DNA of 64,000 nucleotides from the sequence record OQ411014.1; one strand, given 5' to 3'. Made by a program: the position numbers and the translations under genes. Of this stretch, positions 1-64,000 are shown one piece after another (within the stretch, counting starts at the first letter, position 1; the number at the start of each line of letters is the position of its first letter). This stretch comes from Escherichia phage EJP2. A model generated the notes under the pieces. The model saw nothing but the letters and a program-made list of their open reading frames with translations. It ran no database searches and had not been told where the DNA came from.

Positions 1-379
1 TAGCAATGCACAAAACAGAAATCACCTGAATTCAGGTGAAAGTACTTCAAGCTATGGTTATTGGAAATATAACTTCGCTGGAGTATCATCGGATACTTTA
101 TACATTACGAACTATGTTCCGTCTGGAAATATCAGAATTGTCGATTCAGTACAACATTATGAATATTATGATATTGACACGGAAAAGCCAAGTCTGTATA
201 CTATATCCGATATCGTAATTAGAAATGAAAAGACATTGTTCAACATGGTATTTCCAACGACTACTAAACTGTTTTCGAAGGAATACATGAAGTTCACAAT
301 TCCATTGTCTCTGATTATGAACAACCAATAAGAACGCGGAGTTCTTATATAACATCAACTACCAAAGAGGTAATATAAA

Positions 380-1852
380 ATGCAAAACGTAAATTTCATC
401 CTAAACGCAGATAGTTACAAGCACTCTCATTTACTAATGATGAAAGAAGGTGTTCAAGCTCTTGAATCAAACATCATTGCTCGTAAACCATCTAAATTCA
501 CCAGTCATGTAGTTATGATGGGTCTTCAGATTTTCGTTCAGGAATATCTGGATATCACAATTACTGCGGCTGATATCGATGAAGCAGAGATTGAAACAAA
601 CGAACGTGGTGATGATTTTGACCGCGACTTCTGGGAACACATCGTGAATGTACACAAAGGTAAACTACCTTTACATATCCGTGCTATCCCTGAAGGTACA
701 GTAGTTCCAGTTGGTATGCCGTTGGTTCGCTCCTTCAGTACTGACCCACGTACTATGGTACTCGCTAGTTTCGTCGAAACTCAATTACAACGTGCAATCT
801 GGTTCCAAACTACTGTTGCATCTAATGCTCGCAGTATCAAGGAATTTCTTGCTGATACTATGGAACGTCATGCTGGTCATCGCTTTGTGGATTATCATCT
901 ACATAACTTCGGCTGTCGTGGTGCAAGTTCCTATGAAACAGCAATGCTCGCAGGTGTAGCTCATGCCGCTCTATTCAGTGGCTCTGACTGCCTATTAGCA
1001 AACCGTAGTATCAAATACTACTACAATACTACTAAACCATATGTTAGTAGTGTTATGGCGAGTGAACACAGTGCTACATGTTCTAACTCCGATGCAGACA
1101 AGCGTGATGATTCAGCAATGGCGTTGAAGATGGTTCGCCTATGGGAAAAGAAAGTAGATAAGTTCATTGCTAATGGTTCAGTTGGTGCACCCCCAATTGT
1201 TTCTGTAGTAATCGATACTTATGATGCTTATCGCTTTGTTCGTGAGTTCATCGGTACTCGTCTAAAATCTACAATCGAAGAGATTGCAGCTAAATGTCCA
1301 AGTGCTAAACTAGTAATGCGTCCTGATAGTGGTAATCCACTAACTATGCCAATCGAAATCGTATCTATCCTTATGGAGAAATTCGGTTCAGTACTGAATG
1401 CTAATGGCATGAAAGTACTTCCATCTTTCATTGGTGTTCTTCAGGGCGACGGAGTTTCAGAAAGTTCAATCCGTGAAATCGTCCACAACCTAGAGAAAAA
1501 GAACTACTCTCTAGAGAATCTAATCTTTGGTATGGGTGGTAAAAACTCCCACGTCGAAGGTGGTCGTGATGCATATTCTTTCGCCCAGAAAGGTTGTGCA
1601 CAGCAACTAGCTGATGGTACTTGGGAAGATTTGTTCAAAGATCCTATTACTGACGTTGGGAAAAAATCCCTTCGTGGTCGTGTAACTACTTACTTGTGCA
1701 AAGAAAGTGGGAAGATGATGGCTGAACGAATCGAACTACAAGAAGTAAATCCTTTCTTAGAAGATATGATGGTTGACATTTTTGTAAATGGTGATATCAT
1801 GAATCTAAGCTCTTTTGATGATGTACGTGCTCGTGCGAACAAGGGATTGTAA
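380..1852 (+). CDS. nadV: nicotinamide phosphoribosyltransferase (NadV/NAMPT family)
   Basis: 490 aa; motifs LNADSYKHSH, AIPEGTVVP, FGCRGASS, RPDSGNPL, LQGDGV match the NAMPT family as recalled; RBS aaagagg upstream. Confidence 0.9.
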   Translation: MQNVNFILNADSYKHSHLLMMKEGVQALESNIIARKPSKFTSHVVMMGLQIFVQEYLDITITAADIDEAEIETNERGDDFDRDFWEHIVNVHKGKLPLHIRAIPEGTVVPVGMPLVRSFSTDPRTMVLASFVETQLQRAIWFQTTVASNARSIKEFLADTMERHAGHRFVDYHLHNFGCRGASSYETAMLAGVAHAALFSGSDCLLANRSIKYYYNTTKPYVSSVMASEHSATCSNSDADKRDDSAMALKMVRLWEKKVDKFIANGSVGAPPIVSVVIDTYDAYRFVREFIGTRLKSTIEEIAAKCPSAKLVMRPDSGNPLTMPIEIVSILMEKFGSVLNANGMKVLPSFIGVLQGDGVSESSIREIVHNLEKKNYSLENLIFGMGGKNSHVEGGRDAYSFAQKGCAQQLADGTWEDLFKDPITDVGKKSLRGRVTTYLCKESGKMMAERIELQEVNPFLEDMMVDIFVNGDIMNLSSFDDVRARANKGL

Positions 1853-1857
1853 TATCA

Positions 1858-1885
1858 ATGGGGAGTCTTAGTACTCCCTTTTTTG
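1858..1885 (+). terminator. hairpin gggagt/actccc followed by T6
   Basis: inverted repeat plus T-tract directly after nadV stop. Confidence 0.6.
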
Positions 1886-1895
1886 CGAGGTTTAT

Positions 1896-2534
1896 ATGTG
1901 GTCTAAAGTAAAAGATAATCTAGATGCGTACATTATCCCACTACACGATGTGGTATGGCTACGAGATGAAGTACGTAAGGCAATGACCGAAGGTTATGCG
2001 TTTCCAGCAGAAGAAGATGAAATTCAAAAAGATGCATCAGTAGTTTCTGATGAAATGATTATCGGTTATCCAGATCCAGAAAATGAAAATATGTTCATGT
2101 TTGGATTCAAAGATGATGATTGTCTGGACGACCAAAGTATCATTGACCACATTACACATCGCTGTTGGGAAGATATTAGTGAAGCTGGTATTGTTTCATT
2201 TGGTGAAATGGAAAGTTTTTCAGCAGTTGTGTATAATGAAGATGTTCCAAATTTCCGTAAGCACAAGACAGAAGTGGATAACTTCCTAACTCATTTGATT
2301 GGTCGATCTATTGTTAGTGATGAGCCATCATTCCTCAATAACACTGCGGAATGTAAAGAATTCATCTTAGAACGATATGATTATGAAAATATGAAACGTA
2401 CTGCGACGAATAAGTGGGGCAACTTCAATTATCGTTTATTTGAAAATGATGAAGGAGATGTCGTGACAATCGTTACATACAATGCTAAACTGATCTCCTA
2501 CTATAACTTCAGATACAAAGACGAGGATCTATAA
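1896..2534 (+). CDS. hypothetical protein
   Basis: 212-aa ORF, gagg RBS, tight spacing with neighbours; no motif recognised. Confidence 0.5.
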   Translation: MWSKVKDNLDAYIIPLHDVVWLRDEVRKAMTEGYAFPAEEDEIQKDASVVSDEMIIGYPDPENENMFMFGFKDDDCLDDQSIIDHITHRCWEDISEAGIVSFGEMESFSAVVYNEDVPNFRKHKTEVDNFLTHLIGRSIVSDEPSFLNNTAECKEFILERYDYENMKRTATNKWGNFNYRLFENDEGDVVTIVTYNAKLISYYNFRYKDEDL

Positions 2535-2535
2535 A

Positions 2536-2748
2536 ATGGTTTTGACTTATCTTTTCATGTTCGGTATGTACGCAGTAACCACTGGTTGTGCATGGTTCCT
2601 GACTTCAATTACATTCATTGGTTGGGCCAATCGTGAAGGTAAAATCAAATACGGCTTGTGGTTCCGTGAGTTCAGTCCTTTTGTAGTACCACTATGGATT
2701 ACAACTATTGTAATTTATATTCTCATCCCAGTAGTATTCTTGGGTTGA
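2536..2748 (+). CDS. small hydrophobic (membrane) protein
   Basis: 70-aa ORF starting one nt after the upstream stop; two hydrophobic segments. Confidence 0.35.
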   Translation: MVLTYLFMFGMYAVTTGCAWFLTSITFIGWANREGKIKYGLWFREFSPFVVPLWITTIVIYILIPVVFLG

Positions 2749-2788
2749 CATTACAGTACTGTTCAAGATTTTCTAATAAGGATTATAT

Positions 2789-3391
2789 ATGACTTGTATT
2801 ATCGCTTTTACTGATGGTAAATCATCCTTCATCGCAGGTGACAAACTAGGTTCCAACGGCTTTACTAAATCAGTAATGGTTGAACCAAAAGTCTTTGAGA
2901 AAGAGTTTCATCGTGTTAGTACCAATGATGAAGGTACTGTGCGGACGCGTGAAACGATGGCACTCGGTTATACTACGTCATTTCGTATGGGACAACTTCT
3001 GTCTTACAATCTAGTACTGCCTGACCAAGATGCGAATCAATCCTTCAGTCAGTACCTGGTTCAGAAAGTAATTCCACTTATTCGTCATATGTTCAAAGAT
3101 GAATGGGGTGCACGTGATAGCTCACAAGATATTGGTGGTGGTCAGTTCATTATTCTGCATAACCACACTATCTACGAAGTTCAAGGTGACTTCTCAGTAC
3201 TGCAACCTAAGACACAAATTACTGCTGTAGGTTCAGGTACTTACCATGCAATTGCAGCTATGCAAGCACTACAAAGTGTTTCATCTGATACTAAGAAAGA
3301 TCTACTACATTACGTACCAACGATTTTTGATATTGTCAGTACTAATGTAACTTCAGTATCTGCTGAACATGATGTATTGCATTACAAATAA
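2789..3391 (+). CDS. HslV/proteasome-like Ntn-hydrolase peptidase
   Basis: N-terminus MTCIIAFTDGKSSFIAGD parallels HslV MTTIVSVRRNGHVVIAGD (Thr after Met); AVGSGTYHAIAAMQAL parallels HslV IGSGGPYAQAAARAL. Confidence 0.5.
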   Translation: MTCIIAFTDGKSSFIAGDKLGSNGFTKSVMVEPKVFEKEFHRVSTNDEGTVRTRETMALGYTTSFRMGQLLSYNLVLPDQDANQSFSQYLVQKVIPLIRHMFKDEWGARDSSQDIGGGQFIILHNHTIYEVQGDFSVLQPKTQITAVGSGTYHAIAAMQALQSVSSDTKKDLLHYVPTIFDIVSTNVTSVSAEHDVLHYK

Positions 3392-3582
3392 TGGTTGATA
3401 TATTTTTCATTGTAATGATGATGCTTGGTGTATTCGGGTTGATTGCAATTACCCGAATCACTGATAGACCATACACAGATAACATTGAACGCGTTTGTAT
3501 GTTTCTACTAAGTACTATAATGTTGGTTATCGTTGGTGTAGTAGGTTCTATGTTTGCAGAACTAATTCTAATTGCGTACTGA
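3391..3582 (+). CDS. small membrane protein
   Basis: 63-aa hydrophobic ORF, start overlaps upstream stop. Confidence 0.3.
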   Translation: MVDIFFIVMMMLGVFGLIAITRITDRPYTDNIERVCMFLLSTIMLVIVGVVGSMFAELILIAY

Positions 3583-3605
3583 TGTACGCTTTTTAAGGAG
3601 TACTT

Positions 3606-3839
3606 ATGGACTTAGCAGATTTGGTTTATGTTGTATCGTTAGTACTGTACGGTATTTGTATAGTACTGACTATGTTAGAATGGAGTACTTGGAGTGATGG
3701 TTTCAAAGAACTAAATGGTGAGTTTACCTCTAAATACTATGCAATTAGTTATTTTATCATGAAGTTAGGTATGATTGGAATGTATGGTATTTTGGGATAT
3801 CTATTCTACTTCTTACCTGAACATATGAGATTATTTTAG
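3606..3839 (+). CDS. small membrane protein
   Basis: 77-aa ORF with ggag RBS; hydrophobic segments. Confidence 0.35.
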   Translation: MDLADLVYVVSLVLYGICIVLTMLEWSTWSDGFKELNGEFTSKYYAISYFIMKLGMIGMYGILGYLFYFLPEHMRLF

Positions 3840-3849
3840 GAGATATAAA

Positions 3850-4281
3850 ATGGCAGGAAAAGGATATTGCAGCCTAAAACTTGATAAAGCACAAGCAAAG
3901 GAATTGAAACGGATTTTAAAAATCGGTGGCGTTGAATGCTTAGACCCTTCGGATTTGCATTGTACTTTAATGTACGATGAAAGTAATCCTAACATCAAAA
4001 TGCTCAAGAACACAAAGACTTATAAAGCTAAAGTAACTGGTGTTAGTAAATTGGGTGATGCGATTGTATTGGATTTGGAATCCCCTGGCATCAAGAAACG
4101 TCATCAGGAATTGAAGAATGCTGGTTATAAGCACTCATTCCCTGAATTGAAAATTCATATGAGCATCAACTACGATCCAAAAAGTACTGATAAGGATTTA
4201 CTAGAACTCTTTATCAAATTGAAGGGTATTCCTTCAGTACTGATATTTGGTAATGAAAAATTTGAATCTCTAAAGCCGTAA
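3850..4281 (+). CDS. 2H phosphoesterase-family protein (LigT/Acb1-like fold)
   Basis: two H-x-T/S-x motifs (HCTL near residue 37, HMSI near residue 113) at the spacing typical of 2H phosphoesterases; 143 aa. Confidence 0.5.
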   Translation: MAGKGYCSLKLDKAQAKELKRILKIGGVECLDPSDLHCTLMYDESNPNIKMLKNTKTYKAKVTGVSKLGDAIVLDLESPGIKKRHQELKNAGYKHSFPELKIHMSINYDPKSTDKDLLELFIKLKGIPSVLIFGNEKFESLKP

Positions 4282-4291
4282 GGAGTATATA

Positions 4292-5050
4292 ATGGACGTG
4301 AATAAATTTCTTGACAACAAAGGACAAAAGCGTCTGTTAGTACTAACTGGTGCGGGTTTCAGTGCGGAATCTGGAGTTAGTACATTTCGTGATGCAGAAG
4401 ATGCCCTATGGGAAGGTGTGAAGATTAACGATGTATGTAACATTGCGAGCTTAGGCTTTAAGTACGCACAAGTACATGCATTCTACAACACACTAAGAAC
4501 TATCATCAAGGACAAAGAGCCTAACGAAGCACACTATGAAATTAGCGTTATGGAGTCAATGTACGGGGATAACTTCCTACACATGACTGCTAATATCGAT
4601 GATTTATATGAGCGTGCTGGTGGCACTGCTATGCACCTTCATGGCAACATCAAAGAAGTCATTGAGAACTATTCAATGGCACATAACGACTTTACAGTAC
4701 TGGATGTTGGATATGAAGTTTATATTCCAAAGGAAGGTGTATTTGCTAAACCTAATGTAGTATTCATTGGTGAATCAGAGCGTTATGTGAATAACCAGCG
4801 TATTCCGTTGTATGAAGAACGAAATAAAGTACTGGCATCCTTGACAGACTTAGATACCGTTGTTATCATTGGTTCATCGGATACAATCCTGAAGTGGAGT
4901 TCGTTGGTTGGTTTAGGCACACCAGCTTATACCATCAACATCAACACAAGAAAGAATGACACTGACTGGGCGTTCGATAAGAAGATTTACAAGCCAGTAA
5001 CTAAAGCGTTATTGGAATTGAGGGAGTTAGTTCTTACACGGATGGGATAG
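4292..5050 (+). CDS. Sir2-family protein lacking the zinc ribbon
   Basis: GAGFSAESGVSTFR, TANIDDLYERAGG, HLHG, PNVVFIGES, VVIIGSS match sirtuin core motifs; no CxxC pairs after the HG motif. Confidence 0.7.
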   Translation: MDVNKFLDNKGQKRLLVLTGAGFSAESGVSTFRDAEDALWEGVKINDVCNIASLGFKYAQVHAFYNTLRTIIKDKEPNEAHYEISVMESMYGDNFLHMTANIDDLYERAGGTAMHLHGNIKEVIENYSMAHNDFTVLDVGYEVYIPKEGVFAKPNVVFIGESERYVNNQRIPLYEERNKVLASLTDLDTVVIIGSSDTILKWSSLVGLGTPAYTININTRKNDTDWAFDKKIYKPVTKALLELRELVLTRMG

Positions 5051-5059
5051 GAGTGAGTT

Positions 5060-5614
5060 ATGGATTTTACAGAGATACCATTCGGACAACGCAGTGAAAG
5101 ATTTGACTGTGCGTTCGTTTGGATCTACGCTAAGAATTGCACACCATACAAGGATTATCCATATAATGATATTCCTAACGTATCTTTAGTACTGACAGAG
5201 TTACGCTTTGATGGTCTAATGGGTGCGGTTGGTGGAGCAGTTGAGGATGATGATCCTTCATTGGAAGTGGCAGTGCAACGTGAAGCCTTAGAGGAAATAA
5301 ACTTTTCTCTTGACATTACTAATCTGAAACCGTTATTATCATTACGTTCCCCATACGGAGCACATAACCATAGTTTCTCGTACGAAGTACAGTACGATGA
5401 GCTACTAGAGATTCGGAACAACGCATACAAAGGTGCTCACTTCAGTGCTGAAAATGCGGGTGTAAATCTGATTCACGTATGTCGCTATACGAAGGGAAGA
5501 GGGAACGAATGTGGTTACAATAACATTCTTACACAGAATTTTATTGGCACATCCAAACTGGAACTAGAGCGTTTAGTTCATAATGAAAATTTACTAATAA
5601 ATTACCTTGCATAA
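5060..5614 (+). CDS. Nudix-like hydrolase (imperfect Nudix box)
   Basis: GGAVEDDDPSLEVAVQREALEEINF contains REALEE with altered spacing from the canonical Nudix box. Confidence 0.45.
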   Translation: MDFTEIPFGQRSERFDCAFVWIYAKNCTPYKDYPYNDIPNVSLVLTELRFDGLMGAVGGAVEDDDPSLEVAVQREALEEINFSLDITNLKPLLSLRSPYGAHNHSFSYEVQYDELLEIRNNAYKGAHFSAENAGVNLIHVCRYTKGRGNECGYNNILTQNFIGTSKLELERLVHNENLLINYLA

Positions 5615-5624
5615 AGGATAAAAT

Positions 5625-5957
5625 ATGTATAAGATGTTTATAGACGACCTTCGGGATGCAGAGAAGCATTACCCAAATGAAGGATTCATCGTCACAAGGA
5701 CTTACAATGAAGCTGTACAGTACGTACAAGAACATGGTCTACCTAGTTTTGTTTCATTCGACCATGACTTGGGCGACACTGACAGTACTGATGAGAAGAC
5801 TGGATATTCTTTTGCTAAGTTCCTCATCGAGTACATGATTGATAACGATTTGCGGGAACCGTTTGAGTACTTTATTCACAGTGCTAATCCAGTTGGTGCA
5901 GAGAATATCAAACAGTACTTGCAAAATGGGTTCAACTTTATCCAAGGGCAAGCATGA
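5625..5957 (+). CDS. hypothetical protein
   Basis: 110-aa ORF with aaggat RBS. Confidence 0.45.
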   Translation: MYKMFIDDLRDAEKHYPNEGFIVTRTYNEAVQYVQEHGLPSFVSFDHDLGDTDSTDEKTGYSFAKFLIEYMIDNDLREPFEYFIHSANPVGAENIKQYLQNGFNFIQGQA

Positions 5958-6244
5958 AAGTAATAACATTTATTCTGATTTTGATTGTTGTTGTTGGTAT
6001 TCGCCTTAAAATAGCGGAGAACCAATACAACACTGAAAGACTGAATATTACGAAAGAATCTGGAACAGTAGTTGCAACTGGACAATGCAACAAATACACT
6101 TGTGCTTACTCTGTAAAAACCTCTAGTGGTTCTACAGTGAACAGTACTGGTGACACTCCGGTAAGTCTCGGTCAAATCGTATACCGTGAATGCTGGGAAG
6201 AAAGGGTCAGGGGTCCGCGTTGTTACGTAGACTTTAGACCATAA
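5954..6244 (+). CDS. hypothetical protein with N-terminal signal or anchor
   Basis: 96 aa; hydrophobic N-terminus VITFILILIVVVG; ATGA start/stop overlap with upstream gene. Confidence 0.4.
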   Translation: MKVITFILILIVVVGIRLKIAENQYNTERLNITKESGTVVATGQCNKYTCAYSVKTSSGSTVNSTGDTPVSLGQIVYRECWEERVRGPRCYVDFRP

Positions 6245-6269
6245 AACACTATCATGAAAAGGGAATTTT

Positions 6270-7724
6270 ATGAAAAAATATGCTATTGATACAAACGTAC
6301 TTCTAAGCGATCCAAACGCAGCAACCGCTTTCAAAGGTGCTACAGTGGTTCTACCATTTACAGTACTGGAAGAAATGGACTCCATCAAGAGTCGTGGTGT
6401 TGACGTTAGCCGTGATGCACGTGTAGCAATTCGCAATATCAGTAACATCCTGGAAGACGCGTCTCATGAAGAGATTAGTACTACTGGGGTTGATATGTCC
6501 AAACTACATCCACATTTAGATTCCGACAGTCGTCTAATGATTGTTACATCTGAAGAAGCTGAAGCACTTCTACGTGTTGCAGGTATTGATAAGTCCGATG
6601 CTGAACTTACAAAAGTTGCTACACTAATGAACAGTACTGTACCGGATGACAAGATTATTCTTGTTGCTCTAGCTACAGAATCAGTACTGGTTACTCGTGA
6701 TATCAACATGCGTATCAAAGCTATGGCTTATGGTGTTGAAGTTCAGGACTATCGTAGTGATGTTACTATTTCCGATTCTGACCTACTACATATTGGGAAC
6801 CACAAACTAGAGTTTTCGTTCTGGGATACCATTGCGGATCGTGGTTTAGAAGTTTTCAGTACTAAAGAAGGTCGTAACACTTATCAACTAATTGCTAAAG
6901 ATGCAATTCAGGATCTACTACCAGAAAATCTATGCGTTGGTGACTATCTATATGATGACACTGATTTGCTAATGGTATATGATGGAGAAGGTGATCGTGA
7001 GTTCTCTGATGGTGAAGTTGATGACACAGTGTACTCCGTGTTCATTGATGTTGGTCAACACAGTGCAATGCGTACTAAGATTTGGGATATCAAAGCTAAG
7101 AACGTGAAACAAGCAATGGCAATCAACAGTATTCTTGACCCTAATGTTCACTTGACAGTACTGTTAGGTTCTGCGGGTACAGGTAAGACTTTGATTACTC
7201 TAGCATGTGCACTAGAACTAACATTAGAGAAGCGTCAGTACGATAAAGTTATTTTCTCTAAAACCCAAGACTCACAGTTTGATGAAATTGGTTTCTTACC
7301 AGGAACCGAAATGGAAAAAATGCTTCCGAATTGTGGACCTGCACTGGATGCATTGGAATTCCTTCACAAAGATGATGCTAACCCTCAAGGTTCAATTGAA
7401 GAAATCATCAAACGTAATGTTGTACAATTCAAAGCACTGAACTTTATTCGTGGACGTTCGTTTACCAATACAATTCTAGTTGTTGATGAATTCCAAAACA
7501 TTACTCCGGCTCAAGCTAAAACTATCTTGACACGGGCAGGAATGAACTGTAAAGTTATCATCATGGGTAACTTAGCACAGATTGATAGTAAGTTTATCAG
7601 TTCTGTAAACAGCGGTTTGACCTATGTAGTTGAGAAGTTCAAAGATTGGGAAGGTTGTCGTATCATCGAACTCGAAGGTGTTGTACGTTCTGCACTAGCT
7701 GAATTCGCTGAAGAAAATATGTAA
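6270..7724 (+). CDS. phoH: PIN-domain / PhoH-like ATPase fusion
   Basis: N-terminal YAIDTNVLLSDP (PIN-like); Walker A LLGSAGTGKT; Walker B-like VVDEFQNI. Confidence 0.8.
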   Translation: MKKYAIDTNVLLSDPNAATAFKGATVVLPFTVLEEMDSIKSRGVDVSRDARVAIRNISNILEDASHEEISTTGVDMSKLHPHLDSDSRLMIVTSEEAEALLRVAGIDKSDAELTKVATLMNSTVPDDKIILVALATESVLVTRDINMRIKAMAYGVEVQDYRSDVTISDSDLLHIGNHKLEFSFWDTIADRGLEVFSTKEGRNTYQLIAKDAIQDLLPENLCVGDYLYDDTDLLMVYDGEGDREFSDGEVDDTVYSVFIDVGQHSAMRTKIWDIKAKNVKQAMAINSILDPNVHLTVLLGSAGTGKTLITLACALELTLEKRQYDKVIFSKTQDSQFDEIGFLPGTEMEKMLPNCGPALDALEFLHKDDANPQGSIEEIIKRNVVQFKALNFIRGRSFTNTILVVDEFQNITPAQAKTILTRAGMNCKVIIMGNLAQIDSKFISSVNSGLTYVVEKFKDWEGCRIIELEGVVRSALAEFAEENM

Positions 7725-7731
7725 TATATTG

Positions 7732-7758
7732 GGGGAGTTTCAATACTCCCCATTCATT
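7732..7758 (+). terminator. hairpin ggggagt/actcccc with interrupted T-tract
   Basis: inverted repeat directly after the phoH stop. Confidence 0.45.
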
Positions 7759-7971
7759 TGGACAGTACTATGAGTTTAGATTTGAACTTAGTTCGACACG
7801 CACTGTCACGGTTTGATTGGGCTGATACATTATTTTCGTTAGCTGAACAATCATTATCAACGGTTCCGGCTGATAACACTGACAGGCTTAAGCGTTTGTC
7901 GTTGTTATACAAAACACAAGCCTTAGTGAATCATGACAGAATTTTGAATAGAAGAAAAATGTTATAAATTA

Positions 7972-8001
7972 TTGAGACAAAACTCAATACTATGATATAA
8001 T
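7972..8001 (+). promoter_or_regulatory. sigma70-like promoter TTGAGA-N18-TATAAT with TGA extended -10
   Basis: ttgaga at 7972-7977, tgatataat ending 8001; member of the recurring promoter family. Confidence 0.55.
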
Positions 8002-8031
8002 AGATACATCAACAACAAAGAGGAAATAAAC

Positions 8032-8280
8032 ATGGAACAGAATAAAAAAGAAGCTCAAAACTCCCGTCGCGTAGCAATGGATAAACTATCCGCTCTAACA
8101 GAACTCAAGAAACTACGTCGTGACGGTATCCTAACTCGTCAACAGTTCCGTCGTGAAGTATGGGACAAAGGTCTACAAACTGGCGTGAAAGGTGTTCCAG
8201 AAATCACTGCTTTCGAAGTTGTGAAAGTAGATGGTAAGAAAGCACTAACCGTTCAAGTTCGTCCTTGGGGTCGTATCTGA
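8032..8280 (+). CDS. hypothetical basic protein
   Basis: 82-aa ORF, RBS agagga, downstream of promoter and upstream of strong terminator. Confidence 0.5.
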   Translation: MEQNKKEAQNSRRVAMDKLSALTELKKLRRDGILTRQQFRREVWDKGLQTGVKGVPEITAFEVVKVDGKKALTVQVRPWGRI

Positions 8281-8368
8281 AACGGGCATATTCTAAACAA
8301 TTTTGATAAATAACATTACAAGAATAATAATAAAGTTATTTAACTCCATGTTGTTTAGTTATACTTTC

Positions 8369-8397
8369 CAGCCCACTAATTTAGTGGGCTTTTTTTA
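8369..8397 (+). terminator. hairpin agcccact/agtgggct followed by T7
   Basis: perfect 8-bp stem, 5-nt loop, T-tract. Confidence 0.8.
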
Positions 8398-8409
8398 TGT
8401 GGTGACTAT

Positions 8410-9108
8410 ATGAATTTCGAACAGACAGTACTGAAAGCTGTTAGAGAACACGTAATATACTTCAGTGGTTACAGTACTTTTAGGGGGTATTACATCGTTG
8501 GTTCATTCATGCAATGTAAACGTTGTATCTTCATGGAACCTAAAGATATAGATGTAATTATTGTAACCAATGAGAAAGAAGAAATAGGTGAAAAGGAATA
8601 TAGTTTCTTCATTGAAGAAGCTGATAACATTGAAGTTAATGTTACAGTACTGACACCTGTTGAAAACCTAAATTCTATAATCAGACTCGAACCAAAGTAC
8701 TTTGATTCATTCTGTTCATCTAAGTCTCTTGAATGGGACATTGATGGTATTCGTAATATTTCTAATTCTGAAATCAGGTCTAAGGTCATGAAGTTCTCTG
8801 ACTTAGCTTTCAACAAAGGCAAAAAGAAACTCACCATAGAAAAAGATTACGATGAAGAATTAGGACTCAAGAATATTTGTCATGCTTATCGTTTTCTGAT
8901 TGATGCTATCCGGTTCTATTACCCATCTACACCTATGTTAGAGAAAGAGATGATGGACTTAGGTTATAGCAAGTACCGCAATCGGGTTTATAAAATTTAC
9001 AAAAATACGCAAGGTACACTTGACGATAAGTACCAAGCTATGGTAAAGTACGCTAAACCTGAATACAACAGGATGTGTTCAGAGTTTAGGAAATTGTTCC
9101 CTCGATAA
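8410..9108 (+). CDS. hypothetical protein
   Basis: 232-aa ORF; weak GS...DID nucleotidyltransferase-like pattern only. Confidence 0.45.
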   Translation: MNFEQTVLKAVREHVIYFSGYSTFRGYYIVGSFMQCKRCIFMEPKDIDVIIVTNEKEEIGEKEYSFFIEEADNIEVNVTVLTPVENLNSIIRLEPKYFDSFCSSKSLEWDIDGIRNISNSEIRSKVMKFSDLAFNKGKKKLTIEKDYDEELGLKNICHAYRFLIDAIRFYYPSTPMLEKEMMDLGYSKYRNRVYKIYKNTQGTLDDKYQAMVKYAKPEYNRMCSEFRKLFPR

Positions 9109-9119
9109 AAGGAGTTTAT

Positions 9120-9410
9120 ATGCAATACAGACCACTATACGACCATGTTCTTGCTAAACAGATTGTTCATGAAGCTAAGAGTTCTTTTGGTATCATCCTG
9201 AACAGTACTGGTGTAGAAGAGACAACTACTGCTACTGTTGTTGCAGTTGGTACTGGGTCGAAGAATAGCCTAGGGAAAGTTATTCCAGTTGGTGTAAACG
9301 TAGGTGATGTGGTATCATTCAGTCCTGATGCTGCTGTTCATCGTGTTACACTAGATGGTACTGAATATCTTGTTATGCGTAAAGATTGCATCTTAGGCGT
9401 ACAGGAATAA
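9120..9410 (+). CDS. GroES-like co-chaperonin (Cpn10)
   Basis: RPLYDHVLAK, AVGTG, VNVGDVV, ILGVQE align with E. coli GroES RPLHDRVIVK, AVGNG, VKVGDIV, ILAIVE. Confidence 0.75.
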   Translation: MQYRPLYDHVLAKQIVHEAKSSFGIILNSTGVEETTTATVVAVGTGSKNSLGKVIPVGVNVGDVVSFSPDAAVHRVTLDGTEYLVMRKDCILGVQE

Positions 9411-9411
9411 C

Positions 9412-9445
9412 ATAAAGGGAGCCATTATGGTTCCCTATTTTTATG
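9412..9445 (+). terminator. hairpin gggagccat/atggttccc followed by T-rich tract
   Basis: inverted repeat with one G-U pair after co-chaperonin gene. Confidence 0.55.
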
Positions 9446-9456
9446 AGGTCAATATA

Positions 9457-9798
9457 ATGAACGTGAATACCAGTACTGAACGATTGAAAATTTACGAAAC
9501 ACTAGAACGATATCTTGATATTGATGAAGTTAGTCCACAATATATTATTGACATTTTACAAAAACACGTCGATAATAATCCAGGAAAATGCCTTGTATGT
9601 TATTGCAACGAAGATATGTTAGAAATAACTGCTTCACACTTGGAAACTGATGAAGAATATAACGCCAGACAAAACTTTATCCAACAGCAGCAAGAACGAA
9701 AAGAAACTGAAAAACACATGAAAGCACTGATGAAGAAGTCATCACTCAGTACTGAAGAAAAAGCACTCCTAATCAAATACATTGAGGAAAACAAATGA
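9457..9798 (+). CDS. hypothetical protein
   Basis: start moved to ATG 9457 (gagg RBS, downstream of terminator); coiled-coil-like C-terminus. Confidence 0.45.
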   Translation: MNVNTSTERLKIYETLERYLDIDEVSPQYIIDILQKHVDNNPGKCLVCYCNEDMLEITASHLETDEEYNARQNFIQQQQERKETEKHMKALMKKSSLSTEEKALLIKYIEENK

Positions 9799-10568
9799 AT
9801 CGTGAAAAGATGCTTTATCATGCAAAAGAAAAGGGTTGTTTGAATTTTGATATCTACACAATGAAACGTGAAACACGTGATAACCTGGACTTCCTTTTGG
9901 ATGGTGACTTTTTAGATTTCAAAACAGACAGTGCATTCGGTAATGATCGCAACAGTAAATGGCAGGAATACGTAATCACCAATAGGGGTATTGCATTACT
10001 GGGAGTGTATCGTCTTGAGTATGCACATCTCAATGAACGTGATACTGAAAAACATATCGGTCGCATCGAACAACTTCGTGAATTACTTGATGTTGTTGAT
10101 GTAAAGCTAACTGATATTGAATATGCATTTACGAATAACCAACGTAAATCAGTGAACTACATGAACACCAACTATCCTACTGGTGCAAGTACATTAGTTC
10201 ACAAGATAAAAGAACAAGAAAAAAGTGTTGACACAACTCCCAATGATGAGCTATCATTACTCTCGTTGTTTGAGTTCAGTACTGAATTAGGTAAAAAAGG
10301 TTCCAGTACTAAACGCTCTGACGATTATGTCCTGAAGAAGTGTATGGAAGAACTTGGTGAGTTAGCTCTTGAAGTTACTATCAGTCAAGGTGAATCCTAC
10401 AAAGAACCAGGCAAAGATGGTGTCAAAGGTGAAGCAGTAGATTTAGCGATTTGTGCACTTGACATGTTCGCATTACAATGTAATAATATGAGTCCAGACG
10501 AGATAGAACGTGAGTTCTTGACTTATATGACAACTAAAGTGAATAAGTGGAGAAATACTCTAAAATGA
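9795..10568 (+). CDS. hypothetical protein
   Basis: 257-aa ORF; the C-terminal stretch ELGELALEV...GEAVDLAICALDM is acidic but matches no family motif recognised here. Confidence 0.45.
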   Translation: MNREKMLYHAKEKGCLNFDIYTMKRETRDNLDFLLDGDFLDFKTDSAFGNDRNSKWQEYVITNRGIALLGVYRLEYAHLNERDTEKHIGRIEQLRELLDVVDVKLTDIEYAFTNNQRKSVNYMNTNYPTGASTLVHKIKEQEKSVDTTPNDELSLLSLFEFSTELGKKGSSTKRSDDYVLKKCMEELGELALEVTISQGESYKEPGKDGVKGEAVDLAICALDMFALQCNNMSPDEIEREFLTYMTTKVNKWRNTLK

Positions 10569-10843
10569 GTAACACTAACAGTACTATCAAAGTTGAATGG
10601 TATGATAAAGTTACTGAAGTTCGTGCTCAGTGGGAGAATAATCATTTTATCTCTGACGGCGGGTTAGCTGGGCGAATCTACTTCAGTGATGAGTTCAATC
10701 AAGAATGGAGTGCTGGTGAACCTAAGTATTCAGTACTCCACGATGATGGACAATCTTCAGTAGTAGAGTTCGATGAAGAATGTGAGGAATTTGTTTCTGT
10801 TCAATCACATTTACCAATTATCTATTACAACAAAGAGAAATAA
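10565..10843 (+). CDS. hypothetical protein
   Basis: ATGA overlap with upstream stop; 92 aa. Confidence 0.45.
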   Translation: MSNTNSTIKVEWYDKVTEVRAQWENNHFISDGGLAGRIYFSDEFNQEWSAGEPKYSVLHDDGQSSVVEFDEECEEFVSVQSHLPIIYYNKEK

Positions 10844-11037
10844 TGAAAAAAGTTCTTGCAGTACTGCTATCTACTATGATAGTATCTTGTTCTGCTCCTG
10901 ATGTTAAACCTGGTGAAGCATACCAGGTTTATCCTGGACTGGTACAATTACAAATGCAGGGTGCAACGTACTCTTGTCATGAAATTCACGAAGATAATAC
11001 TCTATCTTTAATGTGTCGCAAAAACCGAATGAGGTAA
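10843..11037 (+). CDS. small putative lipoprotein
   Basis: signal peptide ending in lipobox-like IVSC; 64 aa. Confidence 0.4.
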   Translation: MKKVLAVLLSTMIVSCSAPDVKPGEAYQVYPGLVQLQMQGATYSCHEIHEDNTLSLMCRKNRMR

Positions 11038-11043
11038 TATAAC

Positions 11044-11376
11044 ATGAAAACTTCCGTACTAATTGCAGTTGATACCAGTGGTGAATACAACAACGAACAC
11101 ACCAAGAGTCGAGTACTGGACATTCTTCGTAACCTGTGTCCTCGTTCTAATGTTGATTTGATTACTTTCGATGCTGATGGTATTCTGCAATGGGATATTC
11201 CGGTGTTCCTTGAAAATAACATCGTCGGTTACGAAACCAAATCCGATTTCATGAGCATCCTTGAATATATGGATGAAACTGATTATGACCGTCAATTCAT
11301 TTTAGTTGAAAATTTTGATGGACTTCAAGACACAATTGATGTATATTCTCTGAAAACACACGGCTTTGTAGCCTAA
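11044..11376 (+). CDS. hypothetical protein
   Basis: 110-aa ORF, RBS gagg. Confidence 0.45.
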   Translation: MKTSVLIAVDTSGEYNNEHTKSRVLDILRNLCPRSNVDLITFDADGILQWDIPVFLENNIVGYETKSDFMSILEYMDETDYDRQFILVENFDGLQDTIDVYSLKTHGFVA

Positions 11377-11420
11377 AAAATAAACAACTTAGTAAATAAT
11401 TTCATATAGGAAAACAATAA

Positions 11421-11594
11421 ATGAGCAATACAAATAAACCCCTACTGTGTGGTCACTGTTCCAAAACACTGGGTGAACATAATTCCGTTGACGCAGGGTG
11501 TCCAATTCAAGTAGGGAAACTGGTCGTGGCTTTCAGTAAATCAAAGAAATTCACTGAACATGCTCCTATTGCTAAAATGGAATTCTTTTACTAA
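11421..11594 (+). CDS. small Cys-containing protein (below ORF-track cutoff)
   Basis: 57-aa ORF translated by hand; CGHC and GC cysteine pairs; agga RBS. Confidence 0.3.
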   Translation: MSNTNKPLLCGHCSKTLGEHNSVDAGCPIQVGKLVVAFSKSKKFTEHAPIAKMEFFY

Positions 11595-11741
11595 CTAACA
11601 AATGAAGTACTATAAGCCGTGCCGCTGGGTAATATCAGCATAAGACCGTACGCGACAGAAGCTAATACAGAGAGTCCCTACTCGGTATACCATCCTCTCT
11701 GGGCGATAGTACTTCACCCTTTAATTACAAGGAGTGCAGTG

Positions 11742-12380
11742 ATGAAAGACTTCAAAGATATGACCACATCAGATAAGTACTGGTACATCATCGAACATCC
11801 GGCGTTCATGAATGATGAGTTCGTTTCAGTAAACATCTGTGTTGAACCACAAAACGTATGCCCCATTACTGAACGTATCGAGAATTACAAACCACTGAAT
11901 ACTAAAGTTCAGTACTGGATAGAGTTCTGTCCTCCGTATAAAGATTCGTACACTAATAACAAATTCGTACAATCACACGATACTGATTGTGATTGTGGTG
12001 GTTGGACGTATGAAGAAGCAATCGATAATCTCTTCGATTTGGTTATCGAGAAGTACGGCTCTTACACCGACGAAGACCTAAAAACTAAAATGGGTGAAGT
12101 TTTTGGGACTACCAAACCAGTAATTTGGAAACGCAGCGTTGAGGATCGTGTCCAGGCACTACTCAAACAGCGTACATCAAATAAAGTAGAAGACCCGTTG
12201 GAATTCACTTTCTTAGAAAAAGATATCAAAAATCTAAAAGGTACACTCCATGCCTTGACTGAACATCGAAAGACTGCTAATATAGATTCATACAGTGAAA
12301 TTGACGATTGCATTCAGAATTGTAAAGTAGATATATCTATTCTGGAAGCATCATTAAAAATCGGAATGATGATTGAATGA
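11742..12380 (+). CDS. hypothetical protein
   Basis: ATG at 11742 with aaggag RBS preferred over the GTG at 11619. Confidence 0.5.
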   Translation: MKDFKDMTTSDKYWYIIEHPAFMNDEFVSVNICVEPQNVCPITERIENYKPLNTKVQYWIEFCPPYKDSYTNNKFVQSHDTDCDCGGWTYEEAIDNLFDLVIEKYGSYTDEDLKTKMGEVFGTTKPVIWKRSVEDRVQALLKQRTSNKVEDPLEFTFLEKDIKNLKGTLHALTEHRKTANIDSYSEIDDCIQNCKVDISILEASLKIGMMIE

Positions 12381-12751
12381 ATCCCAAATTAGAACGATTG
12401 GTAAATGAATTACGTACCCTGCCACCTTTGGAGTTAGATGAAGGTGCAGGGCGTAGACGTTATCGTGTTATTGCACGTGCACTTGATAAGCGTGGACGTG
12501 TGATTTGTACCAGAACTAACACGTATAAAACGTCACATCCAGTACAGAAGCATTTCGCGTTAAAGGTTGGTCGTCCTGATGCAATCTTTTTGCACGCTGA
12601 AATTTCAGTACTACTCTCTGCAAAACAGGATGTTCATACACTCCTTATTGCTAGAATCGATAGTAATGGTAATCCCGCTCTCGCTAAACCTTGCGAGATT
12701 TGTTCTATCGCAATTCAGCAATACGGTGTAAAAGAAATTATCCATACATAA
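12377..12751 (+). CDS. CDA-fold zinc-dependent nucleotide deaminase (dCMP deaminase-like)
   Basis: HAE and PCEIC zinc-binding/catalytic motifs at deaminase spacing; 124 aa. Confidence 0.55.
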   Translation: MNPKLERLVNELRTLPPLELDEGAGRRRYRVIARALDKRGRVICTRTNTYKTSHPVQKHFALKVGRPDAIFLHAEISVLLSAKQDVHTLLIARIDSNGNPALAKPCEICSIAIQQYGVKEIIHT

Positions 12752-12760
12752 GGAAGTACA

Positions 12761-13318
12761 ATGACTATTATCGTGAATTTAGTAGGTGGTCCGTGCTGTG
12801 GAAAAAGTACTACTGCTGCTGGACTATTCAGTACTATGAAACTTCAAACAACTAACAAGGTTGAACTTGTTACTGAAGTTATCAAAGACCATGTGTACGA
12901 TGAGAACAAAGGTGCAATGCAAGACCAGGTTCTTCTTACTGCTGAACAGAATCACCGATTCAAACGTTTAGATGGTAAAGTTGATTTTGTAATCTCGGAC
13001 GCTTCCCTTTTGAACGCAATCGTGTATAATCAGTTCTACAATCAAAACAAAGATATCAGTACTGAACTATCTCGTAAACTATTCGAGAAGTACGATAACG
13101 TTGTATTCTTCCTTCCACGTAAGCCTCAATATGATGCATACGGACGTACACAGTCAGAAGAAGATGCACGTTTCATCGATGAACTTTTCGAGAGTGTGTT
13201 CTGGGAATATTCTATTCCTTTCATTGATATGCGTGAATATACTCACGATGTTCTTCCAGAAAAGATTCTTGAGAAACTTCAAGAGAAATTTGGCAATACT
13301 GTAACCCTACGAGGCTAA
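12761..13318 (+). CDS. P-loop NTPase/kinase (AAA_28/NadR-like)
   Basis: Walker A GGPCCGKST at N-terminus; 185 aa. Confidence 0.5.
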   Translation: MTIIVNLVGGPCCGKSTTAAGLFSTMKLQTTNKVELVTEVIKDHVYDENKGAMQDQVLLTAEQNHRFKRLDGKVDFVISDASLLNAIVYNQFYNQNKDISTELSRKLFEKYDNVVFFLPRKPQYDAYGRTQSEEDARFIDELFESVFWEYSIPFIDMREYTHDVLPEKILEKLQEKFGNTVTLRG

Positions 13319-13319
13319 T

Positions 13320-13502
13320 ATGAAAACAATCTTCAGTAAAGAGTACGATGGAGAAGATCTTTACGATCTAAATCGTGATATCAGTGAAGCACTGGATGAA
13401 CGATTCAATACGTTAGTAGGTTCAATCCCTACTGATGAAAATGGTATTCAAGAAGGTAAATTCATTGTAACAGTAAAGTGGACTGCACACGAGGATGACT
13501 AA
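13320..13502 (+). CDS. hypothetical protein
   Basis: 60-aa ORF in tight operon spacing. Confidence 0.4.
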   Translation: MKTIFSKEYDGEDLYDLNRDISEALDERFNTLVGSIPTDENGIQEGKFIVTVKWTAHEDD

Positions 13503-13945
13503 TGCTTCAGTACTGTGATGGTATAGAGGTTAGTCACTATATAGAATCCAGAATACACAAGTATGATTTCTTAGGTTTTCTACCATTGATTGATGTGGAC
13601 GGTCTTGAGTACTATACTGTTGAAAACAAAGGTAGATTGAGTGATATTTTTGCACGTGTTTCTCCTGTTATTGGTGAGGAATCGGACATGATTACTGAAC
13701 TTGAGTATTGGTTCACTCAACCGATTCCCCAAGATGCACGAGAAGAACGAAAGTTATATCATGAATATTATCGTGATGAATTTATAAAACGCTTGCAAGA
13801 ATGGAAATACTGTGTTAGATTCTTAGGGTGCGACGACGCTGATTACTTCATGCGTTTCAAAAACAAGGAACATGCTCTGGAGTTCCTAAATACCGTCAGT
13901 TCGTTTGACGAAATATATAATCATGAACATTCAATGATGTGGTAA
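13502..13945 (+). CDS. hypothetical protein
   Basis: 147-aa ORF, start overlaps upstream stop. Confidence 0.5.
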   Translation: MLQYCDGIEVSHYIESRIHKYDFLGFLPLIDVDGLEYYTVENKGRLSDIFARVSPVIGEESDMITELEYWFTQPIPQDAREERKLYHEYYRDEFIKRLQEWKYCVRFLGCDDADYFMRFKNKEHALEFLNTVSSFDEIYNHEHSMMW

Positions 13946-13955
13946 GGAAAATATA

Positions 13956-14369
13956 ATGGCTAATACTATTGCAATGAAAAACACAACCACTGGTGAAATC
14001 CGTAATGGTTTCACTGGTTTCTCTTGGACAACCCTGTTCTTCTGGGCTTTCCCAGCAATCTTCCGAATGGACTTTGTTACATTCATCGTGGTGTTCCTAG
14101 TAACACTAGTACTGTCAGCTACTACCATGTTCGGTGGTGCTATCCTAGTAATCGTATGGGCGTTCCTGTACAACCGTTACTACACCATTAGTCTTATCCG
14201 AAAGGGTTACAAGTTCAATGGTACTCACGAAGAGAACAAAGCAGCAGCAATGATTCTCAGGATTGAACTAAATGCTAATAACTGTCTAACTACTGAACCA
14301 GTACCACAAACTCCAGCACCTGCACCAGTTGCACAACCTGAAGTTCAGGGAGAACCAGTACAGAAATAA
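13956..14369 (+). CDS. membrane protein with Pro/Ala/Gln-rich C-terminal tail
   Basis: two hydrophobic helices; 137 aa. Confidence 0.5.
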   Translation: MANTIAMKNTTTGEIRNGFTGFSWTTLFFWAFPAIFRMDFVTFIVVFLVTLVLSATTMFGGAILVIVWAFLYNRYYTISLIRKGYKFNGTHEENKAAAMILRIELNANNCLTTEPVPQTPAPAPVAQPEVQGEPVQK

Positions 14370-14380
14370 TCCTCTCTAAG

Positions 14381-14406
14381 AGCGTCCTTTATGGACGCTT
14401 TTTTCG
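14381..14406 (+). terminator. hairpin agcgtcc/ggacgct followed by T7
   Basis: perfect 7-bp stem plus T-tract. Confidence 0.8.
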
Positions 14407-14526
14407 TTTTATGTTAATGAAATATAACAGTACTAATATTGATTTAGGTCAACGTATTTTGGGCTTCATGGACGTATAATTCTTCTCAATGGATGTAAAT
14501 AATTTACTAATAACAAGGAGAAGAAT

Positions 14527-16332
14527 ATGAAACATGATAAACTATACGCAGATGTGAACGATTTCTTGAGTCAGAGTAATCCTGATATTCTACAAGAGAA
14601 TGCTAACAAAGATTCCAAAATGGTGAATACTCACAGGGATTTACTCGCTGGGATACTTTCCAAACACTTCGCAGAGGAAGTTATCTCAGATGATTTGATG
14701 AAGTGGCATACTGAAGGTTATGGTCATATTCATGATTTAGATTACTACATTAGCCCGTTGACTAACTGTTGTTTAGTGAACTATCAAGAGATGCTAGAGA
14801 ATGGTTTCAAATTGGGTAATGCACAAGTTGGTTCCCCTAATAGCATTGGTGTAGCGTGTACAGTACTGACACAGATAGTACTGGCAGTTTCAGCTTCACA
14901 GTACGGTGGACAGTCCTTAGCTCACATTGATGCCGGATTAGCTCCGTATGTTCGGAAATCTCACGAACGTCTATTGAAGGAACAAGAAAAGTATAATCTA
15001 CCAGATGAATACGTTACTTCTGCTCTTGAGAAGGAAGTGTATGATTCTATGCAAGCAGTACTGTACCAAGTGAATACCATCACAAGTTCCAATGGACAAA
15101 CGCCTTTTATATCTATTAGCTTAGGTTTGGACACTTCTGTGTATGGTCGGATGATTACTTCTGCGTACTTGAAAGTTCATGAGAAAGGTCTAGGTAAAGA
15201 TGGTACTACTCCTGTATTCCCTAAAGTTATTTTCTTTTTGGATGAAGGTACTAACTTCAAGCCTAATGACCCAAATTACGATCTAAAGGTACAAGCGATG
15301 CAATGTGCATCAAAACGCATCTATCCTGACTTTGTTTCAGTACCGAAGAATAAAGAAGTAACTGGCAGTACAAGTACAGCAGTAACACCTATGGGTTGTC
15401 GTTCTTTCCTGTCACAATGGAAAAACGATGACGGTACTGAACAATACAACGGTCGCTTCAACTTAGGTGTAGTATCCATCAACTTACCGCTAATTGCTCT
15501 TGAAAGTCCGTCAGAAGAGGATTTCTATAGTAATGTGCGTCATCATATGGATATTGCATTCAGAGCACAGATGAACCGTGTAGAGCGTCTAAAGAGCATG
15601 AAAGCGAAGCAGAACCCTACACTTTTCATGGAAGGGGCAATTGCTCGTCTAAAAGCAGATGACACTATCGAAGAGCTATTTTATGATGGTTATGCGAGTA
15701 TTAGTATTGGATATGTCGGTTTAGCTGAATGTTCAGACATTTTACGTTCAGGACTGGATAAAGATTTTTGTGTAGAAATCCTGACCTTTATGAAAAATAT
15801 TTGTAATTCCTATACTGAAAACTCCAAAATCGCTTTTAGTCTGTACGGTACACCTGCGGAGTCATTATGCTACAAATTTGCGAAATGTATCGAGAAAAAG
15901 CATCCTTCAGTACTGAAACGTGATTTTATCACTAACTCATTCCATCAACCAGTTTGGGTGGATAGTACTCCATTTGAGAAGTTCAAATACGAAGAAGGGT
16001 TCTCTTTGCTCAGTAATGGTGGTAATATCAGTTACGTTGAAACTCCTAACCTTGCACAGAATATGAAGGCTCTAGAAGGTATTATTGACTATGCTTATCA
16101 CAGAATCCATTATTTTGGAATCAACCAGCCTGTTGACAGATGTTATGCTTGTCAGTTCAATGGTGAGTTCAAAGTAGATAAAAATGGGTTTCATTGTCCA
16201 CAATGTAATAACCGAGACGAAACGAAGATGTCTGTCATTAGACGTGTTTCTGGGTACTTGAGTTCTCCTAATAGCCGTCCTTTCAACAAAGGTAAGCAAC
16301 AGGAAGTAATTGTAAGGGTAAAACATAAATGA
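14527..16332 (+). CDS. nrdD: anaerobic ribonucleoside-triphosphate reductase
   Basis: 601 aa; C-terminal RVSGYLSSPNSRPFNKGKQQE glycyl-radical-type tail; immediately followed by radical-SAM activase. Confidence 0.85.
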   Translation: MKHDKLYADVNDFLSQSNPDILQENANKDSKMVNTHRDLLAGILSKHFAEEVISDDLMKWHTEGYGHIHDLDYYISPLTNCCLVNYQEMLENGFKLGNAQVGSPNSIGVACTVLTQIVLAVSASQYGGQSLAHIDAGLAPYVRKSHERLLKEQEKYNLPDEYVTSALEKEVYDSMQAVLYQVNTITSSNGQTPFISISLGLDTSVYGRMITSAYLKVHEKGLGKDGTTPVFPKVIFFLDEGTNFKPNDPNYDLKVQAMQCASKRIYPDFVSVPKNKEVTGSTSTAVTPMGCRSFLSQWKNDDGTEQYNGRFNLGVVSINLPLIALESPSEEDFYSNVRHHMDIAFRAQMNRVERLKSMKAKQNPTLFMEGAIARLKADDTIEELFYDGYASISIGYVGLAECSDILRSGLDKDFCVEILTFMKNICNSYTENSKIAFSLYGTPAESLCYKFAKCIEKKHPSVLKRDFITNSFHQPVWVDSTPFEKFKYEEGFSLLSNGGNISYVETPNLAQNMKALEGIIDYAYHRIHYFGINQPVDRCYACQFNGEFKVDKNGFHCPQCNNRDETKMSVIRRVSGYLSSPNSRPFNKGKQQEVIVRVKHK

Positions 16333-16799
16333 ACTACCAAACTATCGTAATTGATGATATGGTGAACGGTGAGGGCATTCGCTGCTCTCTGTTCGTCAGT
16401 GGGTGCAGTCATGGCTGTGAAGGGTGTTTCAACGAAAAAGCGTGGGATTATCGCTCTGGATTTGAATACACTACCAGTACTGAAGAATGTATCCTAGAAG
16501 AGCTTCAGAAGGATTATGTGAGTGGTTTATCGCTATTAGGTGGTGATCCACTCATGCCGAAGAACATTATTGAGGTAATTGCTCTTTGTAAGAAAGTAAA
16601 GGAACAATTCCCAAATAAGACCATTTGGTGCTGGAGTGGGTACACTTTAGAGGAAATCCAAGAGAATCATGCTAAGGACGTATTACAGTACTTAGATGTT
16701 CTTGTGGATGGAAAGTTCGACTTAGAGAAGTATGACAGTACTGTTCAGTTCAGGGGTTCGAGTAATCAACGAATTCTGTATAAAGGTACTGACTTTTGA
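16329..16799 (+). CDS. nrdG: anaerobic RNR activating protein (radical SAM)
   Basis: CSHGCEGC radical-SAM cysteine cluster; 156 aa; ATGA overlap with nrdD. Confidence 0.8.
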   Translation: MNYQTIVIDDMVNGEGIRCSLFVSGCSHGCEGCFNEKAWDYRSGFEYTTSTEECILEELQKDYVSGLSLLGGDPLMPKNIIEVIALCKKVKEQFPNKTIWCWSGYTLEEIQENHAKDVLQYLDVLVDGKFDLEKYDSTVQFRGSSNQRILYKGTDF

Positions 16800-16803
16800 A
16801 TAT

Positions 16804-16828
16804 AGGCTCCTTTATGGAGCCTTTTCTA
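16804..16828 (+). terminator. hairpin aggctcc/ggagcct followed by T-rich tract
   Basis: perfect 7-bp stem after nrdG. Confidence 0.7.
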
Positions 16829-16881
16829 TTATAAAGGAGGTATAAATAAGTTATCGGATATCTATAACTAAGGGATATGAA

Positions 16882-19581
16882 ATGACTAAAAGAATTTATG
16901 GAGGCTTAGACGTTACTCATAACGTAACAGTTCAGGGCAAAAGGACAGTACAAGGTATCAATAATCAAGTATTCGATGCGAATGGTGATATGAAGATTAA
17001 TACCTATACTCAACAGGAATTACTCGATATTGTTAGCTTAATGCCAATATCACACTACGGTACTCACAACTACTTACCTGCTGGTGTTAGTGGGGACTTT
17101 AATGGTGCAGCGGAGAACCCAGCACAACGTAGAAACAAAATCCTACTGGAGAACGATGGTACACTAGTAATGCTACGTGCTGGTACAAACGGCAGTGTAG
17201 AAGGTTTATTCTATGCTTACCTACCAAATGCACTATCAGTTACTGATTTAGGTAGAGGTGTAAACACTGGTCGTCAGTACAAGCCAGGTTATTTTGGTAG
17301 TACTAAAACTGCTTTCGGTTTGTATAATACAGATGAGAACATTCTTCTAGGAAGATATTCTGATTCGTCAAATGGCAGTACTGGATGGTTTATTTCCATT
17401 ACTAACGGAACACTAGATGACACACAACATAATGGTTTCTTCTTGAATGCTTATACTGATATTGCCCCTCAAGGTGGTGTTGAATATGCAATGATGGCAG
17501 AAGATGGTTCAATTTACGTATTCAGTGTAGATACAAGTAATAACGAATTTAATATTGCAGTTGTTAGAGTTACTTTCAATTTGACGAATAAAACTTACAC
17601 AGCGTCAAGAATCACTGGTTGGACAACCAAGACGTTCTATAATACTACATATTCAGCAGATACTAATATTGTAGTGACGAAGAAAGTAAACTCAACTAAT
17701 ATCGCTGATAAGCCATATATGTACGTTCCGAATGGACTACTTGGTTTAGGTGTATACATGACGTCAATTGACTTGTGTGTAGCACAACAGCCAGGTACAC
17801 AGAACTTCCGCTTTAGAGTTAATGGTGATGCGTGGGCTACTATGGCAACGTATAATACCAGACCACAGCACAGTTATAGTTTCAACTTCAATATGAGTAC
17901 TAAACAATGTACGCTGGATGCAGGGAATGACATTGGTTCAAACGCAGCACCATTTATTGTTACTAATACAGGTTCACAATTAATTGCTTCTGGTAACGTA
18001 ATCAACCAAGATGATTTATATAATCACGGTGGGTGGAGAAACATTTATAGTTCTTACTATTACTTGGATATTGGTACAGTATTCTGTACTACGAGTCCTA
18101 ACTTGTCAGAACCATTGGGGATTGAAAAAGCAACATACCCAGCACAAAGTGTTTACAGTATGCTTAACGTAAGAGCAGTCAATGCATCAGCATTCAATAA
18201 AGGGAATCTTGGTCCTTCGTTCGGTTCAGCAGTTGGTTCTTACATTAACGGCGTAGAATTACTACCAGGTAACAGTACTAAACAATTCTCTCGTTCTTCT
18301 GGTACTGGTGCATTTAGACCATCATATGCAGTACATGCTGCTTCACCTACCTTTACGTTTAAATCTCTTTCAAGAGGTACAATGAAAGGTTATGAGCCTA
18401 CTGCTGAACGTGATTTCATTACAGATAATATAAACAACCGTATTTTCATTAGTACTGTATCTGGTTCGAATGTTACGACAAATGGTGGGATTTTCATGGT
18501 TGGTCAACGTTATTCACAGTCTTTGTCATTTGACAAACATGGTGTTGGTACTGGAACAATCTCGGTCACTGATTCAGTACTGGTAAATTTCAGAAATTCT
18601 GAATATGCAAAAGTACCTGCTTCATGGAATCTTTCTACAGCAGCAACTAAAGATATGACACTATTTGTTCCACAACAAACTGATATTCCTGCTTTTGTAA
18701 TGTTAAGTACTGTTACTACTGGAAATAAAAACTATATTAAGATTGTGGAAGTGAACGTTAATACCAGAAGTGGTAATATTACTTCAATTAGTTTTAAGCG
18801 TAATGTAATTGAAAACGTTTATGGTGATAGTTTTACACCAAATGGTGCTGGTGGTTTTGCTTCATCTTCTGTAGGTTTAACAATATATGATGGCGGTTCG
18901 TTCTACTTTATTGGTGGTTCAGATCCTTTATCTCACCCAACAATTGGCAATACGAATACACATCAATTCAGAGCTATTGTTACTAAAAGTACTGCACAAT
19001 TTGACAGCTTTATTATTTCAGGTTCACATGCTAGTTATGAACAGGGTATTCAACCTGCTGCTCTTCCTGGTATTGGCTTTGGGTATTTCCAAGCAATTGA
19101 CTACTCAAACAAAATGACATTCCAGAAATGTGGTACTACTGTTGCTGAATATAATGCATGGACAGCAATTGGTGATCCAATTAACGTAGTTTCACAAGAC
19201 GTTGCACAAGGATTTGTTGTTTACTTCAACGAAGAAACACCAGTAATGCTCAGTGGTAAGTCATTTACGATGCCAGTTCAAAGTGTTGATTTGAAAACTA
19301 TTAAAGCTAACCCAGCGAATACGACATTCCACATTTATGTGAGAATGAACCAAGGTAATGCAGAATATCATATAACTACTGAAGTTATTTCCGAAACTGG
19401 TAGTACTGCATATAACGTATTCTGGATTGGTACTGTTACTACGGATGCTATCCAAATCTCGACTATTAATGTATTCAAGCGTTCTCGTTTGGATGTATTT
19501 GGTGCATCACTTGAACCAACCGGATCATCATTCCCAGTGAGTTATGGTCTACCATCAGGCAACGGAACAATTAACTGGTAA
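16882..19581 (+). CDS. putative tail fibre / receptor-binding protein (paralog A)
   Basis: 899 aa, S/T/G/N-rich; N-terminal similarity to 20188 ORF; shared C-terminal motif ending GTINW. Confidence 0.5.
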   Translation: MTKRIYGGLDVTHNVTVQGKRTVQGINNQVFDANGDMKINTYTQQELLDIVSLMPISHYGTHNYLPAGVSGDFNGAAENPAQRRNKILLENDGTLVMLRAGTNGSVEGLFYAYLPNALSVTDLGRGVNTGRQYKPGYFGSTKTAFGLYNTDENILLGRYSDSSNGSTGWFISITNGTLDDTQHNGFFLNAYTDIAPQGGVEYAMMAEDGSIYVFSVDTSNNEFNIAVVRVTFNLTNKTYTASRITGWTTKTFYNTTYSADTNIVVTKKVNSTNIADKPYMYVPNGLLGLGVYMTSIDLCVAQQPGTQNFRFRVNGDAWATMATYNTRPQHSYSFNFNMSTKQCTLDAGNDIGSNAAPFIVTNTGSQLIASGNVINQDDLYNHGGWRNIYSSYYYLDIGTVFCTTSPNLSEPLGIEKATYPAQSVYSMLNVRAVNASAFNKGNLGPSFGSAVGSYINGVELLPGNSTKQFSRSSGTGAFRPSYAVHAASPTFTFKSLSRGTMKGYEPTAERDFITDNINNRIFISTVSGSNVTTNGGIFMVGQRYSQSLSFDKHGVGTGTISVTDSVLVNFRNSEYAKVPASWNLSTAATKDMTLFVPQQTDIPAFVMLSTVTTGNKNYIKIVEVNVNTRSGNITSISFKRNVIENVYGDSFTPNGAGGFASSSVGLTIYDGGSFYFIGGSDPLSHPTIGNTNTHQFRAIVTKSTAQFDSFIISGSHASYEQGIQPAALPGIGFGYFQAIDYSNKMTFQKCGTTVAEYNAWTAIGDPINVVSQDVAQGFVVYFNEETPVMLSGKSFTMPVQSVDLKTIKANPANTTFHIYVRMNQGNAEYHITTEVISETGSTAYNVFWIGTVTTDAIQISTINVFKRSRLDVFGASLEPTGSSFPVSYGLPSGNGTINW

Positions 19582-19590
19582 GGAGAAATT

Positions 19591-20178
19591 ATGCCATTAC
19601 AATACAGAACGGACGTGAACGCAGCAGGACAAATTAAAGTACAGAATAAAACAACTGGTGTTTCTATTACATCAGGTAACGGTCAAGTATATTCTACAAC
19701 ATCTGCGGGGGCGATTACGTTCCCAGTACTGACAACTGATGATGTGGATTATATTACACTTGAATTACCACTCTCTCAGTTCGGAGAATTGTATGAGAAT
19801 ACTAGTCTTAATATTACAAGTACTGGTTTAGTACTGAAGTTTAATAGAATAATTCCACTCTTCATGAGTGGGATTTACTACGATGTTCCAGTTCAGAACA
19901 TCACAGCACAAGCTGCAACGTCAGGTACAGCAACATATTATGTGTATGTTAAACTAGAACTTGGTGCACCAAAATATTTCATCTCCAGAACAGAAGGTGT
20001 TGAGAACGAAATAACCATGTTCATAGGTACTATCACAGTAAGTACTACCACAATAACAGCAATCAATATTAACAAAGTTTCCAGATTCGGTACATACAGA
20101 CCGAGTACTACACAGAAAGGTTCTTCTTTCCCTGTCAGTACTGGACACCCTTCACAAACTGGTTCAATTAACTGGTAA
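19591..20178 (+). CDS. fibre-associated protein sharing the C-terminal motif
   Basis: 195 aa ending RPSTTQKGSSFPVSTGHPSQTGSINW, paralogous to C-termini of flanking ORFs. Confidence 0.45.
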   Translation: MPLQYRTDVNAAGQIKVQNKTTGVSITSGNGQVYSTTSAGAITFPVLTTDDVDYITLELPLSQFGELYENTSLNITSTGLVLKFNRIIPLFMSGIYYDVPVQNITAQAATSGTATYYVYVKLELGAPKYFISRTEGVENEITMFIGTITVSTTTITAININKVSRFGTYRPSTTQKGSSFPVSTGHPSQTGSINW

Positions 20179-20187
20179 GGAAATAAC

Positions 20188-22941
20188 ATGTCATCTAAAA
20201 GAGTAATAGGTTCAGTTGAGTTTTTAAGTAACTTAGCTGTAAATGGGAAATACGCAATGCGTTCCTTTAATGGTGTCAATCCAGATGCCAATACTGGTAT
20301 AATCACTTATCCATTTTATACCAGAGAAGAAGTTCAGAAGATTCTCGATATACTCCCTGTTTCACGTATAGGTGAAATGGACTATCTACCACCGAACGTA
20401 AGTGGTTCCTTTAGTGGAGCTACTTCATTCTCGAATGATCGCAGAGTTCAGCCATGTATTATTGAAGATGATGGTACAGCCGTAATTATTCGCCCTGGTA
20501 CGAATGGTAGTCAGTTTGATTTTTATTATGCTTACATCCGTAACGTCAGAAATATCCCAACTCTAACACAAAGTGATATTGTTCAGACGAATACCAGATA
20601 TCACCCATCATATCTTACTAGTACTCAAAAGATTGAACAATTTTACGGTACTGATGGATATGATCTTCTTTGGTACAGAGTTTCTGACTCAGTTAATAGT
20701 TCAAACTATTTTGCAATTACATTAACTAACGGTTCCTTTAACGTAGTAGGTCACCAACATGCTCTTATTCCACAAACATCTATGCCTAATTTCACACCAG
20801 CATATGCTCATATCGTGAATGGTTCAGTATACATGTGGGGCTATGACAGTACTTTAGGTTCAGGTAGAGCATTGAAGTTATACACTATCCCAACTAGTTC
20901 GTTGCGTTCTGGTGTTACTACTGGTTTAACTGCTGTCACTGGATTTAATGGAAAAACTATCAACGGTAATGCTTATACAGCAGCCAGTACTGCTAGGATT
21001 TATGATACATATGCAAGTACTACCAGTACTGCTGATTGCTTAATTCAATACACGTCTAACATGTATTCTCCTGAATATCACGACTACGCCATCTCCAATG
21101 CAATGGCGGCTGGTAATGCTGATAATACACAGATTCGTTTCACTATGTTCCCTACATATCGTTACGGTTCTGCGTATGGTTTTAGTGGTATATTCATGTA
21201 CGCAATTAGTTTAGTCTATAATATCAGTACTAAAACATTTACGTACGATACTACATCTTTAGGTAAAATTGTGGTGAATGCTACACTAAATGGTTCTACA
21301 ATGACCTATACAGAAACTGCTAACCCATATTTGGTTGATGCAACTTCATGGCGTGGTTTTGGTGCAAGTCTAGGTAACTGTGGAACAATCTGTCAAGCAG
21401 GTGATGGTTTCATGGTGAGTACTCGCTCTCGTTGGGCAAGTTCTGCTCCTTACGGTGTCAGTACTTCTAAGATTAATAACTTTACTTCTCAATTCGATTC
21501 TATTAAAATGACTGGTAGAAGTGTTACTGCAAATACTCAACTATTTGCTAACCCAATCTACGGTTCTGCAATTGGTGAGAACTTGATGGGTCCACGTCTG
21601 TTAAGTAAAACTCGTATGATTCTTGCATGTTCAGGTACATACGATGGTGTATCCAACGCAAGCTATGACAATACTGTAGTTGCGGACTTCGGTACTGATT
21701 CGAACTTCTCATACAAGTCAATGACTCAAGGTACACTTACTGGGTATGCACCACAAACGTATCGTAAATTCGCTAATAATGACAACTTCAGACTATCAGA
21801 ATTAGTAACACTAATGGACAGTACTGGTAATGTTCAAGCAAGTAGTACTGCATTCATCGAGAACGTTAAGTACACTGGTGGGATTGGTATTAACCCTGAT
21901 ACACTTGAATACACTGGCAGTACTGTTAATATGTCCAATGCAGTTATCCAATCACTTAAACAAGGTATTGCAACTTCTGCTGGTATTCCATTGAATACAA
22001 GTTTGCTTACAGTGTATTACATTCCTGATACATCATATTGCAATCACCAAGCAGTACTAATGGTTCGTAATCCTGATAACACTGGCGTTGTAGTACTAGC
22101 TGAAATGAATTTAACTACAAGTACTTCTGGAAGTACAATTACTGTTACTGGTGGTTCTGTAATAAGAACTTTCGTTCAGAACAGACCAAATATTACTTCA
22201 GTAAATGGTGGGAACTACGCTCGTAACGTTGGTGTTTGTGCTGGTAAATTCAGTGGTTTTAATTACCTTAGTGTTCACTCAGCGAATAACTTTGGTGTTC
22301 CTGGTGATGCAAGGTCTTATTCGTTCTTTGCAAAAGTTAAGGGTGGTGCTATAGTATCACAGAGAATCGATGAGTCCTATTATTCACAGACATATGGCAG
22401 GACTGGTGGTTTCCTACCAGGGAAAGGTTTCGGTTATTATGATAACTCAGTGAGTGATTACCAGACCAAATCCGTGTTCCAACTCTTCGGTACTACTGAA
22501 GCACAGATGGATGCACTAATTGCTGGTACTGGAACATCAACACCTGTTGTTGTTATGTCTCAAGAAGTTCCTGAAGGTTTTAGTGTTTACTTTACACAAG
22601 AACTACCAGTATTCTTAGGTGGTATGTACGATAAGCTACCAATCCAGACAGTTGATTTGAGAACTATCAAAGCTGATCCATCCAATACTACTTTCTATAT
22701 CTACGTATCAATGGATAGAAGTAAAGGTGAAGCATCATACGTTATCAGTACTGCACTCTTGGATGAAACTCTAACCAGAGCATTCATTGGTACTATTGTG
22801 ACTATTGATGCAGGTATTGACCGGATTGATGCAGAGAAGGTAACACGCTTCTTGACTTACAGACCAAGTACTTACAAGAGGGGTTCTGCAATCCCTGCGA
22901 GTACTGGTGTTCCATCTGGGACTGGTTCACGCTGGCATTAA
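20188..22941 (+). CDS. putative tail fibre / receptor-binding protein (paralog B)
   Basis: 917 aa; N-terminal region YTREEVQKILDILPVSRIGEMDYLPPNVSGSFSGA parallels the 16882 ORF; C-terminus RPSTYKRGSAIPASTGVPSGTGSRWH. Confidence 0.5.
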   Translation: MSSKRVIGSVEFLSNLAVNGKYAMRSFNGVNPDANTGIITYPFYTREEVQKILDILPVSRIGEMDYLPPNVSGSFSGATSFSNDRRVQPCIIEDDGTAVIIRPGTNGSQFDFYYAYIRNVRNIPTLTQSDIVQTNTRYHPSYLTSTQKIEQFYGTDGYDLLWYRVSDSVNSSNYFAITLTNGSFNVVGHQHALIPQTSMPNFTPAYAHIVNGSVYMWGYDSTLGSGRALKLYTIPTSSLRSGVTTGLTAVTGFNGKTINGNAYTAASTARIYDTYASTTSTADCLIQYTSNMYSPEYHDYAISNAMAAGNADNTQIRFTMFPTYRYGSAYGFSGIFMYAISLVYNISTKTFTYDTTSLGKIVVNATLNGSTMTYTETANPYLVDATSWRGFGASLGNCGTICQAGDGFMVSTRSRWASSAPYGVSTSKINNFTSQFDSIKMTGRSVTANTQLFANPIYGSAIGENLMGPRLLSKTRMILACSGTYDGVSNASYDNTVVADFGTDSNFSYKSMTQGTLTGYAPQTYRKFANNDNFRLSELVTLMDSTGNVQASSTAFIENVKYTGGIGINPDTLEYTGSTVNMSNAVIQSLKQGIATSAGIPLNTSLLTVYYIPDTSYCNHQAVLMVRNPDNTGVVVLAEMNLTTSTSGSTITVTGGSVIRTFVQNRPNITSVNGGNYARNVGVCAGKFSGFNYLSVHSANNFGVPGDARSYSFFAKVKGGAIVSQRIDESYYSQTYGRTGGFLPGKGFGYYDNSVSDYQTKSVFQLFGTTEAQMDALIAGTGTSTPVVVMSQEVPEGFSVYFTQELPVFLGGMYDKLPIQTVDLRTIKADPSNTTFYIYVSMDRSKGEASYVISTALLDETLTRAFIGTIVTIDAGIDRIDAEKVTRFLTYRPSTYKRGSAIPASTGVPSGTGSRWH

Positions 22942-22946
22942 TTTAA

Positions 22947-22980
22947 ACTCAATTGAGGTTGTCTATTGACAGCCTCTTTT
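22947..22980 (+). terminator. hairpin aggttgtc/gacagcct followed by T7
   Basis: 8-bp stem with one G-U pair, overlaps -35 of next promoter. Confidence 0.55.
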
Positions 22981-22994
22981 TTTCTTGATATAAT
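22966..22994 (+). promoter_or_regulatory. sigma70-like promoter TTGACA-N17-TATAAT
   Basis: ttgaca 22966-22971, tataat 22989-22994 preceded by tga. Confidence 0.55.
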
Positions 22995-23021
22995 GTTTAG
23001 ACTCATGGAAGGAGGAAAATT

Positions 23022-23333
23022 ATGCAATACAGAACACCAGTACTGATCAATCGATACAAAAGTAAAGACTTTGATGTTTACATTGGTCGTGGGACAAAAT
23101 GGGGAAACCCGTTCCCAATCGATGAAGCATGTGGTCAAACTCGCCTAATCGTTATTGAAATGTACAGACACCAAATGTATGAATGGCTAGAAAATGGAAC
23201 CATCACTGTTCAGGATATTTTGGATTTATCGGGAAAAACCATTGCATGTTCTTGTGCACCAAAGGCATGTCATGGAGATATAATCATAGAGGTATTCAAT
23301 GAAATAGTGAGTATGATGAATGCAGGAACATAA
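23022..23333 (+). CDS. DUF4326-like small protein
   Basis: FDVYIGRGTKWGNPF resembles the YIGR...WGNPF signature recalled for DUF4326. Confidence 0.55.
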   Translation: MQYRTPVLINRYKSKDFDVYIGRGTKWGNPFPIDEACGQTRLIVIEMYRHQMYEWLENGTITVQDILDLSGKTIACSCAPKACHGDIIIEVFNEIVSMMNAGT

Positions 23334-23721
23334 AATATATGACATCATTAAAACTCTTAAAACTTGTAAGAGAGTAACATTATCTGAAAAAGTTTACTGC
23401 GGTTTAAATGATAAAAAGTGTATCATGTTCGATTGTATAGATGATGGTGAATCCAGCATTAGTATTGCTAGTCCTAAGAATCCTAATGGTGATTTTATCT
23501 TCTGTACAGTTACTGATGAACTTGAATTTGTACTCGTCAAGAGTGATGGTGCACAATCTGAAATCTTAGACTTGAGTACTGAAGATAGATTCTTTCAACG
23601 AAGTTTACTCTTTGACTTATCATTAACCTATGATGAGTATCAATCAGTACTTCATAATTTCAACAAATTTTATAACGGACTAATCAGTACTGTTATAATC
23701 TATTCAACCGAGGTCATATAA
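23320..23721 (+). CDS. hypothetical protein
   Basis: 133-aa ORF overlapping neighbours by a few nt. Confidence 0.45.
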   Translation: MQEHKIYDIIKTLKTCKRVTLSEKVYCGLNDKKCIMFDCIDDGESSISIASPKNPNGDFIFCTVTDELEFVLVKSDGAQSEILDLSTEDRFFQRSLLFDLSLTYDEYQSVLHNFNKFYNGLISTVIIYSTEVI

Positions 23722-24968
23722 TGTCAAAAAATATGCTCGAAAATATCATCGTAAAACACTACGCTGGTAGTATCGCTTATGGTACAAATACTCCCTTATC
23801 AGATGTTGATTTCCGTGGAATCTTTATGGCTCCAAAGGAATTCATCTTGTCTCCGTTCGTAAACGTAGGGGAAGCATCTGATTCAAAAGAAGAAGATACT
23901 AAATTCTACGAACTCAATAAGTTCATGAAACTAAATGTCGATGCGAACCCGAATATCCTCGAAACACTATGGGTCGATGATGAACACATCGTTGAAAGTA
24001 CTGAAATGTACCAACATCTTCGCAAGCACAGAAGTGAACTACTAAGTAATAAGATTGCATTTACTTATACTGGATTCGCATATAACCAAGTTCACCGCAT
24101 GAGCAACCATAATGGCTGGATGGATAAAGAGAGAATTGCTGAACGCAGACTCAATGAAATCATCGAAAAACATCCTTGTATTGAAGTGAAAGAGTGGATG
24201 TACGAATATTTCCCTCATTATGTCATTGACCGGATTGACTTCTCTAATGTAAAAGGTTATAGTGATGATGTTGATTTGGACTTGGATAAGTTCTTGCGTG
24301 ATAGTTCTCTGCAACTGATCAGTACTAAATCCTTAGCACAGCATCACTTCGTGCGTTTAGTACATAATTACTTACCACAGAAAGTACTTGACCGTGATTT
24401 CAACTTAGCTCATTTCAATACGAATCATGAACTAATTCACTACGGTGATAATATCTTTGCAGTAGTTCCAACTCAGGGGAAATCGAAAGTACTTTCAGTA
24501 CATAACGATTTAGTTTGGGATTCAAAGAAAGAACGTACTCCTGAAGAACTAAAAGTACTTCCATCTTTGATTGTGAAATTCAATCGCAAAGAATATGAAG
24601 AACTGAATGATAAACGCAAGCACTATCACAAGTGGAAAGAGAACCGTAACAGTATTCGTGCTGAACTGGAGTCAAAGAATGGCTTCGATACTAAGCACGC
24701 AATGCACGTGGTTCGTTTATTACGTACAGCAAAAGAAGCACTGTTGACTGGTGTCATCAACGTCAAACGTCCTGATGCGGAAGAATTACTTGCAATCCGT
24801 AATGGTGCTTGGACATATGAAGAAATGATGAAGTACTTTGAATCTGAATCTAAATTAGTAATGAACTTAGGTAAAACATCAAAAGTACTTCCATCGTCCC
24901 CAAACCGTAAACTAGCAACTCAATTAGTACTAGACTTACGTGAGATGCATTGGAAACAAGGAAAATAA
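23721..24968 (+). CDS. Pol-beta superfamily nucleotidyltransferase (PF10127-like)
   Basis: N-terminal AGSIAYGTNTPLSDVDFRGIF matches the GS...G...SDxDxRG signature; 415 aa. Confidence 0.5.
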   Translation: MSKNMLENIIVKHYAGSIAYGTNTPLSDVDFRGIFMAPKEFILSPFVNVGEASDSKEEDTKFYELNKFMKLNVDANPNILETLWVDDEHIVESTEMYQHLRKHRSELLSNKIAFTYTGFAYNQVHRMSNHNGWMDKERIAERRLNEIIEKHPCIEVKEWMYEYFPHYVIDRIDFSNVKGYSDDVDLDLDKFLRDSSLQLISTKSLAQHHFVRLVHNYLPQKVLDRDFNLAHFNTNHELIHYGDNIFAVVPTQGKSKVLSVHNDLVWDSKKERTPEELKVLPSLIVKFNRKEYEELNDKRKHYHKWKENRNSIRAELESKNGFDTKHAMHVVRLLRTAKEALLTGVINVKRPDAEELLAIRNGAWTYEEMMKYFESESKLVMNLGKTSKVLPSSPNRKLATQLVLDLREMHWKQGK

Positions 24969-24969
24969 T

Positions 24970-25122
24970 ATGCCTGAACTACAGAAACATATTGACGCTA
25001 TCATTGAACTTTACTTCAACGAAAAAGATACAGTAAAGCGTTATGAAATTGCAGCAGAAGTACAACATGCACTAGATGAAGCACGTCAAGCTACTGTTCA
25101 TAAAATCACTAAAGGCAAATAA
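24970..25122 (+). CDS. small hypothetical protein
   Basis: 50-aa ORF from ATG 24970, upstream of a strong terminator. Confidence 0.3.
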   Translation: MPELQKHIDAIIELYFNEKDTVKRYEIAAEVQHALDEARQATVHKITKGK

Positions 25123-25129
25123 CGAAAAA

Positions 25130-25157
25130 GGCCCAGATTATTCTGGGCTTTTTTATG
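25130..25157 (+). terminator. hairpin gcccaga/tctgggc followed by T6
   Basis: perfect 7-bp stem, 4-nt loop, T-tract. Confidence 0.8.
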
Positions 25158-25198
25158 TGCTAAATATTTGTACATTCATCATCAACACGGAGGTACAT

Positions 25199-25555
25199 AT
25201 GGGTGTATTCACGAAGTACTGGAAACTTGCTTCAGTACTTATTCTGTTACTAGGCTCATTCTATTCAGGGTGGTACGTAAAGACTCTAAAGGATGGTTAT
25301 GAACAGAATATTGTTAAAGAAGTAAAACAAGAAGTACAGGGTGCATTAAAGGAAGTAAAAGAACAGAACTACCAAAACTACTTAAACACGAAAGAGTATT
25401 TGGATTCTAAACAAATCAATGTAATCAAAGAAAAGATTCCAGTTATCATTGAGAAAGAAAAAGAGATATACTTCCAGTACTGTTTAGAAGAGGAAGGAGT
25501 AGAGGCTCTACGTATTCTACGTGAGAACTCAAGAATTGCGAGAGGTATGAAATGA
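25199..25555 (+). CDS. putative i-spanin (inner-membrane spanin subunit)
   Basis: ATG 25199 with ggagg RBS; N-terminal TM helix then K/E-rich coiled-coil-like region; directly upstream of lipoprotein gene. Confidence 0.5.
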   Translation: MGVFTKYWKLASVLILLLGSFYSGWYVKTLKDGYEQNIVKEVKQEVQGALKEVKEQNYQNYLNTKEYLDSKQINVIKEKIPVIIEKEKEIYFQYCLEEEGVEALRILRENSRIARGMK

Positions 25556-25875
25556 AAAAGTTAATCCTTAGTATTGTATTCGCTTGTACAGTACTTCTAT
25601 GTGGTTGTGCACCAAAAGCATTAGTAACAATGGAAGCACCTATACTGGAGACTGATTCTAAGTTCCTGGAGCGTTGTACTGCTGATACACCAGTACCGGA
25701 AAATCCTTACATTGATAAAGACGGGAAGAAGCTATACAATGGTATTTCCAGCATGGAAGCCTTTCAAAAATGGCAAACAGTATATGATGATTGTGCACTC
25801 AAACATGATGCACTAATAAATGTTATACTAGAATTGCAAAAAAATCGTACAGTACTATTGAAGAAAGAACATTGA
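25552..25875 (+). CDS. putative o-spanin (outer-membrane lipoprotein)
   Basis: signal peptide with lipobox LLCGC; 107 aa; ATGA overlap with the i-spanin candidate. Confidence 0.55.
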   Translation: MKKLILSIVFACTVLLCGCAPKALVTMEAPILETDSKFLERCTADTPVPENPYIDKDGKKLYNGISSMEAFQKWQTVYDDCALKHDALINVILELQKNRTVLLKKEH

Positions 25876-25927
25876 TGTATTATACTCAGGGGGTCCAATA
25901 TCGGATTCCCTTTTTTATGGAGCAAAT

Positions 25928-26293
25928 ATGACAACTAAAATTTTCCCTCAGAGTCTTATGAAGGATCTATCTTACGGTTACGGTACTACTAAGGTCATGG
26001 GTGATTATAATGAAAAGACTGATTCCTTCGCACCGGATATCGAATATGAAGTCTTACACAATGAACAGTGTAATACTACTCGTTGGAACAGTGTTCATGA
26101 TTTAGTTTTTCTTGACAAGAGTACTGGGAAAACGTATCATACACAGTATGAAGTTGGTCTTACCGAATCGCAGTATTTGAGTGCATTTGACTATGATAAA
26201 GAAGGTGTCGAATGTACTGAAGTACAAACGTGGGAAGAGCAAGTTACCTATACAGTGTTAAAATGGCGGGATAAAAATGATTCAAGATATTGA
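25928..26293 (+). CDS. hypothetical protein
   Basis: 121-aa ORF. Confidence 0.45.
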   Translation: MTTKIFPQSLMKDLSYGYGTTKVMGDYNEKTDSFAPDIEYEVLHNEQCNTTRWNSVHDLVFLDKSTGKTYHTQYEVGLTESQYLSAFDYDKEGVECTEVQTWEEQVTYTVLKWRDKNDSRY

Positions 26294-26666
26294 TTTTTCT
26301 AATTTGGAATACGTCAGTGCAGTCAAAAATATCAGTACTGAAGATGATATCAAATACGTTACTACTACGATTACGTTCTTGCGTAAAGAAGATAGTATTG
26401 CTCATCTAACTGGACTTGAGAAGACTTTCGCTGAACTCAAATTACAAGAAGAATCAAAGTACATCAAACTTGCTTCGGTGTACACTACGGTTGAAGATGT
26501 TATCCAGAAAGATGAGCCAATTAAGGTGATTTTTTCTGGGATAAATAAAAAGTACCGGCAGGTTACTCGTTCTGAAACGGATGAGAACATGCACATTATT
26601 CTGAATGACATTCAGTTCGTAGATATGGTTTTTGACCGTTCTGAAAATAAACATGTTTACATGTAG
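26277..26666 (+). CDS. hypothetical protein
   Basis: 129-aa ORF overlapping upstream gene. Confidence 0.45.
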   Translation: MIQDIDFSNLEYVSAVKNISTEDDIKYVTTTITFLRKEDSIAHLTGLEKTFAELKLQEESKYIKLASVYTTVEDVIQKDEPIKVIFSGINKKYRQVTRSETDENMHIILNDIQFVDMVFDRSENKHVYM

Positions 26667-26671
26667 TATTT

Positions 26672-26701
26672 TTGAGATGAATGAAAATTTTGTGATATAA
26701 T
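26672..26701 (+). promoter_or_regulatory. sigma70-like promoter TTGAGA-N18-TATAAT with TGTGA
   Basis: ttgaga 26672-26677, tgtgatataat 26691-26701; fires into an ORF-free region. Confidence 0.55.
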
Positions 26702-26704
26702 GTA

Positions 26705-27175
26705 TAGTACGGATAACACCTATGTTGAATGTCTTTGATAAACAGAACCTGATCCACTCGAAAATGTAGAGGGCAGATGAGTAGAACATTCACTACGAAG
26801 TGCAAATGAAACCCGTCAGTAATAAAGCGTAAGTGCGGTCATACAAACGAGACGTAAGACACACGCGACACGGCAAAGCGGCACTATAAAAGCGATAAGA
26901 AAACATATTCGCTCTTGATAGACTTATGAGGCATACTCACCCAGTTGAAAGGGAGTCTCTTTACGGAGAGACAGCAGTATTTGTTGCTGAATTAGCAAGT
27001 ACTGTAAGCGTGTGAGGAACACGACCGTTGTATGCAGACTGTAGTAGCTGGAAACAGGACAACCCGCCAGCGTTGCTACTTTTATTTGTACGGGAAAGAT
27101 CCGTCCAAAAAGTAGTGAATCTACAAATTCAGATTGGTAAGACTACCAGCGTCAGGATATTCCTGATTTTTTTTC
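26705..27175 (+). ncRNA. candidate structured non-coding RNA (about 470 nt), identity unknown
   Basis: no ORF of 60 aa or more on the plus strand; locally GC-richer; bounded by promoter 26672-26701 and hairpin plus T8 at 27153-27175; internal perfect hairpin gtctct/agagac. Confidence 0.3.
27153..27175 (+). terminator. hairpin cagga/tcctg followed by T8
   Basis: short stem and long T-tract at the end of the ORF-free region. Confidence 0.5.
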
Positions 27176-27311
27176 GGCCCTCCCTTGTGGGGGGATGGAA
27201 TTGGATCAACAAACCTCGTCAAGTATAATATGAATAGTATTAGTACTTAATAATTCAAATGAATTGAGAGATATGAGATGAGCGATAGCGAAATCGAATA
27301 TGTCTCAATTC

Positions 27312-27332
27312 TTGGCTTACGCAGTAAGCCAA
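27312..27332 (+). promoter_or_regulatory. perfect 9-bp hairpin in the 5' leader of the 27355 gene
   Basis: ttggcttac gca gtaagccaa, 10 nt upstream of RBS aggag. Confidence 0.4.
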
Positions 27333-27354
27333 CGAAACATTACAGGAGCTTATC

Positions 27355-27765
27355 ATGAGTCAGTTAGAACCAATTGTAGGATCTTATAATATTTTCTTCA
27401 AAGATACCAATGTAACACCAAGCAGTTCATATAACCAAAATACACGTGTAAGTACTTACACAATTGAGCATTTAAGTACTGGCAAGAATTTCAGTACTGA
27501 ATACGGGAAGTACGTCCAGAAGAACTCCGATTGTTTTCAGCTATTTCGTAACTCCCCACGTCAAGATATTTTACTAATCACAAACGAAGTGGAGTTCCGT
27601 CAAAGATCTCTTGATTTCCCTAATGCAGTTCATTATACTATTAGTGATATCGACTTCATCAAAGTACTTGTTCATTACGACGAAGTATCAAAGGTAAGTA
27701 CTTTTGAGGATTTGTCTTTTGATGAAGTAATTGCACTCAAGGATAAACTATATGAAAGCAAGTGA
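27355..27765 (+). CDS. hypothetical protein
   Basis: 136-aa ORF with aggag RBS. Confidence 0.5.
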   Translation: MSQLEPIVGSYNIFFKDTNVTPSSSYNQNTRVSTYTIEHLSTGKNFSTEYGKYVQKNSDCFQLFRNSPRQDILLITNEVEFRQRSLDFPNAVHYTISDIDFIKVLVHYDEVSKVSTFEDLSFDEVIALKDKLYESK

Positions 27766-28291
27766 ACTAGCTGCGATTCTACTCAAGAATCCAGATATGG
27801 AAGTATATACGGAGAATCATCATTATGACAGTTATGATAATGACTCTTATTTCACTACAGAAAAAGTAGATTCAGTAGTACTGTCACCTGATGGTCTTTT
27901 CTTGAATTTCAAAACTATTGACACGGATACTGCACTGAAGACTCCAATGAGTAAACCGAAGTTGCATACGTTCCGTATAAAACTAAAAGATGGTGAGTAC
28001 TTTAGGATTCCAGAGAGTTACCACACTCTCAGTACTTTGATTGATTTCGAAGTTGAAGGTCATATGGTATTTTATGTGTCATGGCATGATGACTGGTGGA
28101 TTTTAGCACCTGAAGATACAGAAGATGAGTTCGTAAAAGAAAAAATATCTTATTCTTCATCTACACATTACACTCCAGATGATGTAGAATGTGTTCAGAT
28201 AATTACTGCACTAGATGATAAGTGGGAACCAATCTACACTGACTTCACTTTGCAAGATGCCATTGAATTTGCCAATAGGAATACTAAATGA
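27752..28291 (+). CDS. hypothetical protein (tandem paralog 1 of 2)
   Basis: start set at MKASELAAILLKNPDMEVY, which parallels MKAKDLIDLLKNDPEQELY of the next gene. Confidence 0.45.
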   Translation: MKASELAAILLKNPDMEVYTENHHYDSYDNDSYFTTEKVDSVVLSPDGLFLNFKTIDTDTALKTPMSKPKLHTFRIKLKDGEYFRIPESYHTLSTLIDFEVEGHMVFYVSWHDDWWILAPEDTEDEFVKEKISYSSSTHYTPDDVECVQIITALDDKWEPIYTDFTLQDAIEFANRNTK

Positions 28292-28782
28292 AAGCTAAAG
28301 ACCTAATCGATTTACTAAAAAATGATCCAGAACAAGAACTATACGTGCAGCTTTCCCGAACAACTTCATGGGATGAAGATTACTGTACTGCTCATGTAGT
28401 GACTGATATTGAGATGACTCCATCTGGTATTTTCATTGAGTATGACTATCATAGTGCTAAGTCTGTAAAGATGCCAGCAGATGCACCATATGTCGGAGCT
28501 TTCCGTATCTTCCTGAAAAATGGTGAAGAATTCATTCCTAATGAAGTAGAAGATTTCTGGCCTAGTATTTTTGATTTTGGTTACTACGCATCATACAAAA
28601 CTGACAACGAATGTGTTGTACTGGAGTATAGTGAAGAATGTCAATACAATCCTGATAAAGTTGTCAGTACTGTAGATGATGTAGATCGTGTTGAAGTTGT
28701 AACTAGCGTTCAAGGATGGAAAACAGAATGGACATCTATGACGTTCCAGGAAGCATTCGAGTTTATGACGAATCTAGAGTAA
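28288..28782 (+). CDS. hypothetical protein (tandem paralog 2 of 2)
   Basis: N- and C-terminal similarity to the 27752 ORF; ATGA overlap. Confidence 0.45.
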   Translation: MKAKDLIDLLKNDPEQELYVQLSRTTSWDEDYCTAHVVTDIEMTPSGIFIEYDYHSAKSVKMPADAPYVGAFRIFLKNGEEFIPNEVEDFWPSIFDFGYYASYKTDNECVVLEYSEECQYNPDKVVSTVDDVDRVEVVTSVQGWKTEWTSMTFQEAFEFMTNLE

Positions 28783-29144
28783 ATCCGTTCGTACTAGAAG
28801 ATATGCTGTGTAAGTACTTTGAATTCAACATGTACAATAAAGAAAAATTGGCCCCTTGGGACGAAAGATGTTTGTTCGAAATATTGAGGCATAATTTTGA
28901 AGATGAACGCAGTCTATATGATACAGTACTGAAGTTAGTTGATATACTTAGTTCTACATTTGACGAACAGGTATTTGTGGCTTCATACCCAAGTAATTAT
29001 AGTGCTGTAGTTCATCCAAATGTTGTTTACCTTGATGAATTTGCATTCGGAAGAACATATCCAGAATGCAAAATTATCATTGCGTTCAACTATATGAATG
29101 TTGATGTTTCTTATAATGGTGTCCTTAGATATATAGTAAGATGA
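28728..29144 (+). CDS. hypothetical protein (start uncertain)
   Basis: ORF overlapping upstream gene; candidate starts 28716, 28728 or 28803. Confidence 0.4.
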   Translation: MDIYDVPGSIRVYDESRVNPFVLEDMLCKYFEFNMYNKEKLAPWDERCLFEILRHNFEDERSLYDTVLKLVDILSSTFDEQVFVASYPSNYSAVVHPNVVYLDEFAFGRTYPECKIIIAFNYMNVDVSYNGVLRYIVR

Positions 29145-29178
29145 TAAATATTCTATATCATTATATGAGGATTATTTT

Positions 29179-29625
29179 ATGAGCGATTTTGATGCAGCAG
29201 TAGATATGCGTAACATACTGGATTACATGGATGATACAGTACAAGAGAACGGTTCTTCTGAACTACTTGAGTTCGTTGAGGATTGTATCTTTTTGGAATC
29301 ATTGAGTCACCACTGGCACTTACAGTGTAAGATTTATTCCAAACATATGGAACTCGATGAACTATACAAAGAAATTGGTGAATACGTTGATTCCTTCATT
29401 GAAGGACTAATGAGTACTCGTGGTGTTCTACCTATGGTATCGGAGAAGCAATACTTCTTCGTAGGATTAGATCAATGTATTCCAGTACTGGAACAGTACG
29501 TACAACAAGCTAAAGTCATCCATGAGATGTTAGCTGCTGAAGATGATTTCGGTTCAGTGAATAGTATTGAAGACATTATTAGTTTTCTAGAACGTACTCT
29601 TTACAAACTGAAGTGTCTAGACTAA
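29179..29625 (+). CDS. hypothetical acidic protein
   Basis: 148-aa ORF with gagg RBS. Confidence 0.45.
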   Translation: MSDFDAAVDMRNILDYMDDTVQENGSSELLEFVEDCIFLESLSHHWHLQCKIYSKHMELDELYKEIGEYVDSFIEGLMSTRGVLPMVSEKQYFFVGLDQCIPVLEQYVQQAKVIHEMLAAEDDFGSVNSIEDIISFLERTLYKLKCLD

Positions 29626-29633
29626 AATACAAA

Positions 29634-29656
29634 GGACGCACAATGCGTCCTTTTTC
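29634..29656 (+). terminator. hairpin ggacgca/tgcgtcc followed by T5
   Basis: perfect 7-bp stem, 3-nt loop. Confidence 0.75.
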
Positions 29657-29672
29657 TATATGAGGATTTTAT

Positions 29673-30020
29673 ATGAGTGAAACACGTGTAATCTATGGCT
29701 TGATTGCAGAACTAAATTCACCTGTTGATTACGATGAAGAGATTGACCGCATCTCTGACAGTACTCTAAGTCTGAACTACAATGGTACATTAGTGTATAT
29801 GGTTCAAGAAGAACTAGAGTCATATGAATTTGGTTTGCTAATTTCTACTAAGCAATATGGCGATAAAGACAAGTTCCTTGCACTATGCAAAGAAGCAAAT
29901 CTTGATGTCAATCCTGACAGTACTGACATTTTCTGCGTACAATGGTATGACGGGGTAGATTGTCCTTTGGATTGTACCAGCATTGAAGAATATAGAGCGT
30001 ATCGTACCGGTGCTAAATAG
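29673..30020 (+). CDS. hypothetical protein
   Basis: 115-aa ORF with gagg RBS. Confidence 0.45.
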   Translation: MSETRVIYGLIAELNSPVDYDEEIDRISDSTLSLNYNGTLVYMVQEELESYEFGLLISTKQYGDKDKFLALCKEANLDVNPDSTDIFCVQWYDGVDCPLDCTSIEEYRAYRTGAK

Positions 30021-30056
30021 TATTATATCAATACTACTCTATAAGGAGATAATAAA

Positions 30057-30281
30057 ATGCAAGCTAACGATTTGTCTGGTAAAATTGTCACTGAAGGTGA
30101 CGTAGTAGCTTATGGACATGACAATGGAAGTACTTTAGAACTAGGTAAAGTATATAAGATTACGCCTAAGAAAGTTTGGATGTATCCTATTCAGGATGGT
30201 GTAGTACAGTTCCTGTGCAAACAGTGCCGTGATTGGAGGCGAGTGGTAAAGGTTGAGAATTTCTATAATCGAGATAAATGA
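30057..30281 (+). CDS. hypothetical protein
   Basis: 74-aa ORF with aaggag RBS. Confidence 0.4.
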   Translation: MQANDLSGKIVTEGDVVAYGHDNGSTLELGKVYKITPKKVWMYPIQDGVVQFLCKQCRDWRRVVKVENFYNRDK

Positions 30282-30516
30282 GATTTATGAAGAATACCGA
30301 GACGTGTGGCGTAATGCTGATTACAGTATAGTACGCCGCAAACGTCTACTGGAATTATTTGATAAGGGTCTTGTAATTGTGGTGAACACGAAGCATTGTC
30401 CACAACTAAAACAGGATGCGGATTTGAAAAAGTTGCTCAAGGATGGTAAACTAGAACAGTTCAATATCAGAGAGAGTAAGAATTTCAAGAGGACATATCT
30501 AAGAAGGAAGCCATGA
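30253..30516 (+). CDS. possible gene with non-ATG (TTG) start
   Basis: 87-aa ORF with no in-frame ATG; overlaps upstream gene; would otherwise leave about 235 bp non-coding. Confidence 0.3.
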   Translation: MRISIIEINEIYEEYRDVWRNADYSIVRRKRLLELFDKGLVIVVNTKHCPQLKQDADLKKLLKDGKLEQFNIRESKNFKRTYLRRKP

Positions 30517-30517
30517 T

Positions 30518-31072
30518 ATGGCAAAACTACAATTTACATATGCAGCAATGAATTGCGGTAAAAGTACTGCACTATTACAAACAGCTTATAACCTAAGTAA
30601 TATTGGAAAGAAAGTACAATACTACACATCAGCACTTGATGACCGATATGGTTATGGTAAAATTACTTCCAGAATTGGTCTGTCCGAAGAAGCTATGGTC
30701 ATTCCTAAAGATGACTTTTCAGTACTGAATGATATCATTACTGATTACAATGAAGGTACTGAACCTTTTGCAATTTTCGTTGATGAATGTCAGTTCTTGA
30801 ATACAAATCAGATTGACAAATTGGCGTATATCGCTGATAATTGCAATGTAGCCGTATATTGTTATGGACTCAGGACTGATTACAGTGGTGTACTCTTTGA
30901 GGGTTCTAAACGTCTCTTTGAGTTAGCTGATGACTTACATGAGCTAAGTAACAACTGTCAATGTGGTGCTAAGGCTACGATGACAAAGCGACTAAATGAC
31001 AGTACTGAACAAGTACTGATTGGTGATAATGACATGTATCAATGCGTATGCAGAGCGTGTCACAAGAAATAA
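30518..31072 (+). CDS. tdk: thymidine kinase
   Basis: [25 protein letters not shown] parallels E. coli Tdk [25 protein letters not shown]; C-terminal Cys cluster. Confidence 0.85.
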   Translation: [184 protein letters not shown]

Positions 31073-31081
31073 GGACAACAT

Positions 31082-31330
31082 ATGATTAGTTACAAAGACA
31101 TTATCTTTGCAGTACTGAAGCGTTTCAAAAATGAAGTACTTGATGAGTTTGATGACCGTACTCTGTTCAAACTATTAGCGTACTGTACTGCTGCATTTGT
31201 AGTATTCTCTTTTGTACCAGGGTGGGCTATTGTTGTTGCACTTCTGATTGGTTGGGTTACTTACATCGTTGACCGTTCACAAGACGCAAAGACTTGGGCT
31301 GAACATGAAAAAGATGTTGACGAAGAATAA
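31082..31330 (+). CDS. small membrane protein
   Basis: 82 aa with central TM segment. Confidence 0.4.
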   Translation: MISYKDIIFAVLKRFKNEVLDEFDDRTLFKLLAYCTAAFVVFSFVPGWAIVVALLIGWVTYIVDRSQDAKTWAEHEKDVDEE

Positions 31331-31390
31331 AAAATAACATACACTTAAAAGGTGCTACAGATGTAGTGCCTTTTTTCTTAGGAGAGTACT

Positions 31391-31870
31391 ATGTGGTTAT
31401 TTCTATTTTGTTTGATAATGGCATTTGCAACAGTGCAATTGTTCTTTGAGATGGTACATTCTGGTGTATTCGGAGATAGATTGTACTTCAAGGTGAAGTT
31501 TATTGGATTTGATGTAAACACTGAGCGTTCACAGGTGATCCGTACATTAATAATGATGTATCATTCTGGTAAGTACAAAATTGAACTGAACAAGCAGACA
31601 TTATATTTCATCCAAGAAGGCGAGAACAGTACTGAATACATTGTGGAGTGCTTACATGTAAGTGATGTGAATTCATATAAGTACGGACGTTTTGCTGGTA
31701 TTACTAGTACTACAATGGATAACCGAGGCATAATTGATTTCGACACTCGGATGATGTTGTATGATATTGTTGCTGAAGCAAAAGAGCCTGAACCACCAGC
31801 AGATGTTCCAACTTACCAGTACTCAAACTTGAAAGGTTTCTTTGCCCCTAAACAGGATATCGAATTATGA
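31391..31870 (+). CDS. hypothetical protein with N-terminal TM helix
   Basis: 159-aa ORF. Confidence 0.45.
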   Translation: MWLFLFCLIMAFATVQLFFEMVHSGVFGDRLYFKVKFIGFDVNTERSQVIRTLIMMYHSGKYKIELNKQTLYFIQEGENSTEYIVECLHVSDVNSYKYGRFAGITSTTMDNRGIIDFDTRMMLYDIVAEAKEPEPPADVPTYQYSNLKGFFAPKQDIEL

Positions 31871-32538
31871 TTATTGAATATGTAATTGCAATGTGTACTG
31901 CGAGTGCTGTAGCACCGTTGGGTTCTTATATTCTGTACCAGAATCGTGAAGTTATTTCGCGTAAACTGGGTAAACTCTTCGGTACTAAAAAGCTGATTGA
32001 CTGCTTAGATGAGAATCAAACTCATCTTATTGAACTGGCAGAAGATGGTATCATTCTTGAAAAAGTACCTGATATTTTTTCTTATGATGAAGAGTACAGC
32101 TTGAGTCTACTTGAAAAGATTCACCCTGATGCATCTAAAGAGTACGACCGCCGAGCGAAGATGGCACGTATCAACCATGAAGCAGACTCGGTTGTGTATA
32201 CAACTCTAATGCAGATGCGGGAAGGGAGAGTTGAAGTTGCAGGTAAAGACAAGTACAATATGGTTTTCTCGAATGGATTATCAGTCTGGACTGAAAACCG
32301 ATATTTTGCTTTCGGACACTTGACCAAGAACGACGACAATCCTCGGTTCAATACTGTTAGATTCAACTGGGAATATGAGCGTTACTCTAAATTCACATTC
32401 ATGTGGCTGGTGGATGTTTATCTTGAACATTATGAGAATGAAGTATGGCGTGGTCGCCGTGCCATGTACTCACATGATGATATTCAAGATCAAGAACAAT
32501 CTGAAAAACTAAGATTCAAGAATGCAATCACATGGTAA
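31867..32538 (+). CDS. hypothetical protein
   Basis: 223-aa ORF, ATGA overlap. Confidence 0.45.
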   Translation: MIIEYVIAMCTASAVAPLGSYILYQNREVISRKLGKLFGTKKLIDCLDENQTHLIELAEDGIILEKVPDIFSYDEEYSLSLLEKIHPDASKEYDRRAKMARINHEADSVVYTTLMQMREGRVEVAGKDKYNMVFSNGLSVWTENRYFAFGHLTKNDDNPRFNTVRFNWEYERYSKFTFMWLVDVYLEHYENEVWRGRRAMYSHDDIQDQEQSEKLRFKNAITW

Positions 32539-32783
32539 AAGAATATTATGATGCATGGATAACAGAGATTATGATATTCATGAATATTATAGACTCTGGT
32601 GTATTACAGTATGGTAATCCAAAAGCAACTCTTGAACTCTTACAGTACTGTCAAGAGGTTTGGTATCGCTGAGTTAGATGAAGAATATCATTACTTTCAA
32701 GGTGAATTACTAAAATACTTCAATGATTACAATAACTCTAGGTACGTTCCTAGATTATTTTTCTTTCATTCTGAGGATATGTA

Positions 32784-33233
32784 ATGACGTTAGAAGAATT
32801 ACTAAGTACTCATAAGTACTACATTGATGATGATAATAAAAATATTTCGGCTATCATTTCTATGTTGAATACAAAGTACAACCTACATGGTAAGTCCCCT
32901 AAAGCTGACGAAATTTTGGAATCACCGAAGAAATTTTTGATGTACAATCCAAAAACAAAGTGCATTCGACTTGTTGACAAAAGTTACTTAGCACCAGAAA
33001 CAACATTTACGGATATCGTCCGTGTGTACACTGGATTGCCATTCACTATCAATCATTTATTCGTTGAGGTGTACAGTACTGGAAGTCCTAATTACTGGAA
33101 TTATGCAGTACATAAAGGTGATGTAACACGTTACTTCAAACTGACCAAACTCAATGCTTGGCTTGAAGAAGAATACGTTGATACATCTGAAATGATCAAA
33201 ATTGAAGATTCGTACATACAAAATGTGAGATAA
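32784..33233 (+). CDS. hypothetical protein
   Basis: 149-aa ORF. Confidence 0.45.
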   Translation: MTLEELLSTHKYYIDDDNKNISAIISMLNTKYNLHGKSPKADEILESPKKFLMYNPKTKCIRLVDKSYLAPETTFTDIVRVYTGLPFTINHLFVEVYSTGSPNYWNYAVHKGDVTRYFKLTKLNAWLEEEYVDTSEMIKIEDSYIQNVR

Positions 33234-33254
33234 CGTCACAAAATGTGATATAAT
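33225..33254 (+). promoter_or_regulatory. sigma70-like promoter GTGAGA-N18-TATAAT with TGTGA
   Basis: tgtgatataat 33244-33254; same architecture as the other family members. Confidence 0.5.
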
Positions 33255-33282
33255 GGAATAACACACTAAAGAAGGAAACTAT

Positions 33283-33426
33283 ATGAAACTACTCCGTAAT
33301 AGCTTATTTGCGTTTTACATGGATTATCAAATCTCGCTAAAACTAAATCCAGTACTGACAGTACTAGGAACAGCCACTGTTGCAGCTTTCACTGCATGGT
33401 TAGTTACACTGTTTTGTGCTCTATAA
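33283..33426 (+). CDS. small hydrophobic peptide (47 aa, below ORF-track cutoff)
   Basis: translated by hand: MKLLRNSLFAFYMDYQISLKLNPVLTVLGTATVAAFTAWLVTLFCAL; RBS aaggaa; directly downstream of promoter. Confidence 0.4.
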   Translation: MKLLRNSLFAFYMDYQISLKLNPVLTVLGTATVAAFTAWLVTLFCAL

Positions 33427-33441
33427 TCTTAGGATAACAAA

Positions 33442-34071
33442 ATGACAACTCACGTTAGGTATTATATTGCATATAATGGAAGACCAGTTCGTTCTATTGG
33501 ATTAGATCTTGAGCCAGTAATGTCTGTACAGACTAATCTATACTTCAGTACTGAAGAAGAAGCAGACTCTTTCATTATGACTAGGATTGCAACTGCGTCC
33601 ACTACACTTTATCATATTCATTTTGATTGTATTGATAAGTACTCAATCGTCAAAGAAATTGTTCAGTTGGAACCGTGCAGTACTAAAACTAATTATATGC
33701 GAAACTATACTCTAACTTGGTTGCGATTACTCGACCAGGATATCTGTACTGATTCTATGATTTCCACTACTATACGTGCGTTCGTCATGCGTGGGTTTAG
33801 TACATCAGGATTGGATTTAGAAGAAGTGAAAAACTTGATTTTGGGTAATCCAAAACTTCAAAAAACCATTGACAAACTTATTCCAAAGCATATAATCTCT
33901 AATATTGAAAATTACATGCAAGATGGTTTAGTCAATGCTCCGGTGGAAGAGCTTGAATTCTTGAATCTAACAATTTCAGATGAAATGAAATTTGATCTTG
34001 ACTTCGAAGAACTCTTCCCTTACAATAAGTTCAAACCAACAAAATGGGAAAATCATGGAACTAGTAACTGA
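33442..34071 (+). CDS. hypothetical protein
   Basis: 209-aa ORF. Confidence 0.45.
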   Translation: MTTHVRYYIAYNGRPVRSIGLDLEPVMSVQTNLYFSTEEEADSFIMTRIATASTTLYHIHFDCIDKYSIVKEIVQLEPCSTKTNYMRNYTLTWLRLLDQDICTDSMISTTIRAFVMRGFSTSGLDLEEVKNLILGNPKLQKTIDKLIPKHIISNIENYMQDGLVNAPVEELEFLNLTISDEMKFDLDFEELFPYNKFKPTKWENHGTSN

Positions 34072-35308
34072 AGGTCGCAAACTCGTAACAATTCGTAAAA
34101 TCAATGCAATTGATGCAATTGAAGGTGCAGATCTGATTGTCAAAGCAACTGTTGACGGTTGGGATGTAGTTGTGAAGAAAGATGAATTCAACGTTGGGGA
34201 TTACTGTGTATTCTTCGAAATCGATTCATTCCTTCCAGTACAGACACCACAATTCGCATTCTTGGCGGGTTCAGGCTGTAAACTCGATGAACAGAATGTA
34301 GAACGTTTCCGTCTACGTACTCGTAAACTTCGCGGGGTAGTCTCTCAAGGCTTGGCTCTACCAGTATCTCTATTTGAGGCAGTACTGGAAGCTATTGACG
34401 AAGCTGGTGGTCATCACCCTGACTCGTACACTACAACGGCACGTGAAGAACTCCTAGTGAGTCTAGAGGCGAATCGTGAAGGCATTGAGCAATTCCTCAA
34501 TGTAACCAAATACGAGCGTCCTGATGAGCGTAATGGCGGTACTGGTGCATCTAAGTGCAAAGCTGCTGGTAACTTCCCTATCGTCATTCCTAAGACTGAT
34601 GAAGACCGTATTCAGAACGTAATGGGTAAGTACTCTCAGACTATGAAAGGTGTTGCATTCCGTAAATCACTGAAACTGGATGGTTCTAGCCAGACAATTG
34701 CATTCATTAGCAATCCTGATTTCTTTGTAGATAAAGTTGATGAAGAAGTCCGTGCATGGAATGAAGAGACTCAAGAACTTGAAGTTGTTGAAGTGAAGCC
34801 ATACCCGTTCCAATGGGAAGATGGTCAGGTAGCAGTATGTTCTCGCAATCTTGCGTTGAAATTTGATGCTGAATCTCACTTCTGGAAAGCAGCACTGAAA
34901 GATGATATTCCAGCACGTCTGAAAGAGTACTGTGTTCGTAATGACCGCCAACTAGCACTACAAGGCGAAGTAATGGGTCCTGGTATCCAAGGGAACCGTG
35001 AAGAACTGACCGAACATCAATTCTACGTATTCCGTATTTGGGATATTGATAATAAATGTTTCCTTGATGATGGTGATTTCTTGACACTATCTGCACTACT
35101 GGGATTGACTACAGTACCGCAAGGTGATATCGTGTACTTCTTCGATGAATACACTTCTATCAAAGAAGCATTGGCATCTGCTGACCACGCATCTATCAAG
35201 CATAAGATCGCGGAAGGCGATGTGTTCAAAAGTGTATCTAAAGTGAATGGTGTTACTGTACACTTCAAGGTAATCAACAACAAATTCTTGCTCAAATGTG
35301 AGGACTAA
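34055..35308 (+). CDS. ATP-dependent RNA ligase-like nucleotidyltransferase
   Basis: start set at ATG 34055; candidate motif I lysine in SLKLDGSS (KxDG) about 170 aa from the N-terminus, preceded by an N-terminal domain. Confidence 0.5.
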   Translation: MELVTEGRKLVTIRKINAIDAIEGADLIVKATVDGWDVVVKKDEFNVGDYCVFFEIDSFLPVQTPQFAFLAGSGCKLDEQNVERFRLRTRKLRGVVSQGLALPVSLFEAVLEAIDEAGGHHPDSYTTTAREELLVSLEANREGIEQFLNVTKYERPDERNGGTGASKCKAAGNFPIVIPKTDEDRIQNVMGKYSQTMKGVAFRKSLKLDGSSQTIAFISNPDFFVDKVDEEVRAWNEETQELEVVEVKPYPFQWEDGQVAVCSRNLALKFDAESHFWKAALKDDIPARLKEYCVRNDRQLALQGEVMGPGIQGNREELTEHQFYVFRIWDIDNKCFLDDGDFLTLSALLGLTTVPQGDIVYFFDEYTSIKEALASADHASIKHKIAEGDVFKSVSKVNGVTVHFKVINNKFLLKCED

Positions 35309-35916
35309 TGAAGAAAAAATTCGGCGTGGCGATAAATGACGCCGACTATGCTGTAACATCATATGACGATGCTGGTAAACGCCAGCATTGTCCCTTTTAT
35401 CGAAGATGGGCGAGTATGATAAATCGATGTTATGGTGATGTTGGTGCAACATACACTGAATCCTATGTATGTGATGAATGGTTAACCTTCTCTAACTTTA
35501 AGAGATGGATGGAAACACAAAAATGGGAAGGTATGGAGTTGGACAAAGATTTACTTTATATCAACAATAAGGAATATGGCCCAAATACATGTTTATTTTT
35601 ACCAAAGGTTATTAATTCACTATTCGTTGATAGTAAATCGAGCCGTGGTACTAATCCGATTGGTGTATCTTTTGAAAAACGTCGATTGAAATATGAAGCA
35701 TATATATCAATTGATAATAAGAAAAAACATCTTGGATATTTTGATAACCCAATTGATGCACATGTAAAATGGCAACATGCAAAATTGAAAGTATTGGAAG
35801 ATTTCATGAAAACGTTATCTGACCCTATACATATACAAATTGTAGATTTGCGAATCAACAAGCTAAAGAATGATATACAATCAAATATCATAACCGAATC
35901 TTTACATCATTTCTAA
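35308..35916 (+). CDS. AP2-domain DNA-binding protein, homing-endonuclease-like
   Basis: C-terminal YEAYISIDNKKKHLGYFDNPIDAHVKWQ resembles an AP2 domain; N-terminal W..M..RC pattern. Confidence 0.4.
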   Translation: MKKKFGVAINDADYAVTSYDDAGKRQHCPFYRRWASMINRCYGDVGATYTESYVCDEWLTFSNFKRWMETQKWEGMELDKDLLYINNKEYGPNTCLFLPKVINSLFVDSKSSRGTNPIGVSFEKRRLKYEAYISIDNKKKHLGYFDNPIDAHVKWQHAKLKVLEDFMKTLSDPIHIQIVDLRINKLKNDIQSNIITESLHHF

Positions 35917-35928
35917 AAAGGAAATAAT

Positions 35929-36123
35929 ATGATCAAAAAACGTCTAACTGTATATTGCAGTGGTGCACCTAATTTCTTTATCTATGGTGTAACAAAAGAT
36001 AATGAAACGTACAGCCTTATTGATAACCAGTACTGGATTCGTGCATCAAATGATTTGACACCTGCTGAAATTTCAGTAATGACTGTAGTTGAATCTGACT
36101 GTATGTATAACGTTCAAGAGTAA
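35929..36123 (+). CDS. hypothetical protein
   Basis: 64-aa ORF with aaggaaa RBS. Confidence 0.35.
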   Translation: MIKKRLTVYCSGAPNFFIYGVTKDNETYSLIDNQYWIRASNDLTPAEISVMTVVESDCMYNVQE

Positions 36124-36143
36124 ATAAAGTTGTATTGTTAGTA

Positions 36144-36172
36144 TTGACAATCAAACAGTTTCGAGATAGACT
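36144..36172 (+). promoter_or_regulatory. weak sigma70-like promoter TTGACA-N17-TAGACT
   Basis: consensus -35, poor -10; upstream of the endolysin gene. Confidence 0.3.
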
Positions 36173-36279
36173 AGTGTTTCACTAGAGCTATGTAGAAAGT
36201 CCAAAAGAGGCTTTGTGCAAACGGAGCCTAATAACTCCTGTTGCTGAAGCTACACAATAATTAGCAAATAGGAGGAATT

Positions 36280-37200
36280 GTGCATAAAGCGATACAAGAA
36301 CTCAAAACTCGTACTAAGGTTGTTCTATTAGTAAGTTTTCTGTTGCTTGCCGCTGCTATTGGATTATATGGTTTATATCAAAATGATCGTACTACATCAT
36401 CGGGTTCAGAAGAATCAGTAGTACAAAATCAAATTCAAAAGCAACCAGTTACAACGTTACCAATGCAAAAGGCAACAGTACTGGAAAGCAGGAAGCAATA
36501 CGTAGTGCAAGCAGGTGATAGTTATTGGATCATCACTAATAAGATGAAACCTAATAACGTTGAACCACTTGAGTATATGGCAGTACTGAAGAAAGTGAAT
36601 AACAATGTTCAGTTACACACTGCTGTACCAATCTACGTGCCGAATGACAATGATTTGATGCATGTTACATTACCAGATGTGGTTGTCAAATTTGACGTAT
36701 ACGACGATATTGTCGTAAACCACATCAAGGAAGCAGAAGGTTCGAAGGAAGCACAGTCTAATAACAAGAGACGTCTTCTGGGTGGTAAAGTAGGTCCGTC
36801 ATTTAGTAAAAATCGTTTCTATCCTTACAAGGACACGAAAGGAAATTATACTATTGGGTACGGTCATTATATTGGTCCCAAAGAGTCCGAAGCGAGAAAG
36901 TATCGTTTTGGGTTGACCGAACGTGAAGCACACAAACTGTTGATTCAGGATATGAAAAAGACTCGTGAAGATTTCATATTGTTGCTGAAGCGTAAAAATG
37001 CAGTGAATCTAAGTGTTGAACAGCAACGTGTTTTATACGAAATGGCATTCAACATGGGCGTTGACAAACTGAGTACATTTGGTAAACTATGGAAAAGTGT
37101 AGAACGTCAAAATGAAAAGAAGTTCAAAAAAGAAATTGAGAACTCATTGTGGTACAGACAAGTAGGCAACCGTGCTGAAATGTTACTGAGTTCTCTATAA
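36280..37200 (+). CDS. endolysin: N-terminal TM/signal-anchor, LysM-like segment, T4-lysozyme-like (GH24) domain
   Basis: GTG start with aggagg RBS; YKDTKGNYTIGYGH parallels T4 lysozyme YKDTEGYYTIGIGH; WYRQVGNRAEM parallels WYNQTPNRAKR; YVVQAGDSYWII is LysM-like. Confidence 0.75.
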   Translation: MHKAIQELKTRTKVVLLVSFLLLAAAIGLYGLYQNDRTTSSGSEESVVQNQIQKQPVTTLPMQKATVLESRKQYVVQAGDSYWIITNKMKPNNVEPLEYMAVLKKVNNNVQLHTAVPIYVPNDNDLMHVTLPDVVVKFDVYDDIVVNHIKEAEGSKEAQSNNKRRLLGGKVGPSFSKNRFYPYKDTKGNYTIGYGHYIGPKESEARKYRFGLTEREAHKLLIQDMKKTREDFILLLKRKNAVNLSVEQQRVLYEMAFNMGVDKLSTFGKLWKSVERQNEKKFKKEIENSLWYRQVGNRAEMLLSSL

Positions 37201-37207
37201 CAGAGAG

Positions 37208-37549
37208 GTGTTATATATGCTAAATGTAAACGTTCAAGGTAATGTAGAAATCACTGACGCAATTCATGAACATATTCTGGCTGAAGCGGATCATCTAGAA
37301 AAGTACAGTACTGATAAAGTACTGGAACTTGATGTTCACGTGAAAAAAGAACACAAAACTCAATACACTGTAACAATCGTTGGTAACGGCAAATCCAGTA
37401 CTGCCAACGCTGCTGATTTATACAAAGCAATCACTGACTCCTTTGGTAAAATGGATAAAGTGCTTGGTAAAGATAAGAGTGTAAAAATCAGTCGCCGTAA
37501 CAATCCTGTTCATCCTGTTGAAATTGACTTGACAGAAGACGAAGAGTAA
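37208..37549 (+). CDS. hypothetical protein
   Basis: 113-aa ORF. Confidence 0.45.
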   Translation: MLYMLNVNVQGNVEITDAIHEHILAEADHLEKYSTDKVLELDVHVKKEHKTQYTVTIVGNGKSSTANAADLYKAITDSFGKMDKVLGKDKSVKISRRNNPVHPVEIDLTEDEE

Positions 37550-37560
37550 TACATAATACA

Positions 37561-37586
37561 AGGAAGCCATATGGCTTCCTTTTTTA
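37561..37586 (+). terminator. hairpin aggaagccat/atggcttcct followed by T6
   Basis: perfect 10-bp palindrome plus T-tract. Confidence 0.85.
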
Positions 37587-37590
37587 ATAT

Positions 37591-38139
37591 ATGGAGAACA
37601 CAATGAGTGAATTTACAAAGGTAATCAATAAGGTTCGTAGTTTCACTGCTGAAGATTGGCACAGAACCAAACATGGCTCGTGGGAATCTTTTGACAAATA
37701 TAGTTTTCGTTCAGCAGATTATGAAATTATGTCCGAAGATATGGAAGATTTTGTTCTAGGTGATAGTACTCCATATCGTGAAGTACTCCCACTAATCGGT
37801 CATGTTGTTTGGCACGCTGAAGAGATGTCATATAGTAAAGATCTGCACTCAATTCAAATTATTGTTGGGTCTTCTAAAAGGAAAGGTGATATCACACTAT
37901 ATGTGCGTAAAGATTTGGTGTATCTGGTAAATGACACATTACGATACACGGAAAATCCCGAAGACTGCCCTACAGAATCGCAGTACTTCCAAATCTTACT
38001 TGAACAACCTGAATTTCCTGACATGTCCTACGATGAGTTCAAATCTTTGTTCACACTGTATGATCATTTGAACGAGGTAATCACAAAAGGTAAAACAATG
38101 ACATTTGCTGGGAGTAGATATCATGATTACAATGCTTGA
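37591..38139 (+). CDS. hypothetical protein
   Basis: 182-aa ORF. Confidence 0.45.
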   Translation: MENTMSEFTKVINKVRSFTAEDWHRTKHGSWESFDKYSFRSADYEIMSEDMEDFVLGDSTPYREVLPLIGHVVWHAEEMSYSKDLHSIQIIVGSSKRKGDITLYVRKDLVYLVNDTLRYTENPEDCPTESQYFQILLEQPEFPDMSYDEFKSLFTLYDHLNEVITKGKTMTFAGSRYHDYNA

Positions 38140-38242
38140 AGAAGACTGGGGCGTAGGTGGGGATTACAATCCATTTGAACCTGAAGAAAAAGAAGAGTCC
38201 CCATCGTGGTGGGATTGGGTTCGTGGATTATTCGGGCGATAA
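38123..38242 (+). CDS. tiny Trp-rich ORF (39 aa)
   Basis: hand-translated MITMLEEDWGVGGDYNPFEPEEKEESPSWWDWVRGLFGR; fills the gap before the paralog array. Confidence 0.25.
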   Translation: MITMLEEDWGVGGDYNPFEPEEKEESPSWWDWVRGLFGR

Positions 38243-38243
38243 T

Positions 38244-38657
38244 ATGAAAATAGAACCTGAACGCATTGCTAAACTAAAACAACTCATGGAACATACGTTA
38301 GAACTTCCACGAGAAAATCTAACATCATTCACAACCAAACCTTGGTGTACAGGTTGGTGGGTTAGTGATTATGTTTATGCTGATTATGACCACAACGAGC
38401 TAATGATTTGTGTACTGAAAAGTGACGTGGTGTGGGGACAGACTGGTAAGTTATACATAAGTTCAAATCACGTTCAATTGATAAAAACTGCACCACCGTT
38501 TACACTTAGCGTTCCGAGAATCAGTACTGAAGAAGAGTATTTTCAACAGTCAACACTTCATGATTTGACAAATTTGGACTTGGATTTCTTTTTGACTTGT
38601 AATAAACTCTATTCACTATGTTGCAGTTTACACACGATTGGGGATACAGATGTATAG
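38244..38657 (+). CDS. paralog-array protein 1 (conserved C-terminal STEEE...LDFF motif)
   Basis: start at ATG 38244; C-terminus ISTEEEYFQQSTLHDLTNLDLDFFLTCNKLY. Confidence 0.5.
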   Translation: MKIEPERIAKLKQLMEHTLELPRENLTSFTTKPWCTGWWVSDYVYADYDHNELMICVLKSDVVWGQTGKLYISSNHVQLIKTAPPFTLSVPRISTEEEYFQQSTLHDLTNLDLDFFLTCNKLYSLCCSLHTIGDTDV

Positions 38658-39042
38658 TCGTATGCTAAAAGAACTGAATGAACTTCTGGTGAATGTATTG
38701 GGATGGCCTGCTGATAATTACAGATACATCAGAGAACGTGATTTAGGAACCATCAGAGATTGCTGGGTGAATAAATTCACATTCGCAGAAGATAATTGTG
38801 GTGATGTTTCGGTATCTTTGTCTAAATGTTCGGATATTGATTTTTGTTACATCAAGATATTGGAAGATGCAGTGGAGTTCCGAAAAGGATTGTCTACGAT
38901 TTGGAGTTACCCACGATTGAGTACTGAAGAAGAGTTTTTTCAATTATCAGTACTGCATGATACATCTGGCTTGGATTTGGACTTCTTTTTGAATTGCACT
39001 AAACTATACAACCTGGGCAAAATTGCACTAATAGAGGGATAA
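38650..39042 (+). CDS. paralog-array protein 2
   Basis: C-terminus LSTEEEFFQLSVLHDTSGLDLDFFLNCTKLY; start overlaps upstream stop. Confidence 0.5.
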   Translation: MYSRMLKELNELLVNVLGWPADNYRYIRERDLGTIRDCWVNKFTFAEDNCGDVSVSLSKCSDIDFCYIKILEDAVEFRKGLSTIWSYPRLSTEEEFFQLSVLHDTSGLDLDFFLNCTKLYNLGKIALIEG

Positions 39043-39043
39043 C

Positions 39044-39454
39044 ATGGCTATGAATCCAAATAAAGTAGTACAGCTAAGAGATTTACTACCGTACATTTTA
39101 GAACTTCCTGAGAAAGCACATAAACGATTGTCCTTCCGATATGAAGTTGGTGGTGGGTGGATCAATGACTTTGTGAATGTATTTTTCATCAATGACAAGC
39201 TCACAGTTTCCGTGACTGCTGATGTGGAGTTTAAAACTGGTTACTTCACTATAAGCGAAAATACAGTTGAATATTACACTTCCAATAAAGGTGGTGCGAA
39301 ACCGGAAATAACGTACAAACTTGTCAGTACTGAAGAAGAGCATTTCCAGGAGTCACTAATTCATGATTTAACACTTTTAGATCTGGACTTCTTCCTGAAC
39401 TGTGCTAAAATATACGCACTATGTGATGATTTGATCACGATTGATTATTATTGA
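39044..39454 (+). CDS. paralog-array protein 3
   Basis: C-terminus VSTEEEHFQESLIHDLTLLDLDFFLNCAKIY. Confidence 0.5.
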   Translation: MAMNPNKVVQLRDLLPYILELPEKAHKRLSFRYEVGGGWINDFVNVFFINDKLTVSVTADVEFKTGYFTISENTVEYYTSNKGGAKPEITYKLVSTEEEHFQESLIHDLTLLDLDFFLNCAKIYALCDDLITIDYY

Positions 39455-39462
39455 GGATTATA

Positions 39463-39864
39463 ATGTACAATAGTGTAATGATGCAGCATTTCACTACAAT
39501 GATTGGTGCTGCCATGAATAGTCCTAAACTGAAAACGTTACGCATCATTGATGGTGCGTGCTGGATTACAGAAAATGCTTTTATCTGGATGCATGAGAGT
39601 CGTGATAAATTAACTATCACAATAAAGCCATCATTTAGTTTAGAAGAGATACTACAACATAGTAGTATTGATATCAAACATGATAGTATAGATATTCGTA
39701 ACTCCCATAACCCAAAAGGTATTAATATCCCACGTATTAGTACTGAAGAAGAGTACTTTCAACAAAGTACTATTCATGATTTATCAAATTTCAACCTTGA
39801 TTTTTTCAAACAATGTGCAGTACTGTTCGATAAAACATGGGATCAACTTACATGGTGTAAGTAG
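39463..39864 (+). CDS. paralog-array protein 4
   Basis: C-terminus ISTEEEYFQQSTIHDLSNFNLDFFKQCAVLF; gagga RBS. Confidence 0.5.
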   Translation: MYNSVMMQHFTTMIGAAMNSPKLKTLRIIDGACWITENAFIWMHESRDKLTITIKPSFSLEEILQHSSIDIKHDSIDIRNSHNPKGINIPRISTEEEYFQQSTIHDLSNFNLDFFKQCAVLFDKTWDQLTWCK

Positions 39865-39891
39865 TATTTTACATTATTATGAGGAACTAAA

Positions 39892-41001
39892 ATGAAAAAG
39901 TATTTGGTTGGTGGTTTTGTACGCGATAAGCTACTTGGCTTACGTCCTAAAGACAAAGATTATGTCTTGGTAGGAGCGACCCCGCGTGATATTCAGTACT
40001 TAAAAAGTATTGGATATGAGCAGGTTGGTGCAGACTTCCCTGTGTTCTTGGATAAGGACGGCAATGAGCACGCACTTGCCCGTACTGAACGCAAGGTGTC
40101 TGATGGCTATAATGGCTTTGAAGTGAATACACAAGGTGTAACGCTTCAGGAAGACTTGTATCGTCGTGATTTGACCATCAATGCGATTGCCTTTGACCCA
40201 CAGTTAAAGGTACACGTAGACCCATATGGTGGCAAAGAAGACCTAAAGAACAAAGTACTGCGACATGTATCTGAACATTTTGAAGAAGATCCAGTACGTA
40301 TTCTGCGTATCGCTCGTTTCAGTGCACGTTATTCGGACTTTACAGTACATGAAAGTACTGAATCGTTGATTCGCCGTATGATCAATCGTGGCGATATTTC
40401 TGAATTGACTAAAGAGCGAGTGTACGTAGAATTCGAGAAAGCATTCTCCGAAGAAGAGCCAGTTATCTTCCTGGAGAAGCTATCCAAATGGGGAGCCATG
40501 AGTAAGTTGATTCCTGGTAATCCTGAAAGTACTTACAAGACTATTGAATACATTAGTTCCAATTGTACTTTAGCGTATAAGGATTTTTACTTGTGGGCTG
40601 AACTAATTGGTTCTAATGAAGTACAAAAAGATGGAGTCTTTGGTCAGGTCAAGCTACCATCGCGTTACTCTAAGTTCAGTGCGTATGTATGCAAGCACGC
40701 GGATAGTATCAAGAATTTCCGTAAGAGCACCCCAGAAGAAATGGTAAATATTCTTACTGAGATGAGCGTAAAGAACAACGGTGGTGAAGAGTACTTGTAC
40801 AAAGTACTGGAATACTTTATCCTACGTAAAGAGATTGATTTGGACTTAGAAGATTTGATTATTCGAGTTTATGATCGCTTTGAGAATACGGTCATTGGTA
40901 ATATTGATCAGATGCTTAAAGATGGAACTATCACTTCACGTGAAATTCCTTCTTTTGTGAAAGAGAAGCGAATCGCTGAGGTGGAAAAAATCTTCAAATA
41001 A
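39892..41001 (+). CDS. CCA-adding tRNA nucleotidyltransferase / poly(A) polymerase family
   Basis: GGFVRDKLLG, DKDYV and RRDLTINA head-domain motifs; 369 aa. Confidence 0.8.
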   Translation: MKKYLVGGFVRDKLLGLRPKDKDYVLVGATPRDIQYLKSIGYEQVGADFPVFLDKDGNEHALARTERKVSDGYNGFEVNTQGVTLQEDLYRRDLTINAIAFDPQLKVHVDPYGGKEDLKNKVLRHVSEHFEEDPVRILRIARFSARYSDFTVHESTESLIRRMINRGDISELTKERVYVEFEKAFSEEEPVIFLEKLSKWGAMSKLIPGNPESTYKTIEYISSNCTLAYKDFYLWAELIGSNEVQKDGVFGQVKLPSRYSKFSAYVCKHADSIKNFRKSTPEEMVNILTEMSVKNNGGEEYLYKVLEYFILRKEIDLDLEDLIIRVYDRFENTVIGNIDQMLKDGTITSREIPSFVKEKRIAEVEKIFK

Positions 41002-41002
41002 A

Positions 41003-41032
41003 TTGAGATATTTTCGAAAAAAGTGATATATT
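41003..41032 (+). promoter_or_regulatory. sigma70-like promoter TTGAGA-N18-TATATT with TGA
   Basis: same architecture as the family, weaker -10. Confidence 0.4.
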
Positions 41033-41064
41033 ATAAGTATCTGAGATATGTAAGAGATAAAAAT

Positions 41065-41742
41065 ATGCGATATACATGCGGGATAATATTTTATCGAAAC
41101 GGTCAGATACTTGTAGGTCACACGACTGGTCAGAGTCATTGGGATTTACCGAAAGGTAAGACTGAAGGTTCTGAGACATTCAAGGAAGCGGCAGTTCGTG
41201 AATGCTATGAAGAAACTGGATACAGTATTGATGAACGAGATTTACTGTACTTAGGTGATGTATCATACAGAAAGGGAAAGCGTTTAGTACTGTTCTTTTA
41301 CACAGCCAAGACGAAACCAATTGCTGAAGAGTTGCAATGTATCAGTACTTACACGAATAAGTACGGTATTGTACGTCCAGAGTTGGACAAATTCAAGTAC
41401 ATAGACATTGAGGACTGTGAACTCTACTTGACTGAACGGATGTGTGATAGTATAATCAAAGCTATTACACAATTTGATAAAAAGACAAATAAAAAGGAAG
41501 ATAATATGAAAGTTGTAATTTATGGTCGTAAAGCTGGTTGTAAGTGGTGTACTACTGCTAAAGAAGTTTGTGAAACTAACTCAATTGATTTTGATTTCAT
41601 TGATTTAGATGAAGCTGGTATTGATGGTGCTAAACTCGCTGAAATTTGTGGCACTCCAGTACGTACTGTTCCACAAATTTTCGTTGACGATCAACACATT
41701 GGTGGTTGTACTGAGTTTATTTCGCACCTATCCAAAATGTAA
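41065..41742 (+). CDS. Nudix hydrolase fused in frame to a glutaredoxin/NrdH-like domain
   Basis: perfect Nudix box GKTEGSETFKEAAVRECYEETG; C-terminal MKVVIYGRKAGCKWC (CxxC) preceded by internal RBS aggaag at 41494 and ATG 41506, no stop between the domains. Confidence 0.6.
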   Translation: MRYTCGIIFYRNGQILVGHTTGQSHWDLPKGKTEGSETFKEAAVRECYEETGYSIDERDLLYLGDVSYRKGKRLVLFFYTAKTKPIAEELQCISTYTNKYGIVRPELDKFKYIDIEDCELYLTERMCDSIIKAITQFDKKTNKKEDNMKVVIYGRKAGCKWCTTAKEVCETNSIDFDFIDLDEAGIDGAKLAEICGTPVRTVPQIFVDDQHIGGCTEFISHLSKM

Positions 41743-41750
41743 GGTTTCAA

Positions 41751-42002
41751 ATGTCAAGTCTTCAAGAATTCCATAACAAAAGTTCTGCACAAGCCCAGCG
41801 ACTTGCTAAACATTTTGGTGTAGAACTCAAGATGCCGGATTTAGCAGAAATAGAAGCGAAAGCAAAGCATCGCATCATGTTGATGGAGAAGTATCATGAG
41901 CAGAAAGATATGTACGATGCAGCGATTCATAAACTGCTTGACATTGTACCTGCTGATGTATTACAATCTATCATATCGAAACTGCTAAATTCTTCGAAAT
42001 AA
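41751..42002 (+). CDS. hypothetical protein
   Basis: 83-aa ORF. Confidence 0.4.
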   Translation: MSSLQEFHNKSSAQAQRLAKHFGVELKMPDLAEIEAKAKHRIMLMEKYHEQKDMYDAAIHKLLDIVPADVLQSIISKLLNSSK

Positions 42003-42008
42003 ATAACA

Positions 42009-42299
42009 ATGAAGGGTAACAAATCCTTCGTTATGAAATTTGGGAGAAATACTATGACTAGTTTCCGTGAACAATTGGCTCAAGGTAAATTCGAGAGCAA
42101 AACATCCAGTACTAACATTCCTAAGAAAAGTGCTTTTCTGGGAACAATTACTGAAGATGGTTATTGTGATTACAACGTGCCAGAAGACTCTTGGTATGTT
42201 AGTAAGGACATGAAACGCAGTATTCGCTTACACCAAAGTACGGTTGCGAGAAAACAACGTAAGGAACTTCGTCGTTTATTGACGGGTTCTGAAGACTAA
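42009..42299 (+). CDS. hypothetical basic protein
   Basis: 96-aa ORF, start uncertain (42009/42033/42054). Confidence 0.4.
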   Translation: MKGNKSFVMKFGRNTMTSFREQLAQGKFESKTSSTNIPKKSAFLGTITEDGYCDYNVPEDSWYVSKDMKRSIRLHQSTVARKQRKELRRLLTGSED

Positions 42300-42309
42300 T
42301 AATTTAAAA

Positions 42310-42336
42310 GGACTCCTAAATCAAGAGTCCTTTTTT
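42310..42336 (+). terminator. hairpin ggactc/gagtcc followed by T6
   Basis: 6-bp stem, 9-nt loop, T-tract. Confidence 0.7.
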
Positions 42337-42350
42337 CATCGAGATAAAAT

Positions 42351-42851
42351 ATGAATAACATCACACATCACGTAGGAAATCTTTTCAACTTATATAAAGA
42401 AGTAGGTGAAGAGAATAACAGTACTGATAGTGAAGTAATGAACGTTATTATTCATGGTTGTAACGCACAAGGTCGTATGGGTTCTGGTTTTGCTAAAGAA
42501 TTACGTGCACGTTTTCCTGGTGCTTATAACGAATATAAAAAACAGTACGAAAGTACTGGACTTCAGTTAGGAAAGAACGTATACTACTTACCACATGATG
42601 AAAACACCCTTATCGTAAATGCTATCACTCAAGAGTATTACGGATATGATGGTAAGAAGTACGTTAGTTATGACGCAATTGATGATTGTATGATTGAACT
42701 AAATACTCTACTTTCTGGAATGGATGGAAATATCCAAATTCACTTCCCAAAAATCGGAGCCGATTTAGGTGGTGGTAATTGGGAAGTAATCAAAAGTATC
42801 ATTGAAACACGGGTAATCTTTGGTACTAAGCATCTATATACCCTAGTATAA
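42351..42851 (+). CDS. macro-domain protein (ADP-ribose binding/processing)
   Basis: VIIHGCNAQGRMGSGFA and IHFPKIGADLGGG resemble the two macro-domain glycine-rich motifs; 166 aa. Confidence 0.6.
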   Translation: MNNITHHVGNLFNLYKEVGEENNSTDSEVMNVIIHGCNAQGRMGSGFAKELRARFPGAYNEYKKQYESTGLQLGKNVYYLPHDENTLIVNAITQEYYGYDGKKYVSYDAIDDCMIELNTLLSGMDGNIQIHFPKIGADLGGGNWEVIKSIIETRVIFGTKHLYTLV

Positions 42852-42873
42852 TTTTATCAATAACTTCAAAGGA

Positions 42874-43215
42874 ATGAACAACATGGCTACTGAAAAAGCA
42901 CAAATCGTCGTAAAACTACTACACATTGCAGGTCAAGGTCCAGTACTAGCAGTACTACAAGGTGAAACCAACGATTCCCTAATCACCATGCATCCAGCAC
43001 AACTTGGTCAAGATGAGAATGGCGATATTCAAATCCTATCCTATCTTGGTGGTCTAGTTGCTGAAGATGCACCAGTAGTATTCATGAAGTCTAACATTGT
43101 TGCGGTATGTGAAGTTGAACCGACTCTAGGTAAAGAATACGTTTCTGCTGTAGAAGCATTGACAAAATCCTCTGTTGGTGTTATTATGCCTCCAGAAAAG
43201 AAAATCATTCTATAA
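42874..43215 (+). CDS. hypothetical protein
   Basis: 113-aa ORF. Confidence 0.45.
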   Translation: MNNMATEKAQIVVKLLHIAGQGPVLAVLQGETNDSLITMHPAQLGQDENGDIQILSYLGGLVAEDAPVVFMKSNIVAVCEVEPTLGKEYVSAVEALTKSSVGVIMPPEKKIIL

Positions 43216-43234
43216 GACAAAATAAGGTACTAAT

Positions 43235-43621
43235 ATGATCCGTAAAGAAGACACCAAACCAGTTGTAACTTTCCAAGCAATCGTAGTACTGAAAGGTACT
43301 GCACCAGAAGTCATTGCAGCAGAGTTAGTAATGGCAGGGATGACTACTCTACATCAGTACAATCCAAAGTCCAATTCATTTGTAGGTAATTATGAAGCGG
43401 GTGAATTCACTAAACATTGGGATTCATGGGTAAAAGACAATGACTTGCGTCAAGCTGTGTACTTTGCGGATAATATTGACCAGCTAAACGAAGTATCGTA
43501 TTTGGCAGAACTAGAAAGCGTTCCAATGAACGCATTCGATGAAGATAGTAGTGTTCTAGTACTGGGACCGTTCAGTGGAGAACGTATTGACTATCTGACC
43601 ACGAACTTCACTAAAGCATAA
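43235..43621 (+). CDS. hypothetical protein
   Basis: 128-aa ORF. Confidence 0.45.
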   Translation: MIRKEDTKPVVTFQAIVVLKGTAPEVIAAELVMAGMTTLHQYNPKSNSFVGNYEAGEFTKHWDSWVKDNDLRQAVYFADNIDQLNEVSYLAELESVPMNAFDEDSSVLVLGPFSGERIDYLTTNFTKA

Positions 43622-43682
43622 TAAAATAAAAAAGCATCTCTAAATACAGTAACAGTAAACGTTACTTATGAAGAGGTGCTTT

Positions 43683-44468
43683 ATGGCATATGATTATCAG
43701 GGCAACCCAGAAGCCCCAAATTACGACCACAGAGAAAAATTAAAAGATGTAATTACTACACGTCTAGGAGCTGGGGCAGTAGAAGTAGAAATTACTGATG
43801 ACCAGTTAGAGTTAGCTATTGACATGGCAGTAGAGAACTACAGAGCGTGGTCAGGCAATTCCAAAGAAGAATCATTCTTGCATATGAAACTATTCCCATC
43901 TGAATCAGTCTATGTGTTACCAACAGAAGTTGAAATCGTTCGCAGAATTTACCGCAGGGGTAATGGTGTAGTATCAGGAAACAGTAGTACTGTTGACCCA
44001 TTTAGTCTTGCTTATAGCAATACTTATCTATTATCGGCAGTTCGTGGTAGTACTGGTGGTGGTCTATTAACTTATGACTTGTATCACCAATTTGATGAAA
44101 CTGTAGCACGTCTATTCGGTCGTGAGATTATATTCCAATGGAACCCAGTTAACAAAAAACTAATTATTGATCGTGACATTCGTGGTGAAGAAGATGTACT
44201 ATTACATGTGTACCAAAACGTACCAGAGCCAATGCTATTCAAACAGCAAATGACTTATCCTTGGTTGCGTGATTGGGCTATGTCTGAAGCGATGCTAATG
44301 TTAGGTCGTAACCGTTCTAAATTTGCTACCCTTCCAGGGCCACAAGGTACATTCAGTATGGATGGTAATGAACTTCGCCAGGAAGCAATGGCAATGCAAG
44401 AGAAATTAGAGCAACAAATCCGTAATTACAGAGATGGTTCAATGCCATTATCTTTCATTATTGGATAA
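43683..44468 (+). CDS. putative virion structural protein (neck/tail-completion-like by position)
   Basis: start at ATG 43683 (aagagg RBS); lies two genes upstream of the sheath gene; no motif recognised. Confidence 0.35.
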   Translation: MAYDYQGNPEAPNYDHREKLKDVITTRLGAGAVEVEITDDQLELAIDMAVENYRAWSGNSKEESFLHMKLFPSESVYVLPTEVEIVRRIYRRGNGVVSGNSSTVDPFSLAYSNTYLLSAVRGSTGGGLLTYDLYHQFDETVARLFGREIIFQWNPVNKKLIIDRDIRGEEDVLLHVYQNVPEPMLFKQQMTYPWLRDWAMSEAMLMLGRNRSKFATLPGPQGTFSMDGNELRQEAMAMQEKLEQQIRNYRDGSMPLSFIIG

Positions 44469-44557
44469 AGTACTTTTACAGTACTGAAGTTTCAATACAA
44501 TACTAGAGATGCACTATAATGGTGTCATCTCTTTTCTTTTATATAAAGGAGTTATAT

Positions 44558-45202
44558 ATGGCACGGAAGATTGTAGCTATCAATGGGACAATTGGTTCAG
44601 GTAAGGACACATTTAGTGAAGAGTTTATTCAAGCTGGGTGGCATCGAATGTCATTTGCTTCTACACTAAAGGATGCTGTAGCAGTTATCTTTGGTTGGGA
44701 TCGTGAAATGTTAGAAGGTAATACTAAGGAAGCCCGTGTAATTCGTGAAACACGCGATGAGTACTGGAGTGTAAAACTCGGTCGTGAAGTTACTCCACGC
44801 TGGGTACTTCAAAACTTCGGTACTGATGTTGTTCGTACTCATTTTCATGATAATACGTGGGTATTTTCATTAGAAAACCAGATGCGTAAAATTGAAGGTA
44901 ATATTATTATTACTGACTGTCGTTTCCCGAATGAAATTCAGATGCTTCAAGAGAACGATGCAGTACTAATTGAAGTTCAACGTAACACTCCAGAATGGTA
45001 TGGTAAAGCATATGCATACAATTCAATTATAGATTCTGGTGCTTCTGCTGAAATACCTTCAGTACTGCAAGATATTCATCGTTCTGAATGGGCGTGGATT
45101 GGTCGTAATAAGAACAGAATTTTAGTAGAGAATAGTGGTACAATTGAAGAGCTACATAAGCAAGCTAGTTGGATTCGTCACGGTATAGAGGACTCTAAGT
45201 AG
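44558..45202 (+). CDS. deoxynucleoside monophosphate kinase (T4 gene 1-like)
   Basis: ATG 44558 with aaaggag RBS; GTIGSGKDT and ASTLKDAV parallel T4 dNMP kinase GVKRSGKDT and AGPIKDAL as recalled. Confidence 0.6.
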   Translation: MARKIVAINGTIGSGKDTFSEEFIQAGWHRMSFASTLKDAVAVIFGWDREMLEGNTKEARVIRETRDEYWSVKLGREVTPRWVLQNFGTDVVRTHFHDNTWVFSLENQMRKIEGNIIITDCRFPNEIQMLQENDAVLIEVQRNTPEWYGKAYAYNSIIDSGASAEIPSVLQDIHRSEWAWIGRNKNRILVENSGTIEELHKQASWIRHGIEDSK

Positions 45203-45285
45203 TCCCTTTCAGTACATTAGATTTAATCCTCCAATAAATAACATTATACGAATATTCTATAATACCAATTTTTTGGAGGATTAAA

Positions 45286-47931
45286 ATGGCTGATCTATTA
45301 TCACCAGGTGTAAGTGTAACAGTCACTGATGAGTCAATGAGCGGTGCTTCTGCTCCAGGGACTGTCCCACTTATCATCATTGCAACTGCACAAGACAAAT
45401 TGGTTCCAGGCAGCACATCTGTTGCACCAGGGACTCTCAAAGCGAACGCTGGTAAACTACAGCTACTAACTTCACAAAAAAATGCCCTTGACGTATTCGG
45501 GACACCTATTTTTCAGAAACATTTAGGTTCAGTAGTTCAAGGCGACGAATTAAACGAATACGGCTTACATGCTGCTTATTCATATTTGGGAATTGCAAAC
45601 CGTGCTTATGTAGTACGTGCTGACATCGACCTAGCACAGCTAGCACCAACTGGTACTGCACCAACTGGCCCTGTTACCAACGGTAAACTATGGTTAGATA
45701 CTACTGCAAGTCAAGTTGAAGCATATGTTGCTAAGAAAGATGACCCACAATCATTCTACGACTGGCAACTAAAACCAGTACGCATCGTTAGTGCGGCTGA
45801 TATTGCTGATGTTGATACTATTGGTCTAAACGTTGATGACCTAGTACTACGTTACAACCCAGCGAATGGTCAACTACTAATGTACAAATTTTCTGCTGCT
45901 GGTCTAGTTCAAGTTGAAACTTACCTATCACCAATCAACAAAGTACCATCAGGTATTGAATACAATGAAGGTGATATTTGGATTCGTGATGGTTTCACTA
46001 AATCTGGTTCTAACTACTTCGGTACTCGTTTTGTTATTAAACGTTATGCTTCTCTAACTCGCGTATGGCAGAATGTTGATACCTTTACTGGTACAAGTTT
46101 CTATGAAATTGAATCTAAAACTGGTGTAATGTCGTCTTCTTACATCACTGCACTATTCGATTATGATAGTAATAGTTTCTCCTTCTATATGCAACGTGCT
46201 TCATTACCTACCGTTACCGCTGGTGCAGTTCCAGTTGGTCAATCTTCGGTAAACACTGCTGCTGTTGATGGTTTCTTAACTGTTAATTATCTAAATAAAT
46301 CCGTTAAAGTACTAGCAGTACTACAAGGTCAACTAATTAATGCTGCTGTTATCATTGAAAATTTGAATAAGAGTTCAGTACTAATTAACGCAGGTTTCAC
46401 ATTCACTGGAACACAAGATGTTGTCATTACTAACCGTAATGGATATAGTTTTAAAGTGAGTCAATCAGACGAAGTGATTTTTAGCCAACAAGAACTCAAG
46501 AAACTAACTCAAGATAGCAGTAACTATGCACTAGTTAACGTTAACAACCTAGTAACTTCAGCAACCGAACCACGTGCTGTTGCACCAGAAGGTACTTACT
46601 GGTATGACTTTAGTAACTCTGACAATCTTGAAGTAACTCTTTATACTGCTAATACCAGTACTGAAGATTGGGATCTAGTAATTGCTAGTGACAAGTACAT
46701 CCAAGTTGATGAACCTGCTGCTGACCGTTCTTTCTGGGTTCTACCACTATCTCAAGGTATTGATGGTTATGAGTTCTATCGTAACGTAAATGGTGAGTGG
46801 ATTAAACTAGATCCAGCAGACCAAAGTACTCTAAACGGTATGATTTACGAAGACTTCAATGACGAAGTACCAAGTGCTAACCTATACCAAAACGGTATGC
46901 TTGCAATTGACCTAGGCAATACTGAAGGTGTTGTTAAACAAATGGTTAATGGTAAGTGGGTAGTAGTAAGTGGTGTTGCTATTGATGGTTCTGGTCTATT
47001 TGGTCGTCATGCACAACGTCAAATGATTGTTGAAGCTATGGCATCTGTTATCGTTAGCAACGAAGCGATTCGTTCTGAGACTGTCGATTTCAACCTAGCG
47101 GTTGCTCCTGGTTATGTTGAACTACTAGATGAACTAGTAACTCTAAACACTGACCGTAAAGAAACATCTTTCTTGATTACTGATGTTCCAGCACGTTTGA
47201 AACCTTCCAGTACTGACGTACAAGAATGGGCTACTAACGCTAACAACGCTCCAAGTAACGGTGATATCGGTCGTGTAACTGCATACGATTACGCTGCACA
47301 ATACATGGGTTGGTGCTTAGGTACTAACGTTGATGGTGAAGAAGTTGCTATTCCTGGTTCTTCTGTTGCACTACGTACCTATGCGTACAGTGACAGTGTT
47401 TCTTATGTATGGTATCCACCAGCAGGTACTGCACGTGGTGTTGTTTCCAACGCTGCTTCAGTAGGCTTCATCAATGATGAAGGCGAATATGAGCCAGTAG
47501 TTTACAACCAAGGCCAACGTGATATCATGTATATCAACAAGATTAACCCGATTGCAATGCGTCCAAACCGTGGTCTACTAGTTTATGGTGATAAGACACT
47601 AACTGCGAACGAAACTTCAGCACTAGCGAACGTAAACGTAGCACGTCTAATCGTATACATTCGTCGTCAACTAGACATTCTTGCTGAACCATTCCTATTC
47701 CGTCTAAACACCCCAAGTACTCGTCAGGAGTTCGCTGGTGTAGTGAACAGCTTCCTAGCAGAAATCGTTCAACTAAATGGCCTATACGACTTTACTGTTG
47801 TGTGTGATGAATCAAACAACACCCCAACTCGTATTGACCGTACTGAACTATGGATGGATATTGCGATTCAACCAACTCGTACAATTAACTACATTTATGT
47901 ACCAATTCGTATCGAGAAAACTCAAGCATAA
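45286..47931 (+). CDS. tail sheath protein
   Basis: 881 aa; N-terminus ADLLSPGVSV and C-terminus IDRTELWMDIAIQPTRTINYIYV resemble the T4 gp18 termini as recalled; followed by tube genes. Confidence 0.8.
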   Translation: MADLLSPGVSVTVTDESMSGASAPGTVPLIIIATAQDKLVPGSTSVAPGTLKANAGKLQLLTSQKNALDVFGTPIFQKHLGSVVQGDELNEYGLHAAYSYLGIANRAYVVRADIDLAQLAPTGTAPTGPVTNGKLWLDTTASQVEAYVAKKDDPQSFYDWQLKPVRIVSAADIADVDTIGLNVDDLVLRYNPANGQLLMYKFSAAGLVQVETYLSPINKVPSGIEYNEGDIWIRDGFTKSGSNYFGTRFVIKRYASLTRVWQNVDTFTGTSFYEIESKTGVMSSSYITALFDYDSNSFSFYMQRASLPTVTAGAVPVGQSSVNTAAVDGFLTVNYLNKSVKVLAVLQGQLINAAVIIENLNKSSVLINAGFTFTGTQDVVITNRNGYSFKVSQSDEVIFSQQELKKLTQDSSNYALVNVNNLVTSATEPRAVAPEGTYWYDFSNSDNLEVTLYTANTSTEDWDLVIASDKYIQVDEPAADRSFWVLPLSQGIDGYEFYRNVNGEWIKLDPADQSTLNGMIYEDFNDEVPSANLYQNGMLAIDLGNTEGVVKQMVNGKWVVVSGVAIDGSGLFGRHAQRQMIVEAMASVIVSNEAIRSETVDFNLAVAPGYVELLDELVTLNTDRKETSFLITDVPARLKPSSTDVQEWATNANNAPSNGDIGRVTAYDYAAQYMGWCLGTNVDGEEVAIPGSSVALRTYAYSDSVSYVWYPPAGTARGVVSNAASVGFINDEGEYEPVVYNQGQRDIMYINKINPIAMRPNRGLLVYGDKTLTANETSALANVNVARLIVYIRRQLDILAEPFLFRLNTPSTRQEFAGVVNSFLAEIVQLNGLYDFTVVCDESNNTPTRIDRTELWMDIAIQPTRTINYIYVPIRIEKTQA

Positions 47932-47947
47932 TTTGTGAAATAATAAA

Positions 47948-47975
47948 GGGAACCTTATGGTTCCCTTTTTCTTTT
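47948..47975 (+). terminator. hairpin gggaacc/ggttccc followed by T5
   Basis: perfect 7-bp stem, loop ttat. Confidence 0.8.
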
Positions 47976-48051
47976 CTAGTAACTACATTATGTGATAATT
48001 TTCTGATAAATATATTAAAGATAATTTTCCTTGTGAATTGGAGATCAATAC

Positions 48052-48741
48052 ATGGCAAATATGATAGATAAATATGGAGTCCCACTTCCTGGTGGTGGTC
48101 GCATTTCCATGAAGCAACCTAAAGCGAAATATAAGTTTCGTGTTATCTTCTTTGGCTTTGGTGTCGGGGATGATGGCAACTACATTACTGTAGATACAAA
48201 TACTGTTGGTGCAGTTCATGTGGAACACGAAGATGTAACCGTACATAGCTATAACAGTTCTGCACACTATAAAGGTAAGTACACTTGGAGTCCAATCGAA
48301 GTTGCTTTTCGTGATAGCGTTGGTAACATGAGTGCGAAAGCAGTTTACAACCAAATGCGTAAAGAATTTAACTACTACACCCAAGAATCCCGTATGACTG
48401 ACTCACAGTTCAAGTTCGAAATGTGGATTCAAGAGCTAGACGGTTCTAACAGTGAATCCACTACCAACCTATTCGAAGGTACTCTAAGTACTTGGGTATG
48501 TCAGGGTTGCTTTATTTCTGACTCTAACTTCGGTGAATGGGATTACTCCAGCAGTGATGCACAAGTAATCACCATGACTGTACGACCAGATGGTTGTGCA
48601 AAACTAGGTCCAGAAGGTCAACCATTCGGTGATGAAGTTTCCGGTAACGGTACTCCAGAAAACGCTACTAGTATTAGTGGTGCACAAACTGCAATTTCAA
48701 GTACTTCTATTACTGATAGTAACTTCTACAACGAACAATAA
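48052..48741 (+). CDS. putative tail tube protein (paralog 1)
   Basis: directly downstream of sheath; MANMIDKYGVPLPGGGRISMKQPKAKYKFRVI paralogous to the next ORF. Confidence 0.5.
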   Translation: MANMIDKYGVPLPGGGRISMKQPKAKYKFRVIFFGFGVGDDGNYITVDTNTVGAVHVEHEDVTVHSYNSSAHYKGKYTWSPIEVAFRDSVGNMSAKAVYNQMRKEFNYYTQESRMTDSQFKFEMWIQELDGSNSESTTNLFEGTLSTWVCQGCFISDSNFGEWDYSSSDAQVITMTVRPDGCAKLGPEGQPFGDEVSGNGTPENATSISGAQTAISSTSITDSNFYNEQ

Positions 48742-48768
48742 TAATAAAAGTACTTTTCAGTACTACAA

Positions 48769-48800
48769 AAGCCTTGGAAAAACATTCCGAGGCTTTTTTT
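48769..48800 (+). terminator. hairpin agccttgg/ccgaggct followed by T7
   Basis: 8-bp stem with one G-U pair. Confidence 0.6.
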
Positions 48801-48846
48801 ATGCTAAATAAATGATAATATGTTTTTTACAGATAGAGGTTACTTT

Positions 48847-49620
48847 ATGGCAAATATGTTAGACAAATACGGTGTACCGCTACCTAGTGGAGCTAACCGT
48901 ACAATGCTCCAGCCAAAAGCAAAGTATAAATTCAGAGTAATTGTATACAATTTCGGTACTGAGATTGATGAACGTGATCACATCGCACTGGACGTTGATG
49001 CAGTAGATAGACCAAGCATTACATTCAAAACACATAAGGTGTTTCAGTTCACCACGAACTCATCCTATGTTGGTAGCCACGACTGGAACCCAATTAAATT
49101 AACAATTCGTGATTCTATTGGTAACAAAAGTACTAAAGCGATTTCACGTCAATTACAAAAACAACTTGACTTTCAACGTAGGATTACGGCAAAATCAGAA
49201 CAGGATTATTCAGGCTATAAGTTCGGCATGATTATCCAAATGCTAAATGGTAGAAATAGTGATGATTCTCTTGACAATCTAGGAAGAGACACTATAATTG
49301 ATGCTGCAACTGCTGCAACCAATAATGGTGGTTTAGTTAACGCTGTGGATCAATTCCTAGGTGGAAGCAACTACAACAGTGCTGGAGTTATGGAGTACTT
49401 TGTATGTACTGGTTGTATCATAACTGATACCGACTATGATTCACTGGACTACTCTTCAAGTGCACCATTGAAAATATCCCTTACTATTAAGCCGGATACT
49501 GTACATCAATTTGATTCAATTGAGGAAATGTATAAAACCCGCATATCTTCTTTACTACCAGATGGTGTGAATCAGGGTCTTGATATACTTGATCGCATAA
49601 TCGGTTCAGTAGGTTTATAA
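48847..49620 (+). CDS. putative tail tube protein (paralog 2)
   Basis: start at ATG 48847 (agagg RBS); MANMLDKYGVPLPSGANRTMLQPKAKYKFRVI. Confidence 0.5.
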   Translation: MANMLDKYGVPLPSGANRTMLQPKAKYKFRVIVYNFGTEIDERDHIALDVDAVDRPSITFKTHKVFQFTTNSSYVGSHDWNPIKLTIRDSIGNKSTKAISRQLQKQLDFQRRITAKSEQDYSGYKFGMIIQMLNGRNSDDSLDNLGRDTIIDAATAATNNGGLVNAVDQFLGGSNYNSAGVMEYFVCTGCIITDTDYDSLDYSSSAPLKISLTIKPDTVHQFDSIEEMYKTRISSLLPDGVNQGLDILDRIIGSVGL

Positions 49621-49630
49621 GGAGAATAAT

Positions 49631-51739
<2,109 letters not shown>

Positions 51740-51764
51740 ATGAAACTACTGTTATGGAGTTATT

Positions 51765-52304
51765 ATGAATAATCTACAGAAAATTTTAACAGACAGCTTA
51801 CCAGTACTGGAATACCGCATTAAATTTGCGGTAGAGCCGTCTAAAGAGGATTTGAGTAAAATCCACAATCGCTTGAACGACCGATATGATGCAATTGAGA
51901 TTTCCCCTCTAATGAAATCAATCTTCCAAACACGCCCACTTGAGTTTTATGAACTCGATTGTGGTGAAATTTGGTGGTTAGATTTCAAATGTAATCGTGG
52001 TGTTCAACCTGAAGTACTACTATATGAAATCGGCAATATGCTCAAATGGTCTGAAGCACTATTACGTGTTCGTGGTAAATATGAGCCTATTGAAATCGAA
52101 GATGTACTGGACGATTCTGAAGAATTGGATTTTGATGAAATCGAACCAGTGATTGGTCAGCCATTTGGTGAACCCTTTGAGCCTGAAGCACAGGACATTG
52201 CGGGTCAACAACGTGCTGATGACGCAGTAAAAAATGCAAAAGAACGTTTAGGTAGATCACAGTACAGTAATTATATGTCTGCTGGTTATGGGAAAAAAGG
52301 ATAA
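51765..52304 (+). CDS. hypothetical protein
   Basis: 179-aa ORF. Confidence 0.45.
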   Translation: MNNLQKILTDSLPVLEYRIKFAVEPSKEDLSKIHNRLNDRYDAIEISPLMKSIFQTRPLEFYELDCGEIWWLDFKCNRGVQPEVLLYEIGNMLKWSEALLRVRGKYEPIEIEDVLDDSEELDFDEIEPVIGQPFGEPFEPEAQDIAGQQRADDAVKNAKERLGRSQYSNYMSAGYGKKG

Positions 52305-52307
52305 TAT

Positions 52308-52865
52308 ATGAGTATGTTACACGAACTATTTGAAGATGCCGAACCACTGAATGAGCGTCCTTATTCACGCACTCAATCAGCAATTGACTCCGCTAAGGGT
52401 GGAGTCAAGGGTATGTTCGGCTCCGGTCAAGTTGAGCAAGGAGCACGTGAAGCTGGTGATGTTGCTAACCGTCTATGGGTTGATTTCAAACGTATGATTG
52501 GTCGCAAATACGGAAAAGCTCAATCATCAGTACCTTTTGCTGATGTAGAAGCATTTTTCAAAACTAACCAACTAGATACCAAAGGTCTAGGTTCTAATGC
52601 TAATCGTACATTCACCCCTAAAGATGTAGGTAATGCACTATTAGCAGCAGCACGTGAGCAAGTCACTGCTGAGTATCGTCAATCACCTCCAGAACAAGCC
52701 CCTAACGCACCACAGGCGGCTCCTGCACAGGCACAAAGCGATTCTGAATCAGCACCAGTACCACCACAATCTAACCCCGCAGGACAAGCTGTAGACGGCT
52801 TAGAAGCTAAGATTGCATCACTTTCTAAAGCAGAACGTGACCAATTACTAGCAATGCTAGGGTAA
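52308..52865 (+). CDS. hypothetical protein with Ala/Pro/Gln-rich C-terminus
   Basis: 185-aa ORF. Confidence 0.45.
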   Translation: MSMLHELFEDAEPLNERPYSRTQSAIDSAKGGVKGMFGSGQVEQGAREAGDVANRLWVDFKRMIGRKYGKAQSSVPFADVEAFFKTNQLDTKGLGSNANRTFTPKDVGNALLAAAREQVTAEYRQSPPEQAPNAPQAAPAQAQSDSESAPVPPQSNPAGQAVDGLEAKIASLSKAERDQLLAMLG

Positions 52866-52879
52866 TAGGAGAATAAACC

Positions 52880-54358
52880 ATGATCAATATTTTCGGTACT
52901 AATAATGTAGTACCTAACGGCTACATTTATAAGACACACAAAGGTTCCGAATACATTTTTCTAGAAGGATTCTGGTTCAACCATTCTAATCTAAAGATGG
53001 TTGACCCAGCCAAAACTACTAAAATGAATGAGGCAGCATCCGCACAAATCTTGAAACATAATAGTACTGGGAAGCAAATGATTGGTGAATCTTTTTCCTT
53101 TACTGGTAATGATTATGTATACTTAGGTGAAGGTCGATTCACTGAAAACGGCGTTATAGTCGAATCTTCAGTACTGACTGAACTTATGGCAGATGATGAT
53201 CGCGTATATAAGGTATCCCGTGAAACCCTAAACAAAGAATGGGCTACATTGAACTTCTATATCCTTCCACCACACGCAGAAGATGTTTCTATCCCTGCTG
53301 GTCTTGAAGTTGAAGGGTTCAAATTCGTTCCTAAAGGACAACGTTTCATTGATATGCAAACTGGTCGGCCTGCATCCCCTGAAATGACCCGTAAATTACA
53401 TGCTGCTGGTATGCGTTTAGCGAGACAACAAGCAACATCCAACCAACTAGTTCCAATCAACTCAACTCTAAAGATGGGTAATGCTGTTGCTACTTGGAAT
53501 GGTAAAGATTTTTGTGATAATGATGGCAACGTTGTAGTACCAGCAGCACAAGCATCTAATATTTTCTCCAAATATAAGCAATTTGTACACGCAAACCCTA
53601 ATGATTTCCAGAGTTTAGTACAAGACACTAGCAAAGAACAACGTTTTGGTGTTGGTGAAAAGCCTGTTCAGAAACAACCTGTTACTGAAGCTGATGAAGA
53701 AGGTAAAGGTTTAGTTGTTCCTGACGGATATACTATTGTTTCTAAGTCACAAATCCCGTATTATAAAAAGAATGGTGAGTGGATTTCTACTAAAACTAAG
53801 AAACCAATCAACTCATCTGCTGCTAAGAGTGTTGAACGTGCTGCACAAGTCCGTATTGCTGAATACAACAAGTCCGCACCAGTGAAAATTGGTGAAGAAT
53901 GGACTTCAAGTAAAGGTAAAACTTATACTTATGTAGGTGATGACCGATTTATCAGTACTGATGGAAAGCTAATCCCTAAAGATTCTGCTAAAAAGATTCT
54001 TGCAAAACTCGAAGGTGAGCGTAAAGTAGATACTGATAGTCCTTTGGATACAAAAGACAAAGAGCCTAAAGTTCAAGATGCACCAAAACAAGATGCACCG
54101 AAGAGTGAACCAGAAGTTCAGAGTCAAGAAGAACCAAAACAAGATGCACCGAAGAGTGAACCAACACCTTCCAGTACTGAAAACAGTGAACTGTCATCTT
54201 TAGCTGATGCTATCAAACAACATCCTAAAGCGAGAAAGATCACAGTACTGATGACTCGCGGTGACAAGGTATCATTACTAGCAGCGGATTTGATTCTAGC
54301 TGGTAAGGAACAAGATGCTATCAAGATTTTGAAAGCATTAAATAGTAATGATGAATAA
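52880..54358 (+). CDS. hypothetical protein with C-terminal PKQDAPKSEP repeats
   Basis: 492-aa ORF; internal direct DNA repeat. Confidence 0.5.
   Translation: MINIFGTNNVVPNGYIYKTHKGSEYIFLEGFWFNHSNLKMVDPAKTTKMNEAASAQILKHNSTGKQMIGESFSFTGNDYVYLGEGRFTENGVIVESSVLTELMADDDRVYKVSRETLNKEWATLNFYILPPHAEDVSIPAGLEVEGFKFVPKGQRFIDMQTGRPASPEMTRKLHAAGMRLARQQATSNQLVPINSTLKMGNAVATWNGKDFCDNDGNVVVPAAQASNIFSKYKQFVHANPNDFQSLVQDTSKEQRFGVGEKPVQKQPVTEADEEGKGLVVPDGYTIVSKSQIPYYKKNGEWISTKTKKPINSSAAKSVERAAQVRIAEYNKSAPVKIGEEWTSSKGKTYTYVGDDRFISTDGKLIPKDSAKKILAKLEGERKVDTDSPLDTKDKEPKVQDAPKQDAPKSEPEVQSQEEPKQDAPKSEPTPSSTENSELSSLADAIKQHPKARKITVLMTRGDKVSLLAADLILAGKEQDAIKILKALNSNDE
54082..54163 (+). repeat. perfect about 31-bp direct repeat (accaaaacaagatgcaccgaagagtgaacca) present twice, 51 bp apart
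   Basis: copies at 54082-54112 and 54133-54163 inside the CDS. Confidence 0.8.
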
Positions 54359-54376
54359 TTTATAAGGATTTATGAA

Positions 54377-55351
54377 ATGAAAAACAAAATCAATGAAGCA
54401 TCTATCAAACTTGATGTGAACGGTCTTGAGTCATCTGACTTCGATACCTTATCCCGTATGCTTGCTCTAGCTGGTCAAGCTGAAACACAGGGTGGTAATA
54501 ACCCTGGTATGTCCGAACTACCAAAAATGAAAGCATTCGACTTTGATGCATTTGGTGGTGACGAAGCTGAAGTTGAACCAATTCCTTCTGCTGATCCATT
54601 TGGAGAGCCGGAGGCTGAACTTTCCGTCGAACCAATGGCAGAACCTGAAGTTGGTTCTGAAGAAGAACTTTCTCTTGACTTAGATGGTTCACCGTCACTA
54701 GAATCTGGTGATGAGTTCGAAGAAGATGATTTCGATTTCGGACGTATGTCTGAACTAGCTGGTCTAGGTGAAAGTGTTTCTCTAGCAACTTCAGAAGACG
54801 AAGCTGGTGAAGGTGAAGTAGAAGATGCTGATGAACTTGCCAAAGATGAAGAAGATGCAGCAGCAGAAGAACTTTCTGAAAAACTACTCCCTGACCTATC
54901 TCTAGATGAAGATGCTGAAGCACGATCTGACGATGGTGATCGTCACCACGTTGTGGATTCAAAAGAACATGGTCCATTCAGTACTGAACGTGAAGCTGTT
55001 CATGATGCAATGCGTGTAACCAATGGTACTGAATTCGAACATTTTGCTATCATCCCAGGAAAAGACGGTTATTACTGGAGACGTAACCTACAAGAAGGTT
55101 TCGATAACGAACCAGAACCAGAAGTTGTTGATATGGATGGTATTGAAAATAGTCGTCATGAATTCAAACGTGTTCCAGGAACTGCACTTGGTGATAACCC
55201 ACTAAAAGAATCTGAAGATGAAGACTCAGATAAGTGTGACAAATGCCACGAAGATCCATGTGAGTGTTCGGACGAGAAACTAGATGAAGATGTATCTGAC
55301 ATTCTAGAGAGCATCAATGCTCGCTACAATGAATACATCAAAGGTCTATAA
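54377..55351 (+). CDS. highly acidic low-complexity protein with C-terminal Cys cluster
   Basis: long D/E-rich tracts; CDKCHEDPCEC near the C-terminus; 324 aa. Confidence 0.5.
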   Translation: MKNKINEASIKLDVNGLESSDFDTLSRMLALAGQAETQGGNNPGMSELPKMKAFDFDAFGGDEAEVEPIPSADPFGEPEAELSVEPMAEPEVGSEEELSLDLDGSPSLESGDEFEEDDFDFGRMSELAGLGESVSLATSEDEAGEGEVEDADELAKDEEDAAAEELSEKLLPDLSLDEDAEARSDDGDRHHVVDSKEHGPFSTEREAVHDAMRVTNGTEFEHFAIIPGKDGYYWRRNLQEGFDNEPEPEVVDMDGIENSRHEFKRVPGTALGDNPLKESEDEDSDKCDKCHEDPCECSDEKLDEDVSDILESINARYNEYIKGL

Positions 55352-55352
55352 T

Positions 55353-55748
55353 ATGGATTATCGGTCATTAGTAGAATCTCTTGACAATATAATGCATGGT
55401 GAAGAGGGTTCGGATGAACTCTCTCCACAAGAATTACTAAAAGGGATTGTTCAATCACTACAGGGAATCACAAACTGTATCAGTGCTGAAGAAATCCAAG
55501 ATTATGATGCATTGATAGAAGTTTTGAAAGATGTGAAAAATATGCTTGACGAAGTTCAAGATACCCAATATAATGAACCCCATCAAGACGAGACAGTTGA
55601 AGAAGACCTTCTACCTCTTGATAGTATTGAAGGTAACGAGTTAGGTACTAAAGGTATGGGGCCAACAATCGACAGTGCTGGTAAACAGAACTACGCGAAG
55701 AAAGACGGCAAATCATACGCAGAGCGGAAAGGCTTCGTAGGTCCATAA
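55353..55748 (+). CDS. hypothetical acidic protein
   Basis: start at ATG 55353 immediately after upstream stop. Confidence 0.45.
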   Translation: MDYRSLVESLDNIMHGEEGSDELSPQELLKGIVQSLQGITNCISAEEIQDYDALIEVLKDVKNMLDEVQDTQYNEPHQDETVEEDLLPLDSIEGNELGTKGMGPTIDSAGKQNYAKKDGKSYAERKGFVGP

Positions 55749-55749
55749 T

Positions 55750-56130
55750 ATGATGATGATACCGCCAACTGATCGTACTGACTCCCAGATGGAAGTACTT
55801 TCTAAAATACGGTCAGTACAAGTGGAAAAATCTGACTTAACCGACCGTTTAGTACTGAAGTCTATCTTTGAAAATTACAGATCCGGTTCGGGTATGAGAT
55901 TGAGTAAATTTGGTAAAGAGATGTGCATTGAGCATGAACTCTATGAGTTTGCTAAGTTTAATATCCCTAAAGGAACTAAGAAATCAGTACTGTTTATAAC
56001 GCTTGACAGATTATGCAAAGAGCCGTATTATGTAGAAGGTTTCGATGTGTTTCTGTCGGATGCACAAGTAATAACAGAACTGACATTTTGTTGTGATGAT
56101 TTTGAAAAATTGATTAAACTTTATTTGTGA
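55750..56130 (+). CDS. hypothetical protein
   Basis: 126-aa ORF. Confidence 0.45.
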   Translation: MMMIPPTDRTDSQMEVLSKIRSVQVEKSDLTDRLVLKSIFENYRSGSGMRLSKFGKEMCIEHELYEFAKFNIPKGTKKSVLFITLDRLCKEPYYVEGFDVFLSDAQVITELTFCCDDFEKLIKLYL

Positions 56131-56154
56131 CAAACCAATAAAGTGTGATATAAT
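56125..56154 (+). promoter_or_regulatory. sigma70-like promoter TTGTGA-N18-TATAAT with TGTGA
   Basis: tgtgatataat 56144-56154; family architecture. Confidence 0.5.
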
Positions 56155-56301
56155 AGTTTTACAGTTTACAAGGCACTCTGATTTAAAATAAAATAAAATC
56201 AAAAGTGCCTTCTCTTTTGCCAAAATTTATGATACACTATAAATTCTGACAAAAGCATCTCACTAAAACGAGATGAGTTAAAAAAAGATTTAAAAAAGTG
56301 G

Positions 56302-56330
56302 TTGACAAGGCATTAAGAAGTACGTATAAT
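56302..56330 (+). promoter_or_regulatory. consensus sigma70 promoter TTGACA-N17-TATAAT
   Basis: perfect -35 and -10 hexamers with 17-bp spacer, about 120 bp upstream of the AAA+ gene. Confidence 0.7.
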
Positions 56331-56448
56331 TAATCACATCAAGACGAGAACGTGATTGAACAAATGAGAAAAAGGACTTGACTCTACCAACGGATTTTGG
56401 TAAACTAAACAAACTTTACTTATCATCAATAAATGAGGAATCAATACT

Positions 56449-57780
56449 ATGTCTACTAACAACGACCTGCTGAACATCAAACTGTCCCCAAAACAAGCTA
56501 AAGCTGCTATGGAAGCTGCTGACCTGTGCCGCGATAGTCTGATGATTTGGGGTGCACCTGGTATCGGTAAATCCGCAATTGCACGTCAATACGCTGATGA
56601 GAAATATCCACTGCGTAAAGACAACGTTGGTCGTATCGCATCTCTGAACAATCGTATTGCTCAAGAAACTGATGCTGATGAGAAGAAAGCACTAGAACGT
56701 GAACTGGCTTCACTAGAATCCAAACTGATTGATCAAGATACCAACTTCATTGACTTCCGTCTGTCTCAGATTGAACCAACTGACTTACGTGGTATCCCAG
56801 TTCCAGAAAAACTGTTCCGTTCTACTAACGGTAACCTGTTGAAAGAATCTGAACTGGCTGAAGCGAAAGAGTACGTAGCTGAAACCGCAGTAACTTGGGC
56901 TGCTCCTAAAGTACTGAAACTGGCTGACGATTGGAAAGGTGTGATTCTGTTTGATGAAATCAACTCCGCAATGCCGATTGTACAAGCAGCGTCCTACCAG
57001 CTAATTCTGGACCGTTGTGTTGGTGAAATGAAACTACCATCTACTGCACTGATTCTTGCAGCAGGTAACCGTGACGGTGACGGCGGTGTAACTTTCACCC
57101 TAGCTACTCCACTGCGTGACCGTATGACTCACATTGAAGTCACTCCGAATCACACTGACTGGATTGATGACTATGCAATCAACAAGCGTCTGAACGCAGC
57201 GACTGTAGCATTCATCAACAACACTGGTAGCAAGTACTTCAACACGCTAGACCCGAACAACCCAAGCCATGCTGGTGGTACTTCTCCACGCTCTTGGGAA
57301 AAAGTAGCCGAGTACGAAGATCTGAATCAAAAAGGTCTGTTGACTAAAGAAATCTACCGTGCTATGATTGCTGGACGTGTTACCGATGGTATCGCAGTTG
57401 AGTACATCGAGTTTGTTGAGAACGTTGCATCTCTACCAGATACCATGAAGATTCTGACTGGTGAGATCAAAGAGATTGATAAAGACTTGGATATTTCTTC
57501 CAACTACTTCATCACTCTGAACCTAGTGTACAAGATTATCGCACTCTTCGAAGAGAAGAATGAGAAACGTCTAAGTGCAGAAGAGTGGAACCAAATGGCG
57601 AATAACTTCGTAGTGTTCCTAGACCACAACTTCTCTGCAACACAAGGTGAGTTGGCAGTACTAGCAATTCGTAACATTACTATCGCAGGTGTTACTATGT
57701 CTTACAACGATGTTCCAGCGTTCCAGCCGTTCGTAAAACGCTACATGGGTCTAGTTCGTAAAGCACGTGCACTGAAGTAA
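56449..57780 (+). CDS. MoxR-type AAA+ ATPase (AAA_5-like)
   Basis: Walker A GAPGIGKS; Walker B VILFDEINSA; LILAAGNRDG sensor; LATPLRDRM; CTG-rich codon usage unlike neighbouring genes. Confidence 0.8.
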   Translation: MSTNNDLLNIKLSPKQAKAAMEAADLCRDSLMIWGAPGIGKSAIARQYADEKYPLRKDNVGRIASLNNRIAQETDADEKKALERELASLESKLIDQDTNFIDFRLSQIEPTDLRGIPVPEKLFRSTNGNLLKESELAEAKEYVAETAVTWAAPKVLKLADDWKGVILFDEINSAMPIVQAASYQLILDRCVGEMKLPSTALILAAGNRDGDGGVTFTLATPLRDRMTHIEVTPNHTDWIDDYAINKRLNAATVAFINNTGSKYFNTLDPNNPSHAGGTSPRSWEKVAEYEDLNQKGLLTKEIYRAMIAGRVTDGIAVEYIEFVENVASLPDTMKILTGEIKEIDKDLDISSNYFITLNLVYKIIALFEEKNEKRLSAEEWNQMANNFVVFLDHNFSATQGELAVLAIRNITIAGVTMSYNDVPAFQPFVKRYMGLVRKARALK

Positions 57781-57790
57781 TAACTCAAAA

Positions 57791-57817
57791 GGAGGCTGAA
57801 TAATCAGTCTCCTTTTT
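57791..57817 (+). terminator. hairpin ggaggctga/tcagtctcc followed by T5
   Basis: 9-bp stem with one G-U pair; may attenuate between the two module genes. Confidence 0.6.
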
Positions 57818-57840
57818 AAACAAACCGAGGAAATCATATA

Positions 57841-59253
57841 ATGAGTAAATTCAATAATTTGTCTACTAAACTTCCCGATTCAGTTTTGCAAGAATGTAAT
57901 GAACGTATGGTACTAGCTCGTACTTCACTGATGCTCTCTAAACCATTCTTTGGTGTTTTGGCATCTCGTCTTCGCCCAGTACCGAATGATACTTGGTGTC
58001 GTACGATGGCAGTAGATGGCAAACACTTGTACTATAACGTAGAATTCGTTATGGGTTTACAAGACCAAACTAAACGTGCACAATACGAAGAAGCACTAAA
58101 AGAATCAATCGACGATATCAGTACTGAACAAATCAATGACGTACTGAACGGTCTATCTGACCAGAACCTGATTGCTGTACTGTGTCATGAAATTCTTCAC
58201 TGTGCTTATGACCACTTCTTGCGTCGTGGTATGCGTGACCCACAACTGTTCAACAAAGCTGCTGACTATGCAATCAACCAGATTCTAGTTCGTGAAAACA
58301 TTGGTAAGATTCAGTCTTCTTGGTTGTACGACAAGAAATATGACGGAATGACCGCTGAAGAAATCTATGTTCTTCTTGAAGAAGAGAAGAAGAAAGAAGA
58401 GCAAGAAAACGGTGGTGGTGATGGCGACGGTGATGGTTCCGATGACCAAGATGGCGATGGTGACGGAAACAGCAACGGTGGTGGTAAGAAGAAAGGTAAG
58501 AAAGGTAAAGGCGGCACAATTGACCAGCATGACGTACCACAAGAAGGTGATGGTGAAGTAAGTGATGCCAAGCGTCGTGAATATATGGAAGATTTCAAAA
58601 CTGCAATGATGAACGCAGCACGTGCTGGTGGTACTCCAGCAGAAATCGAACGTATGATTGACTCCTTCACTAAACCAAAAATCGACTGGCGTTCTAAACT
58701 ACAACGTACTATGCGTTCTTGCATGAAGTCCGATGTAATTTTCTCTAACCCAAGTCGTCGTTCTTGGAGTACGGGCTTCGGTCACAGTGGTTCTTTCTTT
58801 GGTTCTCCTATCTTCCCAGGACTGAAACCAGATGAAGATATTGATATTGCAATTGCACTTGATGCGTCAGGTTCTATCAGTAATGATATGTTGCGTGACT
58901 TCATCAGTGAAGTGATGGGAATCACCAAACAGTTCAAACAGTTCAAGATTCGTATTATGACTTTTGATACTAAGGTTTATACTGTTCGTGATTATAAAAC
59001 TGGTGAAGAGAAGAAGATTCTAGAATATCCAGTTCATGGAGGTGGTGGTACTGATTTCCAAGCAGTTTGGGATCATATGCGTGATGACAACTACCGTCCA
59101 AAACAACTCGTAATGTTCACTGATGGTGAGCCGTGGGATTCCTGGGGTGACGAAAACTATTGTAAGACTCTTTTCGTAATCCACTCCAACCCTGAAAAGA
59201 TTGCACCATTCGGTGAAACCGTACACTACGAGTACGAAGCGAAGCAACACTAA
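57841..59253 (+). CDS. HExxH metallopeptidase-like domain plus vWA domain protein (DUF2201-like architecture)
   Basis: HEILH motif; G/D and K/G low-complexity linker; MIDAS-like DASGS in IALDASGSIS; 470 aa. Confidence 0.7.
   Translation: MSKFNNLSTKLPDSVLQECNERMVLARTSLMLSKPFFGVLASRLRPVPNDTWCRTMAVDGKHLYYNVEFVMGLQDQTKRAQYEEALKESIDDISTEQINDVLNGLSDQNLIAVLCHEILHCAYDHFLRRGMRDPQLFNKAADYAINQILVRENIGKIQSSWLYDKKYDGMTAEEIYVLLEEEKKKEEQENGGGDGDGDGSDDQDGDGDGNSNGGGKKKGKKGKGGTIDQHDVPQEGDGEVSDAKRREYMEDFKTAMMNAARAGGTPAEIERMIDSFTKPKIDWRSKLQRTMRSCMKSDVIFSNPSRRSWSTGFGHSGSFFGSPIFPGLKPDEDIDIAIALDASGSISNDMLRDFISEVMGITKQFKQFKIRIMTFDTKVYTVRDYKTGEEKKILEYPVHGGGGTDFQAVWDHMRDDNYRPKQLVMFTDGEPWDSWGDENYCKTLFVIHSNPEKIAPFGETVHYEYEAKQH
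58381..58515 (+). repeat. low-complexity tract within the CDS (E/K-rich, then GDGDGDG, then G/K-rich)
   Basis: encodes EEKKKEEQENGGGDGDGDGSDDQDGDGDGNSNGGGKKKGKKGKGG. Confidence 0.8.
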
Positions 59254-59261
59254 TATAAATA

Positions 59262-59298
59262 ATGCGTAAGTTCAGGATGTTCTTACGCATTTTATTTT
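59262..59298 (+). terminator. hairpin atgcgtaag/cttacgcat followed by T-rich tract
   Basis: perfect 9-bp stem, 11-nt loop. Confidence 0.65.
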
Positions 59299-59316
59299 GA
59301 GATATCATAAGAAATT
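59287..59316 (+). promoter_or_regulatory. sigma70-like promoter TTGAGA-N18-TATAAT with TGTGA
   Basis: ttgaga 59287-59292, tgtgatataat 59306-59316. Confidence 0.55.
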
Positions 59317-59358
59317 GTGATATAATATGAGTACAATAAACAATACATGGAGTGTATT

Positions 59359-59589
59359 ATGAGTGAACAAAACCAAGAACAACTAAGCATTGAAATTGAA
59401 GATATCATCAATGCAACCAAAATCATGGAAGCAGCAATCAAAGCGGGTGCTTTCGGTGTTGAAGACTTAGTAAAAGTTGCACCAATTGTTGACCGTTTCA
59501 TCAAGTTCAGTAATGCAATTATTGAACAACACAACAAAAATGTTGAAGCTCAAGAAGCGGCACAAAATGGAGGTACTGACCATGAGTAA
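59359..59589 (+). CDS. hypothetical protein
   Basis: start at ATG 59359 with ggag RBS downstream of promoter. Confidence 0.45.
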   Translation: MSEQNQEQLSIEIEDIINATKIMEAAIKAGAFGVEDLVKVAPIVDRFIKFSNAIIEQHNKNVEAQEAAQNGGTDHE

Positions 59590-60232
59590 GATTATCCGTC
59601 ACCAAGGTGTAGTTCGTAGTACTGGTTCCCGTGTGTTCGTTCTATGGCGACACATTCCTGATGATATCAACCACTGCCTAGTCATTTATCGTGACTCTAT
59701 TCCTGAAGTTTATATGCATACAGTGAATGAACTTGTAATGAATCAAGGTCAGAAAAGCGTTGAACTATGGGAAGTGATGGATAAAGTTGGTTATCTTGAT
59801 AATCGTAAAATGCTTGATGTTCTACACAATCTAGGTTATATTCGTAAGCAACGTACATGTGACATTGACATGCACGTGGGTGGTGGTGCGAAAGTTGCAC
59901 TCGACGAACTAAATGCTAGTATTCTTGAAGAGCGTATCCATCAAGATGGTAAAGTCAAAGACTTCAACCCATTTGATGCAAATGCACAAGACAGTACTGC
60001 TGAACGTGGTACAATCGTTGATAAACTAATTGCAGATGCAGAACAGTATCTACGTCTTCATGAAGAAAATCTTGAACGTGCTTATAACATCGACCCATCT
60101 CGTCGTCCAGTAGTTGAAGCGGCTGGTGAAGAAGATGATACCACATTCTCTATCGTTCTTGAGAAAGGCGTTTCCCAAGCGAAAGCAATTGAAATCGTCA
60201 AAAAAGCACTAGCAGCACAAAAGGCAAAATAA
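59582..60232 (+). CDS. hypothetical protein
   Basis: start at ATG 59582 (ATGA overlap); 216 aa. Confidence 0.45.
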   Translation: MSKIIRHQGVVRSTGSRVFVLWRHIPDDINHCLVIYRDSIPEVYMHTVNELVMNQGQKSVELWEVMDKVGYLDNRKMLDVLHNLGYIRKQRTCDIDMHVGGGAKVALDELNASILEERIHQDGKVKDFNPFDANAQDSTAERGTIVDKLIADAEQYLRLHEENLERAYNIDPSRRPVVEAAGEEDDTTFSIVLEKGVSQAKAIEIVKKALAAQKAK

Positions 60233-60233
60233 T

Positions 60234-60530
60234 ATGACTCGTGATGAAATCATTCAAATGATTCTCACTGAGCGTAATCGTCAAACAGAGAATCCAAACA
60301 CTGTTTCTGACTTACACAAAACCAAAAATGATTGGGCTGCTTTGGCAGCCTATTATTTGTTTGAAGGTGCAAGTCGTTCCGATAAACATGTATCTTTCGA
60401 AGAGTTTCGTAGTTCTCTAGTTCAAACTGCTGCCGTCATTATTGCAGCACTAGAAACCAGCTATGCTCATGAGAATGAAACGGTTCGAGATTTACTATCT
60501 CAACTGGAAAATAAAGATGACAAGCAATGA
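60234..60530 (+). CDS. hypothetical protein
   Basis: 98-aa ORF. Confidence 0.45.
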   Translation: MTRDEIIQMILTERNRQTENPNTVSDLHKTKNDWAALAAYYLFEGASRSDKHVSFEEFRSSLVQTAAVIIAALETSYAHENETVRDLLSQLENKDDKQ

Positions 60531-61107
60531 GTTACAACTTGCTCTTAGTGATCTAGATAATGTATGTTATAGTGGCGGTGCTAAAGGGGCAGACCGCCTC
60601 TTTGGTATCTGGGCTACTGAAAATGGTTTTCAAGAAGTACATTTCTCTTTCAAGAAACATAATTATGTTGTAGATGAAAGTACTATCATTGAAATTCCAG
60701 ATTCGATTCTACAGGATAGTACTGTAATCGATAAACTCAAGAAAGCGAACTACTCTTTAGGAAGAAGTATTCCAAAGAAAGGTTCTTATGTTTATAATCT
60801 ACTTGCACGTAATACGTTTCAAGTTCTTCTTACTGAACGTGTGTATTGCATCAGTCCTTTAGCATCACCAACAACCGTTTCAGGTGGTACAGCATGGGCT
60901 GTTCAAATGTACATTGACCAGTACGAGAATCCTGTAATTTACGGTTATGACCCACTTCGGAAAGAAGCATATCAGTACTGTAATACTAAGAAAGAATTCA
61001 TTACAGTTGATTCTGTTCCAGCACCTACTGGTAAATGGACAGGTATTGGTTCACGTGAAACTACAGAGAATCACATGCAAGCATTCGTTAGTTACTTCAG
61101 GAGTTGA
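60517..61107 (+). CDS. Rossmann-like nucleotide-processing protein (SLOG/LOG-like, tentative)
   Basis: YSGGAKGADRLFG and SPTTVSGGTAWAVQ resemble the glycine-rich LOG/SLOG motifs; start at ATG 60517. Confidence 0.3.
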   Translation: MTSNELQLALSDLDNVCYSGGAKGADRLFGIWATENGFQEVHFSFKKHNYVVDESTIIEIPDSILQDSTVIDKLKKANYSLGRSIPKKGSYVYNLLARNTFQVLLTERVYCISPLASPTTVSGGTAWAVQMYIDQYENPVIYGYDPLRKEAYQYCNTKKEFITVDSVPAPTGKWTGIGSRETTENHMQAFVSYFRS

Positions 61108-61373
61108 TGATGAGTGATGAGTGTGATAATTGCGATTACCGTTATGAATCAGGCCACAGAGACGGATATGAGCAAGGTTGTAAAGACTCCAGTTCGGAAA
61201 ATTACGAACAAGGTTATAAAGATGCAAAAGACGAAGGTGCTAGAGAATTAGATGATCAATTAGCGAACATGAGTTCGAACTTCTCTAGTGTAATACGAGA
61301 TTTAGTTGCAAGGAATAAGCAACTACAGCAAGAAATTTATGAGATAAGGAAATCCAATGCAACAGCTTCATGA
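61104..61373 (+). CDS. hypothetical protein
   Basis: 89-aa ORF, ATGA overlap. Confidence 0.4.
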   Translation: MMMSDECDNCDYRYESGHRDGYEQGCKDSSSENYEQGYKDAKDEGARELDDQLANMSSNFSSVIRDLVARNKQLQQEIYEIRKSNATAS

Positions 61374-62289
61374 TTTATATTCAAAAGTACTAAACGAAGG
61401 TGTCACATCAGAAGACCGTACTGGTACTGGTACTATCAAACTGATTGGTCAACAAATGCGTTTCGATTTGAAAGAAGGCTTCCCAGCGACAACAACGAAA
61501 CGTCTAGCATGGAAAGCAATGACTTCTGAACTGTTGTGGTTCCTCGAAGGTTCACAAAACGAACGTCGTTTATGTGAAATTCTACATGGTACTACTGACC
61601 CAGAGAAACGTACAATCTGGACTGGTAACTATGAGAATCAAGGACAGAAACTTGGATACGTCAATGGCAATCTCGGCCCTGTTTATGGTAAACAATGGCG
61701 TGAGTGGGAAGATGTAGTTATCCTTCCTGGTGTGTACACTGAAGTAGTAAAACATACTGAAATGGGTTACAATCTAGTTGAACGTACTACTAGTGGTATG
61801 TATGTAATGCAACGTACTATTGACCAGATTGCAGTACTGGTTGATGGTTTGAAGAATGATCCAAACGGTCGCCGCCACATCCTATCTGCATGGAACGTTG
61901 GTGATTTAGATAAGATGGCACTACCACCTTGTCATAGTTTTGTTCAGTTCTTTGTGGTTGATGGTAAGCTAAGTTGCTCACTATATCAACGCAGTGCAGA
62001 TCTCTTTTTAGGTGTACCATTCAATATTTCAAGTTATTCTCTACTAACTCATATGCTTGCACAAGTGTGTGGTTTGGATGTTGGTGAGTTCATTTGGAAT
62101 GGTGGTGACTGTCACATTTATCTAAACCACATCGACCAAGTTCGTGAACAATTGTCACGTGAACCAAAAGAATTACCACAATTGTGGTTGGATGAAAATA
62201 TTACTGATATTGATACATTTACAATGGATTCGTTCAAACTTCTGAACTACAATCCTGATTCAGTAATCAAAGCACCAATGGCAGTTTAA
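61357..62289 (+). CDS. thyA: thymidylate synthase (ThyA family; dUMP hydroxymethylase not excluded)
   Basis: DRTGTGT, GPVYGKQWR, SAWNVGDLDKMALPPCH, LSCSLYQRSADLFLGVPFNI, GGDCHIY closely parallel E. coli ThyA; active-site Cys and Asn conserved. Confidence 0.85.
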   Translation: MQQLHDLYSKVLNEGVTSEDRTGTGTIKLIGQQMRFDLKEGFPATTTKRLAWKAMTSELLWFLEGSQNERRLCEILHGTTDPEKRTIWTGNYENQGQKLGYVNGNLGPVYGKQWREWEDVVILPGVYTEVVKHTEMGYNLVERTTSGMYVMQRTIDQIAVLVDGLKNDPNGRRHILSAWNVGDLDKMALPPCHSFVQFFVVDGKLSCSLYQRSADLFLGVPFNISSYSLLTHMLAQVCGLDVGEFIWNGGDCHIYLNHIDQVREQLSREPKELPQLWLDENITDIDTFTMDSFKLLNYNPDSVIKAPMAV

Positions 62290-62292
62290 TGC

Positions 62293-62326
62293 CAAAATAA
62301 AAGGAGCCTAATGGCTCCTTTTTTAT
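62293..62326. terminator. bidirectional hairpin aggagcc/ggctcct flanked by A-tract and T-tract
   Basis: sits between convergent thyA (+) and the minus-strand fibre gene. Confidence 0.8.
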
Positions 62327-64000
62327 TATCTGTATGTTATGATGACACGACCATTAAAGCGAACATCTGGTGTTGCCGGAATGGACAGTACTGCATTAGT
62401 AGGGGAGATAGATACACTATCAACTTCTACTAGGTTGTAATTAGAACCAACTAGTTCTTGAACTACGATTGACTGAATGTTAGTACCTGTGATAGTATAA
62501 GTGTAATATGAACCACTTAATACCCAAGAACTTGTAGTAAATGATTGTTCAACACCACCACCACTTACAGTAGTCCATTGACCATTTGACTTCTGCATTA
62601 CAGTGTTACGTTGAGTACTGTAAGCAATCATACCATCTTCACCCACAGCGTTGTCTATTGGATTAAGTTTAGGAAGACCAATACCATAACGGTTGAACTT
62701 AGTTCTTACTGCTGCTCCATCATTAATTGTCATATCACCAAAAGCTGTCATGTCTAATTTTAGATTACCAGTAATTTGTGATATTGCTGTTGCAGTTGTT
62801 GCATGTTCAAATGTCAAAATTCCTGCTGGCATCATGTTAAGATTTTTGAATCTATTACTTGAACCATTGAAAGTTGTAGTTGTTTGAAAAGCACTATTCG
62901 CATTAACAACGAGAGTATCAGTATTTGTGTCACCGAGAATTGTATTCCCCTTAACTGTCATATTAGCATCAGTAATAACTGCTCCGTGGAATTCAGTACT
63001 GGCATCTTTGAACTCAACTTGGTTCTTATTTGCAATACTAACGGTCATGATATTATTGATTGCACTTAGACCAACGTTCGCTGTATTACCAGTACCTTGG
63101 AATTGTAATGCAGGAGCAGTTGTTGGGTTAACGTTAGCTGCTTGAATTACAATAATACCAGTTGGGTTGATTCTAAATTTCTCAACTCCTGAAGTACTGA
63201 AACCCATTGTTCCGGTTGCTTGGTGGAATATACCAGTTTTAGTATCAGTCCATTGTGTTGGGTCAATACCAGTATTAGTTACTGGGTCATATAATGCATC
63301 GTTAAATGCAATTGCTGGTTCAGTAGCAGAGCCATATACAACACCTAAACGTCCTTTACCTGCACCACCCTTGTTCATAGAGTCACCTGTGCGACGTAGA
63401 GCACCTAGAGCGGACGCATCGATAATAGACTGTACGGTACTATCATCACCTTCAAAACCGCGTCCTGAGCTATCTAGGAGCGTACTATCATACATTACAG
63501 TACTTGCAAGAATACTTACACGGCTGTTACGTAGGCGTTGTGCACGAGTACCGTTAAGGATTACCCAGTCACCATCGGTTAATGCTCTTTCTGTTGCTGG
63601 AGTTGCAGTGCTGACAAATGCATCAGTTAATTCGGTATCTTCAGCAAGGGAAGTTAAACCACCATGACCTGCTGGAACTGGAGTGATAATACGTCCGAAT
63701 GCGGATGTTACTTGACGAGAACCAGGAACGGTTGGGTTCGAATCTAGGTAGTACTTTATTTGTAACCAGTTACCTTGTCCACTAGGGTTTGTTGGTGTGA
63801 AAATAACCGAAGCTGCTGCTGTTGGGTTTGCATTGAAGTGAGTTTGTGCAGCATTCATAATACCACGAACGATATAGTACTCACCTGAGTTTGCCGTTGT
63901 TGGTGTGGGGAGTGGGGTATACACACCTGGGGTTAATGGTGGATCAATATCATCAGATAATGGGGAATATGTACCCACATAATGTAGCCCTGCTAATATC
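62326..64000 (-). CDS. tail fibre / tail spike-like protein, 3' part (N-terminus lies beyond the window)
   Basis: only minus-strand gene; S/T/G/N-rich with beta-helix-like repeats; ORF open to the window edge. Confidence 0.55.
   Translation of the reverse strand, partial: ILAGLHYVGTYSPLSDDIDPPLTPGVYTPLPTPTTANSGEYYIVRGIMNAAQTHFNANPTAAASVIFTPTNPSGQGNWLQIKYYLDSNPTVPGSRQVTSAFGRIITPVPAGHGGLTSLAEDTELTDAFVSTATPATERALTDGDWVILNGTRAQRLRNSRVSILASTVMYDSTLLDSSGRGFEGDDSTVQSIIDASALGALRRTGDSMNKGGAGKGRLGVVYGSATEPAIAFNDALYDPVTNTGIDPTQWTDTKTGIFHQATGTMGFSTSGVEKFRINPTGIIVIQAANVNPTTAPALQFQGTGNTANVGLSAINNIMTVSIANKNQVEFKDASTEFHGAVITDANMTVKGNTILGDTNTDTLVVNANSAFQTTTTFNGSSNRFKNLNMMPAGILTFEHATTATAISQITGNLKLDMTAFGDMTINDGAAVRTKFNRYGIGLPKLNPIDNAVGEDGMIAYSTQRNTVMQKSNGQWTTVSGGGVEQSFTTSSWVLSGSYYTYTITGTNIQSIVVQELVGSNYNLVEVDSVSISPTNAVLSIPATPDVRFNGRVIITYR

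Follow-up and report, generated by a model that had tools for sequence, protein, structure and literature searches.

The closest described counterpart of the elements examined here is a promoter type of Pectobacterium phage CBB (Promoter 1, 'divergent RpoD-like') with the consensus TGAAACG-N14-(A/G)TG(G/A/C)TATAAT (Buttimer et al. 2017, Suppl. Table S6, PMC5259590). This class was predicted with MEME only and comprises 18 copies, 11 of which are located in the DNA-synthesis region CBB_258-329 and one ahead of a gp55-like gene, and a 'divergent RpoD-like' promoter was reported also for Cronobacter phage GAP32 (PMC5259590). In the current study, a stretch of 64,000 nucleotides (hereafter the window) was analysed, which belongs to a RaK2/CBB-like jumbo phage syntenic with Erwinia phage Hallingskeid and of which ~7% is intergenic DNA. 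The window contains six repeated sites, here designated class M, whose promoter class has already been described in related phages and which do not represent a new kind of element. Judging from the sequence, we assign a probability of roughly 55% to the reading that these sites are functional promoters forming a clade-wide second, middle-tier class whose box is recognised via a phage-encoded factor.

The six sites follow the common pattern tTGAGAyA-N13-(T)GTGA-TATAAT. Scanning the window for TTGAGA-N18-TATAAT with at most one mismatch returned six matches, all on the plus strand, against 1.11 expected, a number reached in none of 100 shuffles; the matches are at positions 7972, 26672, 33225, 41003, 56125 and 59297, the last of which had been placed at 59287 in the earlier, sequence-only reading of this DNA. 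The pattern TGATATAAT yielded seven matches where 1.66 were expected. A position weight matrix trained only on 30 Hallingskeid sites and then run on the window recovered exactly the same six sites at 26-33 bits, while the next-best match attained 10 bits and 0.005 matches above 20 bits would be expected by chance. The recurrent sigma70-family architecture with an extended -10 element that the sequence-only reading had proposed is borne out, and since matches of a loose generic sigma70 scan of the window were not above chance, the signal resides only in the specific architectures. The -10 and upstream sequence that the sites were said to share is indeed found at most of them: the -10 hexamer is TATAAT at five of six (TATATT at 41003), TG is present at -15/-14 in all six, and TGTG or GTG in five, but the extended element at 7972 is TATGA rather than TGTGA. 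The boxes TTGAGA (at four of the six sites, a 5/6 match to TTGACA), GTGAGA and TTGTGA match TTGACA at four to five of six positions, and the spacer is always 18 bp. A class M promoter would begin with A/T-rich sequence, followed by a box characteristic of the lineage, TG(A/G)(A/G)A(C/T), with its first T placed 23 nt ahead of the -10. Further 3' would come a spacer, again A/T-rich and counted as 18 bp when the element is taken for a -35 hexamer, and then the extended -10 (T)GTGn and TATAAT.

All six sites are located on the coding strand at gene boundaries, directly 3' of stop codons or terminators and either touching the upstream stop codon or only a few bases away from it; the -10 ends 29-33 nt from the start codon at three of them, or ahead of a conserved RNA. 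The first (7972..8001, 30.8 bits), the ortholog of which is at Hallingskeid record position 304796 with the box TTGGGAC, would drive an 82-aa gene (8032-8280) ending at a terminator (8370-8390). The second (26672..26701, 27.0 bits) heads an ORF-free conserved region, a structured ncRNA (26708-27354) with a 75-nt module at 26747-26824, in agreement with the ncRNA unit proposed previously, and its orthologs precede the same RNA module in Hallingskeid, Munch, PBECO4, Turkey5, K64-1 and fHe-Yen9-04. The box of the third (GTGAGA-N18-TATAAT, 33225..33254, 31.4 bits) overlaps the stop codon of the gene at 32784-33233, and this site heads the 47-aa ORF (33283-33426) of a small hydrophobic peptide, as had been suggested. 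The fourth (41003..41032, 26.1 bits) begins directly 3' of the stop codon of a tRNA nucleotidyltransferase gene and precedes the ATG (41065) of the Nudix-glutaredoxin gene, likewise among the units named before, which extends to 41742 and in which both Pfam NUDIX and Glutaredoxin domains are recognised; its position is kept in Hallingskeid (TGGGAT, TATATT) and in Munch (TGGGACA plus one extra spacer base, TATACT).

The fifth site (TTGTGA-N18-TATAAT, 56125..56154, 32.8 bits; ortholog at Hallingskeid record position 245694) has a box overlapping the stop codon of the gene at 55750-56130, and an AAA+ module was among the transcription units that had been ascribed to these promoters collectively. 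The site does lie upstream of an ATPase/DUF2201-VWA gene pair, but an intrinsic-terminator-like hairpin, AAGGCACT...AGTGCCTT followed by CTCTTTTG (56170..56218, plus strand), is located directly after it, ~10 nt 3' of the predicted start; this hairpin has a fold energy of -14.2 kcal/mol (z = -3.78), and Hallingskeid has an identical 3' arm and tail. Because a conserved terminator hairpin stands directly 3' of this promoter, it probably produces a short RNA or leader, which would be of ~58 nt, the two promoters closest to the ATPase gene being a TGnTACACT element at ~56231 and a canonical site at 56302. The sixth (59297..59326, 29.8 bits; ortholog at Hallingskeid record position 242657) overlaps the T-run of an upstream terminator hairpin (59263-59289) and would drive a gene starting at 59347 or 59359.

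Perfect TTGACA-N16-18-TATAAT sites constitute a separate, canonical class, represented in the window by four members, all on the plus strand, where 0.13 were expected. The sites at 22966 and 56302, previously described as classic, are indeed perfect TTGACA-N17-TATAAT sequences that belong to this class and not to class M, and the sequence-only reading had missed two others, equally perfect, at 33869 and 49271. The first (22966..22994), which carries TG at -15/-14, is embedded in a terminator hairpin (22955-22976) and would drive a DUF4326 gene at 23022; hairpin, TTGAC and -10 are kept in Hallingskeid and Munch. The second (56302..56330), in which AAGTACG abuts the -10, precedes the ATPase gene at 56449 by 119 nt, within a ~170-nt insertion absent from Hallingskeid, and resembles the Hallingskeid early class (CAGTACTG-TATAAT). 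The remaining two have 16-bp spacers and are located within genes: that at 33869..33896 lies in the ORF 33442-34071, ~100 nt before the annotated start of an RNA ligase gene, and an alignable ortholog was not recovered in Hallingskeid or Munch, while that at 49271..49298 lies in the tail-tube gene (48820-49620), in a region that aligns with both phages and in which neither hexamer is kept in either.

Hallingskeid carries 30 class M copies under strict and 31 under relaxed settings, all on the gene strand and between 53 and 344 kb, with none in the early region (0-50 kb). These precede the genes for DNA polymerase, topoisomerase II, DHFR, primase, helicase and SSB, other nucleotide-metabolism genes, tRNA clusters, ncRNAs and the gene for the gp55-like late sigma. 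In contrast, 17 early-type sites (TTGAC/TTGCA...CAGTACTG-TATAAT) cluster in the first 20 kb, and the two classes differ in sequence as well as in their place in the genome. In the lineages compared, orthologous promoters stay at the same place, but each has a box at the -35 position that is its lineage's own. Ahead of the ncRNA it reads TGAGAT in the window, TGGGAT in Hallingskeid, TGGGACA (plus one extra spacer base) in Munch, GTGAGAC in PBECO4, TTTGGGAAA in Turkey5, TGAAACA in fHe-Yen9-04 and CTGAACG in K64-1; ahead of the Nudix gene it is TGAGAT, TGGGAT and TGGGACA in the window, Hallingskeid and Munch, respectively. In the 121Q group (TCTGGGAA, AGCGGGAC, GATGAGAC) the box has lost its leading TTG. 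The base after TG is A, C or G, depending on the lineage.

The CBB/GAP32 class (TGAAACG...TGGTATAAT) shares with class M the TG-n-TATAAT element, an A/T-rich spacer and a purine-rich TG box 23 nt before TATAAT. Similarly, the Hallingskeid census revealed many coding-strand copies before genes of DNA and nucleotide metabolism and before the gp55-like sigma gene, in a class that differs from the canonical early one and has no copies in the early region; in the window, class M likewise heads the Nudix-glutaredoxin gene and the ncRNA. Orthology with the CBB type is apparent at the ncRNA module: the promoter ahead of it reads TGAAACA...ATGGTATAAT in Yersinia phage fHe-Yen9-04, and its window counterpart reads TGAGAT...TGTGATATAAT. 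The two differ in that the box is TGAGAT here and TGAAACG in CBB, and the extended -10 is TGTGA here and (A/G)TGG in CBB.

A box of the lineage's own at conserved positions suggests, from sequence comparison, a reader encoded by the phage. All named hosts of the compared phages are Enterobacterales, in which sigma70 region 4.2 is nearly invariant, and a coordinated genome-wide change of the box against such a background argues for a phage-encoded reader. Transcription of class M would involve the host RNA polymerase core and a factor of the sigma70 family that recognises the -10 and its extension, and the box would most likely be read by a phage-encoded specificity factor, for which the obvious candidate would be the phage's own, early-expressed sigma70-like protein. 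Every relative examined encodes such a protein, with regions 2 and 3, a divergent C-terminal helix and 31-46% identity between lineages. The comparison concerns the relatives' proteins, the sigma gene and the early region of the phage itself being located outside the window. In Hallingskeid the gene is within a block carrying canonical TTGACA-N17-TATAAT promoters, and in CBB it is downstream of an RpoD-like promoter (PMC5259590). We infer both the protein that reads the class M box and the time at which the class fires; no transcription start or timing data for this phage or close relatives were found in the literature. The proposed cascade would run from canonical early promoters through the phage sigma to class M and then to the late genes, class M being the putative middle tier for nucleotide metabolism, replication, tRNAs, ncRNAs and the gp55-like late sigma.

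Such an arrangement resembles the T4 middle promoters (MotA/AsiA), likewise a second tier with a sigma70-type -10, often with TG, in which a phage-specific box replaces the -35 and which drive genes of replication and nucleotide metabolism, tRNAs and a late sigma gene. The T4 MotA box, (a/t)(a/t)(a/t)TGCTTtA, is centred at -30 and 11-13 bp from the -10, whereas the class M box is at the -35 position, 17-18 bp from the -10, and a MotA-box TGCTT was absent from the expected position in the six window sites and in the Hallingskeid consensus. Furthermore, these jumbo phages, unlike T4, carry their own sigma70-like gene.

It is possible, at well below even odds, that class M represents plain host-sigma70 promoters, as the sequence-only reading had proposed, with an extended -10, a weak -35 (TTGAGA) and an 18-bp spacer, which require no phage factor and are active from the start of infection. 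Like bacterial extended -10 promoters of sigma70/sigmaA (TGnTATAAT/TRTGn), class M has TG at -15/-14, a partly conserved -35 and, at five of the six window sites, a perfect TATAAT; extended -10 promoters tolerate poor -35 elements. Given that no extended -10 suits host sigma70 better than TGTGnTATAAT and that four of the six boxes are TTGAGA, the host holoenzyme could plausibly suffice unaided. In host sigma70, H455 and E458 contact the extended -10 TG; in the phage sigma these are replaced by Y/H/Q and V and the Trp dyad of region 2.3 is missing, and it is accordingly a less obvious candidate for reading TG-TATAAT. Among five phage sigmas the helices of region 4.2 differ, though not in clean correspondence to the box sequence. 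The distant relative PA5oct is, moreover, rifampicin-sensitive, and TATAATA and TTGAC motifs are present in the promoters mapped for it (PMC7318152). Against these points, within one genome class M stands sharply apart from the TTGACA class in sequence and location, and the Hallingskeid box carries 1.2-2 bits per position and is therefore under selection. Unlike in bacterial extended -10 promoters, the box is strongly conserved within a genome, non-consensus and lineage-specific: at orthologous promoters it switches by lineage (TGAGAT, TGGGAT, TGGGACA plus one base, GAGAC, TGAAAC, TGAAC) and lacks the leading TTG in the 121Q group, and spacers are invariably of 18-19 bp rather than the optimal 17.

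A less probable explanation, which we regard as unlikely, is that the box is one half of a dyad-symmetric operator centred near -28.5 and bound by a dimeric phage DNA-binding protein, either an activator (like Mu Mor/C, or MerR on over-long spacers, with which spacers of 18-19 bp are compatible) or a repressor, with either sigma at the -10, or that the dyad forms an RNA or DNA hairpin. In Hallingskeid, box and spacer do form site-specific inverted repeats (TTTGGGA/TCCCAAA, AAATCTGGG/CCCAGATTT, ATAATTG/CAATTAT), with symmetry that is highest around a constant centre, 7-7.5 nt 3' of the box's first T, and a mean longest exact arm of 5.23 against 4.36 +/- 0.21 when the 3' segments were permuted among the sites, a value reached in none of 1000 permutations; at one orthologous pair both arms change together (TATTGAG/CTCAATA in the window, TTTGGG/CCCAAA in Hallingskeid). 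In the six window sites, nevertheless, symmetry does not clearly peak, at 3.7 of 9 pairs where the background is 2-4, and arms of 5-7 bp are present at only three of them, and the feature is weak in 121Q-like sites. The small HTH regulator CBB_511 (Pfam HTH_37), which adjoins the CBB sigma gene, has no counterpart beside that of Hallingskeid, and the majority of the hairpins, having an A-run 3' of them, are not terminators.

The PeSL/PmSL elements of T4-like phages (PMC2839356, PMC4122927) also combine a promoter with a stem-loop at gene boundaries; here, terminator overlap is confined to 59297 and 22966, inverted repeats occur at Hallingskeid sites, and, unlike in PeSL, where a terminator stem-loop lies upstream of the promoter, the 5' arm of the repeat is the box itself and A-runs follow most repeats. 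That the sites are some other cis element or remnants of mobile cassettes merely resembling promoters is very improbable, for although PeSL/PmSL cassettes mediate recombination (PMC4122927) and sites 59297 and 22966 overlap terminator hairpins, all six class M sites lie at gene boundaries and on the coding strand, those ahead of a gene keep a constant 29-33 nt between -10 and start codon, TG and TATAAT scarcely vary in position in ~31 Hallingskeid sites and across lineages, and the flanks are unrelated, so that there is no cassette-sized repeat.

Class M is a real, discrete and conserved class that heads genes and ncRNAs and whose box differs between lineages, and the six promoter sites are of value for annotation.

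The TTGAGA-N18-TATAAT architecture described in the sequence-only reading was borne out in the window, where a search permitting at most one mismatch yielded six matches (7972, 26672, 33225, 41003, 56125 and 59297), all of them on the + strand, compared to a shuffle mean of 1.11 and with none of 100 shuffles getting to six. TGATATAAT was found seven times where 1.66 occurrences are expected. Five of the six positions originally proposed are correct, while the last site starts at 59297 rather than at 59287, and the TGTGA-TATAAT combination claimed for these sites does not hold at 41003, where the -10 hexamer is TATATT, or at 7972, which carries TATGA instead of TGTGA. Loose generic sigma70 consensus scans of the window did not rise above shuffles (68 vs 69, 85 vs 75 and 64 vs 57, found vs expected) and are thus uninformative in themselves, indicating that the signal resides in the specific architecture and not in promoter-like sequence generally. 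The six sites are almost certainly promoters. The possibility that TGTGA forms part of a CRP site was rejected as no TCACA partner is present at the correct distance, the TGTGA-N7-TCACA of site 33225 having the wrong spacing for such a site. The window shows no enrichment of the T4 late motif TATAAATA (2 occurrences vs 5.9 expected), and an IMG/VR search employing the strict pattern returned only eight single matches, which is chance level.

The window belongs to the genome of a jumbo myophage in the RaK2/CBB/121Q group. It matches known phages at the DNA level in patches only, at approximately 80% identity, and is collinear, in reverse orientation, with approximately 238 to 307 kb of Erwinia phage Hallingskeid, the shared gene order comprising PhoH, anaerobic ribonucleotide reductase, nucleotidyltransferase, RNA ligase, CCA-adding enzyme, Nudix, dNMP kinase, tail sheath and tube, ATPase and thymidylate synthase; approximately 92 of the 95 genes called in the window lie on the + strand. 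A census of the whole assembled Hallingskeid genome revealed a uniform form of the six-site promoter class (hereafter class M), aAaATtTT-TGGGATA-N-AAAAA-TGTGATATAAT-A, in 30 strict or 31 relaxed copies at 53-344 kb, all on the gene strand. These are located upstream of DNA polymerase, topoisomerase II, DHFR, primase, helicase and SSB, and also before two tRNA clusters, ORF-free regions and the gene for a gp55-like late sigma. This whole-genome census located no class M site in the first 50 kb of Hallingskeid, whose early region of short genes carries a different, equally uniform promoter class consisting of an A-rich upstream stretch, (A/G)CTTGCA or TTGACA, N9 and CAGTACTG abutting TATAAT; 17 of its 20 copies are situated at 0.9-20 kb, and its TG lies directly against the -10, as opposed to -15/-14 in class M. 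When a weight matrix trained on the Hallingskeid sites alone was run over the window, exactly the six sites were recovered at 26-33 bits, with the next candidate at 10 bits and 0.005 matches expected above 20 bits. The census and this recovery together establish class M as real, discrete and conserved.

A separate observation concerns the palindrome AGTACT, which occurs 243 times in the window against 23.7 +/- 5.1 expected, or approximately once per 263 bp (for example at 2755, 14429, 44469/44480 and in the 48742 region), and is spread over all codon phases and intergenic DNA. The extended palindrome CAGTACTG accounts for 83 occurrences in the window, while in Hallingskeid AGTACT is present in 1313 copies (3.6 per kb) and CAGTACTG directly adjoins the -10 of the early promoters. 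This approximately tenfold genome-wide excess might reflect a binding or modification site.

Three promoter types have been predicted for phage CBB (Buttimer et al. 2017, PMC5259590). RpoD-like promoters accompanied by an UP element cluster in what is presumed to be the early region, another type is a T4-late-like ATAAATA motif, and the remaining one is a 'divergent RpoD-like' promoter, TGAAACG-N14-(A/G)TG(G/A/C)TATAAT, whose 18 copies include 11 within the region of DNA-synthesis genes and one before the gp55-like gene, and which was also seen in GAP32 (PMC5259590). The first T of TGAAAC in CBB precedes TATAAT by 23 nt, and in the window TGAGA stands at the same distance from TATAAT. The class present in the window is this 'divergent RpoD-like' type, and the six sites are additional members of the class predicted earlier for CBB and GAP32. 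A literature search covering RaK2-, 121Q- and CBB-like phages did not find transcription start or timing data.

With regard to the transcription units on the + strand, promoter 7972 heads an 82-aa gene ended by a terminator, 26672 the ncRNA region, 33225 a 47-aa hydrophobic peptide, 41003 a Nudix-glutaredoxin fusion gene and 59297, which overlaps an upstream terminator, a small gene. The ncRNA, hydrophobic peptide and Nudix-glutaredoxin units are therefore as initially proposed, while production of the ATPase mRNA from 56125 is improbable since a hairpin intervenes. This strong hairpin and T-run (within 56155-56222, + strand; -14.2 kcal/mol, z = -3.78) is encountered within approximately 10 nt of the predicted start and is conserved in Hallingskeid, where its 3' arm and tail are identical. 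The product of 56125 is probably an RNA of approximately 58 nt or an attenuated leader rather than ATPase mRNA; the hairpin could represent such an sRNA or an attenuator upstream of the ATPase/DUF2201-VWA pair. Two elements lie closer to the ATPase gene, namely TG-A-TACACT at approximately 56231, which aligns with TGGTATAAT in Hallingskeid, and a canonical site at 56302, within an insertion specific to this phage. The ORF of the 47-aa peptide (33283-33426, MKLLRNSLFAFYMDYQISLKLNPVLTVLGTATVAAFTAWLVTLFCAL) encodes a hydrophobic C-terminal segment, is served by a good ribosome-binding site immediately after promoter 33225 and is shorter than the usual gene-calling length.

Perfect TTGACA-N16-18-TATAAT sequences number four in the window, all on the + strand, where 0.13 are expected. 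The two classic sites recognised at the outset, 22966 and 56302, are present and perfect, and a further two, 33869 and 49271, had been overlooked. Site 22966 sits inside a terminator hairpin and is kept in Hallingskeid and Munch, while 56302, with AAGTACG abutting its -10, resembles the Hallingskeid early class and is the only such look-alike in the window. The remaining two are intragenic with an N16 spacer: 33869-33896 (+), which the RNA ligase gene follows after approximately 100 nt and for which no alignable ortholog was recovered from Hallingskeid or Munch, and 49271-49298 (+), inside the tail-tube gene, where the surrounding region aligns with both phages but neither hexamer is conserved.

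Downstream of promoter 26672 lies a large ORF-free region (26708-27354) that retains 73-89% DNA identity across lineages otherwise sharing little DNA similarity with the window, and that is present in three to four paralogous copies per genome, those of Hallingskeid being located at 276243, 53240, 196988 and 341561 of the record. A class M promoter is positioned 45-95 nt ahead in all ten copies examined, and its 75-nt module folds in ten copies into the hairpin CUGAUCCACUC[GAAAAUGUA]GAGGGCAG plus an inner hairpin, with compensatory double changes in 7 of 11 predicted pairs. Rfam searches of the region gave no match at gathering thresholds and nothing above noise at E <= 1, and searches for tRNA/tmRNA found none. 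A hammerhead-like interpretation of CAGAUGAG...CGAA was ruled out as the ribozyme core lacks U4 and Rfam gives no match. These structured ncRNAs, of approximately 400-650 nt, probably form a phage RNA family that has not been described before; four abundant ncRNAs have been described for PA5oct (PMC7318152).

The 75-nt module of this RNA (26747-26824), preceded in the window by promoter 26672, is found behind the class M architecture in Hallingskeid (four copies), Munch, PBECO4, Turkey5, K64-1 and fHe-Yen9-04. The element at the -35 position, TG(A/G)(A/G)A(C/T) (the box), is TGAGAT at this promoter in the window, TGGGAT in Hallingskeid, TGGGACA with one extra spacer base in Munch, GTGAGAC in PBECO4, TTTGGGAAA in Turkey5, CTGAACG in K64-1 and TGAAACA in fHe-Yen9-04, each fitting the wider consensus of its lineage where the sites read sufficed to define one. 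The Nudix promoter 41003 is kept in Hallingskeid in both position and its unusual TATATT, with the box TGGGAT, and its ortholog in Munch has TGGGACA and TATACT; positional orthologues of 7972, 56125 and 59297 are also present in Hallingskeid. The leading TTG is not conserved in the 121Q-like group (TCTGGGAA, AGCGGGAC and GATGAGAC).

The -10 and extended -10 of class M are of the sigma70 family, and the RaK2/CBB/121Q group is not known to encode a phage RNA polymerase. Combined with the rifampicin sensitivity of PA5oct, a distant relative (PMC7318152), this makes the host core enzyme the likely transcriber. Selection acts on the box within each genome; in Hallingskeid its positions hold 1.2-2 bits each. 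Region 4.2 of sigma70 is, as far as is known, essentially identical among the hosts of these lineages. That a box selected within genomes nonetheless shifts in concert between lineages facing the same sigma70 is the main argument for a phage-encoded reader. A sigma70-like protein is encoded by all relatives examined. It has Pfam regions 2 and 3, can be aligned with SigA/RpoD over regions 1.2 to 4.1 and shows only 31-46% identity between lineages; its gene sits among canonical TTGACA-N17-TATAAT promoters in Hallingskeid and downstream of an RpoD-like promoter in CBB. Early promoters would thus be served by host sigma70, the phage sigma would be made from early transcription, class M would then fire, and the gp55-like sigma and late genes would follow. 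We put the probability that class M is such a phage-factor-dependent middle class at roughly 0.55.

Use of class M by unaided host sigma70, the assignment made in the sequence-only reading, appears distinctly less probable, and the comparative data lean against it. In its favour, TGTGnTATAAT is ideal for host sigma70, while in the phage sigma the counterparts of the TG-contacting sigma70 residues H455 and E458 are Y/H/Q and V, and the Trp dyad is missing. When region 4.2 helices of five lineages were aligned and compared with the box, the helices varied with no readable correspondence, and a helix-to-box code was dropped as a diagnostic. Within the phage-factor reading, it is conceivable, at somewhat below even odds, that the box is the recognition element of the phage sigma or another phage factor and co-evolves with it, affording each lineage a private middle-promoter code with the host-like extended -10 kept, and that the same promoters start the transcription of large structured ncRNAs that form one clade-wide family, at three to four paralogues per genome.

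In Hallingskeid, box and spacer form site-specific inverted repeats, in which the spacer is complementary to the T-run and box, around a fixed centre 7-7.5 nt after the box start (near -28.5). The repeats are significant there, the observed value being reached in none of 1000 permutations, and in one orthologous pair both arms change together. A hairpin or the site of a dimeric protein could underlie the inverted repeat. Of the six window sites, only three (7972, 33225 and 56125) have arms of 5-7 bp and no clear symmetry peak is seen, and dyad symmetry was dropped as a property of the window sites. CBB_511, an HTH_37 regulator beside the CBB sigma gene, was discarded as a dyad-binding factor as it has no counterpart beside the Hallingskeid sigma gene. 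A 1.2-kb stretch free of annotated genes (CBB record 329405-330631), a short way ahead of the phage sigma gene, separates CBB_510 from CBB_511 and may be another noncoding locus.

For this phage and its relatives, class M supplies a reliable, sharp rule by which transcription units can be annotated, including the ncRNA and very-small-peptide units that are missed or mis-annotated by gene callers. Besides annotation, its use lies in tying the box to the phage sigma in a testable way. A sigma70-like factor is a mark of 'group 2' jumbo phages, and since the box of one orthologous promoter differs between all the lineages compared, the target of that factor becomes directly testable. If the proposal is true, the co-evolving box and factor would represent a natural series of matched sigma/promoter variants.

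What the first reader, a model, noticed from the sequence alone, without database searches (positions are those of the whole stretch)
16882..22941. Three consecutive fibre-like proteins sharing a C-terminal motif
Two large S/T/G/N-rich proteins (899 and 917 aa) and one short protein (195 aa) end in a common motif (R.S...GS..P.S.G.PS.[NT]G[ST]..W), and the two large ones also share an N-terminal block. This suggests a duplicated receptor-binding module with a common C-terminal anchoring or chaperone-recognition segment, possibly supporting dual host range. A fourth fibre-like gene is on the opposite strand at the window end.
Basis: seen in the sequence. Interest (0 to 1): 0.45.

Follow-up and report, generated by a model that had tools for sequence, protein, structure and literature searches.

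The report
Jumbo-phage propeller protein trio, one bodyless
Three adjacent late genes of a Rak2-like giant phage encode related minor virion proteins that are compact beta-propeller proteins rather than fibres, and the short one is a copy that has lost its whole middle and keeps only the two end pieces all three share.

Summary
The three ORFs are real: 16882-19581 (899 aa), 19591-20178 (195 aa) and 20188-22941 (917 aa). They are homologous well beyond chance. The two large proteins align over their full length (E 2e-69). The short one matches their C-terminal ~120 aa (E 1e-17 to 1e-19) and also their N-terminal ~62 aa (hhalign E 2e-12).

They are not fibres. AlphaFold2 models the 899-aa protein (pLDDT 86) as a beta-propeller-type body. 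That body is followed by a ~100-aa beta-sandwich resembling the "shoulder" of lactococcal phage p2 RBP, Mtd and SPP1 gp22, then a disordered Gly/Ser/Pro tail ending in Trp.

The trio is a self-contained late unit: terminator, conserved ATAAATA motif, three coupled genes, terminator. It sits directly after nrdD-nrdG, the slot where phage RaK2 carries its tailspike depolymerases. Orthologues were detected at low abundance in phAPEC6, GAP32 and fENko-Kae01 particle preparations.

The 195-aa protein is the orthologue of the full-length CBB_148, so it is an internal-deletion derivative. Large-plus-mini pairs also occur in distant jumbo phages.

Most likely these are low-copy host-surface (glycan) binding or cleaving tail proteins whose shared ends are assembly or attachment modules. 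Dual host range is unsupported. No family member has been characterised.

The parts
16804..16822 (+). Terminator-like hairpin plus T-run directly after the nrdG stop. It marks the upstream boundary of the trio's transcription unit.
   Evidence: The scan found it. An equivalent hairpin plus T-run sits upstream of the p1 orthologues in Turkey5, phAPEC6, Munch, Kae01 and CBB. Munch annotates a terminator at this position.
16841..16848 (+). TATAAATA, a T4-type late-promoter-like motif 40 nt upstream of the p1 ATG.
   Evidence: Sequence. The ATAAATA core is conserved at -39 to -42 in six relatives although the rest of the spacer differs. The same motif lies 52 nt upstream of the tail sheath gene. 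All 10 window copies are on the coding strand. The CBB paper proposes ATAAATA as the late/structural promoter.
16882..19581 (+). p1, 899 aa, a large paralogue. It is the orthologue of phAPEC6 gp323c, CBB_147 and 121Q 499.
   Evidence: ORF. PHROG 3573 match at E 1.5e-246. Identity is 72-77% to Asteriusvirus orthologues. AF2 model has pLDDT 86 and pTM 0.80.
16882..17067 (+). p1 N-terminal module (aa 1-62), shared with p2 and p3. It contains the YT..E...I...P.S.YG motif and is low-confidence in the monomer model.
   Evidence: hhalign of the p2 N-terminus against the large-protein N-terminus: 97.7%, E 2e-12. pLDDT is below 50 for aa 1-21 and 41-59.
17068..19173 (+). p1 body (aa ~63-764). It is an all-beta, beta-propeller-type region followed by a long-stranded beta-sandwich-like region. 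It carries family-wide conserved E90, R99, Y111, Y133, H183, R310, R510 and D740.
19174..19476 (+). p1 C-terminal nine-strand beta-sandwich (aa ~765-865), the shared 'shoulder-like' domain.
   Evidence: Strand pattern. It is equivalent to p2 aa 75-160, whose model matches lactococcal phage p2 RBP, Mtd and SPP1 gp22. hhalign 99.9%.
19477..19578 (+). p1 C-terminal Gly/Ser/Pro-rich tail ending in Trp (KRSRLDVFGASLEPTGSSFPVSYGLPSGNGTINW).
   Evidence: Corrected motif. pLDDT ~40. The motif is conserved in CBB_147-149, EL ORF114/115 and Agricanvirus gp19. G881, G889 and W899 are at least 96% conserved across 76 members.
19591..20178 (+). p2, 195 aa, the 'bodyless' paralogue. It consists of the N-module (aa 1-67, 19591-19791), a 9-aa linker and the C-module (aa 77-195, 19819-20175). 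It is the orthologue of the full-length CBB_148.
   Evidence: Orthology scores: N-terminus 115 against 41 and 37, C-terminus 307 against 176 and 213. PHROG 26864. Conserved at 195 aa in many phages. The Kae01 CDS_169 orthologue was detected by LC-MS/MS.
20188..22941 (+). p3, 917 aa, the second large paralogue. It is the orthologue of CBB_149, 121Q 501 and Kae01 CDS_170, and its shared C-module is aa 797-917 (22576-22938). It is the fastest-evolving member of the trio.
   Evidence: Identity is 45% to Turkey5, 63% to Munch and 34% to CBB, while the flanking nrdD is 69-75% to all three. pN of the body is 0.45 against 0.21 for p1.
22955..22976 (+). Terminator-like hairpin (9 bp stem) plus T-run, 14 nt after the p3 stop. 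It marks the downstream boundary of the unit.
   Evidence: Munch annotates a terminator at the same place.
22966..22994 (+). Perfect sigma-70 consensus promoter (TTGACA-17-TATAAT with TG) that starts the next, unrelated gene block.

Best explanation
The region is a self-contained late transcription unit of a Rak2-like jumbo myophage. It encodes three old paralogues that are minor components of the particle.

Architecture (shown). p1 and p3 (~900 aa) have four parts: a ~60-aa N-terminal module; a large beta-propeller-type body with an extra beta-sandwich; a ~100-aa 'shoulder-like' beta-sandwich; and a ~30-aa Gly/Ser/Pro tail ending in Trp. p2 (195 aa) is the orthologue of a full-length third paralogue. 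It has lost the whole ~710-aa body and keeps only the two end modules.

Inferred function of the ends. The shared N- and C-terminal modules are assembly or attachment modules. They would let the three proteins either co-assemble (for example as a trimer built on the shoulder-like domain) or dock on the same acceptor at the tail or baseplate periphery.

Inferred function of the bodies. The propeller bodies contact the host surface by binding, or possibly cleaving, a carbohydrate. p2 would then serve as a structural filler or adaptor that occupies a subunit position without a body.

Shown versus inferred. Shown: homology, architecture, orthology, operon structure, synteny, and particle detection in relatives. 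Inferred: location on the tail, oligomeric state, and glycan binding.
For: - Homology and architecture; AF2 models.
- Shared C-domain resembles the attachment/trimerisation 'shoulder' of lactococcal phage p2 RBP, Mtd and SPP1 gp22 (Foldseek probability 1.0, E 2e-3).
- The termini are more conserved than the body: 0.58-0.78 against 0.40-0.56 identity among orthologues, and likewise across 76 distant members. Both termini are low-confidence in the monomer models, as expected for segments that fold only in a complex.
- Particle detection in relatives: phAPEC6 gp323c, 4 peptides; GAP32 orthologues of CBB_148 and CBB_149; Kae01 CDS_169 (195 aa) and CDS_170 at low counts.
- Late unit: terminator, conserved ATAAATA at about -40, stop codons embedded in the next gene's Shine-Dalgarno sequence (TAAGGAG, TAAGGAA), terminator.
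- Position: RaK2 has its tailspike/depolymerase cluster ORF525w-534 directly after nrdD-nrdG and has no family member there.
- Evolutionary rate: the trio evolves faster than its flanks and p3 is the fastest.
- 1:1 orthology of p1/p2/p3 with CBB_147/148/149.
- Large-plus-mini neighbours sharing both ends recur in two distant contigs.
- The family's lengths are bimodal: among the top 150 representatives, 50 are minis and 75 are of ~900 aa.
Against: - No member of the family has been localised on a virion, and none has a demonstrated ligand or activity.
- The proteomic signals are weak (2-4 peptides or spectra). The Kae01 preparation was only ultrafiltered, so particle membership is not proven.
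- The body carries near-invariant polar residues across hosts as different as E. coli, Erwinia, Pseudomonas and Xanthomonas. That fits a conserved enzymatic or internal structural site better than a host-specific receptor surface.
- The shoulder-like domain is C-terminal here, whereas it is N-terminal in the siphophage RBPs.
- Oligomeric state could not be modelled.
- Relatives (Kae01, and reportedly SHEFM2K) use flagella as their receptor, and nothing links this trio to flagella.
Confidence: 0.5

Rival explanations
1. The proteins are purely architectural tail or baseplate-periphery proteins (framework or decoration, like the large outer-baseplate proteins of phiKZ) with no receptor role. The conserved polar residues would be internal structural contacts.
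For: - The body has near-invariant residues across very different hosts.
- Homologues in EL (ORF114/115) and Agricanvirus (gp19/20) lie among virion structural genes.
- Jumbo-phage baseplates contain many large accessory framework proteins (phiKZ atlas).
Against: - The trio evolves much faster than its flanks and shows mosaic affinities.
- It occupies the RaK2 tailspike slot.
- The propeller-plus-sandwich architecture is typical of carbohydrate-active or carbohydrate-binding proteins.
- There is no sequence similarity to phiKZ gp26/27/28.
Confidence: 0.22
2. The large proteins are virion-borne enzymes: beta-propeller glycosidases or polysaccharide lyases acting as depolymerases. The conserved E/R/H/Y/R residues would form the active site, so the trio would be a functional replacement for RaK2's beta-helix depolymerases.
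For: - E90, R99, H183 and R510 are conserved at 99-100%. A His/Tyr/Arg combination is the chemistry described for beta-propeller lyases; this point rests on my own knowledge and was not tested here.
- The trio occupies the same locus as the RaK2 depolymerases.
Against: - No GH or PL Pfam family matches.
- There are no Asp-box motifs.
- The spatial clustering of the conserved residues could not be checked.
Confidence: 0.15
3. p2 is not a structural subunit. It is instead an assembly factor or decoy: a chaperone-like template that uses the shared end modules to help p1 and p3 fold or trimerise, or that regulates how many docking sites they occupy, and is then released.
For: - p2 keeps exactly the two modules that are disordered in the monomer models.
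- It is encoded between the two large genes with a coupled translation start.
- Minis follow large genes in distant lineages.
Against: - Its full-length orthologue was found in GAP32 particles.
- The 195-aa Kae01 orthologue was found in the >300 kDa fraction.
- Mimasvirus phages do without any mini: tblastn found only three places in CBB, corresponding to its three large paralogues CBB_147-149.
Confidence: 0.12
4. One reading: these are elongated tail fibres, duplicated to give two receptor specificities (dual host range), with a C-terminal chaperone-recognition tag.
For: - S/T/G/N-rich composition.
- Two divergent large paralogues.
- In distant homologues the N-terminus has a helical, tail-fibre-like leader.
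Against: - The confident AF2 model is globular and propeller-type, not fibrous.
- The duplication predates the split of several genera.
- No chaperone gene lies nearby.
- The C-terminal tag is also kept by a protein that has no receptor-binding body.
Confidence: 0.05

Closest known systems
Uncharacterised orthologues in Rak2-like jumbo phages: phAPEC6 gp323c (plus two unannotated ORFs), 121Q 499-501, Munch 169-171, fENko-Kae01 168-170, CBB_147-149, GAP32_143-145 (PHROGs 3573 and 26864)
   Same: - Full-length homology at 45-77% identity.
- Same position directly after nrdD-nrdG.
- Same late-promoter-like motif and bracketing terminators.
- Same large-mini-large order in Asteriusvirus and the Munch group.
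   Different: - The window phage matched no record of the phage collection at more than about 77% identity.
- Affinities are mosaic: p1 is closest to the E. coli Asteriusvirus phages, while p2 and p3 are closest to the Munch/Kae01 group.
- CBB has three full-length copies and no mini (tblastn finds only three places in the record); GAP32 carries orthologues of all three.
- None of these proteins has an assigned function.
Shoulder domain of lactococcal phage p2 receptor-binding protein (ORF18), SPP1 gp22, and the N-terminal beta-sandwich of Bordetella phage BPP-1 Mtd
   Same: The shared ~100-aa beta-sandwich gives its best structural matches to these (Foldseek probability 0.9-1.0, E 2e-3 to 1e-1). 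In those proteins the domain builds the trimer and attaches it to the tail tip (my own knowledge of the published structures).
   Different: - Only 9-16% identity and no sequence-level relation.
- Here the domain is at the C-terminal end, after the functional body, and is followed by a short tail rather than a neck and head.
- Trimer formation was not tested.
phiKZ gp131-gp135 paralogue family (peripheral fibre complex)
   Same: A jumbo-phage set of adjacent paralogues that share a terminal module and differ elsewhere. gp131 carries a beta-propeller, and the paralogues are proposed to co-assemble through the shared module into a hetero-oligomer on the baseplate periphery.
   Different: - No sequence match to any PDB chain, which includes the gp131 crystal structure.
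- In phiKZ only the N-terminus is shared, whereas here both ends are shared.
- phiKZ itself was not among the listed tblastn hits for the C-module, although EL was.
RaK2 / K64-1 tailspike-depolymerase cluster (ORF525w-534)
   Same: It occupies the same genomic slot immediately downstream of nrdD-nrdG in a related genome, and its products are virion proteins detected by MS.
   Different: There is no homology: profile searches of the RaK2 region find nothing. RaK2's genes are annotated as tail fibre/tailspike proteins similar to K1-5, K5 lyase and K11 gp17. The trio consists of propeller proteins.
Beta-propeller carbohydrate-binding or carbohydrate-active proteins (AAL fucose lectin, GH43/GH32/GH130, sialidases, PL24 lyases) and propeller-bearing phage RBPs (staphylococcal phi11 Gp45, phi92 endosialidase)
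   Same: The overall fold class of the body, and for GH43/GH32 the order propeller followed by beta-sandwich.
   Different: The scores are low (TM 0.2-0.4, Z no higher than 12.6). No family HMM matches and no Asp-boxes are present. Blade number and active-site geometry could not be determined.

Membership tests
Rak2-like CBB_147-149 / phAPEC6 gp323 family (PHROG 3573 and 26864) | Full-length profile match to the family | tested here: met
   p1 matches PHROG 3573 at E 1.5e-246, p3 at 1.2e-206, and p2 matches PHROG 26864 at 8.3e-63. There are 50 full-length homologues.
Rak2-like CBB_147-149 / phAPEC6 gp323 family (PHROG 3573 and 26864) | Conserved position directly downstream of nrdD-nrdG, as a three-gene block | tested here: met
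   The same order is seen in Turkey5, phAPEC6, Munch, Kae01 and CBB.
Rak2-like CBB_147-149 / phAPEC6 gp323 family (PHROG 3573 and 26864) | Presence in the virion | not testable with these tools
   Only relatives' proteomics are available: phAPEC6 gp323c, GAP32 orthologues, and Kae01 CDS_169/170 at low counts.
Phage tail fibre (elongated trimeric fibre) | Extended fibrous fold (beta-helix, coiled coil or repeats) over most of the length | tested here: not met
   The AF2 model has pTM 0.80 and is a compact all-beta, propeller-type fold. There are no fibre Pfam families.
Lactococcal p2 RBP shoulder / SPP1 gp22 / Mtd beta-sandwich | Structural similarity of the beta-sandwich | tested here: inconclusive
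   These are the top Foldseek hits with probability up to 1.0, but E is only 2e-3 and TM 0.42 over the whole 195-aa model, which contains a confident ~95-aa core.
Lactococcal p2 RBP shoulder / SPP1 gp22 / Mtd beta-sandwich | N-terminal location and trimer formation | tested here: not met
   Location: the domain is C-terminal here (aa ~765-865 of 899), so this part is not met.
phiKZ gp131-like peripheral fibre proteins | Sequence or close structural similarity to gp131 | tested here: not met
   No PDB sequence hit with either a single sequence or the family profile. gp131 is not among the top 50-60 fold hits.
phiKZ gp131-like peripheral fibre proteins | Adjacent paralogues sharing a terminal assembly module | tested here: met
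   By analogy only: the N-module and the C-module are shared by all three genes.
Beta-propeller glycoside hydrolases / sialidases / polysaccharide lyases | Family HMM match or signature motifs (Asp-box, GH32/43 catalytic motifs) | tested here: not met
   No Pfam or NCBIfam hit. No Asp-box.
Beta-propeller glycoside hydrolases / sialidases / polysaccharide lyases | Propeller fold with a conserved polar constellation | tested here: inconclusive
   The fold class is supported. E90, R99, H183 and R510 are 99-100% conserved. Their spatial clustering could not be examined.
RaK2-type tailspike depolymerases | Homology to the RaK2 ORF525w-534 proteins | tested here: not met
   tblastn and profile searches of the RaK2 region find only nrdD, nrdG and the DUF4326 gene.

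The most novel reading that the evidence does not exclude
The three gene products form one obligate hetero-oligomer, for example a 1:1:1 heterotrimer built on the shoulder-like C-domain and the common N-terminal module. It would be an asymmetric host-binding device in which one subunit position can be filled by a bodyless subunit. This large-plus-mini design, which recurs in distant jumbo phages, would be an undescribed way of building a phage adhesin. It would also give a function to a Pfam-less family of more than 500 sequence clusters.
Probability: 0.2. Interest if true: 0.6.

Novelty: new variant of a known kind. Interest (0 to 1): 0.4.

Why it matters
Rak2-like and Asteriusvirus jumbo phages are being isolated as therapy candidates, yet their host-recognition apparatus is essentially unmapped. 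Most of their genes are annotated as 'hypothetical', and phAPEC6 did not even annotate two of these three genes.

This work gives the trio a testable identity. It is a late, particle-associated set of propeller proteins sitting in the slot where RaK2 keeps its depolymerases.

It also shows that the small gene is a bodyless paralogue that keeps only the assembly ends. That pattern recurs in distant jumbo phages. If the ends prove to be co-assembly or docking modules, they would mark where new binding bodies could be grafted to retarget these phages. The family (537 clusters at 50% identity, no Pfam entry) would also gain a function.

Tried and rejected
- Pfam, NCBIfam and PDB sequence searches (single sequence and family profile) gave nothing meaningful.
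- phiKZ gp26/gp27/gp28 were tested because gp27 is 898 aa and forms the outer baseplate framework. There is no similarity. EL ORF113, a possible mini, also shows none.
- The word-indexed search with the C-domain profile returned only short relatives without annotation.
- I asked whether the trio explains the host difference between fENko-Kae01 (Klebsiella) and Munch (Salmonella). It cannot, because the trio is 98-99% identical between them, like the rest of the region.
- I looked for recent gene conversion or long DNA repeats between the three genes. Only a 75-nt stretch at 71% identity in the C-terminal motif region was found.
- dN/dS estimates are only rough because synonymous sites are near saturation (pS 0.6-0.7).
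- The idea that these proteins are the 119-nm 'hairs' of CBB and phAPEC6 is unlikely, because the predicted fold is globular, but it cannot be excluded for the hair bases.
- Papers on fEgEco12, Sharanji and JP4 contain nothing on these genes.
- The SHEFM2K flagellar-receptor study is not in the library.
Full report
**Context**

The window belongs to a Rak2-like jumbo myophage. Over the finding, the nucleotide matches in the phage collection are 72-74% identical and lie in Asteriusvirus coliphages (PBECO4, 121Q, phAPEC6, Turkey5). The upstream 16.8 kb matches 121Q, Serratia phage BF and Erwinia phages. Identical proteins occur only in metagenome-derived Logan assemblies. The window also carries the tail sheath (45286-47931) and tail tube (49631-50725) genes, about 22 kb downstream of the finding. 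The finding itself sits among nucleotide-metabolism genes, directly after nrdD (14527-16332) and nrdG (16329-16799).

**Checking the observation**

- The three ORFs exist as described: p1 16882-19581 (899 aa), p2 19591-20178 (195 aa) and p3 20188-22941 (917 aa).
- p1 and p3 are homologous along their whole length (31% identity, phmmer E 2.4e-69).
- p2 aa 76-195 matches the last ~120 residues of p1 (E 5e-17) and of p3 (E 2e-19).
- No other ORF in any frame of the window matches. Profile-profile comparison gives 99.9% probability.
A version with corrected spacing fits all three and nothing else in the window.
- The composition claim holds: S+T+G+N is 0.38 against 0.25 in other ORFs.
- p2 is therefore the two ends of a large paralogue joined by a 9-residue linker, without the ~710-residue middle.

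**What the proteins look like**

With a 51-sequence alignment, AlphaFold2 gives a confident model of p1 (mean pLDDT 86, pTM 0.80).

- Residues 1-62 and 869-899 are low-confidence.
- Residues ~63-760 are all-beta. They start with four-strand repeats typical of propeller blades and continue into a region of long strands.
- Residues ~765-865 form a nine-strand beta-sandwich.

The p2 model has a confident core at aa 70-165, which is the same nine-strand sandwich. Its best structural matches are the lactococcal phage p2 receptor-binding protein, Bordetella phage Mtd and SPP1 gp22 (Foldseek probability 0.9-1.0, E from 2e-3). From my own knowledge of those structures, the matched part is the 'shoulder' sandwich that forms the trimer and attaches it to the tail.

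No Pfam, NCBIfam or PDB sequence match exists for any member tested. PHROGs lists the family as of unknown function.

**Transcription unit**

- A terminator-like hairpin follows nrdG (16804-16822).
- TATAAATA lies 40 nt before the p1 start (16841-16848).
- The stop codons of p1 and p2 are embedded in the next gene's Shine-Dalgarno sequence (TAAGGAG, TAAGGAA).
- A second terminator-like hairpin (22955-22976) follows p3. It overlaps a perfect sigma-70 promoter that starts the next block.
- The ATAAATA core is kept at -39 to -42 upstream of the p1 orthologue in Turkey5, phAPEC6, Munch, Kae01 and CBB, although the rest of the spacer has diverged. Each copy is preceded by a hairpin and T-run.
- The same motif precedes the tail sheath gene. 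All ten copies in the window are on the coding strand, and the motif is under-represented overall.
- The CBB authors proposed ATAAATA as the late promoter of structural genes in CBB and GAP32.

Late co-expression with the virion genes is therefore likely, but it is inferred.

**Evidence from relatives**

- The block is conserved as large-195 aa-large in Turkey5, phAPEC6, Munch and fENko-Kae01. The phAPEC6 record simply does not annotate the second and third ORFs, although both are intact.
- CBB has three full-length paralogues instead, CBB_147/148/149, each similar to a GAP32 protein (GAP32_143-145).
- Orthology is one-to-one: p1 with CBB_147, p2 with CBB_148 at both its N- and C-ends, and p3 with CBB_149.
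- p2 therefore descends from a full-length gene by loss of the body. It has since been kept at 195 aa with 30 invariant positions across many phages.

Proteomics in relatives:

- phAPEC6 gp323c, the p1 orthologue, was found in purified virions (4 peptides; PMC7247149).
- The GAP32 orthologues of CBB_148 and CBB_149 were found in GAP32 virions, according to the CBB paper's comparison table (PMC5259590 supplement).
- In fENko-Kae01 the 195-aa CDS_169 and the 921-aa CDS_170 were seen at 3 and 2 spectra in a >300 kDa ultrafiltered preparation (PMC11218385 supplement).

All of these signals are weak, as expected for low-copy components. None localises the proteins on the particle.

**Genomic slot**

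In RaK2, nrdD-nrdG is followed immediately by the tail fibre/tailspike cluster ORF525w-534. Profile searches find no member of the present family in that 50-kb region. The propeller trio thus occupies the place where a related phage keeps its known host-recognition and depolymerase genes.

**Evolutionary rate**

| Gene | vs Turkey5 | vs Munch | vs CBB |
|---|---|---|---|
| nrdD (flank) | 69% | 75% | 75% |
| p1 | 72% | 62% | 47% |
| p2 | 58% | 66% | 49% (C-module only) |
| p3 | 45% | 63% | 34% |

- The values are amino-acid identities.
- The body of p3 has the highest non-synonymous divergence.
- Within p1 orthologues the two ends are more conserved than the body.
- This pattern of stable ends and a changeable middle, with mosaic affinities, is what is usually seen in host-interaction proteins. 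It is less extreme here than in typical receptor-binding tips.

**The wider family**

- An exhaustive profile search finds 537 cluster representatives at E up to 1e-3, of which 316 are at E up to 1e-10.
- Among the best 150, lengths are bimodal: 50 proteins of 150-260 aa and 75 of 850-1050 aa. The shared module is almost always at the very C-terminus.
- A few longer proteins carry further domains after the module.
- The C-module and its tail motif are recognisable in Pseudomonas phage EL ORF114/115 and in Agricanvirus gp19.
- In two distant contigs a ~950-aa member is followed at once by a 229-235-aa protein that shares both its N-terminal ~100 aa and its C-terminal ~115 aa with its neighbour. 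The large-plus-bodyless pairing is therefore recurrent, not an accident of one lineage.
- Across 76 diverse large members (median 26% identity to p1), E90, R99, H183 and R510 are 99-100% conserved. Y111, Y133, R310 and D740 are 86-97% conserved.
- That conservation suggests a conserved pocket in the body, either catalytic or ligand-binding. I could not inspect coordinates to check whether the residues cluster.

**Interpretation**

The best-supported reading is a late operon for three paralogous minor particle proteins. The shared N- and C-terminal modules would serve assembly or attachment. The propeller bodies would act on the host surface, most plausibly on a carbohydrate. p2 would fill a subunit or docking position without a body.

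Several observations fit co-assembly but do not prove it:

- The three paralogues are kept one-to-one across genera.
- Their C-modules have paralogue-specific sequence signatures.
- Their genes are translationally close-packed.
- The shoulder-like fold is trimeric in its known relatives.

The fibre reading is contradicted by the fold prediction. The dual-host-range idea has no specific support because the triplication is ancient.

Relatives of this phage bind flagella (reported for SHEFM2K). Whether the trio has any part in that is unknown.

**Verdict**

It is wrong about their shape and about the short gene. The family is already sequenced in many phages and was detected in proteomes, but it is entirely uncharacterised. 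The bodyless-paralogue architecture and the slot equivalence with RaK2's tailspikes were not mentioned in the papers I read. Interest is moderate.

Noticed in passing
L002 (phAPEC6, MK817115.1) 7698-8285 and ~8302-11031: The GenBank record of phAPEC6 leaves the intact orthologues of p2 (195 aa) and p3 (~910 aa) unannotated. The published virion proteome therefore could not have reported them.
   Followed up: partly
window, 10 sites: 8306, 16842, 26541, 29144, 41999, 45234, 48006, 48068, 51732, 59255: ATAAATA is under-represented (10 copies against 21 expected) and every copy is on the + (coding) strand. Several copies lie 30-55 nt upstream of ORF starts, including the tail sheath gene. This is consistent with a T4-like late promoter that is selected against elsewhere.
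   Followed up: partly
window 22955-22994: A terminator-like hairpin overlaps a perfect sigma-70 consensus promoter (TTGACA-17-TATAAT with an extended TG). It forms a sharp boundary between the late trio and the following DUF4326/nucleotidyltransferase genes.
   Followed up: no
window 16329-16332 versus relatives (L001, L002, L008, L007): In this phage nrdD and nrdG overlap directly. Turkey5, phAPEC6, Munch, Kae01 and RaK2 have one or two small genes between them (glycyl-radical cofactor/vs.6, nrdA.1-like). The DUF4326 gene at window 23022-23333 is the counterpart of Munch gene 175. It is only ~40% identical to the copy that lies between nrdD and nrdG in Turkey5 and RaK2.
   Followed up: partly
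It is an ORF of at least 550 aa running towards the window end. It matches PHROG 14293 (unknown function), has no Pfam hit and shows no similarity to the trio. It lies next to a thymidylate synthase gene (61357-62289).
   Followed up: partly
L009 (JGI 3300034161, 218-kb contig) 1-9354: Immediately upstream of the distant family member lies an array of at least ten adjacent paralogous genes carrying PF25613 (DUF7941), all on the opposite strand.
   Followed up: no
window 16882-22941 versus L001/L008: Affinities are mosaic within the trio. p1 is closest to the E. coli Asteriusvirus phages (72-77%), whereas p2 and p3 are closest to the Salmonella/Klebsiella Munch-7t3-Kae01 group (63-66%). This suggests an old recombination boundary near the p1/p2 junction.
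   Followed up: partly

Follow-up and report, generated by a model that had tools for sequence, protein, structure and literature searches.

RlaP locus and RNA-repair genes of the window

The window (the whole 64-kb stretch of DNA analysed here) belongs to a jumbo phage of the ~350-kb class, which is related to Salmonella phage 7t3. The features of interest are presented in Table 1. The central one, at positions 23721-24968 on the plus strand, is a real ORF with an ATG start codon and encodes a protein of 415 aa. A GAGG Shine-Dalgarno sequence is located 8 nt 5' of this start codon, which shares a 1-nt overlap with the stop codon of the ORF before it.

Table 1. Positions of the RlaP gene, its parts, its neighbours and the RNA-repair genes in the window
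Feature	Position (nt)	Strand	Basis or remark
cREC_REC cyclic-phosphate-processing domain protein, candidate RNA end-healing enzyme	5625..5957	+	PF20274, E=6e-26
Terminator-like hairpin and T-run, end of phrog_3573 gene	22955..22976	+	
Perfect sigma-70-type promoter, TTGACA-17-TATAAT with extended -10 TG	22966..22994	+	12/12 match
DUF4326 protein, 103 aa, first gene of putative unit	23022..23333	+	PF14216, E=2.5e-21
orf133, 133 aa, phrog_22376	23320..23721	+	translationally coupled to RlaP
RlaP-family (PF10127 / phrog_388) nucleotidyltransferase gene, 415 aa	23721..24968	+	ORF, Pfam, phrog, AF2 model
N-terminal Pol-beta NTase domain, residues 1-133	23721..24119	+	invariant alignment columns, hhalign
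G16-S17 and D28-x-D30	23766-23819	+	invariant alignment columns
Third carboxylate, D59	23895-23897	+	invariant columns, hhalign
Helical insertion of ~70 aa, residues ~134-205 (boundaries approximate)	24120..24335	+	alignment gaps, AF2 helices
Beta-rich middle module, residues ~206-290	24336..24590	+	alignment, AF2 strands
C-terminal helical domain, HEPN-like bundle, residues ~291-415	24591..24965	+	
RNA ligase, DraRnl/DRB0094 type	34055..35308	+	phrog_968, E=2.8e-102; PF21189 and PF09414
CCA-adding enzyme (tRNA nucleotidyltransferase)	39892..41001	+	phrog_2244, E=3e-108; PF01743 and PF12627

The sigma-70-type promoter is situated upstream of a putative unit formed by the genes of the DUF4326 protein, orf133 and RlaP, and its -35 element is overlapped by the terminator-like hairpin. 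The window contains 4 exact promoter matches versus 0.13 expected by chance. One of the others precedes the gene of the tail-tube protein, so a perfect promoter was rejected as proof of early expression.

DUF4326 proteins have been predicted to be enzymes of the rhodanese-phosphatase superfamily (PMC9503650). A DUF4326 homologue was found at the same position in 7t3 and, in locus L007, less than 3 kb from an RlaP relative; since the linkage recurs only in these two cases, it is too sparse to be called a system. The product of orf133 was rejected as a conserved partner of RlaP, being conserved only in 7t3 and Asteriusvirus. The RlaP neighbours scanned were the DUF4326 protein, spanin-like proteins and unassigned proteins.

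In addition, the window encodes an RNA ligase, a CCA-adding enzyme and a protein with a cRec domain, for which a role in RNA end healing was proposed previously (PMC7824862). The ligase consists of an N-terminal OB fold and the PF09414 domain, in agreement with annotated homologues; its putative start codon is the ATG at 34055, and a perfect promoter is located before the gene (33869-33896). The genes encoding the ligase and the CCA-adding enzyme lie on the same strand as the RlaP gene and 3' of it, 9 kb and 15 kb away, respectively. RlaP and the ligase are in separate operons, and the genomic association with RNA repair is loose. No tRNA genes and no clear polynucleotide kinase gene were found in the 64-kb window. 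An Acb1 anti-signalling gene is present at positions 3850-4281.

Family membership, active site and domain architecture

According to the Pfam search, the 415-aa protein matches PF10127 (RlaP) with 60.3 bits and E=3e-16, the gathering score being 23; the match spans residues 9-131 and profile positions 20-144 of 249. The phrog_388 profile ('nucleotidyltransferase') covers residues 2-413 (E=3.8e-70). A database search gave 1493 homologues at E<=1e-5, one of them 100% identical, and PF10127 was present in all listed homologues. Analysis using tblastn revealed a match in 914 phage records, and the NCBIfam search gave no match. The homology to RlaP proteins, as judged from these comparisons, lies far beyond chance, and the product can be assigned with confidence to the RlaP family (PF10127) as an ordinary, intact member. 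On the basis of a GS...G...SDVDFRG signature, the sequence-only reading had proposed a PF10127-type nucleotidyltransferase belonging to the Pol-beta superfamily; this signature was found at residues 16-33 (GSIAYGTNTPLSDVDFRG), and the proposed family is the one identified by Pfam.

Residues G16, S17, D28, D30 and D59 are invariant both in the alignment of 24 homologues and in a second one, in which bacterial relatives of ~288 aa are among the 13 sequences; the catalytic acidic triad, on which the same reading depended, is thereby retained. Comparison with canonical RlaP in the hhalign program (probability 93%, E=2.7e-7, residues 10-125) placed D59 against the invariant third Asp of the latter, D77. 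The Pol-beta signature composed of G[SA], DxD and a third Asp is therefore complete. An NPNxxE motif (residues 76-81), located C-terminal to D59 in the NTase domain, is also invariant.

The AlphaFold2 model of the protein (mean pLDDT 89.8) shows an NTase domain and a confident C-terminal helical bundle with a terminal helix at residues 396-413, so that a two-domain fold (NTase and C-terminal helical) is predicted with confidence. Between these domains, two further modules can be distinguished. The helices of the first one, the helical insertion, are modelled at residues 133-150, 154-163 and 188-200. This insertion is present in the clade of enterobacterial jumbo phages and partially in proteins P0097 and P0110, and is missing in alignments from phage homologues of ~350 aa and from bacterial relatives. 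The second, beta-rich module (strands at 211-216, 236-242, 245-250 and 283-287 in the model) is common to all phage-type homologues of 350-415 aa and missing from the ~288-aa bacterial relatives. Because the two extra modules together comprise ~155 aa, the choice of substrate could differ from that of canonical enzymes.

As for the C-terminal domain, residues W305, R309, N310, R313, E317, D323, K325, H329, R332, R350 and D352 are invariant. The domain can be aligned by hhalign with the phage protein NrdC.11, and a shared K-x6-R-x8-L-x-[TS]G motif was detected by regular expression only. Since the hhalign alignment with canonical RlaP is limited to the NTase domain, the homology of the C-terminal domain rests on NrdC.11 and this motif.

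When a PDB set that evidently lacks the PfRlaP structure was searched, the single sequence gave matches at noise level (E ~0.4, an oxidoreductase) and the profile gave nothing at E<=10. According to Foldseek, the solved structures closest to the model belong to minimal NTases that carry a helical domain, namely, HalB, the NTase-like protein 3c18, KNT/ANT(4'), LinB and MNT. The best match, a weak one, was with HalB, a DNA-synthesising NTase.

Genomic context of relatives and proposed function

RlaP activity was described in a December 2025 preprint (PMC12776372), in which two RlaPs from Pseudomonas were shown to extend RNA 3'-OH ends by 1-2 NMPs. RlaP prefers Mn2+, is inactive on DNA and protein in vitro, and rescues aminoacylation of tRNA that lacks one nucleotide. 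The activity of the family is promiscuous, with dATP accepted as well as all four NTPs and with label entering species of both rRNA and tRNA size. [quoted passage not shown] Owing to these assays, the substrate of the family can no longer be called unknown, as it was in the sequence-only reading. An RNA 3'-OH substrate, the addition of 1-2 NMPs and a preference for Mn2+ would accordingly be expected for the window protein from the literature on its homologues, the enzymes assayed in vitro being two Pseudomonas proteins of another subgroup. A previous survey (PMC7824862) identified RlaP as the RNA-repair NTase found most often in jumbo phages, with a distribution parallel to that of RNA ligases.

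Several relatives are found together with RNA-repair genes. In the phage locus L003, an RlaP with only 46% identity to the window protein occurs with a thymidine kinase and a ligase of the same type. The gene order in L016 is canonical RlaP, the relative, Hen1 and Pnkp; RtcB and RtcA adjoin the relative in L010, and a CCA enzyme adjoins it in L007. Other RNA-repair genes were found in the flanks of only 3 of the 19 genome loci, and tblastn searches for Hen1, Pnkp, RtcB and RtcA over all 25 loci detected each of them in one locus only. In 13 of the 14 high-GC loci, the bacterial protein of the window type is a second paralogue beside canonical RlaP, which suggests that it is non-redundant and perhaps differs in activity.

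The window protein is thus an RlaP-family member with an intact active site that co-occurs with RNA-repair genes in the window and in relatives. The gene probably encodes a catalytically competent RNA 3'-end nucleotidyltransferase of this family. The most likely use of the enzyme by the jumbo phage is the repair, together with the phage's own RNA ligase, of tRNAs cleaved by nucleases of the host defence. From the homologues we infer the same activity, a tRNA target and a counter-defence role.

[quoted passage not shown] Untemplated addition of one or two nucleotides by the enzyme would follow, replacing those that nucleotide-excising host ribotoxins of the RloC type had removed from the anticodon loops of tRNAs or from RNA ends elsewhere. 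The tRNA could then be resealed by the phage ligase, which, being a 5'-phosphate ligase, is the likely partner for the 3'-OH product. In PMC12776372 the RlaP product is discussed as incompatible with RtcB; this problem would not arise here, since the ligase of the window needs a 3'-OH end. The CCA-adding enzyme and cRec/2H phosphoesterases may handle other kinds of end damage. The earlier suggestion that the protein modifies a host macromolecule would hold only as the extension of damaged RNA ends known from RlaP biochemistry, and not otherwise.

RNA 3'-tailing might instead serve purposes other than repair, for example, the redirection of translation or decay by the marking or blocking of host RNAs or tRNA 3' ends, or the modification of phage transcripts. 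Such a role would fit the promiscuous activity of the family, the gene's own perfect sigma-70 promoter without co-transcription with the ligase, and the extra phage-specific modules, which could retarget the enzyme. However, the links of relatives with Hen1-Pnkp, RtcB-RtcA and CCA enzymes, the conserved RlaP-ligase synteny in L003 and the preference of PfRlaP for the broken anticodon loop (PMC12776372) argue for repair, and non-repair tailing appears unlikely.

It is distinctly unlikely that the phage-type RlaP is functionally distinct from canonical RlaPs and acts in a small dedicated cassette. In this scenario, it would descend from the second bacterial RlaP paralogue and would have gained the beta-rich module and, in this clade, the helical insertion. 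The DUF4326, orf133 and RlaP genes would form a self-contained early unit for RNA 3'-end healing and extension, in which the rhodanese-phosphatase-like DUF4326 protein would strip the 2'/3'-phosphate left by a host ribotoxin and so create the 3'-OH end needed by RlaP. Unlike the promiscuous bacterial enzymes, the phage protein would owe to its added modules a specificity for tRNA or for nucleotides.

Nucleotidylation of a protein or a small molecule, as carried out by MNT and KNT, has little probability. An example would be AMPylation that neutralises a host HEPN RNase toxin, as with MntA, or the inactivation of a small molecule. The comparison with MNT that the sequence-only reading called for gave 14.8 bits for PF01909, below the threshold of 21, versus a PF10127 score well above its threshold. 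Furthermore, Foldseek gave only weak matches to these folds (E>=0.02, TM about 0.2-0.35), no separate HEPN toxin gene was found among the scanned neighbours, and E. coli proteins remained unlabelled by PfRlaP (PMC12776372).

The fold match with HalB of the Hailong system (PDB 9dbh) raises the question of a polymerase making oligodeoxyadenylate or another oligonucleotide. HalB carries out tyrosine-primed poly-dA synthesis and pairs with the HalA channel; a similar phage product might act in counter-defence by holding a Hailong-type channel shut, or might be a signal. This is very improbable: the identity with HalB is 13% (TM about 0.2/0.33), the similarity is confined to the generic NTase core and helices, the PDB profile search and the PADLOC search yielded no match, and membership in the RlaP family is a much stronger signal.

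Least probable of all is a role like that of CD-NTases, in which the enzyme would synthesise a second messenger of cyclic or linear nucleotide type, or cap or imitate one. Only the shared Pol-beta GS...DxD signature, a generic one, and the investment of the phage in anti-signalling genes such as Acb1 would agree with this. The suggested synthesis or capping of a nucleotide signal found no support in the analysis. As for the likeness to cGAS/DncV, CdnC (6u7b) and CdnE (6e0o) ranked only 35 and 50 in the Foldseek search of the PDB, at the level of noise (probability 0.04, E ~1), and the PADLOC defence models gave no match.

With tRNA repair as the preferred reading, the annotation of the gene can be upgraded from a hypothetical protein or NTase to an RlaP-family RNA 3'-end nucleotidyltransferase and probable tRNA-repair counter-defence enzyme. 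Phages offer the easiest genetic access to the contest between enzymes that damage tRNAs and those that repair them. Whether RlaP acts as the antidote to nucleotide-excising anticodon nucleases could conveniently be tested in a jumbo phage like this one, which combines RlaP and a 5'-phosphate ligase with a CCA-adding enzyme and a cRec domain.

Comparison with known systems

PfRlaP and PaRlaP share with the window protein the PF10127 domain, the GS, DxD and third Asp residues and an association with RNA ligases, and the AlphaFold2 model has the PfRlaP-like layout of an N-terminal NTase and a C-terminal helical domain. However, the window protein contains 415 aa versus ~255 aa in the canonical RlaPs examined, and sequence similarity is detectable over residues 10-125 only, the C-terminal domain being divergent and the two middle modules inserted. 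PfRlaP and PaRlaP are encoded in RtcB-RlaP-RtcA operons (PMC12776372), whereas the window protein is phage-encoded outside a ligase operon, and the accompanying ligase is of the 5'-phosphate DraRnl type rather than RtcB.

The bacterial second RlaPs of ~288 aa (L012, L014-L025) show 29-34% overall identity to the window protein and share its N- and C-terminal motifs (NPNIIETL and NRNxxRxxLExxxGYDTKHAxH), but they lack both middle modules. In 13 of the 14 high-GC loci, they are encoded directly 3' of canonical RlaP, whereas the phage window contains no canonical RlaP.

Like RlaP, a class II CCA-adding enzyme is a Pol-beta NTase that needs no template and serves to repair the 3' ends of RNA; it differs in its family (PF01743), its head/neck/body architecture and its restriction to the acceptor end of tRNA. 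For HalB, no match was detected by sequence profile, and none of the observations points to its poly-dA chemistry in the window protein.

NrdC.11 of phage RB43 is homologous to the window protein over its full length (hhalign probability 99%, E=9e-18, window residues 14-407), with ~26-28% identity over the first 150 residues. It is smaller (328 aa), lacks the helical insertion of the jumbo-phage clade and would fall in a different sequence cluster, T4 NrdC.11 being a PF10127 member of SSN cluster 5 (PMC12776372). Like the window RlaP, NrdC.11 is phage-encoded and occurs in phages with RNA ligases.

Family assignment and domain architecture

ORF finding confirmed a plus-strand ORF of 415 aa with an ATG start at 23721-24968, preceded at 8 nt by a GAGG ribosome-binding site and overlapping by 1 nt the stop codon of orf133, a 133-aa ORF. 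The N-terminal signature quoted in the sequence-only reading is present at residues 16-33 (GSIAYGTNTPLSDVDFRG), and the proposed assignment to Pol-beta nucleotidyltransferases (NTases) of the PF10127 type was supported by Pfam (60.3 bits, gathering score 23; E = 3e-16). PF10127 is RlaP, named in Pfam "RNA repair pathway DNA polymerase beta family". The Pfam match is limited to residues 9-131 (profile positions 20-144 of 249), and phrog_388 ("nucleotidyltransferase") of the PHROGs database was matched over residues 2-413 (E = 3.8e-70). No match to the protein was found in NCBIfam or PADLOC. A search of a large protein database returned 1493 homologues at E ≤ 1e-5; all those listed already carry the PF10127 annotation, and one, located on 8 public metagenomic contigs, is 100% identical. 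According to TBLASTN analysis, 914 phage records match the protein, from jumbo phages of ~350 kb down to the T4-type NrdC.11, with identities of 68% for Salmonella phage 7t3, 58% for Asteriusvirus and ~28% for NrdC.11 (first 150 residues). Membership of the window protein in the PF10127/RlaP family is almost certain. Among GenBank phage records, none exceeds 73% nucleotide identity to window positions 22900-26000, the matching part being only 25%; the phage is a relative of the 7t3/Cronobacter GAP32/Asteriusvirus group.

The AlphaFold2 model is confident (mean pLDDT 89.8, pTM 0.75) and, together with the alignments, divides the protein into four parts with approximate inner boundaries (see table). 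In an alignment of 24 sequences, the invariant columns are G16, S17, D28, D30, E51, E58 and D59, together with the motif N76-P77-N78-x-x-E81; all of them except E58 stay invariant when the ~288-aa bacterial relatives are added. The earlier reading had staked the assignment on the catalytic acidic triad, and the triad is kept: in profile-profile alignment, D28 and D30 fall on the DxD motif of canonical RlaP (the ~255-aa bacterial type), whose invariant third Asp is matched by D59. The invariant set of the C-terminal domain comprises W305, R309, N310, R313, E317, D323, K325, H329, R332, R350 and D352. The two-metal Pol-beta NTase is intact, and its helical partner domain is conserved.

Comparison of the window clade with four canonical RlaPs in hhalign gave 93% probability (E = 2.7e-7) over residues 10-125 only, and that with RB43 NrdC.11 gave 99% (E = 9e-18) over residues 14-407, the C-terminal domain included. 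In a regular-expression search, the window clade and two of the four canonical RlaPs shared an identically spaced C-terminal motif, K-x6-R-x8-L-x-[TS]G, which is only suggestive of C-terminal kinship. Judged from these sequence comparisons, full-length structural membership in the RlaP family is plausible.

Genomic context in the window and in relatives

All genes around RlaP lie on the plus strand. The 195-aa upstream ORF matches the C-terminal ~115 residues of its flanking phrog_3573 paralogues, whose homologues in Asteriusvirus bear tail or tail-fibre annotations; the paralogues are possibly diversified receptor-binding proteins. An Rz-like spanin gene is located downstream. The promoter that follows the terminator-like hairpin heads a compact unit of the DUF4326 gene, orf133 and RlaP. 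Exact TTGACA-N16-18-TATAAT promoters occur four times on the plus strand of the window, where chance would give 0.13. Downstream of an 881-aa tail sheath gene, three successive tail-tube paralogues of 229, 266 and 364 aa are located at 48052-50725.

Features of the RlaP protein and of its genomic surroundings
Feature	Position	Strand	Remark
NTase domain	residues 1-133		in all homologues
Helical insertion	residues ~134-205		enterobacterial jumbo-phage clade only; partly in homologues P0097 and P0110
Beta-rich module	residues ~206-290		all phage-type homologues (350-415 aa); absent from bacterial relatives
C-terminal helical domain	residues ~291-415		in all homologues
NAD+/anti-signalling island	380-7724		NAMPT, Acb1, Sir2, Nudt16-like NUDIX, cRec, PIN-PhoH
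Acb1 anti-CBASS 2H phosphoesterase	3850-4281		in the island
cRec cyclic-phosphate-processing domain	5625-5957		in the island
Two ~900-aa phrog_3573 paralogues, 195-aa ORF (phrog_26864) between	16882-22941	+	upstream of RlaP
Terminator-like hairpin	22955-22976
Perfect sigma-70 promoter	22966-22994	+	12/12, extended -10; directly after hairpin
DUF4326 gene	23022-23333	+	PF14216, E = 2.5e-21; two genes 5' of RlaP
Perfect promoter	33869-33896	+	~160 nt 5' of RNA ligase start
RNA ligase	34055-35308	+	N-terminal OB fold and PF09414; 9 kb downstream of RlaP
HNH endonuclease gene	35308-35916		adjoins 3' end of RNA ligase gene
CCA-adding enzyme	39892-41001	+	15 kb downstream of RlaP
NUDIX-glutaredoxin fusion protein	41023-41742		next after CCA-adding enzyme
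Perfect promoter	49271-49298	+	ahead of tail-tube paralogue
Perfect promoter	56302-56330	+	ahead of ATPase gene
DUF4326 gene, locus L001	5320-5616
DUF4326 gene, locus L007	2937-3227	-

Homologues of the RNA ligase are annotated as "DRB0094 family" (DraRnl type); its start is probably ATG 34055, which fits the OB domain, the TTG 33992 of the ORF finder being probably wrong. The ligase is of the 5'-phosphate type and uses a 3'-OH end, so the RlaP product would be directly ligatable, and the incompatibility with RtcB (PMC12776372) does not arise here. RlaP is accompanied in the window by RNA-repair genes; no tRNA genes were found in its 64 kb. DUF4326 proteins have been predicted to be rhodanese-phosphatase-like or phosphatase-like, acting on ribose-linked phosphates (PMC9503650), and the window member could be a 3'-end-healing partner of RlaP. 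This linkage would be mechanistically sensible, yet is sparse: outside the window, it recurs only in 7t3 (two genes upstream) and, within 3 kb of the relative, in L007, an unrelated phage-like contig.

The island at the start of the window is syntenic with positions 1-5960 of L003, a jumbo-phage contig with a 46% identical RlaP, where the island is succeeded within 6 kb by RlaP, a thymidine kinase and a ligase of the type found in the window. Among 185,579 species genomes scanned, 19 loci with relatives were identified. RtcB and RtcA genes lie just 5' of the relative in L010, a CCA enzyme two genes 5' of it in L007, and in L016 canonical RlaP and the window-type relative are followed by Hen1 and Pnkp. 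Of 14 high-GC bacterial MAG loci, 13 (L012 and L014-L025; Chloroflexota, Vulcanimicrobiota, Bradymonadales and others) carry a tandem pair in which canonical RlaP (~255 aa) is directly followed by a ~288-aa window-type paralogue, often with overlapping genes (5216-5983 and 5980-6849 in L018); the L024 pair adjoins a Cas10-like protein gene. No mention of this pair was found in the literature searched. The pairing supports an RNA-repair association of the window-type subfamily and suggests that the window-type enzyme does not merely duplicate the characterised RlaP. Apart from RlaP, RNA-repair genes turned up in 3 of the 19 loci only.

Predicted role and comparison with known systems

The substrate had been called unknown, which is outdated at the family level. 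The first PF10127 biochemistry was reported in December 2025 in a preprint by Carruthers, Fatma and Huang (PMC12776372): two Pseudomonas RlaPs labelled RNA of E. coli extracts, not DNA or protein, and added 1-2 NMPs, or dAMP, to RNA 3'-OH ends, 3'-phosphate ends being non-substrates. Mn2+ was the best metal, a cleaved-tRNA mimic was used preferentially at its broken anticodon-loop end, and aminoacylation of tRNA with a lost nucleotide was partly rescued. The crystal structure shows an N-terminal NTase and a C-terminal helical domain with a terminal-helix clamp and a conserved basic cleft. The same work assigned T4 NrdC.11 to the family and proposed RlaP as an antidote to nucleotide-excising "smart" ribotoxins such as RloC (PMC12776372). 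Previously, among the RNA-repair NTases of jumbo phages, RlaP was found to be the most prevalent, its distribution mirroring that of RNA ligases (Iyer et al. 2021, PMC7824862).

By analogy with these homologues, the window RlaP is likely to act on RNA 3' ends and is predicted to add 1-2 untemplated nucleotides to 3'-OH termini. During infection, it may put back nucleotides lost from tRNAs cut by host anticodon nucleases, after which the phage RNA ligase would reseal the tRNA; from context and literature, we cautiously favour such a tRNA-repair counter-defence role. RNA tailing unrelated to repair is unlikely. That the enzyme nucleotidylates a protein or small molecule, in the manner of MNT or KNT, is improbable: Foldseek search of the PDB gave only weak matches, namely HalB (E = 5e-3), then the 3c18 NTase-like protein, KNT/ANT(4'), LinB and MNT. 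Synthesis of oligonucleotides as by HalB, whose product is tyrosine-primed poly-dA (PMC13434031), is highly improbable, since HalB shares 13% identity and no profile match with the window RlaP. CD-NTase-like signalling is the least credible: the suggested likeness to cGAS/DncV amounts to no more than the generic Pol-beta signature, with CD-NTases at Foldseek ranks 35 and 50 (probability 0.04) and the BFVD fold search returning phage "nucleotidyltransferases" (e.g., phiTE, E = 3e-17).

The presence of RlaP in jumbo phages (2021), the family biochemistry (2025) and the annotation of homologues as "nucleotidyltransferase" were already known. Specific to the window RlaP are its two inserted modules, its putative descent from the "second RlaP" type of bacteria and its place in a putative promoter-led unit that includes a DUF4326 gene.
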